Under the pieces are notes generated by a model that was given only the letters and a program-made list of their open reading frames with translations, was not told the origin of the DNA and ran no database searches. Made by a program: the position numbers and the translations under genes. A stretch of DNA of 41,300 nt from a virus, in IMG/VR virus record IMGVR_UViG_3300037474_000096. The stretch is one strand, 5' to 3'. Shown here piece by piece: positions 1 to 41,300 of the stretch. Each line of letters opens with the position of its first letter. Positions within the stretch are counted from its first letter, which is position 1.

Positions 1-127
1 GGCCTTGACCGGTCCGAGGGTCCGGGTTCACCCGATGCGGCGGGCGCGGTTTCTCCCACCGCAGGATTCGCCGCTGGCCGTGGTCTAGCTCGGCCACTGG
101 GGCACCTCTCCGTCGGCCAGCGGACGG
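1..127. repeat. Terminal direct repeat, copy 1. Identical to 41174-41300, consistent with circular-contig overlap or terminal redundancy
   Basis: Both window ends read ggccttgaccggtccgagggtccgggttcacccgatgcgg...ccgtcggccagcggacgg with no mismatch seen. Unique length is 41173 bp. Confidence 0.95.
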
Positions 128-270
128 GCCACCTCGTTCACCGTGAGAGTGAAGCACTGGCCATCAGTCTCGATGGTGATCAGGTTTGCCTCCCAACCCA
201 CGTCCAGCCCCTGCTTCTCCAGACCGTCCGCGATCCGCTCCGTCATCTCCAACACCACCTCGCTGGTCAC
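85..270 (-). CDS. Hypothetical protein, 61 aa
   Basis: ORF 85..429 trimmed to the GTG at 270, which forms a GTGA overlap with the stop of 267..554. Its stop overlaps the GTG start of the gene that continues at 41270 across the junction. Confidence 0.6.
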   Translation of the reverse strand: MTSEVVLEMTERIADGLEKQGLDVGWEANLITIETDGQCFTLTVNEVARPLADGEVPQWPS

Positions 271-554
271 AGGTTCACCCCCATGCTCAGCAGTTGCGCG
301 TACGCCGGCGCGGTGAGGCCGGCGCGGTACGCCTGCGTGCACGCGTGCTCGTCCACGCACAGCGAGATGCGCAGACCCTCGATGAAGTTGAGCCGGCGGG
401 GACGGTCCTGCGCGCCGCAGGCGCTGCACGGGCTGGCCGGCGTGTCGCTGGGAGGCGCGAGCATGGTCCCCGCCGCCCGGGCGCGCTCGCGCGCGATGAA
501 CGCGGCTTCGGTGTAGGGGCGCGGCTGGATCCGCCGGGGCAGTTCGAAGTTCAT
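267..554 (-). CDS. Hypothetical Cys/His-containing protein, 95 aa (possible zinc ribbon)
   Basis: ATG at 554 sits in an ATGA overlap with the upstream stop. The protein carries the pattern SPCSACG...SLCVDEHAC. Confidence 0.6.
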   Translation of the reverse strand: MNFELPRRIQPRPYTEAAFIARERARAAGTMLAPPSDTPASPCSACGAQDRPRRLNFIEGLRISLCVDEHACTQAYRAGLTAPAYAQLLSMGVNL

Positions 555-883
555 GCCTGGCCGTCGATTCGCGCCCAGTGGCCGGCGGCGTTCAAGTTCC
601 ACGTCTCGTGCACCCACGCGTAGTCGGGATCGTCGACGGCCGGGTTCGTGTTGTCGCCCTGGCGGAAGATCGGGACCAACTGATCGCTGCTGATCTGCCA
701 CCAGGCCGGGCCGTTCATGAGCGCGTCCGCCTCAGCGTCGGACCATGCGGGCAGCAGGATCGCCCAGCGCTCGTCCTGCACCACCTGGCCGGCCTCGTCC
801 GGTCCGTGGTAGGTGACGTACGCCCGCACGTTCTCGATGCAGGTCTGCTGGCCGCGCGGGCACTCGATGATGGTGTTTGCCAT
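551..883 (-). CDS. Hypothetical protein, 110 aa
   Basis: ATG at 883 is preceded by GGAG about 10 nt upstream. The alternative ATG at 898 has no RBS. Confidence 0.6.
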   Translation of the reverse strand: MANTIIECPRGQQTCIENVRAYVTYHGPDEAGQVVQDERWAILLPAWSDAEADALMNGPAWWQISSDQLVPIFRQGDNTNPAVDDPDYAWVHETWNLNAAGHWARIDGQA

Positions 884-914
884 GTGCTGATTCTCCATTC
901 ATGTCGGATCAAAG

Positions 915-983
915 GAAAGCCCCCGAAGCGAACACAGGCAGTGGTCCGCTACCTGTGGGGATCAATTCGCGTCGGGGGCTTTC
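915..983 (-). terminator. Long compound hairpin followed by a T-rich tract on the minus strand. Probable terminator after the 1069..1749 gene
   Basis: GAAAGCCCCCGAAGCGAA (915-932) pairs with TTCGCGTCGGGGGCTTTC (966-983), 18 bp with 1 mismatch. An inner 6-bp stem is cacagg/cctgtg. The minus strand then reads CTTTCCTTTGAT. Confidence 0.45.
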
Positions 984-1068
984 GTGCTGACCGGTCTCGC
1001 AGGGAAAGGAGGCGAACCCTGCGATCCGTCGTGCCCGGCCAGCGGGATGAAGCTAGGCGGCTAGGGGA

Positions 1069-1749
1069 CTAGCCCACGAAGCGGGCCTGCCAGAGCCACG
1101 GGTCGGTGGTGGCCGGCCCGGTGCGCCGCACCCGGTGAACCTCCAGCACTCGGTCGATCATGGCCTCGTCGGACGTGATCTTGCCGTCCATCCGGATCGC
1201 GTCCAGCACCGCCAGACGGGCGGACGCCACCGGCTCACCCGGGCGGTGACCCTTCGGGGCCTTGGCCGACCCGCTGATGAACCATGACCGCCGGCCGTCG
1301 TCGCCCTCGATCTGCGGGTCACGTTCGTCGGTCTGGCCGCTGATGACCAGGTTCATCACCTTGTCGTTCGGCTTGCCGGTCCGCAGGTCGATCGGGGCCA
1401 GCCCCGGCCGGCGCTTGCCCGTGGACGGGTCCGTCTCCCAGTACTGCTTCAGCCGGGACACCCGGTCCGGGGCCTGCGTCGGGTGGCAGGTGCTGTGCAC
1501 GTCCTTCGGCCTGGCCGTGATGGTCAGCCGGATCTTGGTCCCCGGGGCGTGCGCCAGCGTGAACAGGCTAGGCAGCGTCTCGATGGTCCCACCGAACAGG
1601 CTCGACTGCTGCTCCGGCTCGGGGGCGTAGTCCGACGCCAGGGAAGACGCGGTGTCGGGCTGGCCGTACTGCTCCGCGCTGGAGTGCTCGCGGGTGGCGG
1701 TGGCCTGCGGGGCGGCGGCGGCAGCCCAGGGATCGTTCGCTTGCGTCAT
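1069..1749 (-). CDS. Hypothetical protein, 226 aa, with a low-complexity N-terminus
   Basis: ORF 1069..1836 trimmed to the ATG at 1749 (MTQANDPW...). GC3 is high. No family recognised. Confidence 0.65.
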   Translation of the reverse strand: MTQANDPWAAAAAPQATATREHSSAEQYGQPDTASSLASDYAPEPEQQSSLFGGTIETLPSLFTLAHAPGTKIRLTITARPKDVHSTCHPTQAPDRVSRLKQYWETDPSTGKRRPGLAPIDLRTGKPNDKVMNLVISGQTDERDPQIEGDDGRRSWFISGSAKAPKGHRPGEPVASARLAVLDAIRMDGKITSDEAMIDRVLEVHRVRRTGPATTDPWLWQARFVG

Positions 1750-1938
1750 GCGTGACTCTCGTTTCTGATCGTGGCGTTCGGTTCGATGATGCGGTACTGC
1801 GCGGGTAGTGGGGCGATCGAATCCCCTCGTTATCACGCTTCCCCCGGTTCGCAGGCCGGAGGATCACGATCAATAGCGCACCATGCTGGCTACCCTGCTC
1901 GCCCGGACTCGGGACGCGACTCCCTATCCGTACTCGCG

Positions 1939-2010
1939 TGGCACGTGCGGGACTCGAACCCGCAAATCCCTGGATACGATCCAAGGCCCCGGCCTGTCGG
2001 GATACCTGCC
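1939..2010 (-). tRNA. tRNA-like gene, best fold tRNA-Thr with anticodon CGU
   Basis: Minus strand reads GGCAGGTATCCCGACAGGCCGGGGCCTTGGATCGTATCCAGGGATTTGCGGGTTCGAGTCCCGCACGTGCCA. T arm is GCGGG-TTCGAGT-CCCGC. Acceptor is GGCAGGT/ACGTGCC with one G-G mismatch. Anticodon loop is ATCGTAT. Atypical points are A at position 8, a short D loop, and no encoded CCA. Confidence 0.55.
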
Positions 2011-2102
2011 ATGACTCGCGCGAAAGCCTTCCCCGGTCCAGCTCTCGCCTTCCGGACCTCCGCGCGAGTTTCGTGCATCAACCCCTCGAAGATTGCTGGT
2101 TC

Positions 2103-2135
2103 AGCCTACCCCAACAATCGTCAGGATGTCAACGG
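2103..2135 (-). promoter_or_regulatory. Sigma70-like promoter carrying the conserved box, reading toward the tRNA-like gene and the 1749 gene
   Basis: Minus strand reads cgTTGACAtcctgacgattgttggggTAGGCT (-35, 18 nt, -10). The box ATCGTCAGGATGTCAACGG lies at 2117-2135. Confidence 0.55.
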
Positions 2136-2549
2136 CTAGTTGGGGCGGGGGCCGAAGTGCTCCGTCACCGCTGAGGTGATCGAGTTCTCCGAGCAGTAGA
2201 ACAGCGGGAAGTTGACGTTCAGGCCGCTGTTCACCTCGATGTCCTCGACACCAAGCAGGTCCATCGCCACCTGATCGATCGAGCCGACGACCGCCCCGTC
2301 CGCGTTGATCGCGGTGTCGTGCTCAAGATCCATGCTCATGCCGGACAGCGCCACGGTCCAGCCGGCGAAGCACGCCGTCGTGCCGCACTCGTCCTCCAGA
2401 TCGGCCAGGGTGACTTTACTCTCCGCGCCGTCCAGGTAGTCCGCGTCCGGGTCGTACACCCACATGCCCATGTTGAACGCGGCACGGTGCTGCTCGATCG
2501 CGTCGATCACCCGCCACGCCAGATCCCCGTTACGGTCCTCGATCCCCAT
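2136..2549 (-). CDS. Hypothetical protein, member 1 of a 4-copy paralog family (CGTTACFAGW motif, C-terminal FGPRP)
   Basis: 137 aa, with the ATG sharing 1 nt with the upstream stop. Motifs are DECGTTACFAGW and ...EHFGPRPN-stop, shared with 3577..4212, 37057..37422 and 37724..38095. Confidence 0.7.
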   Translation of the reverse strand: MGIEDRNGDLAWRVIDAIEQHRAAFNMGMWVYDPDADYLDGAESKVTLADLEDECGTTACFAGWTVALSGMSMDLEHDTAINADGAVVGSIDQVAMDLLGVEDIEVNSGLNVNFPLFYCSENSITSAVTEHFGPRPN

Positions 2550-3520
2550 CAGATCCCCATCTCCAGTTCGTTGGTGGCATCCGGCCAGATGGCCTCACGG
2601 TGGGCGGCGACGGACTTGCCCTCGCTGCGTGCGTCGCAGACAGCGCGCGCCAGCTCCGCGTGCGCCAGCCCGACCCGCAGGTTGCAGCGGGACAGCTCCG
2701 GCGCGCCCCCATCCGCCGGCATGCGCATGATCACGCCCCAGTCCTGCGAGACGTGGAACTTCGGGCCGGGCACGTACGTGTCGCAGGCCAGCATGTACTC
2801 AGCGGTGGCATAGACGGCCAACTGAATGCGCGCCTCCAGCCAGCTCCAGAACGCGCGTTTCTTCGTCTTCAGGTCCGCCATCAGCAGGGTTCCCTTCCTG
2901 ATGATGCCGCCCTCCGACGCGCTGAACGGGATGTCGCGGGTGGTGATCAGGACGTCATCGAAGCGGCCGGCGGCGCGCAGGTGTACGTTGCGCACGGTGC
3001 GCTCCTGTAGCCCGGGCACCCGCGCCAGACCCTTGCGCTCCAGCAACTCATTGAGCGCCTGGATCTGCGCGTTGATCTGAGGCGTGCCGAACAGCGAGGA
3101 CTCGTCACGCCCCACCGCCGCTTCCCACACGTCGTGTCGGTTCGTGCCGGCCTGCGCCGCCGCGTTCCCGCCGGCGGTCTGCTTCGCCTCTTTGTGGATC
3201 AGCTCCAGCTCCGCCGCCAGATCCTTGTAGGTGTGGCGCTCGTTGAAGTCCGCACCCTCGGCCAGCGCCTTGCGAGTGGCGAACGACAGGCGCTCCACCA
3301 GGTCGGGGCGCAGGGCCAGCCCGATCTGCGAACGCTCGCGATCCCAGATCCCGAGTTGCCTGCTCTCCACGATCGCGCCCGCCAGGTTGGTGGCGGACTG
3401 GACACCACGCGGCACCCAGTCCCCACCGGACTTCGGGCCGGACTCGCCCGGAAGCAGGGGCATCTTGTAGCGGCCGAGGTGGTCGATACGCACGCCCATC
3501 GGGGCGTTTGCCATCGACAC
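2549..3520 (-). CDS. Putative PD-(D/E)xK family exonuclease (YqaJ/RecE/RecB-like)
   Basis: ORF 2549..3853 trimmed to the GTG at 3520 (GAGGAG 9 nt upstream) or the ATG at 3514. Candidate motifs are GRFDDVLI and LMADLKTKK. The family call is from motif memory only. Confidence 0.55.
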   Translation of the reverse strand: MSMANAPMGVRIDHLGRYKMPLLPGESGPKSGGDWVPRGVQSATNLAGAIVESRQLGIWDRERSQIGLALRPDLVERLSFATRKALAEGADFNERHTYKDLAAELELIHKEAKQTAGGNAAAQAGTNRHDVWEAAVGRDESSLFGTPQINAQIQALNELLERKGLARVPGLQERTVRNVHLRAAGRFDDVLITTRDIPFSASEGGIIRKGTLLMADLKTKKRAFWSWLEARIQLAVYATAEYMLACDTYVPGPKFHVSQDWGVIMRMPADGGAPELSRCNLRVGLAHAELARAVCDARSEGKSVAAHREAIWPDATNELEMGI

Positions 3521-3576
3521 TCTAGCCTGCTCCTCGGACGGATCGTCGCCGGCGTCGCTGCGGAAGAACAGACTAC

Positions 3577-4212
3577 TCACGCGACGTACTCCGGGGTCTC
3601 GCGCGGACCGTAGATCGTGGTGACCAGCCAGCCCAGATCCGCCCGGGTGTTGCTGGCCGCGAACAGCTCGCCGGCCAGGAACTCCGACACGTCCAGCAAC
3701 TCCCTCGCACGCTCCGACACGTAGCGCGGACCAGCCGGCGTGTCCACCATCAGGCCACGGCCGCTCTCCGGGATGTCCCCGGAGAGCAGGCTCGCCCATC
3801 CCGCGAAGCAGGCCACCGTGCCGCAGTTGTCCAGCCAGACACCCTGCTCCCACGACTGCGGGTCCGCGTCGATGTGATCGAGCACCTGGTACGCCAGGGT
3901 CTTGGCGGACGGGTGGGGGTTCGCGTTCCTGGCCGTGCGCTCCACCAGCTCACGCGCGGACTGCATATCGTACGCGTCGCACTCGGCCCACTCAGTGGTC
4001 CGGAAGTAGCCGTAGCCCAGCTCCCAGTTGAGCACCTCGACACCCAGCGCGGTCAGTCGACCGTCCTCGTGCAGGACCCCGCGCCGGCGCAGCGCGGCCA
4101 GCGTGCGCTCGCCACCCTCCAGCACGTTGAAGCATCCGTAGTAACTGCCACGGATCGCGTCCAGCATGGGCTCGCTGAGTGTTTTGTGGAGTTTCTTGAT
4201 CTCGTCTCGCAT
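3577..4212 (-). CDS. Two-domain hypothetical protein: N-terminal LRRRG-type small module fused to the CGT..CFAGW paralog domain
   Basis: The start is ambiguous among 4212, 4221 and 4236. 4212 was chosen because AAGGGAGGGG lies upstream. The C-terminal half reads LAYQVLDHIDADPQSWEQGVWLDNCGTVACFAGW...IYGPRETP. Confidence 0.65.
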   Translation of the reverse strand: MRDEIKKLHKTLSEPMLDAIRGSYYGCFNVLEGGERTLAALRRRGVLHEDGRLTALGVEVLNWELGYGYFRTTEWAECDAYDMQSARELVERTARNANPHPSAKTLAYQVLDHIDADPQSWEQGVWLDNCGTVACFAGWASLLSGDIPESGRGLMVDTPAGPRYVSERARELLDVSEFLAGELFAASNTRADLGWLVTTIYGPRETPEYVA

Positions 4213-4242
4213 GATCCCCATCCCCTCCCTTGTCATCGTTAA

Positions 4243-4470
4243 CTACTCGTTCAGTCTACGCACTGCCCGCGTCTTGTCAAGGTGGTCCGCGTAGGCCATC
4301 CCCGCACGATCGTGCTCATCGACGCGCGCGCACGAGCGCCACACGTTCGTGCCGGCGGCCAGCGTCTCCGGCGACATGTCGCACCTGACGTAGTGGTCGG
4401 TCAGCGCGCCGACGTTGTATGCCAGCTCTCGCCCGATCGACGCGCTCAGCTTCGCTTCCCAGTCCGTCAT
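4243..4470 (-). CDS. Hypothetical protein, 75 aa
   Basis: Complete ORF with an ATG at 4470 in an ATGA-type overlap with the helicase stop (4467). GC3 is high. Confidence 0.65.
   Translation of the reverse strand: MTDWEAKLSASIGRELAYNVGALTDHYVRCDMSPETLAAGTNVWRSCARVDEHDRAGMAYADHLDKTRAVRRLNE
4253..4280 (-). promoter_or_regulatory. Sigma70-like promoter embedded in the 3-prime end of the 4243..4470 gene
   Basis: Minus strand reads TTGACA (4280-4275), a 16-nt spacer, then TAGACT (4258-4253). It precedes the RBS and start of the 3577..4212 gene. Confidence 0.5.
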
Positions 4471-6242
4471 GCGTTCACCTCTGCCGTCATCATGGCCTTC
4501 ACCTGCGCCACCAGCGGATCGATCCGGTTCGCGGCAGCGCGTGCGTCGATCGCCTCGCTGAGTTCACCTTTCGACATTCGTAGAATGTCTGTCTCGCTGA
4601 TCCCCCACCCTCTGGCCGCCCCGACCTGCGCGGCGGTGGGCGCGCCGTTGCGCCACGTGGACTTGCGCCCGGTCAGGGTCTTACTGCCGTGACCGCCCAG
4701 CTCTGTCGCCACTTCCTCGCCCCAGGACAACGCCAGCTCCAGCGGCAGCGCGGTGTGCCCGGTGCCACGCTGGAATGCCTCGATGCGCTGGCCGGTACGC
4801 CGGTCCGTGTAGGCGGTGCGGCGCTGCGAGCAGGTCACCACGTCGTACGTGCCGGGATCCCCGGCCAGGGACTCGCACAGGAAGACGTAACCGGAGCCGG
4901 CGTTGATGAAGTAGTGACCGCCGGCGGTGCGTCCCCATACCTTGTCACGGCCGAGAGGATCGAACGCCCGGGTCTCCACCGGGCCGGCATAGGCGGGGGA
5001 CTCGAAGGTGATAGGCCCGTCGCCTAGCGCTTCCTCCAGCTCCTCATCGAAGATCAGAACCTCATCGTCCAGATCATCCTTCGGTGGCGCTTCGGGAGAG
5101 AGGTCCAGCAGGGCGCGCAGGTCATGCTTCGCGCCGGCCCCGGTGACGTCCAGGATCAGCGCCTTGCCGCGCTGCTCCGGCGGCAGCTCCAAGTTCGGGC
5201 GCAACACGCGCCCCACCATCTGCTGATACAACGGCGCGCTGCGGGTCGGGCGCGCGATCACCACGACATCAGCGGTGGGCTCATCGAATCCCTCGGTGAG
5301 CACCATGGCGTTGTGCATGACGTCGATGGCCTCGCTGTGGGTCAGCGGCAAGTGGAAGCGCTGAAGCAGCTCGCGCCGCAACCGCTTGTCCAGCCCGCCG
5401 TGCACCACGCCGGAACGGATCCCGATCTCATCGAACGCCCGCGCGCCGTGATACGAGGTCTCCACCAGCGGCCAGAACGCGATCCCACGCCGCACCGTTG
5501 ACCACGGGCCAGGGCAGTCGTCAGGGTCCTTGAAGCCAGCAAGGCGCGCGTATTCCTTCGCGATGATCTCCGGAGCGAACGTGCGCTCCAGCTCCTCAGC
5601 GACGTCGCCCTCCGCGTAGTCACCGCCGCGCACGCGGATGTTGCTGAAATCCAGATCCGGCACGATGATCTGCTCACCGGTGACGTCCAGCAGGTAGCCG
5701 TTGCGGATGCCGAACGTGATGTCCCGGACGAACGTGCAGTCCTGCCACACGCTGCTCAGCTTCGCCTTGTCGCTGCGTGCCAGCGTCGCGGTGACACCCA
5801 GCACGAAGACCGGGTGCTTGTCCTCGAAGTGCTCCAAGATCTTGCCGTAGGTGTTCGTCGCGGTGGCGTGGTGGCACTCGTCAATGACGATCAAACCGAC
5901 GAACCGCAACTGCTCCCGCCGCCTGGCCGTGGCCAAGGTCTGCCGCGAGCTGACCACGATCTCTGCCAGAACCTCGTTCTGGCCAGCCTTGACCACCCCG
6001 ACACTGCGGTCCGGAGCAATCTGCTTGATCCGGGTCACTGCCTGCTGGATCAGTTCGTCGGTGTGCGCCAGCACGAGCGCACGCTGGCCGGGGTGCTGGC
6101 TCAGCCACTGATCCACATAGCTGGCGAAGATCTGCGTCTTGCCCAGCCCCGTGGCCAGCACGATGGGCACCCGGGTGTCGCCGGCCAGGCGGCGGCGCTC
6201 GACATCCGCGATCGCCGCTACCTGATAGTCGCGCAGCTTCAT
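4467..6242 (-). CDS. SF2 DEAD/DEAH-box (DExH) DNA helicase
   Basis: ORF trimmed to the ATG at 6242 (ATGA overlap). Motifs are DYQ, LATGLGKT (Walker A), VIDECHHA (motif II), GVTATL and QQMVGRVLR. Confidence 0.85.
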   Translation of the reverse strand: MKLRDYQVAAIADVERRRLAGDTRVPIVLATGLGKTQIFASYVDQWLSQHPGQRALVLAHTDELIQQAVTRIKQIAPDRSVGVVKAGQNEVLAEIVVSSRQTLATARRREQLRFVGLIVIDECHHATATNTYGKILEHFEDKHPVFVLGVTATLARSDKAKLSSVWQDCTFVRDITFGIRNGYLLDVTGEQIIVPDLDFSNIRVRGGDYAEGDVAEELERTFAPEIIAKEYARLAGFKDPDDCPGPWSTVRRGIAFWPLVETSYHGARAFDEIGIRSGVVHGGLDKRLRRELLQRFHLPLTHSEAIDVMHNAMVLTEGFDEPTADVVVIARPTRSAPLYQQMVGRVLRPNLELPPEQRGKALILDVTGAGAKHDLRALLDLSPEAPPKDDLDDEVLIFDEELEEALGDGPITFESPAYAGPVETRAFDPLGRDKVWGRTAGGHYFINAGSGYVFLCESLAGDPGTYDVVTCSQRRTAYTDRRTGQRIEAFQRGTGHTALPLELALSWGEEVATELGGHGSKTLTGRKSTWRNGAPTAAQVGAARGWGISETDILRMSKGELSEAIDARAAANRIDPLVAQVKAMMTAEVNA

Positions 6243-6535
6243 CGCTTGCCACCCACGTACTTCGCGTAGACCTCGGTGGTGCCGCGCATGGTGGCACGGA
6301 AGGCTCCGGCCGGCTCGAAGCACTTCAGCTTCGCCCCATTGACGGCAGTCAAGATGCCGCACGCCTGCGCGTAGGTGCCCTCAAAGATGACGGCGTAGGT
6401 GCCGGCCTCGCCCTTGAGCTGACTGGCTACCGCGTCCCACTGTGACGACTTCGGACGCCGGACGAGAGGTTCAGCGTTCGCGCGCGGGGGCGGGGGGTTG
6501 GCCCATCGCAAGACCTGGCGCGGAGCGTACGGCAT
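6239..6535 (-). CDS. Hypothetical protein, 98 aa, paralog of 40917..41270
   Basis: ATG at 6535 with GGGAG 7 nt upstream. It shares LRW..PPPP...SQWDAVA...IFEG...AV NG...C..PAGAF...VYAKY(V/I)G with the 40917..41270 product. Confidence 0.7.
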   Translation of the reverse strand: MPYAPRQVLRWANPPPPRANAEPLVRRPKSSQWDAVASQLKGEAGTYAVIFEGTYAQACGILTAVNGAKLKCFEPAGAFRATMRGTTEVYAKYVGGKR

Positions 6536-6551
6536 GATCGATCTCCCATCA

Positions 6552-6571
6552 ATCGTCAAGTACTTAACGAG
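6552..6571. promoter_or_regulatory. Copy of the conserved ATCGT-N10-ACGA box, with no clear -10 (operator-like)
   Basis: ATCGTCAAGTACTTAACGAG lies in the 40-bp gap between the 6576 stop and the 6535 start. Confidence 0.4.
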
Positions 6572-6575
6572 TGTA

Positions 6576-6986
6576 TCAGGACGAGGGCGGGAGGGGTAGT
6601 CCGTACTTCTCAGTGAGCGCCTGCGCCACGTCCTGCGGCCGGTAGCCCAGCGGCAAGGTGATCAGATCCTGGATCACCTCGTAGCGGATGCGCCGCTCCA
6701 TCCTGGTGATCAGCTCGTCCAGGCTCGGAGCGGCGTCGCCGGCCTCGTGCCCGGTGGTGGCCCGACGCAGGTAGGCGCGCACCGCCACACCGTCGGCGGT
6801 GAGGTGATCGGAGCTGTTAGTCAGACCGCGCCGGCGCAGACTCAACAGCGTGCCCGGGTGGACGGTGGCGGCCAGGTAGCGCCCGATCCTCTCGCTGTTG
6901 TACTGATTCACCGACTCCCTGATGGCCGCCACCATGGGCGGGGTGAGACGCGTGATGATGCCCTCTACCTGCGTGCTGGTCAGCAT
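6576..6986 (-). CDS. Hypothetical protein with the LRRRG-type small module
   Basis: ATG at 6986 with GGGAG upstream. The segment LTPPMVAAIRES...TLLSLRRRGLTNSSDHLTADGVAV resembles the N-terminus of 3577..4212 and part of 11716..11979. Confidence 0.65.
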   Translation of the reverse strand: MLTSTQVEGIITRLTPPMVAAIRESVNQYNSERIGRYLAATVHPGTLLSLRRRGLTNSSDHLTADGVAVRAYLRRATTGHEAGDAAPSLDELITRMERRIRYEVIQDLITLPLGYRPQDVAQALTEKYGLPLPPSS

Positions 6987-7438
6987 GACGACTCCCGCCC
7001 CTTCCATCCGTCCTCACCGAAAGCCTCGATCGCGGCCAGCTCACGCGCTTCGAGCATGATCTCCACGTACGCGTCCGGGTTGATCTGGCGCACCTCGGGC
7101 CATCCCCTTGCGCGCACCGCCAGGTACTCGTGCTCCAGCGGGACGGGCGAGTACTTCGAGCCGCGCGGATCCACGTGCCACCGCTGCAGAGCGATCGTCT
7201 CAATGGTCACCTCGGCATTGACGACCGCCGGCGGGCGCACGACATCGCCAGCCCGCACGTCGCGCCAGGTCCGCAGCACCCAGACGAACTCGTTCTCGCC
7301 GGCCGCTTGGCGCTCGCGCTCCGCCAGTAGGGCATCAAGCGCGTTAGTCAGGTCAGTCTCCTCGGGTCCACACCAGCGCGCCGACGGCGCGTGCCACCTC
7401 AGCGCTGCGTCGATGACTGCCCGCTCAGCCGGGGTCAC
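6980..7438 (-). CDS. Hypothetical protein, 152 aa, tandem paralog set (AVIDAAL-WH N-terminal module)
   Basis: GTG start overlaps the upstream stop. The N-terminus is MTPAERAVIDAALRWH. Confidence 0.65.
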   Translation of the reverse strand: MTPAERAVIDAALRWHAPSARWCGPEETDLTNALDALLAERERQAAGENEFVWVLRTWRDVRAGDVVRPPAVVNAEVTIETIALQRWHVDPRGSKYSPVPLEHEYLAVRARGWPEVRQINPDAYVEIMLEARELAAIEAFGEDGWKGRESSC

Positions 7439-7728
7439 GACCGAAACTCCTCTCGCACCTTGATCAGGGCGTGGACGGCATTCTGAAGCGCAACGAAGCT
7501 AAGCGCGCTGCCGTCCTTGCGCTGCTCGATCGTGTGCACGAGAGCGATGGCCTCGAAGATGACCTCCTGCGTGGCGCGCGACATCCGCGCCGCGCGCTGC
7601 CGCTGCTGCTCCCGCCGCTCATCGGCCAGGGTGCTGATGGCGGCGGCCAGCGCGCTGATGCTGCGCTCCGTCTCCTCGCCCGCATGCTTCAGCGCCGCAT
7701 CGATGACCGCCTGCTCGGCCGGGGTCAC
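7435..7728 (-). CDS. Hypothetical protein, 97 aa, tandem paralog set
   Basis: GTG at 7728 in a GTGA overlap. The N-terminus is VTPAEQAVIDAALKH. Confidence 0.6.
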   Translation of the reverse strand: MTPAEQAVIDAALKHAGEETERSISALAAAISTLADERREQQRQRAARMSRATQEVIFEAIALVHTIEQRKDGSALSFVALQNAVHALIKVREEFRS

Positions 7729-8060
7729 GGCTTGACCTCGCTCAGGGTCTGGAGGACCGCGACGGCAGCGCGCAGGCCGGACATTTCCTCCAGCGCAACG
7801 GCGCGGATGGTGCCGCGCTCGGCCTTGGTCAGGAAGTGCGCCAGCTCCGTGGCCGCTTCGAGCACCTGGCGCTGCGCGCCAGCGATCCGCTCCGCACGCT
7901 GCTCGGCCAGGCGGCGCTGCTCCGTCCGCAGTGCGGTGCAGGCCATGTGCAGGCGCGCTACGGCGTCGGCGCGGAGGTCGTTCACGTGCCACGCCAGGGC
8001 GGCATCGACGATGGCGCTCCGCAAGCTCTCCATGGAATCGTTGACATCTCGTTGAGTCAT
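7725..8060 (-). CDS. Hypothetical protein, 111 aa, first gene of the leftward arm
   Basis: ATG at 8060, apparently leaderless. It contains SAIVDAALAWH, and codons 2-8 are encoded by a copy of the conserved box. Confidence 0.6.
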   Translation of the reverse strand: MTQRDVNDSMESLRSAIVDAALAWHVNDLRADAVARLHMACTALRTEQRRLAEQRAERIAGAQRQVLEAATELAHFLTKAERGTIRAVALEEMSGLRAAVAVLQTLSEVKP

Positions 8061-8066
8061 GAGAAG

Positions 8067-8116
8067 AGCGTGTCCTATCGTCAGGGTGTTGTCAAGACAT
8101 GGCTGTGCTGTATCCT
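8067..8116. promoter_or_regulatory. Back-to-back divergent promoters with overlapping -35 hexamers
   Basis: Leftward: TTGACA (8095-8090), 17 nt, CACGCT (8072-8067), 6 nt, ATG at 8060. Rightward: TTGTCA (8089-8094), 16 nt, TATCCT (8111-8116). Box-like sequences lie at 8077-8097 and 8121-8135. Confidence 0.45.
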
Positions 8117-8182
8117 GGCGACATCTTAACGATTGCCTGCGCTGTGCAGGTAGGAGCATCTACGTGTCAGCGAGAGGACATC

Positions 8183-8515
8183 ATGACGGCCAAGAGTGTG
8201 CAGACAGGGATCGGGTTCCCGCGCGAGACGCTTCAGCGTATCGATCGCCTGCGGGCAGTGTTCGGCAAGTCGCGATCCTGGACGACGGACTACGCGCTGA
8301 CCCACGGCGGGCTGGACGGCGCGGAGCGGCTCAACGTGGGCGGGGTCGGGGTGTTCGCGGACCTGGCGCGCACGCTCGGGCTGACCTGGCGCGAGCTGGC
8401 CGACGCCTACGCGGGGGAGTTCTCCCGCTACACCTACCCGCCCTCGCTGGACGAGATCATGCGGGATCCGGCGATGCGCGCCGGCCTGCTGGAGCGGGCG
8501 GAGCGTACGTCGTGA
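8183..8515 (+). CDS. Possible ribbon-helix-helix (CopG/Arc-like) DNA-binding protein, first gene of the rightward arm
   Basis: ATG at 8183 with GAGAGGA upstream. The N-terminus QTGIGFPRETLQRIDRLRAVFGKSRSWTTDYAL fits a beta-strand plus two helices pattern. Confidence 0.45.
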   Translation: MTAKSVQTGIGFPRETLQRIDRLRAVFGKSRSWTTDYALTHGGLDGAERLNVGGVGVFADLARTLGLTWRELADAYAGEFSRYTYPPSLDEIMRDPAMRAGLLERAERTS

Positions 8516-8772
8516 TCAGTGCGGATCGGTTCATCAACGACGTTGCGTGCGTGCGCGCGACGATGGAGCGGGTACGTCCTGACGACATCCGCGCCTCCCG
8601 GGTGTGGATGTCGCGCGCCACGCTGGAATGGATCACGGAGGAAGGCGCGCACTATGTGGGCGGAACTCCCGCCCTGGCCGAGATGATCACCATATTCGGG
8701 ATCATGGTCATGATCGACGACCGGATGCCGCTGGGCGTGGCCGACATAACGATCACCACCAGGGTCGGCTAG
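8512..8772 (+). CDS. Hypothetical protein, 86 aa
   Basis: GTG at 8512 in a GTGA overlap, followed by a terminator. Confidence 0.6.
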   Translation: MISADRFINDVACVRATMERVRPDDIRASRVWMSRATLEWITEEGAHYVGGTPALAEMITIFGIMVMIDDRMPLGVADITITTRVG

Positions 8773-8783
8773 CCTGCTCACCT

Positions 8784-8823
8784 GAACCCCCGCTCGTCTC
8801 ACTCCGAGCGGGGGTTCTTTCGT
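8784..8823 (+). terminator. Rho-independent terminator
   Basis: GAACCCCCGCTCG (8784-8796), an 8-nt loop, CGAGCGGGGGTTC (8805-8817), then TTTCGT. Confidence 0.75.
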
Positions 8824-8851
8824 ACCACGTATTCGTGATACGGTGCTGATC

Positions 8852-9028
8852 ATGAAACCTTGGGAAGACCCTGAAGAGTTCGGCCAGGCCACGGCGGCCA
8901 CCCGCAAGCGGATGCGGGTGAGCGAGGAGAAGGCGGCGGCCAGACTGCGGGAGCGGGGATGGCTGTGCGAGCCACCGGAAGTGATCCGGGACCTGGTGAT
9001 CACCCGGCGCACGGCGGAGGATGAGTGA
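8852..9028 (+). CDS. Hypothetical protein, 58 aa
   Basis: ATG at 8852. TACGGT (8839-8844) lies 7 nt upstream, so the start may be leaderless. The alternative start is 8843. Confidence 0.5.
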   Translation: MKPWEDPEEFGQATAATRKRMRVSEEKAAARLRERGWLCEPPEVIRDLVITRRTAEDE

Positions 9029-9085
9029 CCCGGACTCAGCACCCGGGCCACCACAACAACCTCATCGCAGGCGAAGGATACCGAA

Positions 9086-11185
9086 TTGAGTGAGATTCTG
9101 CGCGCTGCCCTGCGGTACGCGGCCGATGGCGTGGCAGTGTTCCCCACCCGCTTGTACGTGCGTGGCGACGGACGCAAGGGCGTGCGCCCGATCCCGGACT
9201 GGGACACGGCCAGTACCACCGACCCCCTGGTCATTCGCAGGTGGTTCGGCCCGGAGGGGACGTACGAGGATGCGGCGTTATGCATCGACTGCGGCAAGTC
9301 CGGCATCGTCGGCATCGATCAGGACGTGCACGAGGGCAAGGACGGCGTGACCGCGTGGGCGGCGCTGGCCGGCGATCAGGTGTCGTCATGGCGAGTGCGC
9401 ACGCCCACCGGCGGGCTGCATGACTACTTTCGGGCTGATCCGAATCGGTCATTCACCGTGGACAACGTGGGCACCGTGGCGGACGGGGTGGACGTGCGCT
9501 CCGTCGGAGGGTTCCTGTTCGCTCCGCCCTCGATCGACCCGCGCGGCGGGGCGTGGGAGTGGGTGAACGGAGTGCCGGTGTGGGCGGCGCTGCCACCCGT
9601 GCCCGAGGTCGTGGTCAGTCGGATGCTGGCGAAGGAGAGCGCACGGCGTCCCAAAGCCCCTGAGCGTGTTATGCCTGCTCAGGATGGTTCCGTGCATTCC
9701 GTGCAGCCACGCACGGAACTGCACGGAACCAGCTCTCTGTTCGGCGGCCAGGCAGGGCAGGAGGACTTCGGACCTGACGGTGGATGGAAGACCCGGGCGG
9801 ACGCGGTAGCCCTGCTGGCCACCGAACGGGCCGCGTTCGAGGCGCTGACCGAGCCGGGATCCTCGCGCTCGCACCTGCTCTCGCAGCGCTACGGGGTGCT
9901 GGCCGGCCATGGGGTCGGGGTGTTCTGGACCTACGAGCAGGCGCTGGACATCCTGATGGCCTCGTGTGAGGCGAATGGGTTCAGCGACACCAACGGCGCG
10001 ACCTACGCTCTCGGCCAGGCACAGCGGGGTCTGGAGTACGGCATGCGCCAGCCCTGGCACGAACTGGTGGGTGGAGTAGGGGCGAGCGAGCTGGACGCCG
10101 CTACGGCCCCCACAGCGGGCCGGCTGAGGTCGGTGATGCTGCGGCGCAGCGAGATCCACACGCTGCCGGACCCCGTGCCGCTGATCCGTGACGTGCTGCA
10201 CGAGAAGTCGATCATGATGCTGACTGGCAAGTTCGGCACCTACAAGTCGTTCGTGGCGATCGACTGGGCGTGCTGCCTGGCCACCGGCAAGCCATGGATG
10301 GGGCACGAGGTGCCGCGTGCCGTGCCCGTGATCTACGCGGCGGCGGAGGGGGCCAGCGGGATTAAGAAACGGCTCAACGCGTGGGAGGTGCGTAACGGAG
10401 CAGTGCCGGACACGTTCGTGCTGATCCCCGTGGCGGTGCGGCTGACCAGGCCGGAGGACGTCGCGGAGCTGTCGTCGATCATCGAGGAGACCGGGGCACG
10501 GGTGGTCATCTACGACACGCTGCATGCCAGCACACCGGGGATGGACGAGAACGATTCCGGCCAGGTGGGCGAGATCATGGACGTGATCCGTAGCCTGCGC
10601 GATCGACACGGCGTGACCACGATCCTTCCGCACCACACGGGGCACGTCGGTGACCGTGCACGCGGATCATCCTCGATCGAGGACGACGCGGACGAGGCGT
10701 TCAACATCACGATCAAGGGCGAGGACCGGGCGGAGACGAATCCGCGCATCATGCGCCACCGCAAGAGCAAGGACGAGGCGAAGCTACCTGCCTTCCAGCT
10801 CAAGCTTGAGCTGGTGGAGGGCACGGGCAGCGCGGTGGTGACTGGCATGGGCGACGGCTACACGCCGGCGGAGTTCGACATCGAGACGTTCGACGCGCTG
10901 CCTTGGGCCGGCCAGCAACCGCAGGAGTGGACGGCCAGGGTGGCGGAGCCTAAGGCGAAGTGGCAACGCCGGATCCTTCAGGCGCTGTACGACCACGGCG
11001 GCCAGACAGGGCTCACGAGGGCGGAGTGCAAGGCGGTCGTCTCGGATCGGTGGGAGGACCCGGGGCGTGGCAGTGCGTATACGGATGCGTGGCAGAAAGT
11101 GAAGGACATGGACATCGCGGTCAACGTGCGGGGGGAGCGCTGGAGCGTGGACTTTGTCCAGATTGAGGCGATTCGCTTGGAGTAG
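9086..11185 (+). CDS. Bifunctional DNA primase-polymerase (prim-pol N-terminal domain) fused to a RepA/RecA-like ATPase (replicative helicase-like)
   Basis: TTG start with AAGGA upstream. The N-terminus reads YAADGVAVFPT...GIVGIDQDVH...RTPTGGLHDYF. The C-terminus has Walker A GKFGTYKS and the segments VIYAAAEGASG and VVIYDTLH. Confidence 0.8.
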   Translation: MSEILRAALRYAADGVAVFPTRLYVRGDGRKGVRPIPDWDTASTTDPLVIRRWFGPEGTYEDAALCIDCGKSGIVGIDQDVHEGKDGVTAWAALAGDQVSSWRVRTPTGGLHDYFRADPNRSFTVDNVGTVADGVDVRSVGGFLFAPPSIDPRGGAWEWVNGVPVWAALPPVPEVVVSRMLAKESARRPKAPERVMPAQDGSVHSVQPRTELHGTSSLFGGQAGQEDFGPDGGWKTRADAVALLATERAAFEALTEPGSSRSHLLSQRYGVLAGHGVGVFWTYEQALDILMASCEANGFSDTNGATYALGQAQRGLEYGMRQPWHELVGGVGASELDAATAPTAGRLRSVMLRRSEIHTLPDPVPLIRDVLHEKSIMMLTGKFGTYKSFVAIDWACCLATGKPWMGHEVPRAVPVIYAAAEGASGIKKRLNAWEVRNGAVPDTFVLIPVAVRLTRPEDVAELSSIIEETGARVVIYDTLHASTPGMDENDSGQVGEIMDVIRSLRDRHGVTTILPHHTGHVGDRARGSSSIEDDADEAFNITIKGEDRAETNPRIMRHRKSKDEAKLPAFQLKLELVEGTGSAVVTGMGDGYTPAEFDIETFDALPWAGQQPQEWTARVAEPKAKWQRRILQALYDHGGQTGLTRAECKAVVSDRWEDPGRGSAYTDAWQKVKDMDIAVNVRGERWSVDFVQIEAIRLE
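9686..9730. repeat. Intragenic iteron cluster: four copies of the 10-bp unit GTTCCGTGCA arranged as an inverted pair of pairs
   Basis: GGTTCCGTGCATTCCGTGCAgccacGCACGGAACTGCACGGAACC lies in the linker (about codon 200) between the prim-pol and ATPase domains. Confidence 0.85.
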
Positions 11186-11195
11186 CAAGATCAAC

Positions 11196-11625
11196 ATAGT
11201 TTTCGCAGCTCAGATAGGTTCCGTGCATAGATGCACGGCTATGCACGGAACCGTTTTCGCAGGTCAGGACGAGGTTCCGTGTAGAGGTGGTAGGGCGGGT
11301 GTTGGCTTTGTCCGGATTTAGGTGGTTCGTGCAGGCCAGCGGACCCGCATAGTTTCCGCAGGTCAGAGAGGTTCCGTGCATAGACGTGGGTCTATGCACG
11401 GAACCTTTTCGCAGGTCAAGCCGAGGTTCCGTGCAGAATCAAGATCAAAAACACCCGTGCACGGAACCGTGCACGGAACAAATGATCATGCTTGCACGGA
11501 ACTGCACGGAACCTTTTCGCAGGTCAAGCCGAGGTTCCGTGCAGTTCCGTGCAGTTCCGTGCACTGGTTCCGTGCAGTTCCGTGCGCGTGCCCGTTCTTT
11601 AGAACGGGCACGCATGCACGGAAGG
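11196..11625. repeat. Iteron field and candidate replication origin. About 18 copies of GTTCCGTGCA / TGCACGGAAC plus five copies of an about 30-bp unit TTTTCGCAGGTCAnnnnGAGGTTCCGTGCA
   Basis: Forward copies start at 11218, 11274 (variant), 11325 (variant), 11371, 11426, 11534, 11544, 11554, 11567 and 11577 (variant). Reverse copies start at 11232 (variant), 11242, 11395, 11458, 11470, 11493, 11503 and 11615 (variant). Perfect inverted repeats lie at 11217-11252 and 11370-11405. AT-rich patches lie at 11436-11455 and 11479-11492. Confidence 0.85.
11586..11613. other. Perfect 13-bp-arm palindrome or hairpin at the right edge of the iteron field
   Basis: GCGTGCCCGTTCT-tt-AGAACGGGCACGC. Confidence 0.8.
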
Positions 11626-11640
11626 AAGATCAACTTCGGT

Positions 11641-11678
11641 GAGAGGAGAGGAGAGGGAGGGGAGAGGATGAGAGAAGA
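11641..11678. repeat. Polypurine/polypyrimidine (GA-rich) tract
   Basis: gagaggagaggagagggaggggagaggaTgagagaaga is 38 nt with a single pyrimidine. Confidence 0.9.
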
Positions 11679-11680
11679 TC

Positions 11681-11709
11681 TAGACAAGATGTCAACGATG
11701 GACTAGGGT
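11681..11709 (+). promoter_or_regulatory. Promoter for a leaderless 11716 gene, overlapping a partial conserved box
   Basis: TAGACA (11681-11686), 17 nt containing AGATGTCAACGAT, TAGGGT (11704-11709), 6 nt, then the ATG at 11716. Confidence 0.55.
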
Positions 11710-11715
11710 GGAGTC

Positions 11716-11979
11716 ATGACGTTGCCGATGAGTGAGATGACACGAGCCACGCCCCTGTCGCTCGTGCTGGCCGGGATCCCGGATCGATCGGACGTGGAGC
11801 GCGCCCTACTGGCCGTCGTGCCGCGCGAGGGAGGGCGGCCAGACCGGCTCAGCGCCCCGGAGACGGACCAGATGCGTCAGGCGGGGGTCCTGGGTGCCGG
11901 CGGAGGGCTAACAAGCCGTGGCGTGGCTCTGAGGGCGATGCTGCTGCGGCGGGTGGAAGACCGGGACTTCGCGCTGTGA
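11716..11979 (+). CDS. Hypothetical protein, 87 aa, with a weak LRRRG-type module
   Basis: Complete ORF. The C-terminal half reads MRQAGVLGAGGGLTSRGVALRAML. Confidence 0.6.
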   Translation: MTLPMSEMTRATPLSLVLAGIPDRSDVERALLAVVPREGGRPDRLSAPETDQMRQAGVLGAGGGLTSRGVALRAMLLRRVEDRDFAL

Positions 11980-12470
11980 TGGACCCGAGAGCTATCCCGT
12001 GGGTGCTCTGGCCGGGAACCACTGGGGCGCGGCCAGGGCGAGGCGCGGAGCTGTGGACTCTGGCGATCACTGGCAGGCCGCGCACGAAGGGCTCGCTGGA
12101 GCCTGTTCATATTCGGACAGGGTCCGGCAAGTGCCGGGTGTCGCTGAAGGACAATGAGCGCTCCGTGGCCTGGAAGAAGCAGATGATCGCCGGCATGCGG
12201 TCGGGGATCGAGGGCCAGCGGTATCACGGCCCGGTGATCGTGGACGCGGTGTTCGCGTTCGAGCGGGAGGCGGCGGCACACGCCGATGCGCCCTGGCCGA
12301 CGGCCATCAGCTACGGGGACGAGGACAAGCTACGCCGCAACCTGCTCGATGCCCTCGTGCAGGCGGGTGTGCTGGCCGACGATGCGCTGTGTCTCGGGGG
12401 CGAGACGGTCAAGACGTTCGCGGACACGGGTCCGGGTGGCGTGGTCTTCACCGTGTGGGAGGCAGTGTGA
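11979..12470 (+). CDS. rusA: RusA-like Holliday junction resolvase
   Basis: ATG at 11979, or GTG at 11976. Motifs are GRPRTKGSL and GDEDKLRRNLLDALVQAGVLADDALC, which fits the RusA acidic-residue pattern. Confidence 0.7.
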   Translation: MDPRAIPWVLWPGTTGARPGRGAELWTLAITGRPRTKGSLEPVHIRTGSGKCRVSLKDNERSVAWKKQMIAGMRSGIEGQRYHGPVIVDAVFAFEREAAAHADAPWPTAISYGDEDKLRRNLLDALVQAGVLADDALCLGGETVKTFADTGPGGVVFTVWEAV

Positions 12471-12985
12471 CCTGGCCGAAGCTGGTGTTCGATGTGCTCC
12501 CGGTGGATCCGGCGCGGGGGCGCATGCCGGTCCCGGAGCTGGTGTTGTATCCCGAGCCTGAGGTGTCGTCCCGGGATGGCGTGTGGAAGGAATCGGTGTC
12601 GGCGGTGCGTGCGCTAGGGCGATTCGGGGCTGAGTCGGGCTGGCTGGTGCGGGTCCAGTACTCCCGCGGGTGTAAGCCACACGCCACCACGGGCCGGCCC
12701 GGGGGCGTGAAGGACTGGTGGGCGGTGCGGTTCGGGTGGGGTGATCAGTGGGGAGCGTATGCCGTGCACGATGGGCGGGGATGGGACTCGCTGTGCGTCT
12801 GGGGTGCGAGCCTGCCACCGTTCACCGCGCTGAACGTCACCGATCTCAAGGCGTTCCTGGCGCGGCCGGCGGTGGCCACGCCGGAGTGGCTGGCCGCGAT
12901 CCGTACGCGTGAGGCGCAGAAGGTGGCGCGGGCCAAAGCCGCTGCTGCATCGCGCCCTCGTAAGGGATCATCGGAGGGACTATGA
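12467..12985 (+). CDS. Hypothetical protein, 172 aa
   Basis: GTG at 12467 in a GTGA overlap. GC3 is high. Confidence 0.6.
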   Translation: MTWPKLVFDVLPVDPARGRMPVPELVLYPEPEVSSRDGVWKESVSAVRALGRFGAESGWLVRVQYSRGCKPHATTGRPGGVKDWWAVRFGWGDQWGAYAVHDGRGWDSLCVWGASLPPFTALNVTDLKAFLARPAVATPEWLAAIRTREAQKVARAKAAAASRPRKGSSEGL

Positions 12986-13045
12986 GCCCTATAATGGCTG
13001 GTCAGACGCGATACTTTAAAGCTGTATCAAGTGAGGCGAGACATC

Positions 13046-13519
13046 ATGATGCGTGGAGGGTTCGAAAAGCAGGGGCTTGAGGGCCGCAACGGAACGATCT
13101 GGCGGGACCATGTGATCGGCGGTTTAACGCTAGAGGCGGCGGGCGAAAAGCATGGTATCTCGCCTCAGCGCGTGCATCAGATCATCCGCGAGGTTCGCGC
13201 CAACATGCCGGAGTTTGTGCAGCGTGAGCTACTTCAGGACTCGCTGGAGCGCAACGCGGACGCGCGCCGCCGGCTGTTGGAGCTGGCCGAGATGAAGGGC
13301 GTGCCGGTGACCGCCGGCAAGGACGGCGCGGTGGTCATGGATCCGGAGTCCAACACGGTGGTGCGTGACTACGCGCTTCGGTTGAAGGCGCTGGAGCTGA
13401 TGATGAGGGCTGATGATCAACTCGCGAAGCGGATGGGTCTGGACTCCCCGACCAAGGTCGAAAGCGCGGCGACGGTCCGGTATGAGATCGGTGGTCTCAA
13501 CGACGCGGATCTGACGTAG
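13046..13519 (+). CDS. HTH DNA-binding protein (sigma-70 region-4-like). Possible small terminase subunit or late regulator
   Basis: ATG at 13046 with GAGG upstream. The HTH is LTLEAAGEKHGISPQRVHQIIREVR. It lies 1.2 kb upstream of TerL. Confidence 0.45.
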   Translation: MMRGGFEKQGLEGRNGTIWRDHVIGGLTLEAAGEKHGISPQRVHQIIREVRANMPEFVQRELLQDSLERNADARRRLLELAEMKGVPVTAGKDGAVVMDPESNTVVRDYALRLKALELMMRADDQLAKRMGLDSPTKVESAATVRYEIGGLNDADLT

Positions 13520-13544
13520 GCTGGTCGCGCGCCGAACACGCATA

Positions 13545-13583
13545 GATGCGCCCCTGCGGACTTCCCCTCCGCAGGGGCGCATC
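13545..13583. terminator. Bidirectional hairpin terminator between convergent genes
   Basis: GATGCGCCCCTGCGGA, loop cttcccc, TCCGCAGGGGCGCATC: a 16-bp perfect stem. Confidence 0.75.
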
Positions 13584-13592
13584 GCTGTCTGG

Positions 13593-13826
13593 TCAGGGGT
13601 GCGCGGCCAGCTCGCGCGCCTCGATGGCCTCGATCGTGTCGCCGGCCAGCAGGGCGCGCGCCGCCTCGCTGGGCAGGAAGCCCATGTTCGCCCACCTGGC
13701 CGCCTCGATCCCGGTCAGTCCCATGGCGAACCAGGCGGTACGAATGGGCAGCGTGTCCAACTGCTTGGCGCTGGTGGAGTAGTGCTGGCAGAACATCGGC
13801 CAGGTCTGCGTGTGCGTCTCAGTCAT
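13593..13826 (-). CDS. Hypothetical protein, 77 aa (reverse-oriented cassette)
   Basis: ATG at 13826 lies 7 nt after a TAGACT -10, so the start appears leaderless. Confidence 0.65.
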   Translation of the reverse strand: MTETHTQTWPMFCQHYSTSAKQLDTLPIRTAWFAMGLTGIEAARWANMGFLPSEAARALLAGDTIEAIEARELAAHP

Positions 13827-13833
13827 GTCGTTG

Positions 13834-13877
13834 AGTCTACCCCTCTATCGTCAAGATCTCAACGATTGTGGTAGGGT
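13834..13877. promoter_or_regulatory. Overlapping divergent promoter pair sharing one palindromic box. Both starts are leaderless
   Basis: Minus strand: TTGAGA (13862-13857), 17 nt, TAGACT (13839-13834), 7 nt, ATG at 13826. Plus strand: TCGTCA (13848-13853), 18 nt, TAGGGT (13872-13877), 6 nt, ATG at 13884. The box ATCGTCAAGATCTCAACGAT lies at 13847-13866. Confidence 0.6.
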
Positions 13878-13883
13878 GGATCC

Positions 13884-14153
13884 ATGACAAGCAGAGACGA
13901 CCACATCCAAGCAGCAGGGTTCGCCGGCATCGCGATCGAGGAGTTCCAGCAGGCTCTGCTGGCCGTGCGCGCCGGCGCGGGGGAGCAGGCGGCGGCCGCC
14001 GTGCACAACGCGCTCGGTGATGGCGGAGACGGACCGGAGAGCGCGCGCAACGCGCAGGCGTTCCTGGCTGGCGCGTTCGAGCGCTTGGACGAGGTGACCG
14101 GGATCCTGGAAGCGTGCAAGGCGGAGATGACGCGCTACTCCGGCGGTTTCTAG
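13884..14153 (+). CDS. Hypothetical helical protein, 89 aa, tandem paralog with 14153..14425
   Basis: Complete ORF. The C-terminal segment is ARNAQAFLAGAFERLDEVTGILEACKAEMTRYSGGF. Confidence 0.65.
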   Translation: MTSRDDHIQAAGFAGIAIEEFQQALLAVRAGAGEQAAAAVHNALGDGGDGPESARNAQAFLAGAFERLDEVTGILEACKAEMTRYSGGF

Positions 14154-14425
14154 TGGCGGCCAGCGCTCGCGAAGCGCACCGCGTGGCGGCCAGCGCAGCG
14201 ATCTTCGCGCTGGAGGATCTGACCGCCGCGATCCGTGAGCTTCGCGAGCGTCTTGGCTCGCAGGCGCTGGCCTGTGTCGGTGACGCGGTGGGTGCGACAC
14301 CGGCGACGATCCACGGGTCGAACGCTCAGCGCTTCCTGGCCGAGACGCTCAATCGCCTCACCGAATCAGCGGAGATCGCTGGTCACGCAATGGATGAGAT
14401 GCGGGAGTATCGAGGGCAGATCTAG
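14153..14425 (+). CDS. Hypothetical helical protein, 90 aa, tandem paralog with 13884..14153
   Basis: GTG at 14153 overlaps the upstream TAG. The C-terminal segment is SNAQRFLAETLNRLTESAEIAGHAMDEMREYRGQI. Confidence 0.6.
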   Translation: MAASAREAHRVAASAAIFALEDLTAAIRELRERLGSQALACVGDAVGATPATIHGSNAQRFLAETLNRLTESAEIAGHAMDEMREYRGQI

Positions 14426-14709
14426 TCCAGGTCGCAGGTTGATCCGTCGTCGGTGTGCAGCCACCAGCCACCGATGCGCTTGTCGCGGACGCGGTGACGG
14501 AAGCCGTCGGAGCCGTGTTCGCGCCAGGTGCACAGGCTCGCCTCCACGTCGTGCAGGGTGAGGCGCTCTTCGGCGACGGGTGCCGGCCCGGGCGCGGCGG
14601 CGGCCAGGCGCACCTCGGTGGCGTAGCGGATCCACACGTCCGCGCGCAGGTACTGTGACCCGCTCATCGCACTCTGCGCCGCCTCCATAGCCTGCTCCCA
14701 CGTTCGCAT
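14422..14709 (-). CDS. Hypothetical protein, 95 aa (reverse-oriented cassette)
   Basis: Complete ORF with high GC3. It shares a palindromic CTAG stop with the convergent gene. Confidence 0.6.
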   Translation of the reverse strand: MRTWEQAMEAAQSAMSGSQYLRADVWIRYATEVRLAAAAPGPAPVAEERLTLHDVEASLCTWREHGSDGFRHRVRDKRIGGWWLHTDDGSTCDLD

Positions 14710-14716
14710 CCTGACA

Positions 14717-14736
14717 GCATATCAACGATGTATCCT
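14717..14736. promoter_or_regulatory. Possible divergent -10 elements for leaderless starts at 14709 (minus) and 14743 (plus)
   Basis: Minus strand: TATGCT (14722-14717), 6 nt, ATG at 14709 (with the 14710 boundary counted). Plus strand: TATCCT (14731-14736), 6 nt, ATG at 14743. Neither has a good -35. A partial box ATCAACGATG is present. Confidence 0.3.
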
Positions 14737-14742
14737 CGCGGC

Positions 14743-16134
14743 ATGACGCAGGAAGTGATCACCAAGCGGGTCCAGCTTCGGGGCGCGGCACGCGCGGTGA
14801 TGGCGTGCCGCGACCCTGAAGTCTTGCTCGCTGGTCCAGCCGGTACCGGCAAGTCGTTCGCGGTGCTGTACAAGATCCATCTGATGTGCCTGAAGAACCC
14901 GGGCATGCGCGCGCTGATCGCGCGCAAGACGCACAAGTCACTGACCAGTACGGGGCTGGTCACGTTCCGCGAGCAGGTGGCGGTGGAGGCGATCAGCGCC
15001 GGCCTGCTGAAGTGGTACGGCGGAAGCGCGGAGCGGCCAGCGCAGTACACCTACGCCAACGGGTCCGTGATCGTGGTGGGTGGCATGGATCAGCCGGACA
15101 AGATCATGTCCTCGGAGTACGACGTGATCTTCATCCAAGAGGCCACCGACTGCACCCTGGACGACTGGGAGAAGGCCAACTCCCGCCTGCGCAATGGCCG
15201 CGTGTCGTTCCAGCAACTGATCGCGGACTGCAACCCGCAGGCCCCATCGCACTGGCTGAAGCGTCGCTGCGACGCCGGGCACACCACGATGCTGTACTCA
15301 CACCACGAGGACAACCCGCGCCTGTTCGATGAGGCCGGCCAGCTCACCGAGTACGGGCGCGCCTATATCGCACGCCTGGACGCGCTCACCGGCGCGCGGC
15401 TCCAGCGCCTGCGCTACGGCAAGTGGCACTCGTCCGAGGGCATGATCTACGAGTGGAACCCTGAGGTTCACCTCGTGCGCCGCGAGGACTTCGCCACCAC
15501 CGTGCGCCCCGACCGCCTCCCGCTGAAGTGGCGCAGGATCTGGACGATCGACTTCGGGTACACCAACCCGTTCGTGTGGCAGCAATGGGCGATCGACGGC
15601 GACGGCCGGATGTATCTGGAGCACGAGATCTACCGGACCAAGCGGCTGGTGGAGGACCACGCCAAGGAGATCCTGGACGTCGTGTCGTTCAGGAAGGCGG
15701 CCGGCGGCGGGATGAACAACGGGCGGGTGTGGAACTACCCCGAACCCGAGGCGGTCATCTGCGATCACGACGCGGAGGACCGCGCCACTCTGGAACGCCA
15801 CCTCGGCTTCAGCACCGTGCCAGCCACCAAGACTGTCAGCGACGGGATCCAGGCGTTCCAGAAACGGCTGGAGATCGCAGGTGACGGCCGGCCCCGGATG
15901 CTGATCTGCCGTGATGCGCTGACCGAACGCGATCGTGAGCTGGACGAGGCGAGCAAGCCGCTGTGGTTCGGTGACGAGATCGAGGGCTACGTGTGGAAGA
16001 ACCCCACCAGCGCGCGGCCCACCCTGGTTCCGGATGAGCCGCGCAAAGAAGACGATCACTCAATGGACGCCGCGCGGTACGCGGTGGCGTACCTGGACCT
16101 TCAGCCGATGCCGGGGATCAGGTGGCTGGGCTAG
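14743..16134 (+). CDS. Terminase large subunit
   Basis: Walker A LLAGPAGTGKS. Size and position fit, directly upstream of the portal module. The alternative start is 14728. Confidence 0.85.
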   Translation: MTQEVITKRVQLRGAARAVMACRDPEVLLAGPAGTGKSFAVLYKIHLMCLKNPGMRALIARKTHKSLTSTGLVTFREQVAVEAISAGLLKWYGGSAERPAQYTYANGSVIVVGGMDQPDKIMSSEYDVIFIQEATDCTLDDWEKANSRLRNGRVSFQQLIADCNPQAPSHWLKRRCDAGHTTMLYSHHEDNPRLFDEAGQLTEYGRAYIARLDALTGARLQRLRYGKWHSSEGMIYEWNPEVHLVRREDFATTVRPDRLPLKWRRIWTIDFGYTNPFVWQQWAIDGDGRMYLEHEIYRTKRLVEDHAKEILDVVSFRKAAGGGMNNGRVWNYPEPEAVICDHDAEDRATLERHLGFSTVPATKTVSDGIQAFQKRLEIAGDGRPRMLICRDALTERDRELDEASKPLWFGDEIEGYVWKNPTSARPTLVPDEPRKEDDHSMDAARYAVAYLDLQPMPGIRWLG

Positions 16135-16316
16135 AGGGCCGACTGGAAGCCAGCCACCGCATCCTTCACTTCATCGATGTCACGCAGGATTCGCGCCATG
16201 CCGGGCGATATGTCCATATCCGCCAGTGCGCGTAGATCAGCGAGCGAGAGCGCGCTCAGGTCGGCCAGGTCGGACTGGAGCTGCGCATGTCGCGCATCGT
16301 CGCTGTTCGAGTCCAT
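16131..16316 (-). CDS. FxSxx-COOH-type RiPP precursor-like peptide, 61 aa
   Basis: MDSNSDDARHAQLQSDLADLSALSLADLRALADMDISPGMARILRDIDEVKDAVAGFQSAL-stop. The C-terminus is F-Q-S-A-L. GC3 is high. The gene is antisense to the flanking late genes and shares a CTAG stop with TerL. Confidence 0.6.
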   Translation of the reverse strand: MDSNSDDARHAQLQSDLADLSALSLADLRALADMDISPGMARILRDIDEVKDAVAGFQSAL

Positions 16317-16327
16317 GCATGTCGTTG

Positions 16328-16333
16328 TACCCT
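16328..16333 (+). promoter_or_regulatory. Possible -10 (TACCCT), 6 nt upstream of the leaderless ATG at 16340
   Basis: tcgttgTACCCTgcacacATG. There is no convincing -35. Confidence 0.3.
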
Positions 16334-16339
16334 GCACAC

Positions 16340-16549
16340 ATGATCAGGTGGGAAAGGCTCGCGCTGCTGCGCACGCCGGCGCTACTGCTGGCCGCCGTGG
16401 CGCTCATCGTGACCGGGGTGTTCCAGCTCAGCACCGCCGCCGGGTTGATCTCGCTGGGTGTCGCGCTGGGCCTGCTGGCCTTCCTGTTCGATGCCACTTC
16501 GCCCGTCGGCCAGGCCGACGCCGCGCGCACGCAGGGGGTCTACCGATGA
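16340..16549 (+). CDS. Small membrane protein, 69 aa, two predicted TM helices
   Basis: Hydrophobic stretches are ALLLAAVALIVTGVF and AAGLISLGVALGLLAFLF. It is divergent from the FxSxx-like gene. Confidence 0.6.
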   Translation: MIRWERLALLRTPALLLAAVALIVTGVFQLSTAAGLISLGVALGLLAFLFDATSPVGQADAARTQGVYR

Positions 16550-16827
16550 GCGTCTCCGCACCGCAGACCGCCACCGTGACCGCTGTGCCGGCCAGCACCA
16601 CGTCGGCGGCGCTGCTGGCCGGCGGGTCCCGGCGCGGATGGGTGGTCTCCAACATCAGCGGCCAGATCGCATATCTGCGGTTCGGCTCGGGCGCGGCCAG
16701 CGCCACGGACCACACGGTCACGGTGGCGTCCGGCGCGTACTACGAGTCCCCTCAGCCGGCCTATGGCGGCCCCGTCCAGGTGGTGCTGGCCGCCGGCTCC
16801 GGCAACGTGCTGGTGACGTCGTGGTAG
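16546..16827 (+). CDS. Hypothetical protein, 93 aa
   Basis: ATG at 16546 in an ATGA overlap. The sequence is beta-rich and Ala/Ser/Thr/Val/Gly-rich. Confidence 0.6.
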   Translation: MSVSAPQTATVTAVPASTTSAALLAGGSRRGWVVSNISGQIAYLRFGSGAASATDHTVTVASGAYYESPQPAYGGPVQVVLAAGSGNVLVTSW

Positions 16828-16862
16828 AGGGCGAGCGCGAACAGTCGGACCCGAAAGACTCA

Positions 16863-17000
16863 ATGCCAGGCATCACCCGTGAAGATGTGATCGCGACGTG
16901 GCGACGGCTGACGCGTGGGTATGCGGAGCGCCTTGACGTGCAGCCGTCGCCCCGTACCATGATCAACGCAGCACAGCGCGAGGGGCGTGTGATCGAGTGA
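16863..17000 (+). CDS. Hypothetical protein, 45 aa
   Basis: ATG at 16863. Its stop overlaps the portal GTG (GTGA). Confidence 0.45.
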   Translation: MPGITREDVIATWRRLTRGYAERLDVQPSPRTMINAAQREGRVIE

Positions 17001-18628
17001 GCCGATGGATCGAACCGCTGGAGCGGGCGGTGGAGCGTCTTCAGCTCCCGTCCGCCGCGCGGCGTGAGATCCAGCGGTTCGACGGCTACGACCGCACCCC
17101 GGTCCCGCTGGCGCGCCCCATGCCCGGTGGCCGTCAGACGCTCTACGGAGACCGGTCCGGTGCGGAGCTGTATCTGACCTACCTGATGACGTACGGCCAG
17201 GACAGCGTGGTCTGGTCGATCGCGTCGCGCCTGGCGGAGAAGGTCGGCTCGGTCCCGTGGAAGCTATGGCAGCGCGCGGCCAGCGGGAAGATCGAAGATC
17301 GCAAGCAGGTCACCTCGCACGCGGTGCTGGACCTGCTCGCCAAGCCGAACGACTTCCAGAGCCTGTCGATGCTGATCGAGCAGGCGCAGATCCACTTCGA
17401 GCTGGTGGGCGAGAGTGACGTCATCCTCGGGTTCTTCGAGAACGTCGCCTACCCGCTGGACATGTGGGTGCTGCGCCCCGACCGGCTGACCCCGGTCCCG
17501 GACATGGATCGCTTCCTGGCCGGGTGGGTCTACACCTCGCCGGACCGGGCGCAGCGCATCCCGCTGGACAACCGTGAGCTGCTGCGCGTGGTGCGCCCGT
17601 CGGCCACCGACGCGTACCGGGGGCAGGGCGCGGTGCAGGCGCTGCTGCGCGACCTGGACGCGCAGCGCTTCACGAAGGAATGGCAGGCCGCGTTCTTCGA
17701 GAACAGCGCGCGCCCGGGCGGCATCATCAAGATCGATCGTCATCTGAACGATGAGCAGTGGCGGCAGATGAACCAGCGCTGGCGCGAGTCTCACCAGGGT
17801 GTCGGCAAGGCGCACCGGGTGGCCATGCTGGAGCATGGCGCGGACTGGGTGGAGACGCAGCTCAGCATGCGCGACATGCAGATGGTGGAGCTGGACAACG
17901 CGTCGCGGGACAAGACCCTTACGGCGTTCGGCATGCCGAAGTCGATGTTGGGCATCGTCGAAGACGTCAACCGCGCCAACGCGGAGGCCGGCCAGTACCT
18001 CTACTCCAGCGAGATGATCAAGCCTCGGCTGGACCGGTGGCGTTCGACGTTCAACCACAGCCTGCTCCCGCTGTTCGGCACCGGTGTTCGCTCGCTGGAG
18101 TTGGACTACGAGGACCCGACACCGGCCAACCATGAGGCAGAGCTTCAGGAGCTGGACGTCAAGGCGCGCGTGGTGGTGACCCTGGTGGGTGCCGGCATGG
18201 ACGCGTCCAAGGTGCTGGAGATGGTGGAGTGGCCGGACCTCGGCTACGCCAAGCCTGAGCCGGCCGTCGTGCCGATGCCCGTTCCGCCTGGAAAGCGGGA
18301 CGGGCAGCAGGACGACGGCCGCGATGTTTCACGTGAAACATCGCGGGACGGGGGGCGCGCGGACGCGCGGTTCATCCTGCGCGGCCTGGACACGGGCGCG
18401 GACGAATGGGACGAGATCGGCATTGACGCCGCGATGCGGTGGAAAGTCGTCGGCCACCCGGACAAGAACTGCTGCGAGCCCTGTCAAAAGAATCTTGGCA
18501 GGCTGTACCGTAACCGCACAGAGGCATATTCGGACTACCCGAACGGGCGCGCCTACATCAAGTGCGTCGGCGAGGAGTTCGGCAACCACTGTCGGTGTCG
18601 GGTGATCAAGCGGAAGGACGGCCGATGA
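16997..18628 (+). CDS. Portal protein with a C-terminal MuF/SPP1 gp7-like Cys motif extension
   Basis: 543 aa, in the position after TerL. The C-terminus reads NCCEPCQKNLGRLY...FGNHCRCRV, which resembles the CxxC...HxxCRC signature of the head-morphogenesis MuF family. Confidence 0.75.
   Translation: MSRWIEPLERAVERLQLPSAARREIQRFDGYDRTPVPLARPMPGGRQTLYGDRSGAELYLTYLMTYGQDSVVWSIASRLAEKVGSVPWKLWQRAASGKIEDRKQVTSHAVLDLLAKPNDFQSLSMLIEQAQIHFELVGESDVILGFFENVAYPLDMWVLRPDRLTPVPDMDRFLAGWVYTSPDRAQRIPLDNRELLRVVRPSATDAYRGQGAVQALLRDLDAQRFTKEWQAAFFENSARPGGIIKIDRHLNDEQWRQMNQRWRESHQGVGKAHRVAMLEHGADWVETQLSMRDMQMVELDNASRDKTLTAFGMPKSMLGIVEDVNRANAEAGQYLYSSEMIKPRLDRWRSTFNHSLLPLFGTGVRSLELDYEDPTPANHEAELQELDVKARVVVTLVGAGMDASKVLEMVEWPDLGYAKPEPAVVPMPVPPGKRDGQQDDGRDVSRETSRDGGRADARFILRGLDTGADEWDEIGIDAAMRWKVVGHPDKNCCEPCQKNLGRLYRNRTEAYSDYPNGRAYIKCVGEEFGNHCRCRVIKRKDGR
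18319..18346. repeat. 28-bp perfect palindrome with core GTTTCACGTGAAAC, inside the portal gene
   Basis: CCGCGATGTTTCACGTGAAACATCGCGG, with every pair checked. It encodes ...RDVSRETSR... in the linker before the MuF-like motif. Confidence 0.95.
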
Positions 18629-18816
18629 GTGCTGAGTACGTCTATCGCGCTGGCACCCACTGGGGTGTGACGATCATCCGCGAGCAGGACTGCGTGAGAG
18701 AGGACGGCGTAGTCGTTTCCGGATCCGCGTCCCTGGTTGCCGTGGCACTGACGCAAGATGATGCGGATCTGATCATCGCCGCGCTGAACCGATACGAGGG
18801 GGCGGTCAACCCGTGA
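18625..18816 (+). CDS. Hypothetical protein, 63 aa
   Basis: ATG at 18625 in an ATGA overlap with the portal stop. Confidence 0.6.
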   Translation: MSAEYVYRAGTHWGVTIIREQDCVREDGVVVSGSASLVAVALTQDDADLIIAALNRYEGAVNP

Positions 18817-19010
18817 AGCCGAGTGTGGGTCGGATCGTCCACTTCAAGACCCTGAATCGATGCGTGGCGTCGATCGTCACTGACGTGCATGAGAACGGAA
18901 CTGTCGATGTGCAAACGTTCCCGCCGCGCGACCTGGCTATCGGTGACCAGCGGAACATCACCGAGTCCGACACCAACGGCGGGTGGCACTGGCCGGAGCG
19001 GGAGGGCTGA
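18813..19010 (+). CDS. Hypothetical protein, 65 aa
   Basis: GTG at 18813 in a GTGA overlap. Confidence 0.6.
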   Translation: MKPSVGRIVHFKTLNRCVASIVTDVHENGTVDVQTFPPRDLAIGDQRNITESDTNGGWHWPEREG

Positions 19011-19906
19011 TGAACAAGCGCAGGCGTGAGCTGCTGGCCGCCCTGGCCCCGGCGGTGGAGTTCGTGCGTGAGCACGCCGACGTTTCACGTGAAACGGTCC
19101 CTGGTCTCGCCTGCAAAGCGACGGCCAGCGGGACCGAGCTGATGATCTACGGGCCGATCGGATCCGGTGGATTCTTCGACTCGGGCATCGGCGCGGCGGA
19201 CGTTGCCGCCGCACTGCGCGACGCTGGTGCCGGCCCGATCGACGTGCGGCTCAACTCCCCGGGCGGGGACGTCTTCCAGGGCGTGGCGATCCACACCCTG
19301 CTGGCGCGCCACCCGGGCACGGTGACCGTGCACGTGGATGGGCTGGCCGCCTCAGCGGCCTCGTTCATCATGCTCGCCGGCGATCGGATCCGGATGGCCA
19401 AGCACGCCATGGTGATGATCCACGACGGGATGACCGGGACGTACGGCAACTCCGCCACCCTGACCCGCGCCGCTGAGCTGCTCGACAAGGTGAGCGGGAC
19501 CATGGCGGAGATGTACGCGGACCGGGCCGGCGAGGACGCGGAGCACTGGCGCGCCCTGATGACGGTGAACGCGGAGGACGGCACGTGGTTCACCGGCCAG
19601 GAGGCGTACGACGCTGGCCTGGTGGACGAGCTGACCGATGCGCCCGGCGAGGATGACGAGGACACCCTGGTCTGGGATCGCCTGGCCGCCTGGCGCGACC
19701 GTCTCCCGACCGCCGTGGTGGCGAAGCTGGACGAGCACGAGCCGACTCCGGTGAATGAGGAGCAGGATGACGATCCCGCTCTTGCTCGGGAGGATTTCGA
19801 GGATCCGGCCCTGAGTACCGAAGAAGAAGACTACGCACACGCGATGGCGATGTGGGCGTGGATGAACAAGAACGGCCACACGGCCAGGAAGGAAGTTGCT
19901 CTGTGA
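19010..19906 (+). CDS. Capsid maturation protease (ClpP/S49-like)
   Basis: ATG at 19010 shares 1 nt with the upstream stop. Motifs are VRLNSPGGDVFQG and GLAASAASFIMLAGDRIRM. Confidence 0.8.
   Translation: MNKRRRELLAALAPAVEFVREHADVSRETVPGLACKATASGTELMIYGPIGSGGFFDSGIGAADVAAALRDAGAGPIDVRLNSPGGDVFQGVAIHTLLARHPGTVTVHVDGLAASAASFIMLAGDRIRMAKHAMVMIHDGMTGTYGNSATLTRAAELLDKVSGTMAEMYADRAGEDAEHWRALMTVNAEDGTWFTGQEAYDAGLVDELTDAPGEDDEDTLVWDRLAAWRDRLPTAVVAKLDEHEPTPVNEEQDDDPALAREDFEDPALSTEEEDYAHAMAMWAWMNKNGHTARKEVAL
19081..19096. repeat. 16-bp perfect palindrome with the same GTTTCACGTGAAAC core, inside the protease gene
   Basis: CGTTTCACGTGAAACG, encoding ...ADVSRETV... Confidence 0.95.
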
Positions 19907-21270
19907 GCACCAAGCTGGCCGTGCCCAACACGGCCGACGGTCTTCAGGAGGCGCTGACCAACCGCGCCACGATGAAGACGATCATGGACGAGGGATCCCT
20001 CCCGGAGTTCATGACCAACTACGTGGCCGAGTTCGGCCGCAAGAACGTCGACGTCCAGGAGCAGGTTGACGATGCGGTCAACCGGGCCATGGCCTCCTAC
20101 GCCCGGGACCGGGGCGCGGAGCTGCTGGCCGGTGGTGGTAAGCGCAAGGCCACCGCCGCCGACGTCCGCGCGCAGCGCCAGTCCGGCACCTACAAGTCGG
20201 ACCGGGTGGGGGCCGGCGCGAAACTCGATGGGAAGTTCGAGGATCTGTGGGACTTCCTGACCTGCGTGTCCACGAAGTCGATCCAGACCGGCGCGGACCA
20301 CGAGCGGCGCGCGCTGGTTGAGGCGGCCATGTCGTCCACCGAGCCGGCCAGCGGTGGCTTCCTGATCCCGGACGAGTTCCGGGCCACCCTGATGCAGGTG
20401 GCGCTGGAGACGGCGCTCGTGCGCCCCCGGGCGACGGTCATCCCGATGACCAGCCTGCGCGTGTCGATGCCGATCGTGGACTCCACGTCGAACGTGTCCA
20501 GCGTCTACGGCGGCATCATCGGTTACTGGGCGGAGGAAGGCGCGGCGCTCACCCAGTCCCAGCCGACCTTCGGCCGGATCGTGCTGGAGGCCAAGAAGCT
20601 CACCGCCTACACCGCTGTCCCGAACGAGTTGCGCCGGGACTCCGCCATCAGCGTGGAGACGCTGCTCAACACGATGATGCCGCAGGGCATCTCGTGGTTC
20701 GAGGACATCGCGTTCCTGTTCGGCTCGGGTGTCGGCGAGCCGCTGGGTGTGCTCAACCCGAACAACGCGGCGATCCTGTCCGTGGCCGCGCAGGGCGGCC
20801 AGCCCAGCGGCACGATCCTGTGGGAGAACATCGTCGCGATGTACGCCCGCATGCTGCCGTCCTCGCTGGCCAACGCCGTCTGGGTGGTCCCGCCGAACGC
20901 GTTGCCGGAGCTGTTCACCATGGCGCTGTCCGTCGGCACCGGTGGCTCGATCCTCGGCCCGATCGCTGCGAACAACGGCACCGGCGCGCCGGTCATGCAG
21001 CTCCTGGGTCTGCCGATCGTCGTCTCGGAGAAGGTCACCGCGCTGGGTGGTGCCGGCGACGTGTCGCTGGTGGATTTCTCGCAGTACCTGATCGGTGACC
21101 GGATGGCGATGGAGGCGGAGCAGTCCGCCGACTACCTGTTCGGCAACGACATGATGGCGTACCGGTTCATCGAGCGGGTGGACGGCCGGCCGTGGCTTCA
21201 GAGCGCGATCACCCCGCGCAACGGTGGTCCGACCCTCAGCCCCTACGTCCAGCTGGCCGCGCGTCCGTAA
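19903..21270 (+). CDS. Major capsid protein (HK97 fold type, with an N-terminal delta-like region)
   Basis: GTG at 19903 in a GTGA overlap with the protease stop. It is 455 aa, follows the protease, and is followed by a strong terminator. Confidence 0.8.
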   Translation: MSTKLAVPNTADGLQEALTNRATMKTIMDEGSLPEFMTNYVAEFGRKNVDVQEQVDDAVNRAMASYARDRGAELLAGGGKRKATAADVRAQRQSGTYKSDRVGAGAKLDGKFEDLWDFLTCVSTKSIQTGADHERRALVEAAMSSTEPASGGFLIPDEFRATLMQVALETALVRPRATVIPMTSLRVSMPIVDSTSNVSSVYGGIIGYWAEEGAALTQSQPTFGRIVLEAKKLTAYTAVPNELRRDSAISVETLLNTMMPQGISWFEDIAFLFGSGVGEPLGVLNPNNAAILSVAAQGGQPSGTILWENIVAMYARMLPSSLANAVWVVPPNALPELFTMALSVGTGGSILGPIAANNGTGAPVMQLLGLPIVVSEKVTALGGAGDVSLVDFSQYLIGDRMAMEAEQSADYLFGNDMMAYRFIERVDGRPWLQSAITPRNGGPTLSPYVQLAARP

Positions 21271-21328
21271 CGCAGCCCTGACGCAACAGCCCGGGCGAGT
21301 CCCCATCCTCGCCCGGGCTGTTTGCTGT
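21215..21328. repeat. Direct repeat copy 1: capsid gene 3-prime end plus terminator, duplicated at 22105-22225
   Basis: 21215-21270 versus 22105-22160 is 56 nt with 3 mismatches. The hairpin is duplicated with 2 compensatory changes. Confidence 0.9.
21287..21328. terminator. Hairpin terminator after the capsid gene, between convergent genes
   Basis: CAGCCCGGGCGAG, loop tccccatc, CTCGCCCGGGCTG, then TTTGCTGTT. Confidence 0.8.
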
Positions 21329-22057
21329 TCAGAGCGAGGCGAGGAACGCGCGCCCGATGTATTCGGAGTACGCGGGAGGGATCGCCTCGCACAGATCGAA
21401 TCGATCCGTCATCCAGTCGATACCCATGGCGTGCCGCAATTCCTCCGCGGTGGCCTTCCCTCCGCCCGCACCGTAGCCGGCCACGTACGGACCCTCACGC
21501 ACCACGCCGTGCCGCCACCCGCGAACGTAGCCGGTGTGCTTCGGATGAGCCATGGGTGCCATCTCGTGCATCGGCACCGGCCAGTGGCCGAACTCGAACG
21601 AGCGGTGCTTCTGCACCCAGGGGGGTGGTAGTTCGCCCTTGAACATGTCCATGCACAGGGTCAGGTCGCGACGGATCAAACCCTTGCGGCTGGAGGTGGG
21701 CTGCTCGATGACGTACGGGATGCCGAGCCGGTCGGACAGTTCGCGCGCCCGGGGGATGAACTGCTCGTGCGCGTCCACGATCCCGCGCGCCCGATTGCTC
21801 GCCGTAGCCGTGTTCCCGTCCTGGCACGGCCACGACTGATGGATGAGCGCGGGACGTTCGCCCAGGTCGGAGATGTGCGGGCCGAATTTCGTCTCGCCCA
21901 GGAAGCACAGCCCGTCGGCCTGGATGAACTCGTCACCCGGGTAGCCGGGCTGCGGCTCGATGTCCACGCCGATGACGTAGAGGCCGGCGCGTTGATAGCC
22001 GACAGTCGCGCCACCCTTGCGGCAGCAGATGTCCAGCAGGATCGGTTTGCTTGTCAC
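21329..22057 (-). CDS. DNA (cytosine-5)-methyltransferase, short form (242 aa)
   Basis: Motif I-like LLDICCRKGG, motif IV SWPCQD, YVIEQP (ENV-like) and motif X-like EAIPPAYSEYIG. The leaderless GTG at 22057 lies 6 nt after a TAATCT -10. Confidence 0.75.
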   Translation of the reverse strand: MTSKPILLDICCRKGGATVGYQRAGLYVIGVDIEPQPGYPGDEFIQADGLCFLGETKFGPHISDLGERPALIHQSWPCQDGNTATASNRARGIVDAHEQFIPRARELSDRLGIPYVIEQPTSSRKGLIRRDLTLCMDMFKGELPPPWVQKHRSFEFGHWPVPMHEMAPMAHPKHTGYVRGWRHGVVREGPYVAGYGAGGGKATAEELRHAMGIDWMTDRFDLCEAIPPAYSEYIGRAFLASL

Positions 22058-22063
22058 CCACTC

Positions 22064-22092
22064 AGATTACCTGCCTATCGTCCAGATGTCAA
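22064..22092 (-). promoter_or_regulatory. Conserved-box promoter for the methyltransferase gene
   Basis: Minus strand: TTGACA (22092-22087), 17 nt, TAATCT (22069-22064), 6 nt, GTG at 22057. The box ATCGTCCAGATGTCAACGAG lies at 22077-22096. Confidence 0.65.
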
Positions 22093-22104
22093 CGAGTATT
22101 TGGA

Positions 22105-22225
22105 CGCGCAACGGTGGCCCGACCCTGAGCCCCTACGTCCAGCTGGCCGCGCGTCCGTGAGCTAGCCTGGCCGCGTAACGCGACCGCCCGGGCGAGTCCC
22201 CATCCTCGCCCGGGCGGTTTGCTGT
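22105..22225. repeat. Direct repeat copy 2: remnant of a capsid gene 3-prime end (last 18 codons plus stop) plus a terminator copy
   Basis: It encodes RNGGPTLSPYVQLAARP-stop, identical in amino acids to the end of the capsid gene. The three nucleotide differences are GGT/GGC, CTC/CTG and TAA/TGA. Confidence 0.9.
22184..22225. terminator. Second copy of the capsid terminator hairpin, placed after the 22226..22408 gene
   Basis: CCGCCCGGGCGAG, loop tccccatc, CTCGCCCGGGCGG, then TTTGCTGT. Confidence 0.7.
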
Positions 22226-22408
22226 CTAGGAGATCTTGATCTGGCTGGGTGCGAACCACTCGAACCGGGACTCGATCGCGCTGACATCGAACCGCAGGCG
22301 CTTCCAGCCCTCCGCGTCCGTCTCGATCACCGTGCCGGTCTGGCCGTGCCACCTGCGATGCGGGCCGATCACCGTGGCGCGCTCGCTCGGGATTGTCTCG
22401 TTCGTCAT
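22226..22408 (-). CDS. Hypothetical protein, 60 aa (reverse-oriented cassette)
   Basis: The leaderless ATG at 22408 lies 6 nt after a TAGACT -10. Confidence 0.6.
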   Translation of the reverse strand: MTNETIPSERATVIGPHRRWHGQTGTVIETDAEGWKRLRFDVSAIESRFEWFAPSQIKIS

Positions 22409-22414
22409 GCTCTC

Positions 22415-22443
22415 AGTCTACCTATCCATCGTTGGGATGTCAA
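22415..22443 (-). promoter_or_regulatory. Conserved-box promoter for the 22226..22408 gene
   Basis: Minus strand: TTGACA (22443-22438), 17 nt, TAGACT (22420-22415), 6 nt, ATG. The box ATCGTTGGGATGTCAACGAG lies at 22428-22447. Confidence 0.65.
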
Positions 22444-22533
22444 CGAGTATCTAGGGGTGAATCGTCGGTGCGTATGATCGACAGGACAAACGCCAGCAGT
22501 GACGCCCTGGCCGCCTAACAGAGGAGACATGTC

Positions 22534-22980
22534 ATGAGTTCGATGCTGCCCTTGGGGCGGACGTACAACCTCGGTCGCAACGCTTCCGGCGGATCCGTGC
22601 GCGCGTCGCTGCGCGACTACTCCGGTATCGGCTTCCTGGTGGACACCCCGGCCAACGCCTCCACCCTGACTGTCACCGAGGCCAACGCGGCCAGCGGTGG
22701 CACCTCGCAGAACCTGGCCGGCGGCATCACCCTGGCCAACGGTGTCTTCGCCTACACCCAGACGTCCGGCGTGTGGACGGCGCAGACCACCGGTATCAGC
22801 GGCGCGGTGCTCACCGTGTCCGGAACCCCGGACCTGCTGTTCGTCTGGGTGCCGCAGGGCGCGCTGTCCGACGGGTTCGCCTGGCTGACCGCCTCGCACT
22901 CCGCCAAGGTCACCCAGTACATCCTGGGCGACGTCAACGTCGGTCGCAAGGTCACCAACCTGCGCAACTACACGGCGTAA
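22534..22980 (+). CDS. Hypothetical structural-region protein, 148 aa
   Basis: ATG with GAGGAG upstream. The composition is beta-rich. Confidence 0.65.
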   Translation: MSSMLPLGRTYNLGRNASGGSVRASLRDYSGIGFLVDTPANASTLTVTEANAASGGTSQNLAGGITLANGVFAYTQTSGVWTAQTTGISGAVLTVSGTPDLLFVWVPQGALSDGFAWLTASHSAKVTQYILGDVNVGRKVTNLRNYTA

Positions 22981-22992
22981 GGGGGCTGACTC

Positions 22993-23451
22993 ATGTCTTC
23001 CCAGATCCAGGGTAAGCAGATCCTGCTCGCCAACTACGGTCCGACCGTGGTCCGCGCGGCGGCAGTGCTCCCGGCCACGGCCACCGGCGTGCTGTTCAAC
23101 ATCGTCGGCGGCAACGTGATCATCACGAACATCGTCGGCCAGGTGGTCACCGCGATGAGCGCGACCGCCACCAACCTCAAGCTCAACGTGCTGAGCACCG
23201 CCACCACCGGCAACGCGGACATCTGCGCGAACGTGGCCGTGGCCTCGCTGGCCGTCGGCACGCTGATCGGTGTCCCGACCGTCGCGGCCGGCACGGCGGC
23301 CAGCGCCGGTGTCTTCGCGGTGCAGAACAACGAATTCACGGTGGGCACCGGCTCGATCCGGGCCATCACCGACGCCACCAACACCGGCACGGTGAAGTGG
23401 TACGTCAACTACATCTCGCTGGACCCGGGCGCGTACGTGGCTGCCGCCTAG
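22993..23451 (+). CDS. Hypothetical structural-region protein, 152 aa
   Basis: ATG with AAGGGGG upstream. The protein is Ala/Thr/Val/Gly-rich and is followed by a hairpin. Confidence 0.65.
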   Translation: MSSQIQGKQILLANYGPTVVRAAAVLPATATGVLFNIVGGNVIITNIVGQVVTAMSATATNLKLNVLSTATTGNADICANVAVASLAVGTLIGVPTVAAGTAASAGVFAVQNNEFTVGTGSIRAITDATNTGTVKWYVNYISLDPGAYVAAA

Positions 23452-23473
23452 TTCTGGGGTACACAGGTCAGTG

Positions 23474-23505
23474 GAGGGGCGGGAGCAGCGCAGCTCTCGC
23501 CCCTC
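23474..23505 (+). terminator. Hairpin without a clear U tail (possible terminator or attenuator)
   Basis: GAGGGGCGGGAGC, loop agcgca, GCTCTCGCCCCTC: 13 bp including one G-T pair. Confidence 0.35.
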
Positions 23506-23532
23506 GCCACTGTCACGTGAGAGGATCTGATC

Positions 23533-23931
23533 ATGCCTAAGACCAACGCGGCCGGCGAGTCCACGTTCTACGACGCGCGCGGCACGGACGAGACGGCCGA
23601 GAACGCACACGGCGAAGTGTCGCTGCTGGACCCGACCGCGCACCCGTCCGAGGATGAGAACAAGATCGTGGACAACGAGGGTCTGACCATCGAGGACGAC
23701 GGCGACTTCAAGACCCGCGAGGATCTGGAGCGCGAGGCCAACGACACCGACCGGCGCGGTGACGAGTCGGACGAGCAGCGTGATGAGCGCCTGGCGTCCG
23801 CGCGGCGCGAGCTTCAGGAGCACGACACGGCGGACCCGAAGTCGCTGACCGGCCCGCAGACCGCCGCCGGCAAGCGCGAGGCCGCGAAGCGCGCGGCGGA
23901 CGTCAAGTCGGACAACAAGGACGCGAAGTAG
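23533..23931 (+). CDS. Highly acidic, low-complexity protein, 132 aa
   Basis: ATG with GAGAGGA upstream. The body is D/E-rich and the C-terminal tail is K/A-rich. Confidence 0.65.
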   Translation: MPKTNAAGESTFYDARGTDETAENAHGEVSLLDPTAHPSEDENKIVDNEGLTIEDDGDFKTREDLEREANDTDRRGDESDEQRDERLASARRELQEHDTADPKSLTGPQTAAGKREAAKRAADVKSDNKDAK

Positions 23932-23934
23932 CCA

Positions 23935-24675
23935 ATGGCCACGCTGTTCAGCGCAGAGACGCCAGGGTTGCCGAATGTCAGCGAGGGTGCGCCCCGCACG
24001 CTCGCCAACACGGTGATCTTTGCGCTGGACGGCCAGGTCACCGCCGGCCTGCTGTACGGTCCGGCCACGGTGGGCGTGGGCACGTACGAGTGGATCATGT
24101 GGCGAATGCTCAGCCCCACCACCGGCACGATCATCGGCCAGCAGCTCTTCCCCTCCGTCCTGCCTGGTGTGTGGAATTCCACCGGAACGCTGTCCAGCAT
24201 CATCAACGTCACCGCCAACACCGCCTATCGCTACGGTGTGCGCACGAGCGACGGGCGGTATGCGGCCACGGGTGCGTTGTTCCTGGCCGCCGGCATCACC
24301 AACGGCAACATCACCGCCCCGCAGACCGGGACCAATCCCACCGGGATCGGCAACCTGGACAACGGGGCGTTCGCCACCGACGCGACATCCTTCCCGGCGC
24401 AGACGTTCAATGGGAACGGGTACTTTGTTGATCTTGACTTCACGCCTGCCAGCACCCCCGTCCCGCCGGACCCAACGCCCACGCCGACGCCGGCGCAGAC
24501 CACGCAGGGATGGAACGGACTCCTCGGCTTGATCGACACCGCGCGTCAGGACGCACGCGATCAGGCGCGCCTTCCCGAGTCCGCGTGCCCGCGTGACGGT
24601 GAGCCGTTCCGTACGAACGTGGACGGCATCGTGTATTGCCCGTACGACGGCTACCAGCCGAAGCGTGGCTACTAG
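23935..24675 (+). CDS. DUF4082-like domain protein with a Pro/Thr linker and a C-terminal CP.DG...CP.DG knuckle motif
   Basis: The pattern WNSTG...NTAYRYGVRTSDGRYAATG...NGAFATDATSFPAQTFNGNGYFVDLDF fits my memory of DUF4082. This is followed by PVPPDPTPTPTP and then ACPRDGEPF...YCPYDGYQP. Confidence 0.6.
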   Translation: MATLFSAETPGLPNVSEGAPRTLANTVIFALDGQVTAGLLYGPATVGVGTYEWIMWRMLSPTTGTIIGQQLFPSVLPGVWNSTGTLSSIINVTANTAYRYGVRTSDGRYAATGALFLAAGITNGNITAPQTGTNPTGIGNLDNGAFATDATSFPAQTFNGNGYFVDLDFTPASTPVPPDPTPTPTPAQTTQGWNGLLGLIDTARQDARDQARLPESACPRDGEPFRTNVDGIVYCPYDGYQPKRGY

Positions 24676-24857
24676 GTTCTTTCGATCCTGGGGCGATATT
24701 TCGTTCCGCTGATCATCATTACGTGCAACGAGGACGGCGCACCGCAGCGACGACGCGGACAAGCATGCCTAACCTTTGAGCCACAGGCCGTGTGGTCGCA
24801 GATCCCATACCTGTAGCCCGGACCATTGTTGTCCAGGTACGGGTGATCCGTAATCAC
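24672..24857 (-). CDS. Possible small Cys-rich ORF (61 aa) or non-coding transcript downstream of a conserved-box promoter
   Basis: GTG at 24857 with GGGAAAGG 7 nt upstream. GC3 falls in the second half, so coding is doubtful. Confidence 0.3.
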   Translation of the reverse strand: MITDHPYLDNNGPGYRYGICDHTACGSKVRHACPRRRCGAPSSLHVMMISGTKYRPRIERT

Positions 24858-24942
24858 GACTCAGCCTTTCCCTTGTCGATACGCGGAACGATACGCGCCC
24901 TACCGTGCGATCTTCAGGACGATCAGCCCTCGTTCGTGTTCC

Positions 24943-24972
24943 AGTCTGCCTCATGCATCGTCCAGATGTCAA
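24943..24972 (-). promoter_or_regulatory. Conserved-box promoter in the 373-bp gap inside the structural module
   Basis: Minus strand: TTGACA (24972-24967), 18 nt, CAGACT (24948-24943). The box ATCGTCCAGATGTCAACAGG lies at 24957-24976. Confidence 0.5.
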
Positions 24973-25048
24973 CAGGTAACGGCGCATCGGATTCTGCCAG
25001 GTACGATCATGATCGACCCTGAGCACCCTGAAAGCGTGGTGAGCACCG

Positions 25049-26113
25049 ATGGGGCGAGCGTGGTATGCCACGCGCGAGCGCGTCATGCGCGCGAGCGACG
25101 TGAAGACCAGCGCCTACCTTGCGGCGGAAGTCGATGCGGCGATCGAGAGCGCATCCACCGCCGTGGACAAGCTGGTGGCGCGCGGTGACGACACCCGACC
25201 CGCTTTCGCCCCGTGGACCGGTGCCATCACCTATGACTGGCCGAGCGAGACCACCGGCCAGCAGTCCAGCTACCGGTTGTGGCTCGCCCCGCATGCTCTG
25301 GCCGCCGCACCCATCACCGTCACCAGCGCCGGCGTGGACATCTCCGCTGCCTGCTACGGATCCCCGCCGGACCTTGGCGCGCCGTACTCCGCCGTGGAGA
25401 TCAACCGATCCATGGCCAGCGTGCTGGATCCCGGCCAGGCTGCCGGCCAGCGCAGCGCGGTGGTGACCGGGACGTGGTGCGCCACGCCCATCCTCGAAGA
25501 CACCAGCGCCGCGTGGCAGACCGGCGGGAGCATGACCGCCAGTAGCACGAGCGTGCAGCTCAACATGCTGTTCGGCGTCGGCTCGATCATCCGCGTGGAC
25601 AGCGAGCGCATGCTGGTTACCGACCGGGCGTGGGTGACCAGCGGCCAGACCGGGAGCCTCGCCGCCAATACCGCCGCGCAGGTGCTGACCGTGGCCAACG
25701 GGTCGGCCTTCCTGGCCGGCGAAGAGCTGCTGATCGACGCGGAGACCGTGCGGGTGGTGGGGATCGCCGGCAACAACTTGATCATCAATCGGGCGGTGGG
25801 CGGGTCGGTTCTGGCCGCGCACACGAGCGCGACGATCTTCTACTCGCGCACCGCCACGGTGGAGCGCGCCGCGCTGGGCACGACAGCGGCCGCGCACAAC
25901 AGCGCGGTGGCCGTGTCGCTCTACCGTGTGCCGCGCGCGGTGGAAGCGCTGACCGTGGCGTACGCGCAGGATCAGCGCCAGCAGGAGAGCGCCGCGTATG
26001 CGCGCACGATCGGCTCGGGCGAGAGCGAGCGCCAGGCGTCCGGCCGGGGGATCCGGGATCTGGAGTCGCGCGTGCTGTCCATGTACGGCCGGATTCGATC
26101 GATGGCGGTGTAG
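25049..26113 (+). CDS. Head-to-tail adaptor/connector-like protein, long form (354 aa)
   Basis: The N-terminal WYATRERVMRASDV resembles the gp6-like connector start. The position is before the gp10-like and tail-terminator-like genes. The start could instead be the ATG at 25085. Confidence 0.5.
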   Translation: MGRAWYATRERVMRASDVKTSAYLAAEVDAAIESASTAVDKLVARGDDTRPAFAPWTGAITYDWPSETTGQQSSYRLWLAPHALAAAPITVTSAGVDISAACYGSPPDLGAPYSAVEINRSMASVLDPGQAAGQRSAVVTGTWCATPILEDTSAAWQTGGSMTASSTSVQLNMLFGVGSIIRVDSERMLVTDRAWVTSGQTGSLAANTAAQVLTVANGSAFLAGEELLIDAETVRVVGIAGNNLIINRAVGGSVLAAHTSATIFYSRTATVERAALGTTAAAHNSAVAVSLYRVPRAVEALTVAYAQDQRQQESAAYARTIGSGESERQASGRGIRDLESRVLSMYGRIRSMAV

Positions 26114-26115
26114 CG

Positions 26116-26520
26116 ATGGGACTGTCGCTGAGCATCAGCACCACGGTGAGCGGACCGGCGTTCGACGGCCGCGATGCCGCCGCGATCGAAGCCGCGTGCC
26201 GGGAGATCGAGCGCAAGACAGCGACGTTCGGCGCGGCGATCATCCGGGCGAAGATGGACCGGACGTTCCAGGTCCAGACCCCGTATTACCGGCTGATGAA
26301 CGTGGCCACCCAGAGCGGCCCCAGCGGCTGGAAGATCCATGACCAGGGTGTGATCTACGGCCCGTGGCTGGAGGGCGTGGGTAGCCGCAACCGGACCACC
26401 CGGTTCAAGGGCTACGCGATCTATCGCAAGTCCGTGGCGGAGATCCAGCGGCACATGGACAACATCGCGGAGATCGAGATCGAGGACGCGCTCCGGCGCG
26501 CCGGCGAGGACGTGTCGTGA
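26116..26520 (+). CDS. Head-tail joining protein (HK97 gp10-like)
   Basis: 134 aa. Position fits. Contains the segment VIYGPWLEGVGSRNRTTRFKGY. Confidence 0.5.
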   Translation: MGLSLSISTTVSGPAFDGRDAAAIEAACREIERKTATFGAAIIRAKMDRTFQVQTPYYRLMNVATQSGPSGWKIHDQGVIYGPWLEGVGSRNRTTRFKGYAIYRKSVAEIQRHMDNIAEIEIEDALRRAGEDVS

Positions 26521-27011
26521 CACAGCCTCTCGTCCCTGCGGTCTACACCCGCGTCGCGCAGGCCGCGCACTCGCTGGCCCTGGCCACCGGGTGCTTCAGC
26601 GCGGACGTCGGGCACGAGCCGAAGTCTGCCCCGGACGATCCGGCCGGCCTGTTCCTGGCGCTGTGGGGTAGCGAAGTCCGGCCGATCCAGGCCAGTGGCA
26701 TGGGCGTGATCAGCGTGCGGCTGGAGATCCAGCTCCGGATCCACCGTGGCATGCTCACCGACCCGCAGGATGCCATCGACATGGAGGTGTACAACGCCAC
26801 CCATGCCGTTCTGGCCGCCCTGATCGGGGATTCGACCCTGGTCACCACCGATGCCACGCTGGCCGGCCAGGTGCGGATGCTCGACATCCTCGGCTCCGAT
26901 GGTGACTCACTGCGCGCCGTGCCCGGTTACATCACGCTGGGCTCGACCATGTTCCGGGTGCAGGACATTTTCATCCCCTACGTCGTGAACGACGTCTTCC
27001 AGGTCGGATAG
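26517..27011 (+). CDS. Tail terminator-like protein
   Basis: 164 aa, with a GTG overlap start, immediately upstream of the major tail gene. Confidence 0.45.
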   Translation: MTQPLVPAVYTRVAQAAHSLALATGCFSADVGHEPKSAPDDPAGLFLALWGSEVRPIQASGMGVISVRLEIQLRIHRGMLTDPQDAIDMEVYNATHAVLAALIGDSTLVTTDATLAGQVRMLDILGSDGDSLRAVPGYITLGSTMFRVQDIFIPYVVNDVFQVG

Positions 27012-27018
27012 GAGACTC

Positions 27019-27792
27019 ATGGCCAAATCAGCCGGATTGGGACATAAGCTCCTGATCGATGGATTCGACGTGTCCGGCGACATCGCCACCGTCAACCAGT
27101 TCAGCAGCGCGTTGAACCCGCAGCAGACCAACGGCATCGACCAGCTAGGCGTGGCGCGCATCGGCCTGCTGCACGACGGCGCGGCGGAGTTCGCCACCTA
27201 CTGGAACCCCAGCAGCGGCGGCGCGGGCACGTCGCTGCACGAGGTGCTGCGCACCCTGCCCACCACCGATCGCATCGTCACCTACCTGGCCGGGCAGACT
27301 CTGGGCGCGCCGGCAGCATCGATCGTCAGTAAGCAGATCAACTACGACTGGTCGCGCGGCCAGGACGGCTCCATGACCGGCACCACGTCGGTGGCCGGCA
27401 ACGGCTACGGACTCGCGTGGGGCGTGAACCTCACCGCCGGCAAGCGCACCGAGACGACGGCCGGCAACGGCCCGGGCGTGGATCTGGGCGCGCTGCCGAT
27501 CAGCTACTCGTTCGGGTGGTCGATGTACCTGCACGTGATGGGCACGTTCACCGGCACCTCGATCACCGTCAAGGTGCAGGACAGCGCGGACAACGCGACG
27601 TTCGCGGACATCACCGGTGCCACGTTCGTGGCCGCCACCGGATCCGGCACCACGGCCACCGCCACCCAGCGGGTGCAGTCGGCCAGCGCGACCGCCACCG
27701 TGCGCCGCTACGTGCGGGTGGTCACCAGCGGCACGTTCACCAACGCCACCTACACGGTCAACTTCGTGCGCAACGAGGCGGCGGCGTCGTGA
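27019..27792 (+). CDS. Major tail (tube) protein candidate
   Basis: 257 aa, starting MAKSAGLGHKLLIDGFDVSGDI, in the position before the chaperones and tape measure. Confidence 0.6.
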   Translation: MAKSAGLGHKLLIDGFDVSGDIATVNQFSSALNPQQTNGIDQLGVARIGLLHDGAAEFATYWNPSSGGAGTSLHEVLRTLPTTDRIVTYLAGQTLGAPAASIVSKQINYDWSRGQDGSMTGTTSVAGNGYGLAWGVNLTAGKRTETTAGNGPGVDLGALPISYSFGWSMYLHVMGTFTGTSITVKVQDSADNATFADITGATFVAATGSGTTATATQRVQSASATATVRRYVRVVTSGTFTNATYTVNFVRNEAAAS

Positions 27793-28229
27793 GCGGGCTG
27801 ATCGTGAACAGGCTAGAGCCGGCGCAGCTCAAGAGCTACGTCGTCTCGCGCCCGCACGCCACCCACACCCGCATCGCGTCGTGCCACGAGATCTCGTGTG
27901 AGCGCGAGCTGAAGGGCTGGCGGATGGTGCTGAACCTCGTCAACCGTGAGCAGCGCGATGCGGCGAAGTGGATCAAGTACCACTCCGGCCGGCACTTCAC
28001 GGTGGAGGCGCAGGAAGGCGACATGGTGACCCTGCGGTTTGCGCCCGGGCAGCAATGCTTCGAGACGCACCGGGTGGCGCTGGAGCGTGACCCGGTGTTC
28101 TACCTGCGCGAGGGAGACCGGCGCGGCAACCCGCGCGGAACGCCGGCGCAGCGCCTGAACGGGGCGGACTGGCAGGACAGCTTCAGCAACCACCAGCAGA
28201 CGCTCGCCGATGCGGCGCAGCGAGGATAA
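27789..28229 (+). CDS. Hypothetical Cys/His-containing protein, 146 aa, inserted between two tube-like genes
   Basis: GTG in a GTGA overlap. The sequence has ASCHEISCERE...QQCFETH. No family recognised. Confidence 0.6.
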   Translation: MSGLIVNRLEPAQLKSYVVSRPHATHTRIASCHEISCERELKGWRMVLNLVNREQRDAAKWIKYHSGRHFTVEAQEGDMVTLRFAPGQQCFETHRVALERDPVFYLREGDRRGNPRGTPAQRLNGADWQDSFSNHQQTLADAAQRG

Positions 28230-28244
28230 GGAAGGAATAGGACA

Positions 28245-28652
28245 TTGGCGAAGGAATCGGGTCTAGGGTTCGCACTGACCGTGGATGACGCGGGCGGCAC
28301 CCCGCGCGTGCTCTCCAACGACTTCTCCACCGTGCAGTTCGCCACCCCGCGCGGGGTGCAGGACGTGACCGGCCTGGACAAGTCCGCCATCGAGCGCCTG
28401 CTGTTGCTGGCCGATTTCTCGTGCACGCTCGGTGCGCCGGCGCTCAACGACGCCACCAACCAGTCGCACGCCGTGTTCAAGACGATCTCGTCCACGTCGG
28501 TGGCGCGTACCACGGTCATGGCGCTGTCCGGCCAGAGCCTGACGTGCGAGGTGCTTTACACCGACTACCAGATTTCCCGCGCGCAGGACGGCTCGTTCAC
28601 GTTCAGCGTCCCCGGGGTGCTGGCCGACGGCACCGTCCCGACCTGGAGCTAG
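28245..28652 (+). CDS. Second tail-tube-like protein, 135 aa
   Basis: TTG start with AAGGAAGGA upstream. The N-terminus MAKESGLGFALTVDD parallels that of 27019..27792. Confidence 0.55.
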   Translation: MAKESGLGFALTVDDAGGTPRVLSNDFSTVQFATPRGVQDVTGLDKSAIERLLLLADFSCTLGAPALNDATNQSHAVFKTISSTSVARTTVMALSGQSLTCEVLYTDYQISRAQDGSFTFSVPGVLADGTVPTWS

Positions 28653-28663
28653 GAGCACTGTCG

Positions 28664-29023
28664 ATGGGGTTCGAGATCCGGCGCGAACTGCGCCTTGACC
28701 TGGACGAGACGCCGCTGGCCGGCGCGCAGGTGAGCATGCGTTCGTGCAGCAGCGCGACGTTCGCGCGGCTCTGGGACAGCGAGGTGACCGTGGACGATCA
28801 GCGCGCTCTGTTCGCGGAGCACCTCGTGTCGTGGAACCTGAGCGTGGACGGAGAGGATCTGCCGCTCACGCCGGCCAGCCTGGCCGCGCTGGACAACGGT
28901 CAGTGGTACGGACTGCTGCGTGCGTGGGGGGCGGCCATGACCACGGTGGCCGCCCCTTTAGGTCAGCGATCCTCCGGTGGCGACACGTCGCCGGTGGCGT
29001 CGATGAGCATGGAGACGTTGTAG
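28664..29023 (+). CDS. Tail assembly chaperone (G-like)
   Basis: 119 aa, directly upstream of the tape measure, with an overlapping -1 frame ORF that stays open to 29169. Confidence 0.65.
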   Translation: MGFEIRRELRLDLDETPLAGAQVSMRSCSSATFARLWDSEVTVDDQRALFAEHLVSWNLSVDGEDLPLTPASLAALDNGQWYGLLRAWGAAMTTVAAPLGQRSSGGDTSPVASMSMETL

Positions 29024-29169
29024 CGCTGCCCGCTGAGGCGCAGCGCGCCATGGAGATCTTGAATATCTGTGATCGGTTCGGGTGTCTGCCCTCGCAGGCG
29101 CTGGCCGAGGATCGCAGCGTTCACTGGCTGATGGAGATCGAGCAGCTTGTGCGGGGGGAGGTGACGTAA
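28664..29169 (+). CDS. Tail assembly chaperone frameshift product (G-T-like)
   Basis: A -1 shift near 28960 joins the 28664 frame to the frame ending ...LMEIEQLVRGEVT-stop at 29169. This is the canonical arrangement upstream of tape measure genes. Confidence 0.5.
28954..28960 (+). other. Candidate -1 programmed frameshift slippery heptamer, C CCU UUA
   Basis: In the chaperone frame the codons read GCC CCT TTA, which matches X XXY YYZ. The -1 frame is open from 28744 to 29169. A GGGGGG run at 28926-28931 is an alternative site. Confidence 0.5.
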
Positions 29170-31146
29170 TTGAGTGAGATCAAAATCGATGTCAAGGCGA
29201 AGAATGACAGCAAGGCCGCGTTCGCGGACCTGAAGATGTCCGCCGACGACATCAAGGGCGAGCTGAAGCGTCTCGGTGAGGCAAGCAAGCAGGTGCAGCA
29301 GGACATGCTGCGCCTAGACACGGCGGCCAGCAGGAACAAGGCATCCCTGCGGGACCTGGCCGGCGAATTCGCCCGGGCCGAGGATGCGGCTTCGAAGCTG
29401 AAGATCGCGGACAAGATGAAGGAGATCCAGAACGAACTGGATCACATCAGCAAGATCAAGAAAATCAAGCTTGATGAGCTGATCGATCTCAAGGGCGATG
29501 AGAAGGGGCTGGTCGAATCCGCCGCTGAGGCCGGCGAGGGCTGGATCAGTAGCTTCGGATCCAAGGTCTCCGGTGCCGTGTCCACCATCGCCGGCCCGAT
29601 CGGGGAGAAGTTCGGCGAGAGCTTCGGCGCGCAGGCCGGCGTGGTGGCCGCGCCGTTCCTGGTGTCCGCGCTGGGCGGCGCGCTGTCGGCGGGGGCCGGC
29701 GCGCTGGGCATCGGCGGGGCGGTGGCGCTGGCTATCAAGAGCGATAGTGAGCTGACCGAGGCCGGCGCGGACCTGGGCAAGCGGTTGTTCGGATCACTCA
29801 CCCAGTCCGCACACACCGCATTCGCTGAGCCGCTGAAGCTGGTGTTCAGCGACATGGAGAAGTACATCGATCAGATTTCTGATCAGTGGAAGGGCGCGTT
29901 CGAGGATCTCGCCCCCTCCCTGCGCCCGCTGGCCAACGACGTCGGCAAGGCGATCGCGGAGATCTCTGGCTCGATCGCCCGGATCGCCGGCGATTCCGGC
30001 CCGGCGCTGGAGGTGCTGGGCGATGGCCTGGTCAGCGTCGCGACCGCTGCTGGCCACCTGCTGGAGTCCCTGGCCGGGCAGGATGCGGCGGCTCAGGATC
30101 TTCAGCACCTGTTCGACATCATGACCGGCGCGATCAGAGTCATGGACCTGTTCGTTCAGGGGCTGGCCGCGATGGGCGGTGGCGTTGAGTCCCTGAAAAC
30201 CATCCTCGGCCCGTTCGCGTCCGTGCCGATCGAGCTGGCCGAAGCTCTCGGCCAGGCCACCGACGAATCGCGCGACTTCGCGGCCAAGACCGGTGACCAG
30301 GCTGCCGCCGCCCAGCTGGCCGCCGACGCCACCAACGCGGAGAAGACCGCGCTTCAGGGTCTCAACGACATGCTGAAGGCGCAGACCGATCCGGTATTCG
30401 CCGTGATCGACGCGCATAAGCGCTTGCATGATGCGCAGGAGAATTACAACAGCGCGGTCAAAAAGAATGGCAAGAATTCGGAGCAGGCCGCTAGCGCCCT
30501 GGCCGAATTGGCTAAGGCTGGAATCAACATGGAAGGCGCGGTGGAGGGCGCGGCGGGCGCGCTGGACGGCCAGGTGTCACCCGCGCTGCGCAACACCCTG
30601 CGCGCTGCTGGTCTGACAGAGGATCAGATCGCGGGCGTGGCGAAAGCCTTCCGGGGGGCGCGCAAGGCCGGCCAGGACTTCGAGGGGCGATACGTCGCGC
30701 AGATCAAGGCCGGCAACGTGCAGTCCGCGATCGATCAGATCAACGACGCGAAGAACGCGGCGCGCGCCTACGAGGGCCAGTACGTCGCCGCGCTGCGCGT
30801 CAAGATCTCCAAGTTCGAGTCCGGCCAGATGGCGCACGGCGGCATCTCCGGCCAGGCAGCGCATGGCGCTACGTCATCCGGCCTGACGTGGGTGGGTGAG
30901 CATGGCGCGGAGCTGGTGGACCTTCCGCCCGGGGCGCGGGTCTACTCCGCCGGCGACTCCAAGCGCAAGGCTGCCGAGGGTGGCGCGAAGTGGGGGCCGC
31001 CGGGCGGTGGCGGACCGAGCGTGCCGGCCTACGTCATCATCCAACTGGACGGCCACACCATCGCGCGCGCGACCGTGGATCCGTTACGCAACCTGATCAG
31101 CAGCGGCACGGGCGGAGACGTGCAGCGGTTCCTGGGGAGTGAGTGA
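29170..31146 (+). CDS. Tape measure protein
   Basis: 658 aa, with a TTG start and GGAGGTG upstream. It is Ala/Gly-rich and helical with hydrophobic central segments. The position is canonical. Confidence 0.8.
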   Translation: MSEIKIDVKAKNDSKAAFADLKMSADDIKGELKRLGEASKQVQQDMLRLDTAASRNKASLRDLAGEFARAEDAASKLKIADKMKEIQNELDHISKIKKIKLDELIDLKGDEKGLVESAAEAGEGWISSFGSKVSGAVSTIAGPIGEKFGESFGAQAGVVAAPFLVSALGGALSAGAGALGIGGAVALAIKSDSELTEAGADLGKRLFGSLTQSAHTAFAEPLKLVFSDMEKYIDQISDQWKGAFEDLAPSLRPLANDVGKAIAEISGSIARIAGDSGPALEVLGDGLVSVATAAGHLLESLAGQDAAAQDLQHLFDIMTGAIRVMDLFVQGLAAMGGGVESLKTILGPFASVPIELAEALGQATDESRDFAAKTGDQAAAAQLAADATNAEKTALQGLNDMLKAQTDPVFAVIDAHKRLHDAQENYNSAVKKNGKNSEQAASALAELAKAGINMEGAVEGAAGALDGQVSPALRNTLRAAGLTEDQIAGVAKAFRGARKAGQDFEGRYVAQIKAGNVQSAIDQINDAKNAARAYEGQYVAALRVKISKFESGQMAHGGISGQAAHGATSSGLTWVGEHGAELVDLPPGARVYSAGDSKRKAAEGGAKWGPPGGGGPSVPAYVIIQLDGHTIARATVDPLRNLISSGTGGDVQRFLGSE

Positions 31147-31149
31147 GCA

Positions 31150-34100
31150 ATGCCCTTGAATCCGATTCGTCAAGAACTGCTGATCAATGGGACGTGGACG
31201 GATATCACCACGCCCACCCGTGCCGATCCCAAAATCGTCATCACCGAGGGATCGAGCAGCGAGCAGACCTATTTGACTAGCGGGTCCGCGCGTTTCACTC
31301 TGAACAATCAGAATGGAACGTACACGAATTCGAATCCCAACTCTCCGTATTACGGATTGCTGGGGCGAAACATTCAGTACCGGACGGGACTCAAGGGAGT
31401 CAAGTACGTCCGGATGCTGGACAATTCGCTGTCCACCACCGGCGCGTACGACAAGGCTCGCGTCTCCACCACCGACAAGGCCGCGCTGGACATCACCGGC
31501 GACATCGATATCAGGTTCGATGGCGAGGCCGAGGACTGGACGAGCAGCTACGGGCAGATCCTGTGCGGCAAGTACAACACCAACGGCGACCAGCGCAGTT
31601 GGGCGCTCTACACCCAGCAGGGTGGGGATATCGTCCTGCAATGGACGACGGACGGCACGGCCACCACCATCACCGGGGCCGGCCCGACGCAGGCCAACCA
31701 GGCGTACTTCACCGCTGGCCGCAACGCCGTGCGGGTCACGGTGGACGTGGACAACGGCGCGGGCGGACGGCAGGTCACCTGGTACAAGGCGGACACCATC
31801 GCCGGCCCGTGGACGCAGTTCGCGCAGAGCACCTACACCGGGACCACCTCGTTCTTCTCCAGCAGCGCGGCGCTGGAGATCGGCACCGTTAACGACGGTG
31901 ACAGCCGCAACACACCGTTCGCCGGCGCTACCGCGTTCGTCGGTAAGATCTACGCCTTCGAGCTGCGCAACGGCATCAACGGCACCCTGGTCGCGAAGAT
32001 GGACGCCACCGCGCAGGCGCGCGGCGCGACTAGCTGGAGTGACGGGCTCGGCAATACCTGGACGTGCCAGGTGTCCGCGGTGGTCGATGACATGGACTAC
32101 CGGTTCTGGGGCGAATGCGCGCAGTTGCCGCAGGAGTGGGACACCTCTGGCCGTGACGTGTGGAGCAGCGTGCAAGCAGGTGACCTGCTCCAGCGTCTTC
32201 AGAAAGGTAGCGCCGCGCAACCCGTAGCGTCTCCGCTGCTGCGCCGGATGATGCAAGAGATCAACGTGCCGACCGGCGTGGTCAACGCGGTCACGGGCTA
32301 CTGGCCGCTGGAGAGCAGCAACTCAGCGATCATCGGCAAGCCGGTCAACGTGGACCAGTGCACGTTCTCATCCTGGTCGGACGTGCCGGGCGCGGCCGGT
32401 GGGCTGACCTGCTCAAACCTGAACAGCACCATGGCCGCGCAGGCATCCCCCCTGCCCACGTACTTCGTCATCCCGCCCGGGTACCGGGACTGCGCCTTCA
32501 CGTGGATGCAGCAGATCCCCACCACGCTGGCCGCCGGCCGGGACGTGATGATCTTCTATCTGACCGGTGGCACCCTGTCGCGCATCGTCATCACGTGCGA
32601 GCAGACCCAATGGACGTACCGGATCATCCGCATGGATGGCACGACGCTGGGCTCCGCCACCTGGTCCTACGGTGGGACGATCACCGCCCAGTCCGCCATC
32701 TTCGCCAGCCTGACGCTCACCGAGGACACGGTGAACGGAAGCCTGTTCGTGACGTGGCAATGGATGCGGGCGGGCGATGCCGGCTACGCCAACATCATCG
32801 ATAGCTTCACCCCCGGCACCGACCGGACCGGGTATCCCCGAGCGTGGGCCAGCCCTGCGTTCGCGGAGAAGTCCGGCATGCGCCTGGCGCACGTGATGCT
32901 CGGCCAGCGCCAAGACGTCAACCTGAACAGCGGGGAGGGTTTCCCTGAGGCTCTGGCCGCCTATCCGGCCGAGACGGCGTTCGCGCGCTTCGGCCGGCTC
33001 ATGCGCGAGAACGGCTACCCGTACTGGATCCACGGGATCGGGGATCTGGAGGGCACGCACCTGAACCCGCAGATGGGTCCGCAGGACACCACCACCCTGA
33101 TCACTCTGCTGCAAGAGTGCGCGGACGTGGTGGGTGGCATCCTCTACGCGCCCCGGGACAAGTTCGGGCTGGCACTGCGGATGCTGTCCTCGATGGCTGG
33201 CCGGGATGCGTTCGGGCCGGCCCTGGTCTACGGTGCCACCGGCAACAGCTACCACGTCAGTGGCACGCTCAAACCGGAGCTGGTCACGCAGAACATCCGC
33301 AACTCCGTCACCGCCACCCGGCCAGGAGGCGGGGCGCGGTATCGCAACAAGACGTCCGGCACGCTCAACACCAACTCCAGCGCCACCGACGTCAACGGCG
33401 TGGGGATCTACGCCGCGCAGGTGAGCCGCAACGTCTTCGTCGATGACCAGCTCCAGTCGCAGGCGAACTGGGAGGTGGGCGTGGGGACCGAAGATGCCCT
33501 GCGCTGGCCGCAGGTCACCGCTGAGCTGCACCGTGCCCCGTTCGTCGCCAGTCCGGCGCTGGCGGCCAGCGTGCGCCGGCTGAGTCTGGGTGATCCGTTC
33601 ACGCTGACCGGGTTACCCGCTGGCAAGGGTGGTCCGGATGACGCCCCGCTGCTCGTGCGCGGGCGCACGGAGACGCTGGAGAACCTGCTCCACACCATCA
33701 CGTTCAACGCCGTGCCCTACGGTCCGTACGCGTGGGGGCAGTTCGCGAACGCGTCCGCCAACAACGGGTTCGGCTATGCGGAGGGCGGTCAGCGCCGACT
33801 GGACTCCCGCTCGTCCACGCTGGCCGCCAGCGCCACCAGCACCGCCACCAGCCTCAGCTTCGCCACGTCGCTCGACACCAGCGCGTGGAGCAAGGCCACG
33901 CCCTACGACGTGAACGTGGCCGGCGAGCGCGTCACGATCAACGAGATGGGCAGCAAGGGCGCGGTGGGTGTCAGCCTCGGCATGATGGAGTCCACGGCCA
34001 CGGTCGGCCAGTGGAGCGGCGGCGCGGGTGGCACCCCGGCGCGCTCCACCACGCAGCGAAAGTACGGTCTCAGTAGCGCGCTACTGACCGTGGCGGGCGC

Positions 34101-34551
34101 GCCGGCCACCGCCAGCGTGCTGTTGGGCGCGGCCGCGAACTACGCGCCGGCCACCGCCACGCTGACTTACACCTGCTCGTTGTGGCTGTATTCGTCCATC
34201 GCGATCACCACCAACGCGCTGGCGCGCATCGACTGGTACACGGCCGCGAACGCGCTGATCAGCTCCACCACGGGAACCGCTGTCAGCGTGGCCGCGAACA
34301 CCTGGACGAAGATCACGGTGACCGGGACAGCGCCGGCCACCACCGCGAAAGCGAACTACGGGCTGAACGTGACCGGTAGCCCCGCGAACGGGACGCTGCT
34401 GTACGTGGACGCGATAGAGTTGATCAACACCGCCGGCACCACCTGGCCGTGCCTGGTGACGCGTTCGGTGAATGGGATCGTCAAGCCGCAGAATTCAGGC
34501 GGTGCGGTGCGGCTCGTGCAGTCGCAGGCAATGCGATGGGGGAGGATCTGA
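31150..34551 (+). CDS. Large minor tail protein (distal tail/tip) with a C-terminal carbohydrate-binding-like jelly-roll
   Basis: 1133 aa, directly after the tape measure. The C-terminus LTYTCSLWLYSS...LLYVDAIELIN is CBM-like. Confidence 0.7.
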   Translation: MPLNPIRQELLINGTWTDITTPTRADPKIVITEGSSSEQTYLTSGSARFTLNNQNGTYTNSNPNSPYYGLLGRNIQYRTGLKGVKYVRMLDNSLSTTGAYDKARVSTTDKAALDITGDIDIRFDGEAEDWTSSYGQILCGKYNTNGDQRSWALYTQQGGDIVLQWTTDGTATTITGAGPTQANQAYFTAGRNAVRVTVDVDNGAGGRQVTWYKADTIAGPWTQFAQSTYTGTTSFFSSSAALEIGTVNDGDSRNTPFAGATAFVGKIYAFELRNGINGTLVAKMDATAQARGATSWSDGLGNTWTCQVSAVVDDMDYRFWGECAQLPQEWDTSGRDVWSSVQAGDLLQRLQKGSAAQPVASPLLRRMMQEINVPTGVVNAVTGYWPLESSNSAIIGKPVNVDQCTFSSWSDVPGAAGGLTCSNLNSTMAAQASPLPTYFVIPPGYRDCAFTWMQQIPTTLAAGRDVMIFYLTGGTLSRIVITCEQTQWTYRIIRMDGTTLGSATWSYGGTITAQSAIFASLTLTEDTVNGSLFVTWQWMRAGDAGYANIIDSFTPGTDRTGYPRAWASPAFAEKSGMRLAHVMLGQRQDVNLNSGEGFPEALAAYPAETAFARFGRLMRENGYPYWIHGIGDLEGTHLNPQMGPQDTTTLITLLQECADVVGGILYAPRDKFGLALRMLSSMAGRDAFGPALVYGATGNSYHVSGTLKPELVTQNIRNSVTATRPGGGARYRNKTSGTLNTNSSATDVNGVGIYAAQVSRNVFVDDQLQSQANWEVGVGTEDALRWPQVTAELHRAPFVASPALAASVRRLSLGDPFTLTGLPAGKGGPDDAPLLVRGRTETLENLLHTITFNAVPYGPYAWGQFANASANNGFGYAEGGQRRLDSRSSTLAASATSTATSLSFATSLDTSAWSKATPYDVNVAGERVTINEMGSKGAVGVSLGMMESTATVGQWSGGAGGTPARSTTQRKYGLSSALLTVAGAPATASVLLGAAANYAPATATLTYTCSLWLYSSIAITTNALARIDWYTAANALISSTTGTAVSVAANTWTKITVTGTAPATTAKANYGLNVTGSPANGTLLYVDAIELINTAGTTWPCLVTRSVNGIVKPQNSGGAVRLVQSQAMRWGRI

Positions 34552-34554
34552 TCC

Positions 34555-35073
34555 ATGGCCATGGACGAGGTGGGCGCGGGTGACTTCGCGTTCGACGATA
34601 CGTTCAACTACATGATCCGGCGGGCGGTGAATCGCCCGATCTGCAAGCTGGCACTGGCCGCGAACCAGAACTTCACCTCAGGGTCGCAGCAGGCGGTGTC
34701 GTTCCTGGCCGGCTCGGAAGTGCTTGACGACCTGAACTGGCACTCCACGTCCTCGCTGACATCGCGGGTTGTGCCGACCTACGCCGGCCGGTACTGGGTG
34801 AACGGGATCCTGTCGTTCGCCTCGAACACCACCGGCGAGCGCCGGCTGATCATCACCAAGAACGGCGTCGGCAACGCGATCTACGACCGCCGCTTCGGTG
34901 TCTCGGCCACCACCAACGTCTCAGGGTGCGGCATCATCGAGTGCAACGGCACGACGGACTACATTGAGCTTCAGGGAGTCCAGGCCAGCGGCGGTATCCT
35001 GGCCGCTCAGGGCACCGGGGACTCCGCGTTCGGCACCATGCTTGAGGTGGTTTACATGGGTGACCTGCTGTGA
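34555..35073 (+). CDS. Minor tail protein or receptor-binding candidate, 172 aa
   Basis: The position is after the large tail protein. The sequence is beta-rich. Confidence 0.5.
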   Translation: MAMDEVGAGDFAFDDTFNYMIRRAVNRPICKLALAANQNFTSGSQQAVSFLAGSEVLDDLNWHSTSSLTSRVVPTYAGRYWVNGILSFASNTTGERRLIITKNGVGNAIYDRRFGVSATTNVSGCGIIECNGTTDYIELQGVQASGGILAAQGTGDSAFGTMLEVVYMGDLL

Positions 35074-35864
35074 GCGCGTGGGTGGTAGTTCCGTGCCTGC
35101 TCGCTCTGCGTGACGAGTACAACCTGGTCGCGCCCGGGCGCGACAAGGGCGCAGACGGAACGATCGGGGACTCGAACCACAAGAGCAGCTCAGACCACAC
35201 TCCGGACGAGGATTCGGACATCCTGCGTGACCACGACGCGGACGACAAGAACGAGGTGCACGCGCTCGACATCGACTCGTCCGGCCCGTGGCCCGGCGGG
35301 TGGGCATGGTTCAACGCCAGCGTGCTGGACGTCGTAGAGCGCCACCGGCTCGGTGTGGATGACCGACTGAAGTACGTCATCTGGAACGAGCGCATCGCGT
35401 CCATGTCGTGGAACTGGACGTGGCGGGAGTACTCCGGCCCGGACCCGCACACGAATCACGCGCACTTCAGCGCGCGGTACACCACCGCGCAGGAACGCGA
35501 CACATCAGATTGGGGAGTGGCGGACATGCCGCTGAACACGACGGACAAGAGCTGGCTGATCGGCCAGATCCGCGAGGGCGTGAACAAGGGCGTGGTGGAC
35601 GTGCTCTCGCGCGCGTCGCGCGCCGCGCAAGGCAAGTCCTCCGGCGACGACTTCACCGACAAGGGCGACGTGCAGATCTTGCAGATGCTGCGCCAGGCCG
35701 TCGGTGGGCCGCTCGATGAGCAGACCCTGGTGTCCGCGATCGTCGCGAAGCTCCCGACGTCCGGAGCGATCCCTTCCGGCGCGCCGATCAACGAGGACGC
35801 GCTACGCAATGCGGTGGAGGCCGGCGTGCGTGAGGTGCTGCGGACCGGGGTAAACGAGATCTGA
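35070..35864 (+). CDS. Putative endolysin or cell-wall hydrolase (metallopeptidase-like His/Asp motifs)
   Basis: GTG in a GTGA overlap. Motifs are GTIGDSNHKSSSDHTPD, VHALDID and PHTNHAHFS. It lies upstream of the small membrane proteins. Confidence 0.5.
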   Translation: MSAWVVVPCLLALRDEYNLVAPGRDKGADGTIGDSNHKSSSDHTPDEDSDILRDHDADDKNEVHALDIDSSGPWPGGWAWFNASVLDVVERHRLGVDDRLKYVIWNERIASMSWNWTWREYSGPDPHTNHAHFSARYTTAQERDTSDWGVADMPLNTTDKSWLIGQIREGVNKGVVDVLSRASRAAQGKSSGDDFTDKGDVQILQMLRQAVGGPLDEQTLVSAIVAKLPTSGAIPSGAPINEDALRNAVEAGVREVLRTGVNEI

Positions 35865-35931
35865 CCTGCGCGTTCTGTCCGCCCTTCCCGATACCATGGG
35901 GTACGAATTGATCTAGGGGAGGGCGGCCAGG

Positions 35932-36135
35932 ATGCCACGGTGGGCGCGGATCCTCGGATGGTGCGTCGGGCTGACCATGTGGGTGGTGATGATCATCTGG
36001 TCACTGATCCTCGGCCAGATCCCGAACGGGGTACTGATCGGGTTTCCGGCCGGCCTGTGGGCGGTGCTACGGCCGGGACGAACCCGTACGATTCCGGCGG
36101 AGCGCCAGAACGACGGAGAGGACAGCGCGTCATGA
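35932..36135 (+). CDS. Holin candidate, 67 aa, two TM helices
   Basis: GGGGAGGG RBS. Hydrophobic stretches are ILGWCVGLTMWVVMIIWSLIL and VLIGFPAGLWAVL. Confidence 0.55.
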   Translation: MPRWARILGWCVGLTMWVVMIIWSLILGQIPNGVLIGFPAGLWAVLRPGRTRTIPAERQNDGEDSAS

Positions 36136-36239
36136 CCTTGGATCCTGAGTGGATCGCCACGGCTCTGGCCGGCTCGATCGTGTGGGCGGTGGCCGGCACC
36201 CACCTGCGAGCCCTCATGCTGCGCCGGATGCGTCGATGA
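36132..36239 (+). CDS. Small membrane protein, 35 aa, one TM helix
   Basis: ATGA overlap. The hydrophobic stretch is WIATALAGSIVWAVAG. Confidence 0.45.
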   Translation: MTLDPEWIATALAGSIVWAVAGTHLRALMLRRMRR

Positions 36240-36541
36240 GTCCGCGCCTGCGATCCGCGCTGGTGGGGTTGGGTGTGCTGGCCGCGCTGGCGGGGGCGGC
36301 GGCCAGCGGCATCCGCCAGCAGGTCTACACGCAGTGCGTGGGCCGGCATCAGCGTGCGGACGCGGAACGTACCTCAGCGATCGCCAAGGCCACCGACGCG
36401 GAGCGCCGCGCCCAGCGCGCCCTGATCGCGAACACGGACCCGACGCACAACCGCACCCTGCGCGAGGCCATCCTGGCCGCCTACGACCACACGGACGCGG
36501 TGCGTGCCGCGAATCCACCACCGAACCAGGAGGCATGCTGA
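36236..36541 (+). CDS. Membrane-anchored protein, 101 aa (lysis accessory candidate)
   Basis: ATGA overlap. The N-terminal anchor is LVGLGVLAALAGAAASG. Confidence 0.5.
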   Translation: MSPRLRSALVGLGVLAALAGAAASGIRQQVYTQCVGRHQRADAERTSAIAKATDAERRAQRALIANTDPTHNRTLREAILAAYDHTDAVRAANPPPNQEAC

Positions 36542-36837
36542 TGATCAGCGCGAAGAGCCGGACAGAGATCAAGGTGCGCGCGGCCAGCCTGGCCGTGTTC
36601 GCGGTGACCACGGTGGGTGGCATCCTGCTGGAGACGTCCGTGACGGACTGGGCGAAGGATCTGCCGCCCTGGCTTCAGGTGCCGGCTGCCTCGCTGATCC
36701 TGGCCGGCGTGACGTGGCTGACTGGCCGACGCGCGAAGTCGCGACCGGACTACCTGTCGCCCTCCACCATCGAGGCGGCAGAAGTCTGGACACGCCAGCA
36801 CGCCCCCCGCATCCCGCGCGAGGGGCGTTTCAACTAG
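36541..36837 (+). CDS. Membrane protein, 98 aa, two TM helices (second holin-like candidate)
   Basis: AGGAGG lies 7 nt upstream. Hydrophobic stretches are AASLAVFAVTTVGGILL and AASLILAGVTWLTG. Confidence 0.55.
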   Translation: MISAKSRTEIKVRAASLAVFAVTTVGGILLETSVTDWAKDLPPWLQVPAASLILAGVTWLTGRRAKSRPDYLSPSTIEAAEVWTRQHAPRIPREGRFN

Positions 36838-36847
36838 CTGATCCGTC

Positions 36848-37060
36848 CTATCGCTTGCGTTCGTCGCCGTCCATCGCCCACATGACCGCCCAGGTGATCG
36901 CGGCGGTCAGTATCACGCTGGTCACTAGCGTGATACTGGCGAAGATGATCGCAACCGCCATCGATGATCCGTCGGCCAGGCTGGCCGCGAACAGCGCGCC
37001 AAAGAAGAGCAGCGTGGTGCAGCTCAACACCATGATCAGACGGCGATGACTCCTGATCAT
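36848..37060 (-). CDS. Small membrane protein, 70 aa, two TM helices, last gene of the leftward arm
   Basis: ATGA overlap with the upstream stop. It is convergent with the lysis genes, with a 10-bp gap. Confidence 0.6.
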   Translation of the reverse strand: MIRSHRRLIMVLSCTTLLFFGALFAASLADGSSMAVAIIFASITLVTSVILTAAITWAVMWAMDGDERKR

Positions 37061-37422
37061 GCCGTGCGCTCCGGCATCGAGTCCGGACGCGGGCCGAACA
37101 GCTCCTCCACGCAGAGCTGAAGATCCGCGCGGGTGTTCCCGCTGGCGAACAACCGGAACCCGTTGGTGAGGCCAAGCAGTTCGAGGGCGCGCACATCGGC
37201 GCGCTCACCGGACGCCAGCCAGTATGCCTCGTCCCCATCGAGTCCGATGAACCCCTGACGCTCGTAGTCCGGCATCTCGCCGGAGAGCAGGCACGTCCAG
37301 CCCGCGAAGCAGGCGGTGGTGCCGCAGTCCGTCATGGTGAAGAACCAGCCCTGATCCCACAGCTCAGGGTGGGCGTCGATCTGATCGAGCACCCGATAGG
37401 CCAGCTCCGCGTTCGGCTCCAT
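37057..37422 (-). CDS. Member 3 of the CGT..CFAGW paralog family
   Basis: MEPNAELAYRVLDQIDAHPELWDQ...DCGTTACFAGW...ELFGPRPD. Confidence 0.7.
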   Translation of the reverse strand: MEPNAELAYRVLDQIDAHPELWDQGWFFTMTDCGTTACFAGWTCLLSGEMPDYERQGFIGLDGDEAYWLASGERADVRALELLGLTNGFRLFASGNTRADLQLCVEELFGPRPDSMPERTA

Positions 37423-37727
37423 CACCACCTCACCGCCAGAGCGAGGGCGCTCGCGCCGCCGGCGACGAACACGGCCAGCATGGCAAGCGGGGGACTAACC
37501 TCGTTGGCCGCCGGGGCGAGCGCGAGGATCATCCCCACCGGAACGAGGATGATGACCTTCGCCAGCCACTGCGGCATGGTGTAGCGGCGCGGGGTGCGCG
37601 GCGCGCGCCGCCGGCCCTTGCCCGGGCGCGCGATCTGCGGGGCGGGCGCGGTGGCCGCCTCCATCCATCGCTGCCAGTTGACTTCTTCGGCGGAGAAGAT
37701 GTCCACGCCGGCATCCATCGTGGTCAC
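37422..37727 (-). CDS. Membrane protein, 101 aa, two C-terminal TM helices
   Basis: GTG at 37727 in a GTGA overlap. Hydrophobic stretches are WLAKVIILVPVGMILALAPAA and LAMLAVFVAGGASALALAV. Confidence 0.6.
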   Translation of the reverse strand: MTTMDAGVDIFSAEEVNWQRWMEAATAPAPQIARPGKGRRRAPRTPRRYTMPQWLAKVIILVPVGMILALAPAANEVSPPLAMLAVFVAGGASALALAVRW

Positions 37728-38095
37728 GGCCGCTCCCCGAAGATGTTCTCCACCAGGATCTGAAGGTCCGCGCGGCTGTTCCACATGTGGAACAGTGACG
37801 GACTGTCGTCCGTCTCGCTCAGCTCCGCGTAGTAGCTCAGCGCCGGCGCGATGTCCTGATCCGCACTGTCGTCGGAGATCCCGAGCAGCTCAAACGCGCG
37901 GATTTGAGTGTGAACCTTGCGATCGCCCACCCGGACGTAGCTCCCGTTCATCATCGCGTCCTCGCCATCGCTGAGCACCACCGCCCAGCCAGCGAAGCAT
38001 CCGCTAGTCCCGCACCACCAGCGTTTCTGGTCCCAGCGCTCCGGGTGGGCGTCGATCTGATCGAGCACCCGGTACGCCAACTCCGCGTTCGGCAT
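37724..38095 (-). CDS. Member 4 of the CGT..CFAGW paralog family
   Basis: ATG at 38095 with GGAGAAAAGGA upstream. The sequence reads MPNAELAYRVLDQIDAHPERWDQ...CGTSGCFAGW...NIFGERP-stop. Confidence 0.7.
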   Translation of the reverse strand: MPNAELAYRVLDQIDAHPERWDQKRWWCGTSGCFAGWAVVLSDGEDAMMNGSYVRVGDRKVHTQIRAFELLGISDDSADQDIAPALSYYAELSETDDSPSLFHMWNSRADLQILVENIFGERP

Positions 38096-38179
38096 ATCCT
38101 TTTCTCCCATCTTCGAGGGTTTAGCCCAGTACGACCAGGGGCTGTTTATGTCCTCCTAGCCGTACCGGGGATGCGTTCT

Positions 38180-38208
38180 ACGCTACTCGTCTATCGTCGG
38201 GATGTCAA
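38180..38208 (-). promoter_or_regulatory. Conserved-box promoter embedded in the last codons of the upstream gene
   Basis: Minus strand: TTGACA (38208-38203), 17 nt, TAGCGT (38185-38180). The box ATCGTCGGGATGTCAACGAT at 38193-38212 encodes ...LIVDIPTIDE-stop. Confidence 0.6.
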
Positions 38209-38467
38209 CGATCAATACCGGCCCCATCGCATCCCCGTACTGATCGATGAACACGCACGCCCCTGGGATGTAAGACGCATCTGAGATGATCCGGATCGCA
38301 GCGTAGTCGTGACCCTGGTTCGAACCCTCGCTGGCGGGGATCGTGCGCTTCAGTAGCTCCGGAACGCCTGCTCCGCAGCGCAGCTCCACGGCGCGACGTC
38401 GCCCCAGACTGGCACCGAACTTCTCGATCGTGGAGATCAGGTTCTCGTACGGAGACTGCTCGCTCAC
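38183..38467 (-). CDS. Hypothetical protein, 94 aa
   Basis: GTG at 38467 in a GTGA overlap with the lipoprotein stop. Confidence 0.6.
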   Translation of the reverse strand: MSEQSPYENLISTIEKFGASLGRRRAVELRCGAGVPELLKRTIPASEGSNQGHDYAAIRIISDASYIPGACVFIDQYGDAMGPVLIVDIPTIDE

Positions 38468-38868
38468 GCGCTCACGCTCACGAGGACGTTCAGCCCCTGG
38501 CTCGGGGAGTAGGTCCACCGCGCGACGTACCCGGGCCAGGTCACCTGCTGCTGGCCGTCCAGCGCGCGGGTCTGGTCGATGCGCCACATCGTGTCGCCCG
38601 GGGCCTTGAGGCGATTCAGCAGGCACTCCAGCGACACCACCTCGCTGTGCGCGCCCCGGGTGGTGATGGCGATGTTGTCCAGCGCCGGCCCGAGCATCGA
38701 GCTGGCCGCACCCGGGCCATAGCACTCGTCCGCGAAGTCGGCCAGCGCCGGCCGCACGTAGCCGGACTCCGCCGGCGTGAGCGGCGTGGGCGCGTACGCC
38801 TGCTGCTGGCCGCACGCCGCGAGCGTGAGCACGCCGACGAACGCGGCCAGCGGGAAACTCATCTTCAT
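38464..38868 (-). CDS. Secreted lipoprotein, 134 aa
   Basis: ATG at 38868 with GGAG upstream. The signal peptide MKMSFPLAAFVGVLTLAAC carries the lipobox L-A-A-C. Confidence 0.7.
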   Translation of the reverse strand: MKMSFPLAAFVGVLTLAACGQQQAYAPTPLTPAESGYVRPALADFADECYGPGAASSMLGPALDNIAITTRGAHSEVVSLECLLNRLKAPGDTMWRIDQTRALDGQQQVTWPGYVARWTYSPSQGLNVLVSVSA

Positions 38869-39110
38869 GTCTGCTCCACTTCGAATCCACACGACTCCAG
38901 CGCGGCCTTCAGGCCGGCCGCACGATTGCACCCGCTGGCCGCCCACGCGGCGGTGTAGATACCGACCAACTCCGACGTGATCTGCACGCGCGTCGCCGTC
39001 TCGATGGCCTCGCCCAGCGCGCTTAGGCAGTCATCGGCTGCCATGTTGCTGGGTGCTGCGTCGTAGAACGCCTCACGCGCGGCCTGACGCCGTTCCTCCA
39101 GCGCGCTCAT
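38865..39110 (-). CDS. Hypothetical protein, 81 aa
   Basis: ATGA overlaps at both ends. Confidence 0.6.
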   Translation of the reverse strand: MSALEERRQAAREAFYDAAPSNMAADDCLSALGEAIETATRVQITSELVGIYTAAWAASGCNRAAGLKAALESCGFEVEQT

Positions 39111-39931
39111 CGCGGCATCGGGAAGTTCTTGTTGTTCAGCTCGCCGGACTTCGCGGTGATGATCTGCGTCAGGTCCCGGTCCTCGCGGAAGGCGTTCCAC
39201 GCCCGGACGTGGATGCAAAGCTGCTCCTGGGGCGTGACCCGATCCACCCGCAGGCGCGCCAGCTTGTTGCGCGCGGTCAGGATCGGGTGGTTCGGGCGAT
39301 CGACGGTGAACCCCAGACCGGACACGAACTGATCGAAGTAGGCGTGCGCCTTGTCCGGGTCGATCTGCGCGAACAGGAAGGCGGCCACGCCGGCCGGCGC
39401 GCCGGATCCCACGCCCTGTTCCTGGCAGTCGCGAGCCCTGGCCGCCGCGCCCTCGAACTCCGCCGGCTGAGCGCTGAACCGTTCCAGGATCTCAGAGATC
39501 GTCGGGTTGGTGAACTGGCGTCCGGAGTTGCGCATGTAGTTGCCGCGCTCCCAGCACAGCACCCAGCGCACGATCGCAGACGATCGCATGCGGTCGTGCG
39601 CCCCGCCGATCCTCAGCACGTCCGCTGCACCACGCGTGGCCCCGGTGTCGGTGACCACCATGGCGGCCAGCGGGAGATCGTGGGCCACGTCCATCTGCAC
39701 CGCGACATTCGCACCCACCACAGCGAACAAGCGGTTCTGGCCGTCGATCAGGGTGCCATCCTTCGCGAACTTGATCGTCGCCCCGGTGTCGGACTGCCAC
39801 AGGCCGGCGGCCATGTCCGCCGCGTACTGCGCGATCTTGGTCGCACGCGGATTGCGGTTGTTCTCCGCGTTGCGCGCCAGCCACTCTTTCGCGAGGGCGG
39901 GTGTCACGAGTACCGTTTCGTATCGAGCCAT
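39107..39931 (-). CDS. ParB-like nuclease domain (ParB/Srx fold) protein
   Basis: ATG at 39931 with GAGAGGTGA upstream. The N-terminal motif is NRNPRATKIAQYAADMAAGLW...LIDGQNRL. Confidence 0.65.
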   Translation of the reverse strand: MARYETVLVTPALAKEWLARNAENNRNPRATKIAQYAADMAAGLWQSDTGATIKFAKDGTLIDGQNRLFAVVGANVAVQMDVAHDLPLAAMVVTDTGATRGAADVLRIGGAHDRMRSSAIVRWVLCWERGNYMRNSGRQFTNPTISEILERFSAQPAEFEGAAARARDCQEQGVGSGAPAGVAAFLFAQIDPDKAHAYFDQFVSGLGFTVDRPNHPILTARNKLARLRVDRVTPQEQLCIHVRAWNAFREDRDLTQIITAKSGELNNKNFPMPR

Positions 39932-39973
39932 GGTGCTCACCTCTCAGTTGTTCGATGTGCTGTTCGTCATCGG

Positions 39974-40009
39974 TGGCGGGCGGTGGACCGGAAGCCACCG
40001 CCCGCCACT
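39974..40009 (-). terminator. Strong GC hairpin between the 40060 stop and the ParB-like gene (terminator or leader structure)
   Basis: GTGGCGGGCGGTGG, loop accggaag, CCACCGCCCGCCAC: a 14-bp perfect stem with no clear U tail. Confidence 0.5.
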
Positions 40010-40026
40010 ACTGCGTGTCAAACATG

Positions 40027-40056
40027 ACGATAGATCCTAACGATACCTATCGTCAA
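40027..40056 (-). promoter_or_regulatory. Possible promoter plus a cluster of ACGATA half-sites
   Basis: Minus strand: TTGACG (40056-40051), 18 nt, TATCGT (40032-40027). The plus strand shows GACGATAG, AACGATAC and CTATCGTCAAG within 35 bp. Confidence 0.3.
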
Positions 40057-40059
40057 GTC

Positions 40060-40749
40060 CTACGCGGTTCTCCCGGGCAGAATCCAGGTCGCACCCTCGC
40101 GCCCGAGGAGCTGGCCGGCCAGAGCGCCCGGAGTCACCGCCTGATGCGCAACCCCCTGCATTACCCGCTTGCCGGCCAGTGACCACGCCTGGTCCGCGAG
40201 GACCGAGCAGATCGCTTCGGCGGGGAGGCATGCTGTGAACATCTGCCCGGGCCACGGCCCCTTCCGGTGAATCACGGGACTCGCGGGACACGGCTCGCAC
40301 CGCCGGTCGATCCAGCGCTCCAACCGAGGTGTCTTGATCCCCCACTTCCACGCGGCCAGTGCGGCGTAGGACGCGAACGAATAGGGGATCTTCTCACTGA
40401 CGAACAGGCGAGCGATCGCGGCCGCATCCTCCGCTTGGCCGGGGTAGTCCTCCGGCAAGCGTACGTAGGCGTGGCGCGGCGTCCAGTGCGTGGCCGGGGA
40501 CATCTCAATCTCTTCCGCGCCGTGCGGCATGGCCTGGACGAGACGAGGGCCGTCGTTGCGTGAGAGGCGTTCCGTACGCGCCTGCACCACGATGCCGACG
40601 TGCCGGACCTTGAGCGCGCCCACGTCGAACAGCTCACCGAGCATGGCCTGGCCGACGCCCACCGGGAAGATGCCAGGCACGATCCCGCCGATGGGTCCGA
40701 ACATCAGATCACCCGGGCGAAGGTCAGCGAGGCTAGCCGGCAAGGTCAT
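40060..40749 (-). CDS. Permuted papain-fold (NlpC/P60 superfamily, YiiX-like) hydrolase candidate
   Basis: ORF trimmed to the ATG at 40749. It has LRPGDLMFGPIGG and VRHVGIVV (His) ahead of AEAICSVLADQAW (Cys helix), an order typical of permuted members. Confidence 0.45.
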   Translation of the reverse strand: MTLPASLADLRPGDLMFGPIGGIVPGIFPVGVGQAMLGELFDVGALKVRHVGIVVQARTERLSRNDGPRLVQAMPHGAEEIEMSPATHWTPRHAYVRLPEDYPGQAEDAAAIARLFVSEKIPYSFASYAALAAWKWGIKTPRLERWIDRRCEPCPASPVIHRKGPWPGQMFTACLPAEAICSVLADQAWSLAGKRVMQGVAHQAVTPGALAGQLLGREGATWILPGRTA

Positions 40750-40942
40750 CGAACTCCCCCGCCTTGGCCCCGGCCAGGAAGGCGGCGAACTCCTCACGCG
40801 TGAACGCCATCCACTTCGTGCGCCACCTCGAATGACGCACGAGAACATCACTGCTGATGTCGCTGCGCTTGGCCTCCACGCAGTTGTTGCCACCGTTGCC
40901 GTTACTGAAGCTACTCTTACGCCACTCGAACGGGTTCACCAT
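40733..40942 (-). CDS. DUF397 (BldB-like) domain protein
   Basis: MVNPFEWRKSSFSNGNGGNNCVEA...VRHSR...FTREEFAAFLAGAKAGEFD matches the WRKSS.S...GNCVE...F....W.AF...K.GEFD pattern. GAGGAG lies 7 nt upstream. Confidence 0.75.
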   Translation of the reverse strand: MVNPFEWRKSSFSNGNGGNNCVEAKRSDISSDVLVRHSRWRTKWMAFTREEFAAFLAGAKAGEFDDLAG

Positions 40943-41270
40943 GGTCCTGCTCCTCTCCGATGTACTTCGCGTACACCGCCTGCTCTCCGGTGCAGCGGGA
41001 GCGATAGACGGCGTAGAACGCGCCGGCCGGACGCCAGCACTGAATGCGCCCCTCGTTGACAGCGGCGGCCAGCGCGGACGCGCGGGTCTTCGGACCCTCG
41101 AAGATCAGTCCCCACCGGCCGGGATGGGCGGCCAGCGCGAGCGCCACCGCATCCCATTGCGACCCCGCCCGCCGGCCTTGACCGGTCCGAGGGTCCGGGT
41201 TCACCCGATGCGGCGGGCGCGGTTTCTCCCACCGCAGGATTCGCCGCTGGCCGTGGTCTAGCTCGGCCAC
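40917..41270 (-). CDS. Hypothetical protein, 117 aa, paralog of 6239..6535. Its start lies in the terminal repeat
   Basis: The GTG at 41270 (equivalent to position 97) overlaps the stop of the 85..270 gene across the junction. Confidence 0.65.
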   Translation of the reverse strand: MAELDHGQRRILRWEKPRPPHRVNPDPRTGQGRRAGSQWDAVALALAAHPGRWGLIFEGPKTRASALAAAVNEGRIQCWRPAGAFYAVYRSRCTGEQAVYAKYIGEEQDHGEPVRVA

Positions 41271-41300
41271 TGGGGCACCTCTCCGTCGGCCAGCGGACGG
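41174..41300. repeat. Terminal direct repeat, copy 2 (identical to 1-127)
   Basis: See copy 1. Confidence 0.95.

What the first reader, a model, noticed from the sequence alone, without database searches (positions are those of the whole stretch)
2103..38212. Genome-wide family of a 20-bp ATCGT-N10-ACGA box fused to TTGACA promoters
Near-identical boxes occur at 2117-2135, 6552-6571, 13847-13866, 22077-22096, 22428-22447, 24957-24976 and 38193-38212, with consensus ATCGTCnnGATGTCAACGA. Partial or variant copies lie at 8037-8056, 8077-8097, 8121-8135, 11684-11699, 14721-14730 and 40025-40058. On the opposite strand the box contains a perfect -35 TTGACA. In six cases a TAnnnT hexamer follows after 17-18 nt (TAGGCT, TAGACT twice, TAATCT, TAGCGT, and cAGACT). 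The conservation extends well beyond the -35/-10 hexamers and the arms are palindromic (ATCGT/ACGAT). That pattern suggests a dimeric phage regulator that co-controls all these units. Candidates are the RHH-like protein at 8183 or the HTH protein at 13046. Every well-formed copy fires on the minus strand.
Basis: partly seen in the sequence, partly recalled or inferred. Interest (0 to 1): 0.7.

Follow-up and report, generated by a model that had tools for sequence, protein, structure and literature searches.

The report
Phage promoters carrying a shared operator
An uncultured high-GC phage reuses one 20-base promoter-plus-palindrome cassette in front of nearly all its leftward genes. Relatives keep the cassette's layout but swap both palindrome arms together, which points to a phage repressor (probably a small ribbon-helix-helix protein) that switches these genes off as a group: a new example of a known strategy.

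Summary
Six near-identical boxes and one degenerate box lie at the stated coordinates (8 pattern hits against 0.09 expected), all with TTGACA on the minus strand. Six are followed after 17-18 nt by a TAnnnT-like hexamer. Three sit exactly 6-7 nt upstream of the first start codon of an ORF, so they are housekeeping-sigma promoters for leaderless mRNAs.

The window is a complete, circularly assembled genome of about 41.2 kb. It belongs to an uncultured actinobacterial siphophage with no close cultured relative.

The key new evidence is comparative. Related phages keep the architecture (6-nt arm, 8 nt containing GACA, inverted 6-nt arm, at a fixed register on the -35) but change both arms together: ATCGTT/GACGAT here; CCAGTT/AACTGG, TCAGTT/AACTGA, CCTGTT/AACAGG and CTAGTT/GACTAG elsewhere. 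That indicates a symmetric, phage-specific DNA-binding protein, that is, an operator overlapping the -35 and spacer.

The best candidate binder is the product of 8183-8515. It is the first rightward gene, it sits next to three box variants, and it belongs to one family with CopG-like positional orthologues whose N-terminal strand type tracks the arm type. The HTH protein at 13031 is disfavoured: its recognition helix does not vary and it looks like a small terminase.

No binding or transcript data exist. This is a new variant of a known kind of phage regulon.

The parts
2103..2136 (-). Promoter-operator P2117. Box 2117-2136 (GCCGTTGACATCCTGACGAT), -35 at 2127-2132, 18-nt spacer, -10 TAGGCT at 2103-2108. 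It faces a tRNA-Thr-like gene (1938-2010) and then ORF 1069-1836.
   Evidence: tRNA
6552..6571 (-). Box with intact arms (CTCGTT...GACGAT) but degenerate hexamers (TTAAGT, no -10). It lies between co-directional genes upstream of the helicase operon. It is probably an operator or roadblock only, or a very weak promoter.
   Evidence: 100% conserved in L018, L025 and L026
8036..8135 (.). Divergent switch region with three box variants. (1) Half box ATCGTTGACATC at 8037-8048 (+), inside the 5' end of gene 7725-8060. (2) Leftward promoter with -35 at 8090-8095, GACGAT at 8077-8082, -10 CACGCT at 8067-8072, then 6 nt, then ATG at 8060. (3) Rightward promoter TTGTCA 8089-8094, 16 nt, TATCCT 8111-8116, with a variant box at 8114-8133 over its -10/+1.
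   Evidence: 1/100 mismatches here against 24/400 in the flanks in 95%-identical relatives
8183..8515 (+). First rightward gene (110 aa). It is an RHH-like candidate operator-binding protein: N-terminal VQTGIGF, then helix 14-27, a GKSRS loop, then helix 31-40.
   Evidence: negative results
7725..8060 (-). First leftward gene (111 aa, helical, no homologues in relatives). It is leaderless from the variant promoter at 8067-8095.
11681..11709 (+). Rightward leaderless promoter TAGACA-17-TAGGGT-6-ATG(11716). The half box GATGTCAACGAT (11688-11699) lies in its spacer.
13834..13877 (.). Most symmetric box, 13847-13866 (ATCGTTGAGATCTTGACGAT), shared by two divergent leaderless promoters. Leftward: -10 TAGACT at 13834-13839, ATG at 13826. 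Rightward: TGgTAGGGT with -10 at 13872-13877, ATG at 13884.
   Evidence: box kept in L018/L026 although a 121-aa gene is inserted downstream
14722..14736 (+). Half-site TCAACGAT (14722-14729) next to TATCCT (14731-14736), then 6 nt, then an in-frame ATG at 14743. This is a possible leaderless start of the large terminase gene. The annotated start is 14728.
   Evidence: uncertain
22064..22096 (-). P22077: box 22077-22096, -35 at 22087-22092, -10 TAATCT at 22064-22069, then 6 nt, then GTG at 22057. It drives the leaderless DNA-methyltransferase-like gene 21329-22057.
22415..22447 (-). P22428: box 22428-22447, -35 at 22438-22443, -10 TAGACT at 22415-22420, then 6 nt, then ATG at 22408. It drives a 60-aa leaderless ORF (22226-22408). 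An extra half-site lies at 22461-22466.
24943..24976 (-). P24957: box 24957-24976, -35 at 24967-24972, 18-nt spacer, CAGACT at 24943-24948. It drives a Cys-rich ORF of about 46 aa (GTG at 24856, running to about 24716) set between tail genes. Extra half-sites lie at 24918 and 24887 in the leader.
38180..38212 (-). P38193: consensus box 38193-38212 (ATCGTTGACATCCCGACGAT), -35 at 38203-38208, -10 TAGCGT at 38180-38185. The leader carries an AGGAGG. It drives the operon 37724-38110 / 37422-37784 / 37057-37428.
   Evidence: identical in L009
40026..40060 (-). Variant site: TTGACG (40051-40056), 18 nt, TATCGT (40027-40032). It carries three ATCGTY half-sites (40026, 40039, 40049) in a non-canonical arrangement, upstream of 39107-39940.
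4253..4280 (-). Promoter-like TTGACA-16-TAGACT without arms, inside gene 4243-4470. The half-site AACGAT overlaps the ATG (4236) of the next gene. Whether it belongs to the family is uncertain.
13031..13519 (+). It is disfavoured as the arm reader and is probably the small terminase.

Best explanation
**What the boxes are.** The boxes are the cores of a family of host housekeeping-sigma (SigA/HrdB-type) promoters in a probably lytic actinobacterial siphophage of about 41.2 kb. Each promoter has TTGACA, a 17-18 nt spacer, and (G)TAnnnT. Several start leaderless mRNAs.

**The operator.** A 20-bp operator is welded onto each promoter at a fixed register, about -39 to -20. Its arms are 5-6 bp and inverted: (A/C)TCGTT, then 8 bp, then (G/A)ACGAT. 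The left arm shares its TT with the -35 hexamer.

**The binder and its effect.** A phage-encoded symmetric DNA-binding protein binds these sites and lone ATCGTY half-sites at the rightward promoters. It is most likely the RHH-like product of 8183-8515, acting as a dimer or a dimer of dimers. Binding would occlude the -35 and spacer and so repress, as one regulon:
- the leftward replication and recombination genes;
- the methyltransferase;
- a tRNA-like gene;
- several small accessory genes;
- its own operon.

This would be an Arc/Cro-like shut-off of early transcription. At sites between co-directional genes (6552, 22077) it could also act as a roadblock.

**Shown versus inferred.**
- Shown: the sequence family, the promoter geometry, the coincidence with start codons, and the lineage-specific covariation of the arms.
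- Inferred: transcription from these sites, protein binding, the binder's identity, and the direction (repression) and timing of control.
For: **Enrichment**
- 8 pattern hits against 0.09 expected.
- ATCGTY half-sites are enriched in non-coding DNA, p = 1e-7.

**Promoter reading**
- -35, 17-18 nt, -10 geometry.
- The first start codon of ORFs 13593-13826, 22226-22408 and 21329-22057 lies 6-7 nt after the -10. The same holds for the + strand ORFs at 11716 and 13884.

**Operator reading**
- Relatives with 26-50% PrimPol identity keep the 6+8+6 layout but carry other symmetric arms. L156: CCAGTT..AACTGG, 7 copies. L155 and L095: TCAGTT..AACTGA. L090: CCTGTT..AACAGG. L083: CTAGTT..GACTAG.
- Treating the arms as pairs in 31 curated boxes: 87% paired against 75% in shuffles (0/500), covariation 0.379 against 0.153 (0/500), slid controls 18-48%.
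- With no symmetry filter, across 73 promoter-like sites in 18 genomes: 20 have 4/4 complementary outer arm bases; own-site mean 2.27 against 1.51 for cross-genome pairs; 0/5000 permutations reach the observed value.
- Box 6552 keeps its arms without usable hexamers.
- The switch region is more conserved than its coding flanks: 1/100 against 24/400 mismatches.

**Binder**
- The 8183 gene abuts three box variants, one of them over its own -10/+1.
- Its family (A8) is homologous to the TQLLV-type first-rightward-gene family (A7): hhalign 95.6%, E = 1.2e-8.
- The four-sequence core of that TQLLV family (alignment A4) has weak CopG hits in the PDB: E = 0.024, 0.23, 0.96.
- All seven TQLL-type genomes have CAGTT arms. 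Genomes with other strand types have other boxes.
- L160 sits in the same helicase clade (65-78% identity) but lacks that protein and lacks CAGTT boxes.
- The AF2 model (pLDDT 85) has a free N-terminus followed by helices 14-27 and 31-40, joined by a GKSRS loop.
Against: - There are no transcript or binding data.
- The 8183 protein has no Pfam, PHROG, NCBIfam or PDB sequence hit, and Foldseek finds nothing (best E = 0.66).
- Its predicted DNA-facing strand positions are Q, G, G, which is poor for base reading.
- Its only close homologue outside the 95% clade is P0002 on the 1.7-kb contig L023. The upstream region there carries repeated CTTGTCA(A/G)G rather than ATCGT boxes.
- The arm centres are 14 bp apart, an unusual spacing for known RHH tetramers (my knowledge).
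- The strand-type to arm-type correlation rests on few independent lineages and partly follows phylogeny: the TQLLV genomes form one helicase clade.
- Some relatives (L241, L162, L085, L244) have conserved but non-symmetric boxes.
- No lysogeny genes were found, so the biological role (early shut-off or immunity) is open.
Confidence: 0.55

Rival explanations
1. The palindrome is a real operator, but the protein that reads it is not the 8183 product. The binder could be another small phage protein, the sigma-region-4-like protein at 13031-13519 (which could recognise the invariant GTTGAC core), or a host factor.
For: - The RHH fold of the 8183 protein is unconfirmed.
- The homologue's contig L023 shows other repeats.
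- The 13031 protein carries a sigma-region-4-type domain (SigF region 4, E = 8e-4). It is conserved in most relatives.
- Sigma region 4 is the domain that reads -35 elements (established knowledge).
Against: - The recognition helix of the 13031 family is nearly invariant (QRVSQIL) across genomes with ATCG, CCAG, TCAG and CCTn arms. It therefore cannot explain arm specificity.
- L156 has the clearest boxes, but no homologue of the 13031 protein was detected in its 18.5-kb locus.
- The gene sits just before the large terminase in L076. Its best, non-significant, fold matches are small terminases.
- A host factor would not explain phage-specific arms among phages that appear to share host types.
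Confidence: 0.2
2. These are only strong promoters. The extra conservation reflects recent duplication of one promoter cassette or selection for promoter strength (extended -35 or spacer effects), with no dedicated regulator.
For: - All strong copies are promoter-shaped.
- GTTGACAT is shared by all the phage lineages.
- Some relatives have conserved but non-symmetric flanks.
Against: - Conservation comes in blocks (arms, -35, -10), with free positions in between. It is not continuous, as recent duplicates would be.
- The arms are symmetric and change on both sides together between lineages.
- Box 6552 keeps the arms but not the hexamers.
- Lone half-sites accumulate at other promoters and in leaders.
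Confidence: 0.12
3. The inverted repeat acts as a nucleic-acid hairpin. Possible roles are a terminator or insulator for read-through transcripts, an RNA processing site, or a cruciform.
For: - Compensatory changes are equally expected for a hairpin.
- L156 boxes fold at -11 to -13 kcal/mol (z about -4 to -5) and are flanked by A and T runs.
Against: - Window boxes fold weakly, at -2.2 to -7.5 kcal/mol. Five of six are within 2 sd of shuffles.
- There is no T-tract after them.
- The element lies upstream of its own start site.
- The innermost arm position is free (A, C, G or T opposite T) in different lineages.
- The scan found no terminator-like site at any box.
Confidence: 0.06
4. The boxes are mainly recombination linker sequences at module boundaries that promote exchange of gene cassettes. 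Any regulatory role would be secondary.
For: - In L018/L026 a 121-aa gene is inserted immediately downstream of the conserved 13847 box.
- Box-driven single genes interrupt the structural operon.
Against: - Only one such boundary was seen.
- Linker function does not explain the fixed register with the -35, the symmetric covariation, or the half-site clusters in the switch region.
Confidence: 0.05

Closest known systems
Cluster A mycobacteriophage (L5, Bxb1) repressor with operator and stoperator sites
   Same: One phage protein, with many copies of one short site spread over the genome, at promoters and between genes. Site orientation follows the direction of transcription. Specificities diverge between related phages (PMC9283540, PMC6550527).
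   Different: - L5 sites are 13-bp asymmetric sequences bound by a monomeric HTH-plus-stoperator-domain repressor, with more than 20 per genome, mostly not at promoters.
- Here the site is a 20-bp inverted repeat fused to the -35, with about 7 full copies, nearly all at promoters.
- The L5 motif is not enriched in the window.
- No lysogeny module was found.
Cluster O mycobacteriophage 17-bp palindrome TGTTCGGNNNCCGAACA and its SigA-like, partly leaderless promoters
   Same: An actinobacteriophage with strongly predicted SigA promoters, leaderless first genes at divergent promoters, a leftward gene inside the structural operon, and a many-copy short dyad-symmetric repeat of unknown binder (PMC4351075).
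   Different: - In Cluster O the palindrome (7+3+7, more than 30 copies) is separate from the promoters.
- Here the palindrome (6+8+6) overlaps the -35 at a fixed register.
- The Cluster O motif is absent from the window.
Ribbon-helix-helix phage and plasmid repressors (P22 Arc and Mnt, plasmid CopG)
   Same: Small proteins that insert an N-terminal beta-strand pair into the major groove, bind inverted or tandem half-sites cooperatively, overlap promoter elements, and autoregulate (established knowledge). The candidate at 8183 has the strand-helix-GxSRS-helix pattern. Its homologous family hits CopG structures weakly.
   Different: - Arc, Mnt and CopG each control one or two promoters. Here there are about 10 sites genome-wide.
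- The arm centres are 14 bp apart rather than about 11 (my knowledge).
- The candidate has a helical C-terminal extension of about 70 residues.
- Membership of the RHH superfamily is not confirmed by profile or fold searches.
Streptomyces phage phiC31 repressor c and its conserved inverted repeats (CIRs)
   Same: From memory: a phage of high-GC actinomycetes with many copies of a conserved inverted repeat near early promoters across the genome, bound by the phage repressor.
   Different: Its repressor is an HTH protein made in several isoforms. Its early promoters are not of the TTGACA/TAnnnT type. No sequence similarity was detected between the first 20 kb of the window and any phage record.
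Lambda Cro-type early shut-off
   Same: The first gene of the rightward early operon encodes a small dimeric repressor that turns down the divergent early promoters, including its own (established knowledge). The position and the proposed logic are the same.
   Different: Cro acts at one operator cluster. Here the same operator is copied onto many dispersed promoters. No CI-like partner or integrase was found.

Membership tests
Sigma-70 / SigA housekeeping promoter | -35 hexamer close to TTGACA | tested here: met
   Perfect in 5 of 7 boxes. Box 13847 has TTGAGA and box 6552 has TTAAGT.
Sigma-70 / SigA housekeeping promoter | 16-19 nt spacer, then a -10 of type TAnnnT | tested here: met
   17 nt in four boxes and 18 nt in two. 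The hexamers are TAGGCT, TAGACT (twice), TAATCT, TAGCGT and CAGACT. Box 6552 fails.
Sigma-70 / SigA housekeeping promoter | Transcription starts 6-8 nt downstream of the -10 | not testable with these tools
   Indirect support only. The first start codon of five ORFs (13826, 22408, 22057, 11716, 13884) lies 6-7 nt after the -10, as expected for leaderless mRNAs.
Protein-bound symmetric operator | Inverted-repeat arms conserved within a genome | tested here: met
   The right arm ACGAT is present in 7 of 7 boxes. TCGT...ACGA is present in 5 of 7.
Protein-bound symmetric operator | Both arms change together between related genomes | tested here: met
   Five different symmetric arm pairs were seen; 0/500 shuffles reach the observed value; 0/5000 permutations reach it. 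The number of independent lineage events is small.
Protein-bound symmetric operator | Specific binding by a protein | not testable with these tools
   Needs EMSA, footprinting or ChIP.
Ribbon-helix-helix (CopG/Arc/MetJ) superfamily, for the 8183-8515 product | Significant profile match to an RHH family | tested here: not met
   No hit in Pfam, PHROGs or NCBIfam. No CopG hit for profiles A3 or A8 in the PDB.
Ribbon-helix-helix (CopG/Arc/MetJ) superfamily, for the 8183-8515 product | Homology to proteins that do match RHH families | tested here: inconclusive
   hhalign of A8 against A7 gives 95.6% probability, E = 1.2e-8. A4, the four-sequence core of A7, hits CopG regulators only weakly: E = 0.024, 0.23, 0.96.
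Ribbon-helix-helix (CopG/Arc/MetJ) superfamily, for the 8183-8515 product | N-terminal strand, helix A, G-x-S/T/N turn, helix B | tested here: inconclusive
   The AF2 monomer (pLDDT 85) has residues 1-9 at low confidence (pLDDT below 50) and no helix or strand before residue 14, helix 14-27, a GKSRS loop, and helix 31-40. The strand would form only in a dimer. Foldseek finds no RHH match.
Cluster A stoperator system | 13-bp asymmetric site GGTGGMTGTCAAG in more than 20 copies | tested here: not met
   4 hits at up to 2 mismatches against 2.2 expected. The site here is symmetric and 20 bp long.
Cluster A stoperator system | L5 gp71-like repressor (HTH plus stoperator domain) | not tested
   No direct search was made. 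None of the Pfam or PHROG scans of about 45 window proteins suggested one.
Cluster O 17-bp palindrome | TGTTCGGNNNCCGAACA in more than 30 copies | tested here: not met
   1 hit at 2 mismatches against 0.2 expected.
Small terminase subunit, for the 13031-13519 product | N-terminal HTH, a long oligomerisation helix, a gene just upstream of the large terminase, and a fold match | tested here: inconclusive
   - Sigma-region-4-type HTH.
- Long helix 61-87.
- The gene is directly upstream of the large terminase in L076.
- Top Foldseek hits are the G20c and P74-26 small terminases, but at E = 0.36 and from a model with pLDDT 66.

The most novel reading that the evidence does not exclude
This uncultured actinophage family may carry a natural library of orthogonal repressor-operator pairs. 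In each pair a CopG-like protein would read, through its N-terminal strand, a 6+8+6 palindrome locked at one register onto the host -35 element. Strand residues and operator arms would have co-evolved (for example G-TQLLV with CCAGT, S/Q-TQLL with TCAGT, Q-FMVSV with CTAGT, QTGIGF with ATCGT). That would give a readable RHH recognition code and an immunity-like specificity system in phages that have no detectable lysogeny genes.
Probability: 0.3. Interest if true: 0.6.

Novelty: new variant of a known kind. Interest (0 to 1): 0.45.

Why it matters
- If the model holds, one small phage protein controls about ten dispersed promoters through an operator fused to the -35. That is a compact way to time early genes, a methyltransferase and accessory 'moron'-like genes in a phage group with no cultured member.
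- The family-wide swapping of arms gives a natural experiment on how RHH-type proteins change DNA specificity.
- It offers ready-made orthogonal, strong, leaderless promoter/repressor pairs for high-GC actinomycetes such as Streptomyces or Micromonospora.
- The boxes are practical markers for promoters and gene starts when annotating these metagenomic phages.

Tried and rejected
- **Close relatives.** Megablast of bases 1-20000 against cultured phages found nothing. The nearest cultured portal is Streptomyces phage Dagobah at 39%.
- **Exact-pattern scan of IMG/VR.** Apart from L009, a 96%-identical fragment of this phage, the 16 other hit loci have much lower G+C (0.46-0.60) and a single box each, 14 of them the same 19-mer; I took these as unrelated and probably coding (not checked).
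- **PrimPol-based scans.** Scans of GTDB genomes and JGI metagenomes gave few close relatives. The useful relatives came from the look-up of encoding contigs.
- **Homologue search with the 8183 protein.** Only one non-trivial hit.
- **Fold of the 8183 protein.** AF2 followed by Foldseek gave no match.
- **The 13031 protein.** The homologue search returned no source names. Foldseek gave only non-significant small-terminase matches.
- **RHH-profile scans of IMG/VR.** They returned only contigs already held, or failed.
- **Rfam.** No family reached gathering threshold anywhere in the window.
- **Rejected ideas.**
  - Membership of the L5 stoperator or Cluster O repeat families.
  - An intrinsic terminator role for the window boxes.
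  - The 111-aa leftward gene as a general binder, because it is not conserved in relatives.
- **Lysogeny genes.** No integrase or partition gene was found among about 45 proteins scanned, but not every small ORF was scanned.

Full report
**1. What the window is**

The window is 67% G+C. It encodes a large terminase, a portal, a ClpP-type protease, an HK97-type capsid protein, a PrimPol/AAA_25 replication protein and a ResIII/DEAD helicase.

Its first 127 or so bases repeat at its end, and contig L009 runs across that junction. The window is therefore a complete, circularly assembled phage genome of about 41.2 kb.

Bases 1-20000 have no megablast match in cultured phages. The nearest cultured portal is Streptomyces phage Dagobah at 39% identity. 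Metagenomic contigs that are 95-100% identical exist: L009, L018 (the same contig as L024), L025 and L026.

Genes run leftward in 1-8060, rightward in 8183-21270, leftward in 21329-22408, rightward in 22534-37049 (with one small leftward ORF at about 24716-24856), and leftward in 37057-41270. No integrase or partition gene was found among about 45 proteins scanned.

**2.

A PWM built from six boxes scores those six at 34-37.5 bits, which is circular for them. The left-out box 6552 scores 18.7. Three partial copies score 15-20, against a best shuffle score of 15.3.

Read on the minus strand, all seven boxes align without gaps as (A/C)TCGTTGACATCnnGACGAT. After 7-8 more bases comes a TAnnnT-like hexamer, and the last of those bases is G in six of the seven.

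- TTGACA is perfect in five boxes.
- The spacer is 17 nt in four boxes and 18 nt in two.
- Box 6552 has neither a good -35 nor a -10.
The left arm is a full ATCGT in only 2 of 7 boxes, while the right arm ACGAT is invariant.
- The half-site ATCGTY is over-represented: 68 against 41.8 +/- 6.7.
- 20 of the 68 copies lie in the 7.7% of the genome that is non-coding by my gene list (p = 1e-7). They include clusters at 8036-8135 and 40026-40054, and extra copies at 22461, 24887 and 24918.

**3. They look like real promoters**

Three strong boxes place their -10 exactly 6-7 nt upstream of the first possible start codon of the downstream ORF: ATG 13826, ATG 22408 and GTG 22057. That is the arrangement of leaderless mRNAs, which are common in Actinobacteria (established knowledge; also described for Cluster O phages in PMC4351075).

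The same geometry recurs at a variant leftward promoter (-35 at 8090-8095, ATG at 8060). It recurs at rightward promoters that carry only a half box close to the -10 (11716, 13884, and possibly 14743).

The units driven by boxes are non-structural:

| Promoter | Downstream genes |
|---|---|
| P2117 | tRNA-Thr-like gene (ARAGORN; Rfam 25.3 bits, below the 29-bit gathering score) |
| 6552 | helicase/exonuclease arm |
| P22077 | DNA-methyltransferase-like gene |
| P22428 | 60-aa ORF |
| P24957 | Cys-rich ORF of about 46 aa between tail genes |
| P38193 | operon that includes two phrog_889 paralogues |

**4. The decisive comparative evidence**

Phages that share the helicase / divergent region / PrimPol synteny were fetched. 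Their PrimPol identity to the window ranges from 26% to 50% across the relatives tabulated below. They do not carry the ATCGT box. They carry the same architecture with other arms:

| Genome | Box |
|---|---|
| window | ATCGTT-GACATCnn-GACGAT |
| L156 | (AA)CCAGTT-GACAnnTG-AACTGG(TT), seven copies on both strands |
| L158, L122, L243 | CCAGTT...(C/G/T)ACTGG |
| L155, L095 | TCAGTTGACATCTGAACTGA |
| L090 | CCTGTT...AACAGG |
| L083 | CTAGTT...GACTAG |

In each genome the boxes sit upstream of TAnnnT-N6-ATG. In every case the left arm shares its last two T's with TTGACA, and 8 bp separate the arms.

Counting the arms as 'pairs' in 31 curated boxes gives 87.1% complementary cells against 75.0% in shuffles (0/500). 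The covariation score is 0.379 against 0.153 (0/500). Controls with the partner slid by 1-3 columns give 18-48%. Those boxes were chosen for carrying their lineage's left arm, so I repeated the test with no symmetry filter on all 73 TTGACA-like/TAnnnT sites in 18 genomes:

- The outer four bases of the two arms are fully complementary in 20 sites, and at least 3 of 4 complementary in 34 sites.
- The own-site mean is 2.27, against 1.51 for cross-genome pairings.
- 0 of 5000 permutations reach the observed value.

Sites within a genome are not independent, so the number of separate evolutionary switches is only about four or five. Even so, symmetric two-sided replacement of the arms at a fixed position is what a dimeric sequence-specific protein predicts.

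Further support:

- Box 6552 keeps both arms although its hexamers have decayed.
- The 8036-8135 region has 1/100 mismatches against 24/400 in its coding flanks in the 95% relatives.
- The 20-bp 13847 box is kept in L018/L026, with one substitution at its outermost arm base (13866), although a 121-aa gene has been inserted just downstream.

Not all relatives are symmetric. L241, L162, L085 and L244 have conserved but one-sided boxes. L079 places a different palindrome (CTAACAGGTACCTGTTAG) in the spacer.

**5. Who binds?**

The centre of the box is at about -29.5, so a bound protein would cover the -35 and spacer. This is a repressor position, not a class II activator position (inference from established promoter geometry).

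*The 8183 candidate.* The densest cluster of variants is the divergent region 8036-8135, directly upstream of gene 8183-8515. One variant lies over that gene's own predicted -10/+1 (TTGTCA-16-TATCCT).

The positional orthologues of this gene in L155, L156, L158, L122, L242, L243 and L095 form a family (A7, and its four-sequence core A4) that starts with (G/S/Q)TQLL(V/I)xP. The A4 profile gives weak PDB hits that are almost only CopG-family RHH regulators: E = 0.024, 0.23 and 0.96.

The window protein, P0002 and the first rightward genes of L241, L162, L085 and L083 form a second alignment (A8). A8 is homologous to A7: hhalign probability 95.6%, E = 1.2e-8, with the N-terminal strands in register.

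The window protein shows the pattern I know from RHH proteins: a short N-terminal strand region, helix A, a G-x-S-R-S turn, then helix B. The AF2 model (pLDDT 85) has residues 1-9 at low confidence (pLDDT below 50) and no secondary structure before residue 14, then helix 14-27 and helix 31-40, followed by five more helices.

Strand type and arm type go together:

- All seven TQLL genomes have CAGTT arms. G-TQLLV goes with CCAG in four of five genomes (L242 has GCAG), and S/Q-TQLL goes with TCAG.
- Each of the other strand types has its own box.
- L160 lies inside the TQLLV helicase clade (65-78% identity) but lacks that protein, lacks CAGTT boxes, and has other repeats.

Against this candidate:

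- The window protein has no Pfam, PHROG, NCBIfam or PDB sequence hit and no Foldseek match.
- Its inferred DNA-facing positions are Q, G, G.
- The short contig of its closest homologue (L023) shows CTTGTCA(A/G)G repeats instead.
- The correlation partly follows phylogeny.

Its recognition helix is nearly identical in genomes with different arms. The gene lies just upstream of the large terminase in L076. Its best, non-significant, fold matches are small terminases. I therefore regard it as a probable small terminase and not the arm reader. A role at the invariant GTTGAC core cannot be excluded.

**6. Rivals**

- A pure promoter-duplication explanation fails on the block-wise conservation, the symmetric covariation and box 6552.
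- A hairpin explanation is possible for L156, whose boxes fold at -11 to -13 kcal/mol. It is weak for the window: -2.2 to -7.5 kcal/mol, mostly within shuffle range, with no T-tract and no terminator call.
- A linker-for-recombination role is suggested by one insertion boundary only.

**7. Comparison with known systems**

The logic matches multi-site phage regulons:

- Cluster A repressor/stoperators are asymmetric 13-mers read by a monomeric repressor (PMC9283540, PMC6550527).
- The Cluster O 17-bp palindrome occurs alongside SigA-like, leaderless promoters (PMC4351075).
- phiC31 CIRs (from memory).
- Arc/Mnt/CopG-type and Cro-type autoregulated early repression (established knowledge).

Neither the L5 nor the Cluster O motif is present above chance.

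Three things differ here. The palindrome is fused to the -35 at a fixed register. A whole uncultured phage family conserves that layout while swapping the arms. The likely reader is an RHH-like protein rather than an HTH protein.

I therefore class this as a new variant of a known kind. It is of moderate interest, mainly as a natural specificity series and a source of orthogonal actinobacterial promoter/repressor parts.

Noticed in passing
window 1-127 and 41174-41300: The first 127 or so bases are repeated at the end of the window (offset 4), and contig L009 spans the junction. The window is a circularly assembled complete genome, not a fragment.
   Followed up: yes
window 11186-11660: The non-coding stretch downstream of PrimPol is packed with at least 10 copies of TTCCGTGCA / TGCACGGAA in both orientations. 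It also has repeated TTTTCGCAGGTCA motifs, inverted repeats CGTGCATAGAnG...CTATGCACG (11222, 11375) and a polypurine run (11625-11675). It is probably the replication origin. Relatives have different iterons at the same place (L075 ATTGGCCACC, L076 ATCGTGGCCGAT, L155 ATGCGGAAAG, L156 GATGCGTCAC).
   Followed up: partly
window 1938-2010 (-): A tRNA-Thr(CGU)-like gene called by ARAGORN. Rfam tRNA scores 25.3 bits, below the 29-bit gathering score, but the match is full length with a perfect T-arm. It lies about 85 nt downstream of promoter P2117.
   Followed up: partly
window 24716-24856 (-): An unannotated ORF of about 46 aa with five Cys, a GTG start and a GGGAAAGG ribosome-binding site. It is set antisense between tail-region genes and driven by box P24957.
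   Followed up: partly
window 21329-22057 (-): A DNA-methyltransferase-like gene (phrog_363, E = 5e-21) sits leftward inside the rightward structural block. It is leaderless (GTG) from box P22077. Relatives carry PF00145 methylases at other positions.
   Followed up: partly
window 3577-4236, 37057-37428, 37724-38110 (all -): Three paralogues of phrog_889/phrog_30739 (function unknown). The DNA of their 5' parts is 76-90% alike (3767-3897, 37351-37417, 38027-38093).
   Followed up: partly
window 13031-13519 (+): A 162-aa protein with a free-standing sigma-region-4-type domain (LxERxxxV...LSxQRVSQIL) plus a conserved PVTAGKDG...VRDY domain. It is conserved across the phage family. It is probably a small terminase, but the resemblance to the -35-reading domain is notable in a genome whose regulon is built on -35 elements.
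   Followed up: partly
window 14728 / 14743: The large terminase ORF has two in-frame ATGs. The second lies 6 nt after a TATCCT hexamer, so the gene may start leaderless at 14743 rather than at the annotated 14728.
   Followed up: no
L079 4097-8253: A more distant relative (PrimPol 30%) has at least 5 promoters of the form TTGACAtCTAACAGGTACCTGgTAGACT. Here a different palindrome lies in the spacer and overlaps the -10, an alternative way of fusing an operator to a promoter.
   Followed up: partly
L155, L156, L158, L122, L242, L243, L095, L160 against the window: Helicase identities define a tight clade (55-78%), while PrimPol identities are scrambled (25-60%). The replication module is therefore mosaic within this phage group.
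   Followed up: partly
L025 1378-1587: A 100%-identical relative (over the shared parts) carries a DUF397 gene in a replaced left-end segment. A PrimPol homologue (P0030, 45% identity) is annotated in Micromonospora chersina. These are hints that the hosts are filamentous actinomycetes.
   Followed up: no

Follow-up and report, generated by a model that had tools for sequence, protein, structure and literature searches.

An orphan FxSxx-COOH (FxsA)-like RiPP precursor gene in an accessory cassette of a phage, and its possible engagement of host Fxs machinery

Between the terminase and portal genes of a phage known from metagenomic sequence, a 61-residue open reading frame (ORF) runs antisense to its neighbours and ends in F-x-S-x-x, the C-terminal signature of the actinobacterial FxSxx-COOH peptides. 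Is this ORF a genuine precursor gene of that family and, if so, what could a phage do with it? The DNA analysed, hereafter the window, is the IMG/VR record IMGVR_UViG_3300037474_000096, 41,300 nucleotides whose ends overlap by 127 bp and which make up a complete, circular phage genome.

Actinobacterial FxsA is modified by FxsB, an rSAM-SPASM three-residue cyclophane synthase of the kind that makes “triceptide”-type RiPPs, which are defined by a crosslink, installed by the rSAM enzyme, from the Phe aromatic ring to the third motif residue. FxsA is also the substrate of a large HExxH peptidase. RiPP maturases recognise the leader part of their precursor. The fxs genes form part of predicted conflict systems, in which STAND NTPases with TPR and/or TIR domains are found together with MoxR-VMAP modules. 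Among filamentous actinobacteria, such peptides are widespread together with their TIR/STAND/VMAP neighbours, and knowledge of their biology comes only from comparative genomics and cyclophane enzymology; to our knowledge, nobody has demonstrated the function of the peptides or an antiviral role of the system. The cyclophane chemistry of the family is documented in PMC10114670 and in its NCBIfam name, and the peptide-processing module has been assigned to the VMAP-ternary (vWA-MoxR) conflict systems of multicellular actinobacteria, with the processed peptide proposed to be a toxin or an amplifying signal (Kaur, Burroughs, Iyer and Aravind 2020, PMC7159879); the role of the cellular peptide as toxin, signal or ligand is thus a prediction.

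We first consider the ORF itself. It is intact at 16131..16316 on the minus strand, where it reads from an ATG through 61 codons (MDSNSDDARHAQLQSDLADLSALSLADLRALADMDISPGMARILRDIDEVKDAVAGFQSAL) to a stop, and its product ends ...DAVAGFQSAL-stop, i.e. with F-x-S-x-x-COOH on a peptide within the small size range concerned (about 50-75 aa). The ATG was chosen by two independent gene calls, and family members begin “MD”; a GTG in frame at 16337 would yield an alternative product of 68 aa. An acidic, Leu-rich leader (SDLADLSALSLADLRAL...ARILRDIDE; 16164..16316, minus strand), homologous to the leaders of cellular precursors, precedes the core region. The core, made of the last 10 codons (DAVAGFQSAL; 16134..16163, minus strand), corresponds to the block best conserved across the family, AVAGFQSA[IL], and holds F-Q-S, the presumed site of a Phe-to-Ser cyclophane crosslink. 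On one side of the gene lies terL, encoding the terminase large subunit (14728..16134, plus strand; PHROG phrog_2, E 1.5e-30), and the two stop codons overlap in CTAG. On the other side, a 23-nt spacer (16317..16339) separates the divergent starts of the peptide gene and of a gene for a 69-aa membrane protein (16340..16549, plus strand), which is kept in all members of the clade with or without the peptide gene. A 93-aa protein, conserved and without any family found (16546..16827, plus strand), and the HK97-type portal protein (16997..18628, plus strand; phrog_2662, E 1.7e-58; PF04860) follow. The ORF therefore does lie between terminase and portal genes, as the initial annotation had it, but with two small plus-strand genes before the portal.

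The base composition of the gene is of coding type, GC1/2/3 being 0.73/0.40/0.76. The GC3 that had been called high is coding-like alongside a GC2 of 0.40, but falls below that of the phage's own genes (0.82-0.97). Two long plus-strand ORFs across the same stretch (15935-16549 and 16177-16827) were considered as genes and excluded by the GC-frame pattern and by an indel in the relative L003 (see below). No Shine-Dalgarno sequence is visible before the peptide ATG in the 23-nt spacer, and the mRNA may for that reason be leaderless. A weak -10-like TACAAC is present at -13 to -8, while a consensus promoter and terminator scan returned nothing for the peptide gene of the window and no convincing sigma-70-type promoter. 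Overall, we hold it very probable that the ORF is a real, expressed gene.

We then asked how firmly the peptide can be placed in the family. The bare ending says little: of the 592 segments of 40 aa or more that run from stop to stop in the window, one ends in F-x-S-x-x, and a chance case was met at an unrelated locus, so that the ending is weak evidence by itself. The family model TIGR04268, put forward by the initial annotation as a check, matches the peptide over profile positions 1-44 of 44, reaching the C-terminus (E 6.7e-5), but with 23.0 bits, under the curated NCBIfam equivalog cutoff of 28 bits. The same model matches 12/12 members of a family alignment that includes the window peptide (E<=0.01, best 9.3e-16), and a precomputed match to Pfam PF27839 is on record for the exact protein (E<=1e-5). 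A single-sequence word-indexed search found the window peptide itself as its sole match. Searching 1.84e9 proteins with phmmer produced 11 small peptides, with E from 1e-8 to 3e-4 and each ending in [AVI][AS]G[FW]QS.., and a profile search gathered 225 members, mostly from Micromonosporaceae and many of them named “FxSxx-COOH cyclophane-containing RiPP peptide”. The window peptide obtains 70.1 bits against an HMM whose input was limited to 63 cellular members, themselves scoring 64-97 bits; its score is somewhat inflated because the input sequences had been found through similarity to it. By comparison, the top score among whole-sequence shuffles (n = 2000) is 12.5 bits, and shuffles of the leader that keep the last 10 residues (n = 2000) give a mean of 16.9 and a maximum of 37.7 bits. 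Since the 70-bit score falls to about 17 bits on average once the leader is shuffled, both leader and core are required for it.

Together, these searches place full-length similarity to the family far above chance and agree with the family identity initially proposed: judged by its sequence, the peptide is a full-length homologue of FxSxx-COOH (FxsA) cyclophane RiPP precursors. It is like them in size (61 aa), in its acidic Leu-rich leader with DLxDLSxLSLxDLR and RRIL motifs and in its C-terminal DAVAGFQSA[IL]-COOH, with 57-65% identity to the closest members, for example one from Actinoplanes liguriensis. It differs from them in being encoded by a phage, in scoring under the TIGR04268 trusted cutoff and in having no FxsB, peptidase, STAND/TIR or MoxR-VMAP neighbours.

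In comparison with close relatives, the gene behaves as a separate accessory cassette. It is nucleotide-identical in the window, L001 and L002, and thus in a phage 98.65% identical to that of the window. In L003 (IMGVR_UViG_3300037511_000392, 95% identical), 89 unrelated bp replace an exact 190-bp cassette, located by blastn breakpoints and alignment at 16137..16326 of the window. In L027, the ORF is cleanly deleted and the flanking signals are retained, while the same hotspot is occupied by a DNA methyltransferase, a typical counter-defence cargo, in L026 and by other cargo in L029. Two further relatives, L024 and L028, with portals about 62% identical to that of the window, encode diverged FxS-containing peptides at the same locus and in the same orientation. 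The C-terminus that the initial annotation had wished to see conserved in related phages is so in part: F-x-S is kept, but 3-4 residues instead of 2 follow the Ser, giving tails that are non-canonical for the family (FGSYID, FQSYASS). Neither this comparison nor the HMM search, both named in the initial annotation as possible refutations, overturned its proposal. The DLxxVxLAELR leader motif is kept as well, and the AVAG of the family is lost. In both phages a TCATCCTAG box is conserved 4-5 nt upstream of the ATG, and in L024 a terminator hairpin lies beyond the stop of the peptide gene. Because close relatives do without it, the peptide gene is dispensable. A moron or accessory cassette is expected to be a separate insert that close relatives lack, with conserved genes on both sides and a transcription unit of its own, and from these alignments we conclude that the peptide gene is a real phage accessory (“moron”-type) gene. 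Morons and lysogenic-conversion cassettes, lambda bor and lom among them, are likewise small, independently oriented and inserted between conserved late genes; they share with it presence or absence between near-identical phages and, in its relatives, a terminator of its own. The cargo differs, being a RiPP precursor, for which we found no phage precedent.

A second copy was found elsewhere. L013, a temperate phage, encodes a canonical peptide ending ...DAVAGFQSSI, which at 30.3 bits is above the TIGR04268 cutoff; its gene has lysis genes on one side and HicAB/integrase on the other, with a terminator hairpin after it. As tblastx between L013 and the window phage gave short, spurious segments only, we regard the two as unrelated. 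The gene thus recurs in two unrelated phage lineages, and F-x-S is present in all four phage peptides (window, L013, L024 and L028). In IMG/VR, two family alignments used as patterns for scanning recovered only L013 and a 5.5-kb fragment of the window phage, a scan with an alignment of the L024/L028 type recovered nothing, and six-frame hmmsearch of 79 more distant portal relatives (<=51% identity) revealed no FxsA-like ORF. tblastn against 50,697 GenBank phages yielded no FxSxx-COOH family member, nor did PHROGs, and none was found described in the literature searched, in line with the earlier statement that no phage-encoded member was known.

We next examined whether the phage carries the partners of the peptide. 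At the loci of its closest cellular homologues, FxsA is followed by an rSAM enzyme (CxxxCxxC) and a 611-aa HExxH protein, and NB-ARC/TPR or TIR/TPR proteins, MoxR (AAA_5) and VMAP are present too, which fits the description given earlier of FxsC and FxsT. The cellular homologues thus sit in exactly the VMAP-ternary type of locus (PMC7159879), a system whose own function is predicted and of which the window has the peptide component only. Scans with a single back-translated pattern gave 3 loci in genome contigs and 2 in metagenome contigs; one cellular locus, L014, has no rSAM enzyme. PADLOC gave generic domain matches only for the Fxs partners, which are not validated as anti-phage systems.

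In the window there is no adjacent FxsB: the CxxxCxxC motif occurs in no coding-like ORF, and tblastn with the FxsB of the cellular locus L017 gave a best E of 0.13. When seven Fxs partner proteins from L010 and L017 were run by tblastn against the window, L013, L024 and L028, no match reached E<=0.01. Nor did tblastn, Pfam and PHROGs detect in the window a HExxH metallopeptidase, a STAND (NB-ARC/TIR) TPR protein or a MoxR and VMAP linkage, and the window encodes no candidate receptor, TPR or otherwise. Pfam and PHROGs scans of the window recognised phage replication and structural genes only, without integrase or repressor, and no attL/attR sites were found in it. A tRNA-Thr gene (1938-2010) was considered as a host flank and rejected: the contig ends overlap by 127 bp, so that it is phage-borne. 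The absence of partners noted by the initial annotation hence holds for a complete genome, and the window peptide is an orphan, without any modifying enzyme. Portal homologues gave no host assignment because nearly all of them are metagenomic, the nearest named ones, from Streptomyces, being 41-43% identical.

Given the observed homology, orphan status, cassette behaviour and recurrence, how might such a peptide act? During infection, host Fxs enzymes would bind, and possibly process, the phage peptide. Because both the leader and the F-x-S core are conserved, we consider this the most likely mode, and we infer a dependence on host enzymes. The peptide, or its occupancy of these enzymes, would then shift the output of the host Fxs-STAND system. 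The initial annotation had suggested use of the host maturase or a decoy/mimic role; recurrence in phages and presence/absence polymorphism strengthen this inference. Interference is favoured, with the peptide perhaps being a competitive substrate, a decoy or an antagonist ligand and so a counter-defence; that the effect would be inhibition rather than activation is a guess. The explanation we prefer as a whole, an accessory orphan FxsA precursor engaging host Fxs machinery, probably as counter-defence, appears slightly better than an even bet. Action through a host Fxs system is, taken alone, reasonably probable, whereas a specifically counter-defensive role is a tentative proposal. A bolder version, in which phages of filamentous actinobacteria would repeatedly have taken only the precursor of Fxs/VMAP-STAND-TIR systems, as a mimic loaded onto the host rSAM enzyme and peptidase that jams the cyclophane signal or yields an antagonist, is doubtful. 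Orphan viral components using host immune machinery are known, namely the phage pseudo-ToxI antitoxin RNA, antitoxins encoded by phages, T4 Dmd for one, and viral mini-CRISPR arrays. By analogy, the window phage may follow the same logic, carrying a small substrate or ligand part and relying on host enzymes, but it differs in chemistry, the part being a RiPP precursor known here from its sequence.

Other readings were weighed against this one. The simplest, that the ORF is a chance antisense ORF and no gene at all, might appeal to its shortness, to its orientation against an operon and to an FxSxx ending that by itself is expected by chance at roughly the observed rate; it is effectively refuted by HMM and phmmer similarity far above shuffles over the full length, by a GC2 of 0.40, which is a coding signature, by the non-coding character of the plus-strand frames across the stretch and by its absence in L003, which leaves the neighbouring genes undisturbed. 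A gene may still be inert. A neutral, non-functional fragment of host DNA, acquired by illegitimate recombination and being lost, would account for the presence/absence polymorphism (L003, L027), for a GC3 under the phage norm and for the lack of clear expression signals in the consensus scan of the window. Yet the ORF is complete: it has its start, its stop and every position conserved in the family, despite an identity of only about 60-65% (76% at the nucleotide level) to the nearest cellular gene; phages with a portal identity of only 62-77% have intact FxS peptides at the same locus; the upstream box is common to L024 and L028; and the unrelated L013 has a copy. We therefore regard a mere passenger as improbable.

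A functional peptide could also act in other ways. The phage, perhaps as a prophage, might arm its host by adding precursor that primes or triggers the Fxs-STAND system against competitors, or a mature toxin or bacteriocin made with host enzymes might benefit the lysogen. L013, being temperate and having its copy in a classical lysogenic-conversion position by HicAB and integrase with its own terminator, speaks for this, as do the orientation of the window gene, which runs against the late operon in the way of many morons that prophages express, and the proposal of a processed toxin or amplifying signal (PMC7159879). We nevertheless judge it unlikely, as the window genome showed no recognisable integrase or repressor and effectors of the abortive-infection type (TIR, STAND) would endanger the phage itself. 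Rather less likely still is an action independent of Fxs, in which the unmodified peptide would have another phage or host target, or serve as a phage-phage signal of the arbitrium kind, with the family likeness reflecting ancestry only. L024 and L028 have lost AVAG and the two-residue tail and kept the leader motif, such that the leader and not the canonical core may matter, and the cellular locus L014 is a case without rSAM enzyme; but all four phage peptides still have F-x-S, the window provides no receptor candidate, and a conserved leader is just what one would expect if a RiPP maturase recognises the peptide.

What would the preferred reading, an orphan precursor engaging host Fxs machinery, mean? 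Should the gene be inert, it is one more small moron of host origin. Otherwise, a category would be added to phage auxiliary genes, the maturase-less RiPP precursor relying on host enzymes. A virus with the peptide only amounts to a natural experiment on Fxs, and the peptide is a small, easily tested reagent. Its occurrence in two unrelated lineages, its presence and absence among relatives and a hotspot shared with a DNA methyltransferase suggest a role in phage-host conflict. If it does act as a mimic, it would be the first viral counter-defence built on a RiPP precursor, and genetic evidence would exist for the first time for an antiviral role of Fxs/VMAP systems and for their signalling via a modified peptide.

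The peptide ORF occupies 16131-16316 on the minus strand and runs from an ATG through 61 codons to a stop (product MDSNSDDARHAQLQSDLADLSALSLADLRALADMDISPGMARILRDIDEVKDAVAGFQSAL). Its GC content at codon positions one, two and three is 0.73/0.40/0.76; the low second-position value is the usual coding signature for a 67% GC genome, and the third-position value lies below the 0.82 to 0.97 of the phage's own genes. Long plus-strand ORFs also cross this region and were rejected, their codon-position GC pattern there not being coding. The 61-aa minus-strand ORF ending in F-x-S-x-x that had been noticed in the initial annotation is thus an intact ATG-to-stop gene with a coding GC pattern. Of the window's 592 segments between stop codons that reach 40 aa or more, 1 has such an ending, and a chance case was seen in an unrelated locus; by itself, the ending carries no significance. 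The peptide stop overlaps that of the terminase large subunit gene (terL, 14728-16134, +) in CTAG. At the other end of the peptide gene, 23 nt separate its ATG from that of a divergent gene for a 69-aa membrane protein (16340-16549, +), after which come genes for a 93-aa protein (16546-16827, +) and the portal (16997-18628, +).

The initial annotation had assigned this ORF to the FxSxx-COOH peptides. The search with TIGR04268 (NCBIfam, FxSxx-COOH cyclophane-containing RiPP peptide) that it called for gave a mixed result: residues 18-61 match the whole profile (1-44 of 44, E 6.7e-5), at 23 bits against a curated cutoff of 28, so that the strict equivalog cutoff is failed. For this exact protein, a precomputed match is recorded with PF27839 (FxSxx-COOH), a more recent Pfam family. 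When 1.84 billion representatives were searched exhaustively with phmmer, 12 matches were returned, 11 of them peptides of 53-71 aa aligned up to the C-terminus; ten of these terminate in [AVI][AS]G[FW]QS plus two residues, the exception, P0006, having three (...GFQSGMP). A profile built from these peptides retrieved 225 proteins, many of them named FxSxx-COOH by NCBI or JGI, mostly from Micromonosporaceae. The nearest genome-derived homolog, from Actinoplanes liguriensis, shows 60-65% amino-acid and 76% nucleotide identity. On an HMM of 63 cellular members only, themselves found via similarity to the window peptide, the latter scored 70.1 bits and the members 64-97 bits. Whole-sequence shuffles reached at most 12.5 bits; leader-only shuffles, with the last ten residues kept, averaged 16.9 and peaked at 37.7. 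Because 70.1 bits exceeds both, leader and core are both homologous to the family. Together, the full-profile TIGR04268 match, PF27839 and the cellular-only HMM score show that the proposed identification was correct. Judged by its sequence, the peptide is a member of the known family PF27839, lying outside the equivalog cutoff and the genomic-context criteria, and we therefore describe it as a phage-borne orphan variant of the FxSxx-COOH family.

An exact 127-bp direct repeat at the contig ends (1-127 and 41174-41300) indicates that the window is a complete phage genome, circularly closed at ~41.2 kb. The tRNA-Thr(CGT) at 1938-2010 is the phage's own, and the window is not a prophage with host flanks. 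PHROGs and Pfam searches identified terminase, portal, head protease, major head protein, prim-pol/helicase, superfamily-2 helicase, RusA-like resolvase and DNA methyltransferase; no integrase or repressor was recognised in the genome. The CxxxCxxC motif is present in no coding-like ORF of the window, and tblastn with FxsB (the radical-SAM/SPASM cyclophane synthase acting on the precursor FxsA), the HExxH protein, both STAND types, the TIR protein, MoxR and VMAP gave no match at E<=0.01. The maturase and its partners are indeed missing from this complete genome, as initially claimed: the phage has an intact gene for a full-length homolog of FxsA and none for a maturase.

Other features of the genome were also recorded. 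The methyltransferase gene (21329-22057, -; phrog_363, E 4.6e-21) immediately follows the major head gene in antisense orientation and gives the structural module a second antisense moron. Three to four paralogs of an unknown phage family (phrog_889 / phrog_30739) lie at 2136-2549, 3577-4236, 37057-37428 and 37724-38110 (all -), two sharing the N-terminal motif NAELAYRVLDQIDAHPE. A DUF397-like small protein (MVNPFEWRKSSFSNG...) is encoded at 40733-40942 (-), and a relative has one too (L026:86-292). The domain, characteristic of filamentous actinomycetes, hints weakly at such a host group.

In cells, FxsA is directly followed by a radical-SAM protein (CxxxCxxC) at the loci of the homologs P0003, P0017 and P0105 and in Actinoplanes. 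At P0105 (L111), only this protein is evident beside FxsA. At the other three, a ~611-aa HExxH protein comes next, with a 1300-1400-aa NB-ARC/TPR or TIR/TPR protein close by; P0003 also has a separate TIR protein, and P0017 and Actinoplanes a MoxR AAA_5 ATPase and a VMAP protein. These loci are the "peptide-processing system" attached to VMAP-ternary conflict systems described by Kaur et al. (PMC7159879), who predicted that the metallopeptidase cleaves the peptide and the rSAM-SPASM enzyme modifies it, yielding a toxin or an amplifying signal. FxsB is among the rSAM-SPASM enzymes demonstrated to make cyclophanes (PMC10114670). Since PADLOC, which has no dedicated models for the partner proteins, gave nothing beyond generic domain matches, the Fxs system is not a validated anti-phage defence. 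At another cellular locus (L014:1670-3667), the FxsA homolog P0022 (...AVAGFQSAIW) directly precedes a homolog of the HExxH peptidase, and no radical-SAM gene intervenes; rSAM-less Fxs loci therefore occur in cells too.

The terL-portal gap (16135-16996 in the window, with equivalents in the related phages L024-L030) is an accessory-gene hotspot of this phage clade. The peptide gene is unchanged in two near-identical relatives, L002 (a 98.65%-identical fragment) and L001 (a Logan contig). A third, L003 (IMGVR_UViG_3300037511_000392), is ~95% identical to the window over terL and from the membrane-protein gene on, and has 89 unrelated bp in place of window 16137-16326 (190 bp, essentially the whole ORF). 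Two of the relatives with portals 58-62% identical to that of the window, L024 and L028, have a small antisense gene for an FxsA-like peptide at the corresponding position. L027, with a portal 81% identical to the one in L024, has lost the peptide ORF and retains L024/L028-type flanking elements; neither L003 nor L027 has any cargo in the gap. L026 has a C5-type DNA methyltransferase there, of the same family as that at window 21329-22057, and L029/L030 have nine small plus-strand genes, including six paralogs of ~87-90 aa. More distant relatives have neither insert nor FxsA-like ORF. Genes for a membrane protein of 68-82 aa, a ~94-aa protein and a ~55-64-aa protein always lie beside the portal gene in the clade. 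The FxsA homolog has been retained, or re-acquired, at one hotspot across diverged phages, and the peptide gene is polymorphic in the manner of a counter-defence or moron gene.

The L024 (ENA 'dsDNA_phage_42', 41.8 kb) and L028 products, MDDETMPDLTHVSLAELRERAPIDNAALRRVLDEMELGETVCPFGSYID and MDDLSSVPLAELRERALAARRPALVLLLAEPDDEEPEIFPFQSYASS, both retain the leader motif and F-x-S, with a second aromatic-x-x triplet (YID, YAS) extending them 3-4 residues beyond the Ser. The L024 peptide matches PF27839 weakly and TIGR04268 over the leader alone; the cellular-only HMM gives it 23 bits (E 4e-5). The window peptide is much nearer to cellular FxsA than to these syntenic peptides, which may reflect one old capture or repeated replacement. 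Both genes have a TCATCCTAG box 4-5 nt upstream of the ATG, which would be compatible with a leaderless mRNA, and a perfect hairpin lies 3' of the L024 peptide stop. Separately, three relatives have, ~20 nt before the membrane-protein gene, a GC-rich hairpin of 12-13 bp and after it UUUU(U)CCC (L024:3255-3300, L028:1695-1735 and L027:3038-3078, +); the window and L003 lack this hairpin. Its stem differs among the three (compensatory changes) between conserved flanks, the loop being alike in L024 and L028 and different in L027; it resembles a plus-strand intrinsic terminator within the late gene array.

A second lineage is represented by L013 (IMGVR_UViG_3300010397_000057, 46.5 kb), a temperate phage unrelated to that of the window, whose peptide (MDADDEPLALPDPAELSFARLRAQSPALVELLDRMRKEMEQPKDAVAGFQSSI) scores 30.3 bits on TIGR04268, over the cutoff. 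Its gene follows lysis-like genes and precedes HicAB, an integrase and an Xre-type gene, with a hairpin and T-run 3' of it. The HicA/HicB-like toxin-antitoxin pair (L013:8332-8947), immediately downstream and preceded by a TTGACA...TACGCT promoter-like site, forms with the peptide gene a cluster of small conflict-type cargo beside the integrase. Coding-type GC patterns are seen in all four phage peptide genes (window, L024, L028, L013). Pattern scans of 2.9 million IMG/VR contigs recovered only these two lineages; no match to the peptide was found in 50,697 GenBank phage records, no matching family in PHROGs, and no published link between FxSxx-COOH peptides and phages in a literature search.

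Maturases recognise RiPP leaders. Because it is the leader and F-x-S that are conserved, the phage peptide most likely engages a host FxsB/peptidase. The functional idea put forward initially, use of a host maturase or action as a decoy or mimic, is plausible, if unproven. The peptide might instead prime the host Fxs system for superinfection exclusion, the main rival explanation, which applies especially to L013, a temperate phage. We favour interference since the hotspot is shared with a methyltransferase, its cargo is dispensable and the core diversifies in phages: our guess is that the peptide would act on the host Fxs-STAND system as a decoy substrate or antagonist.
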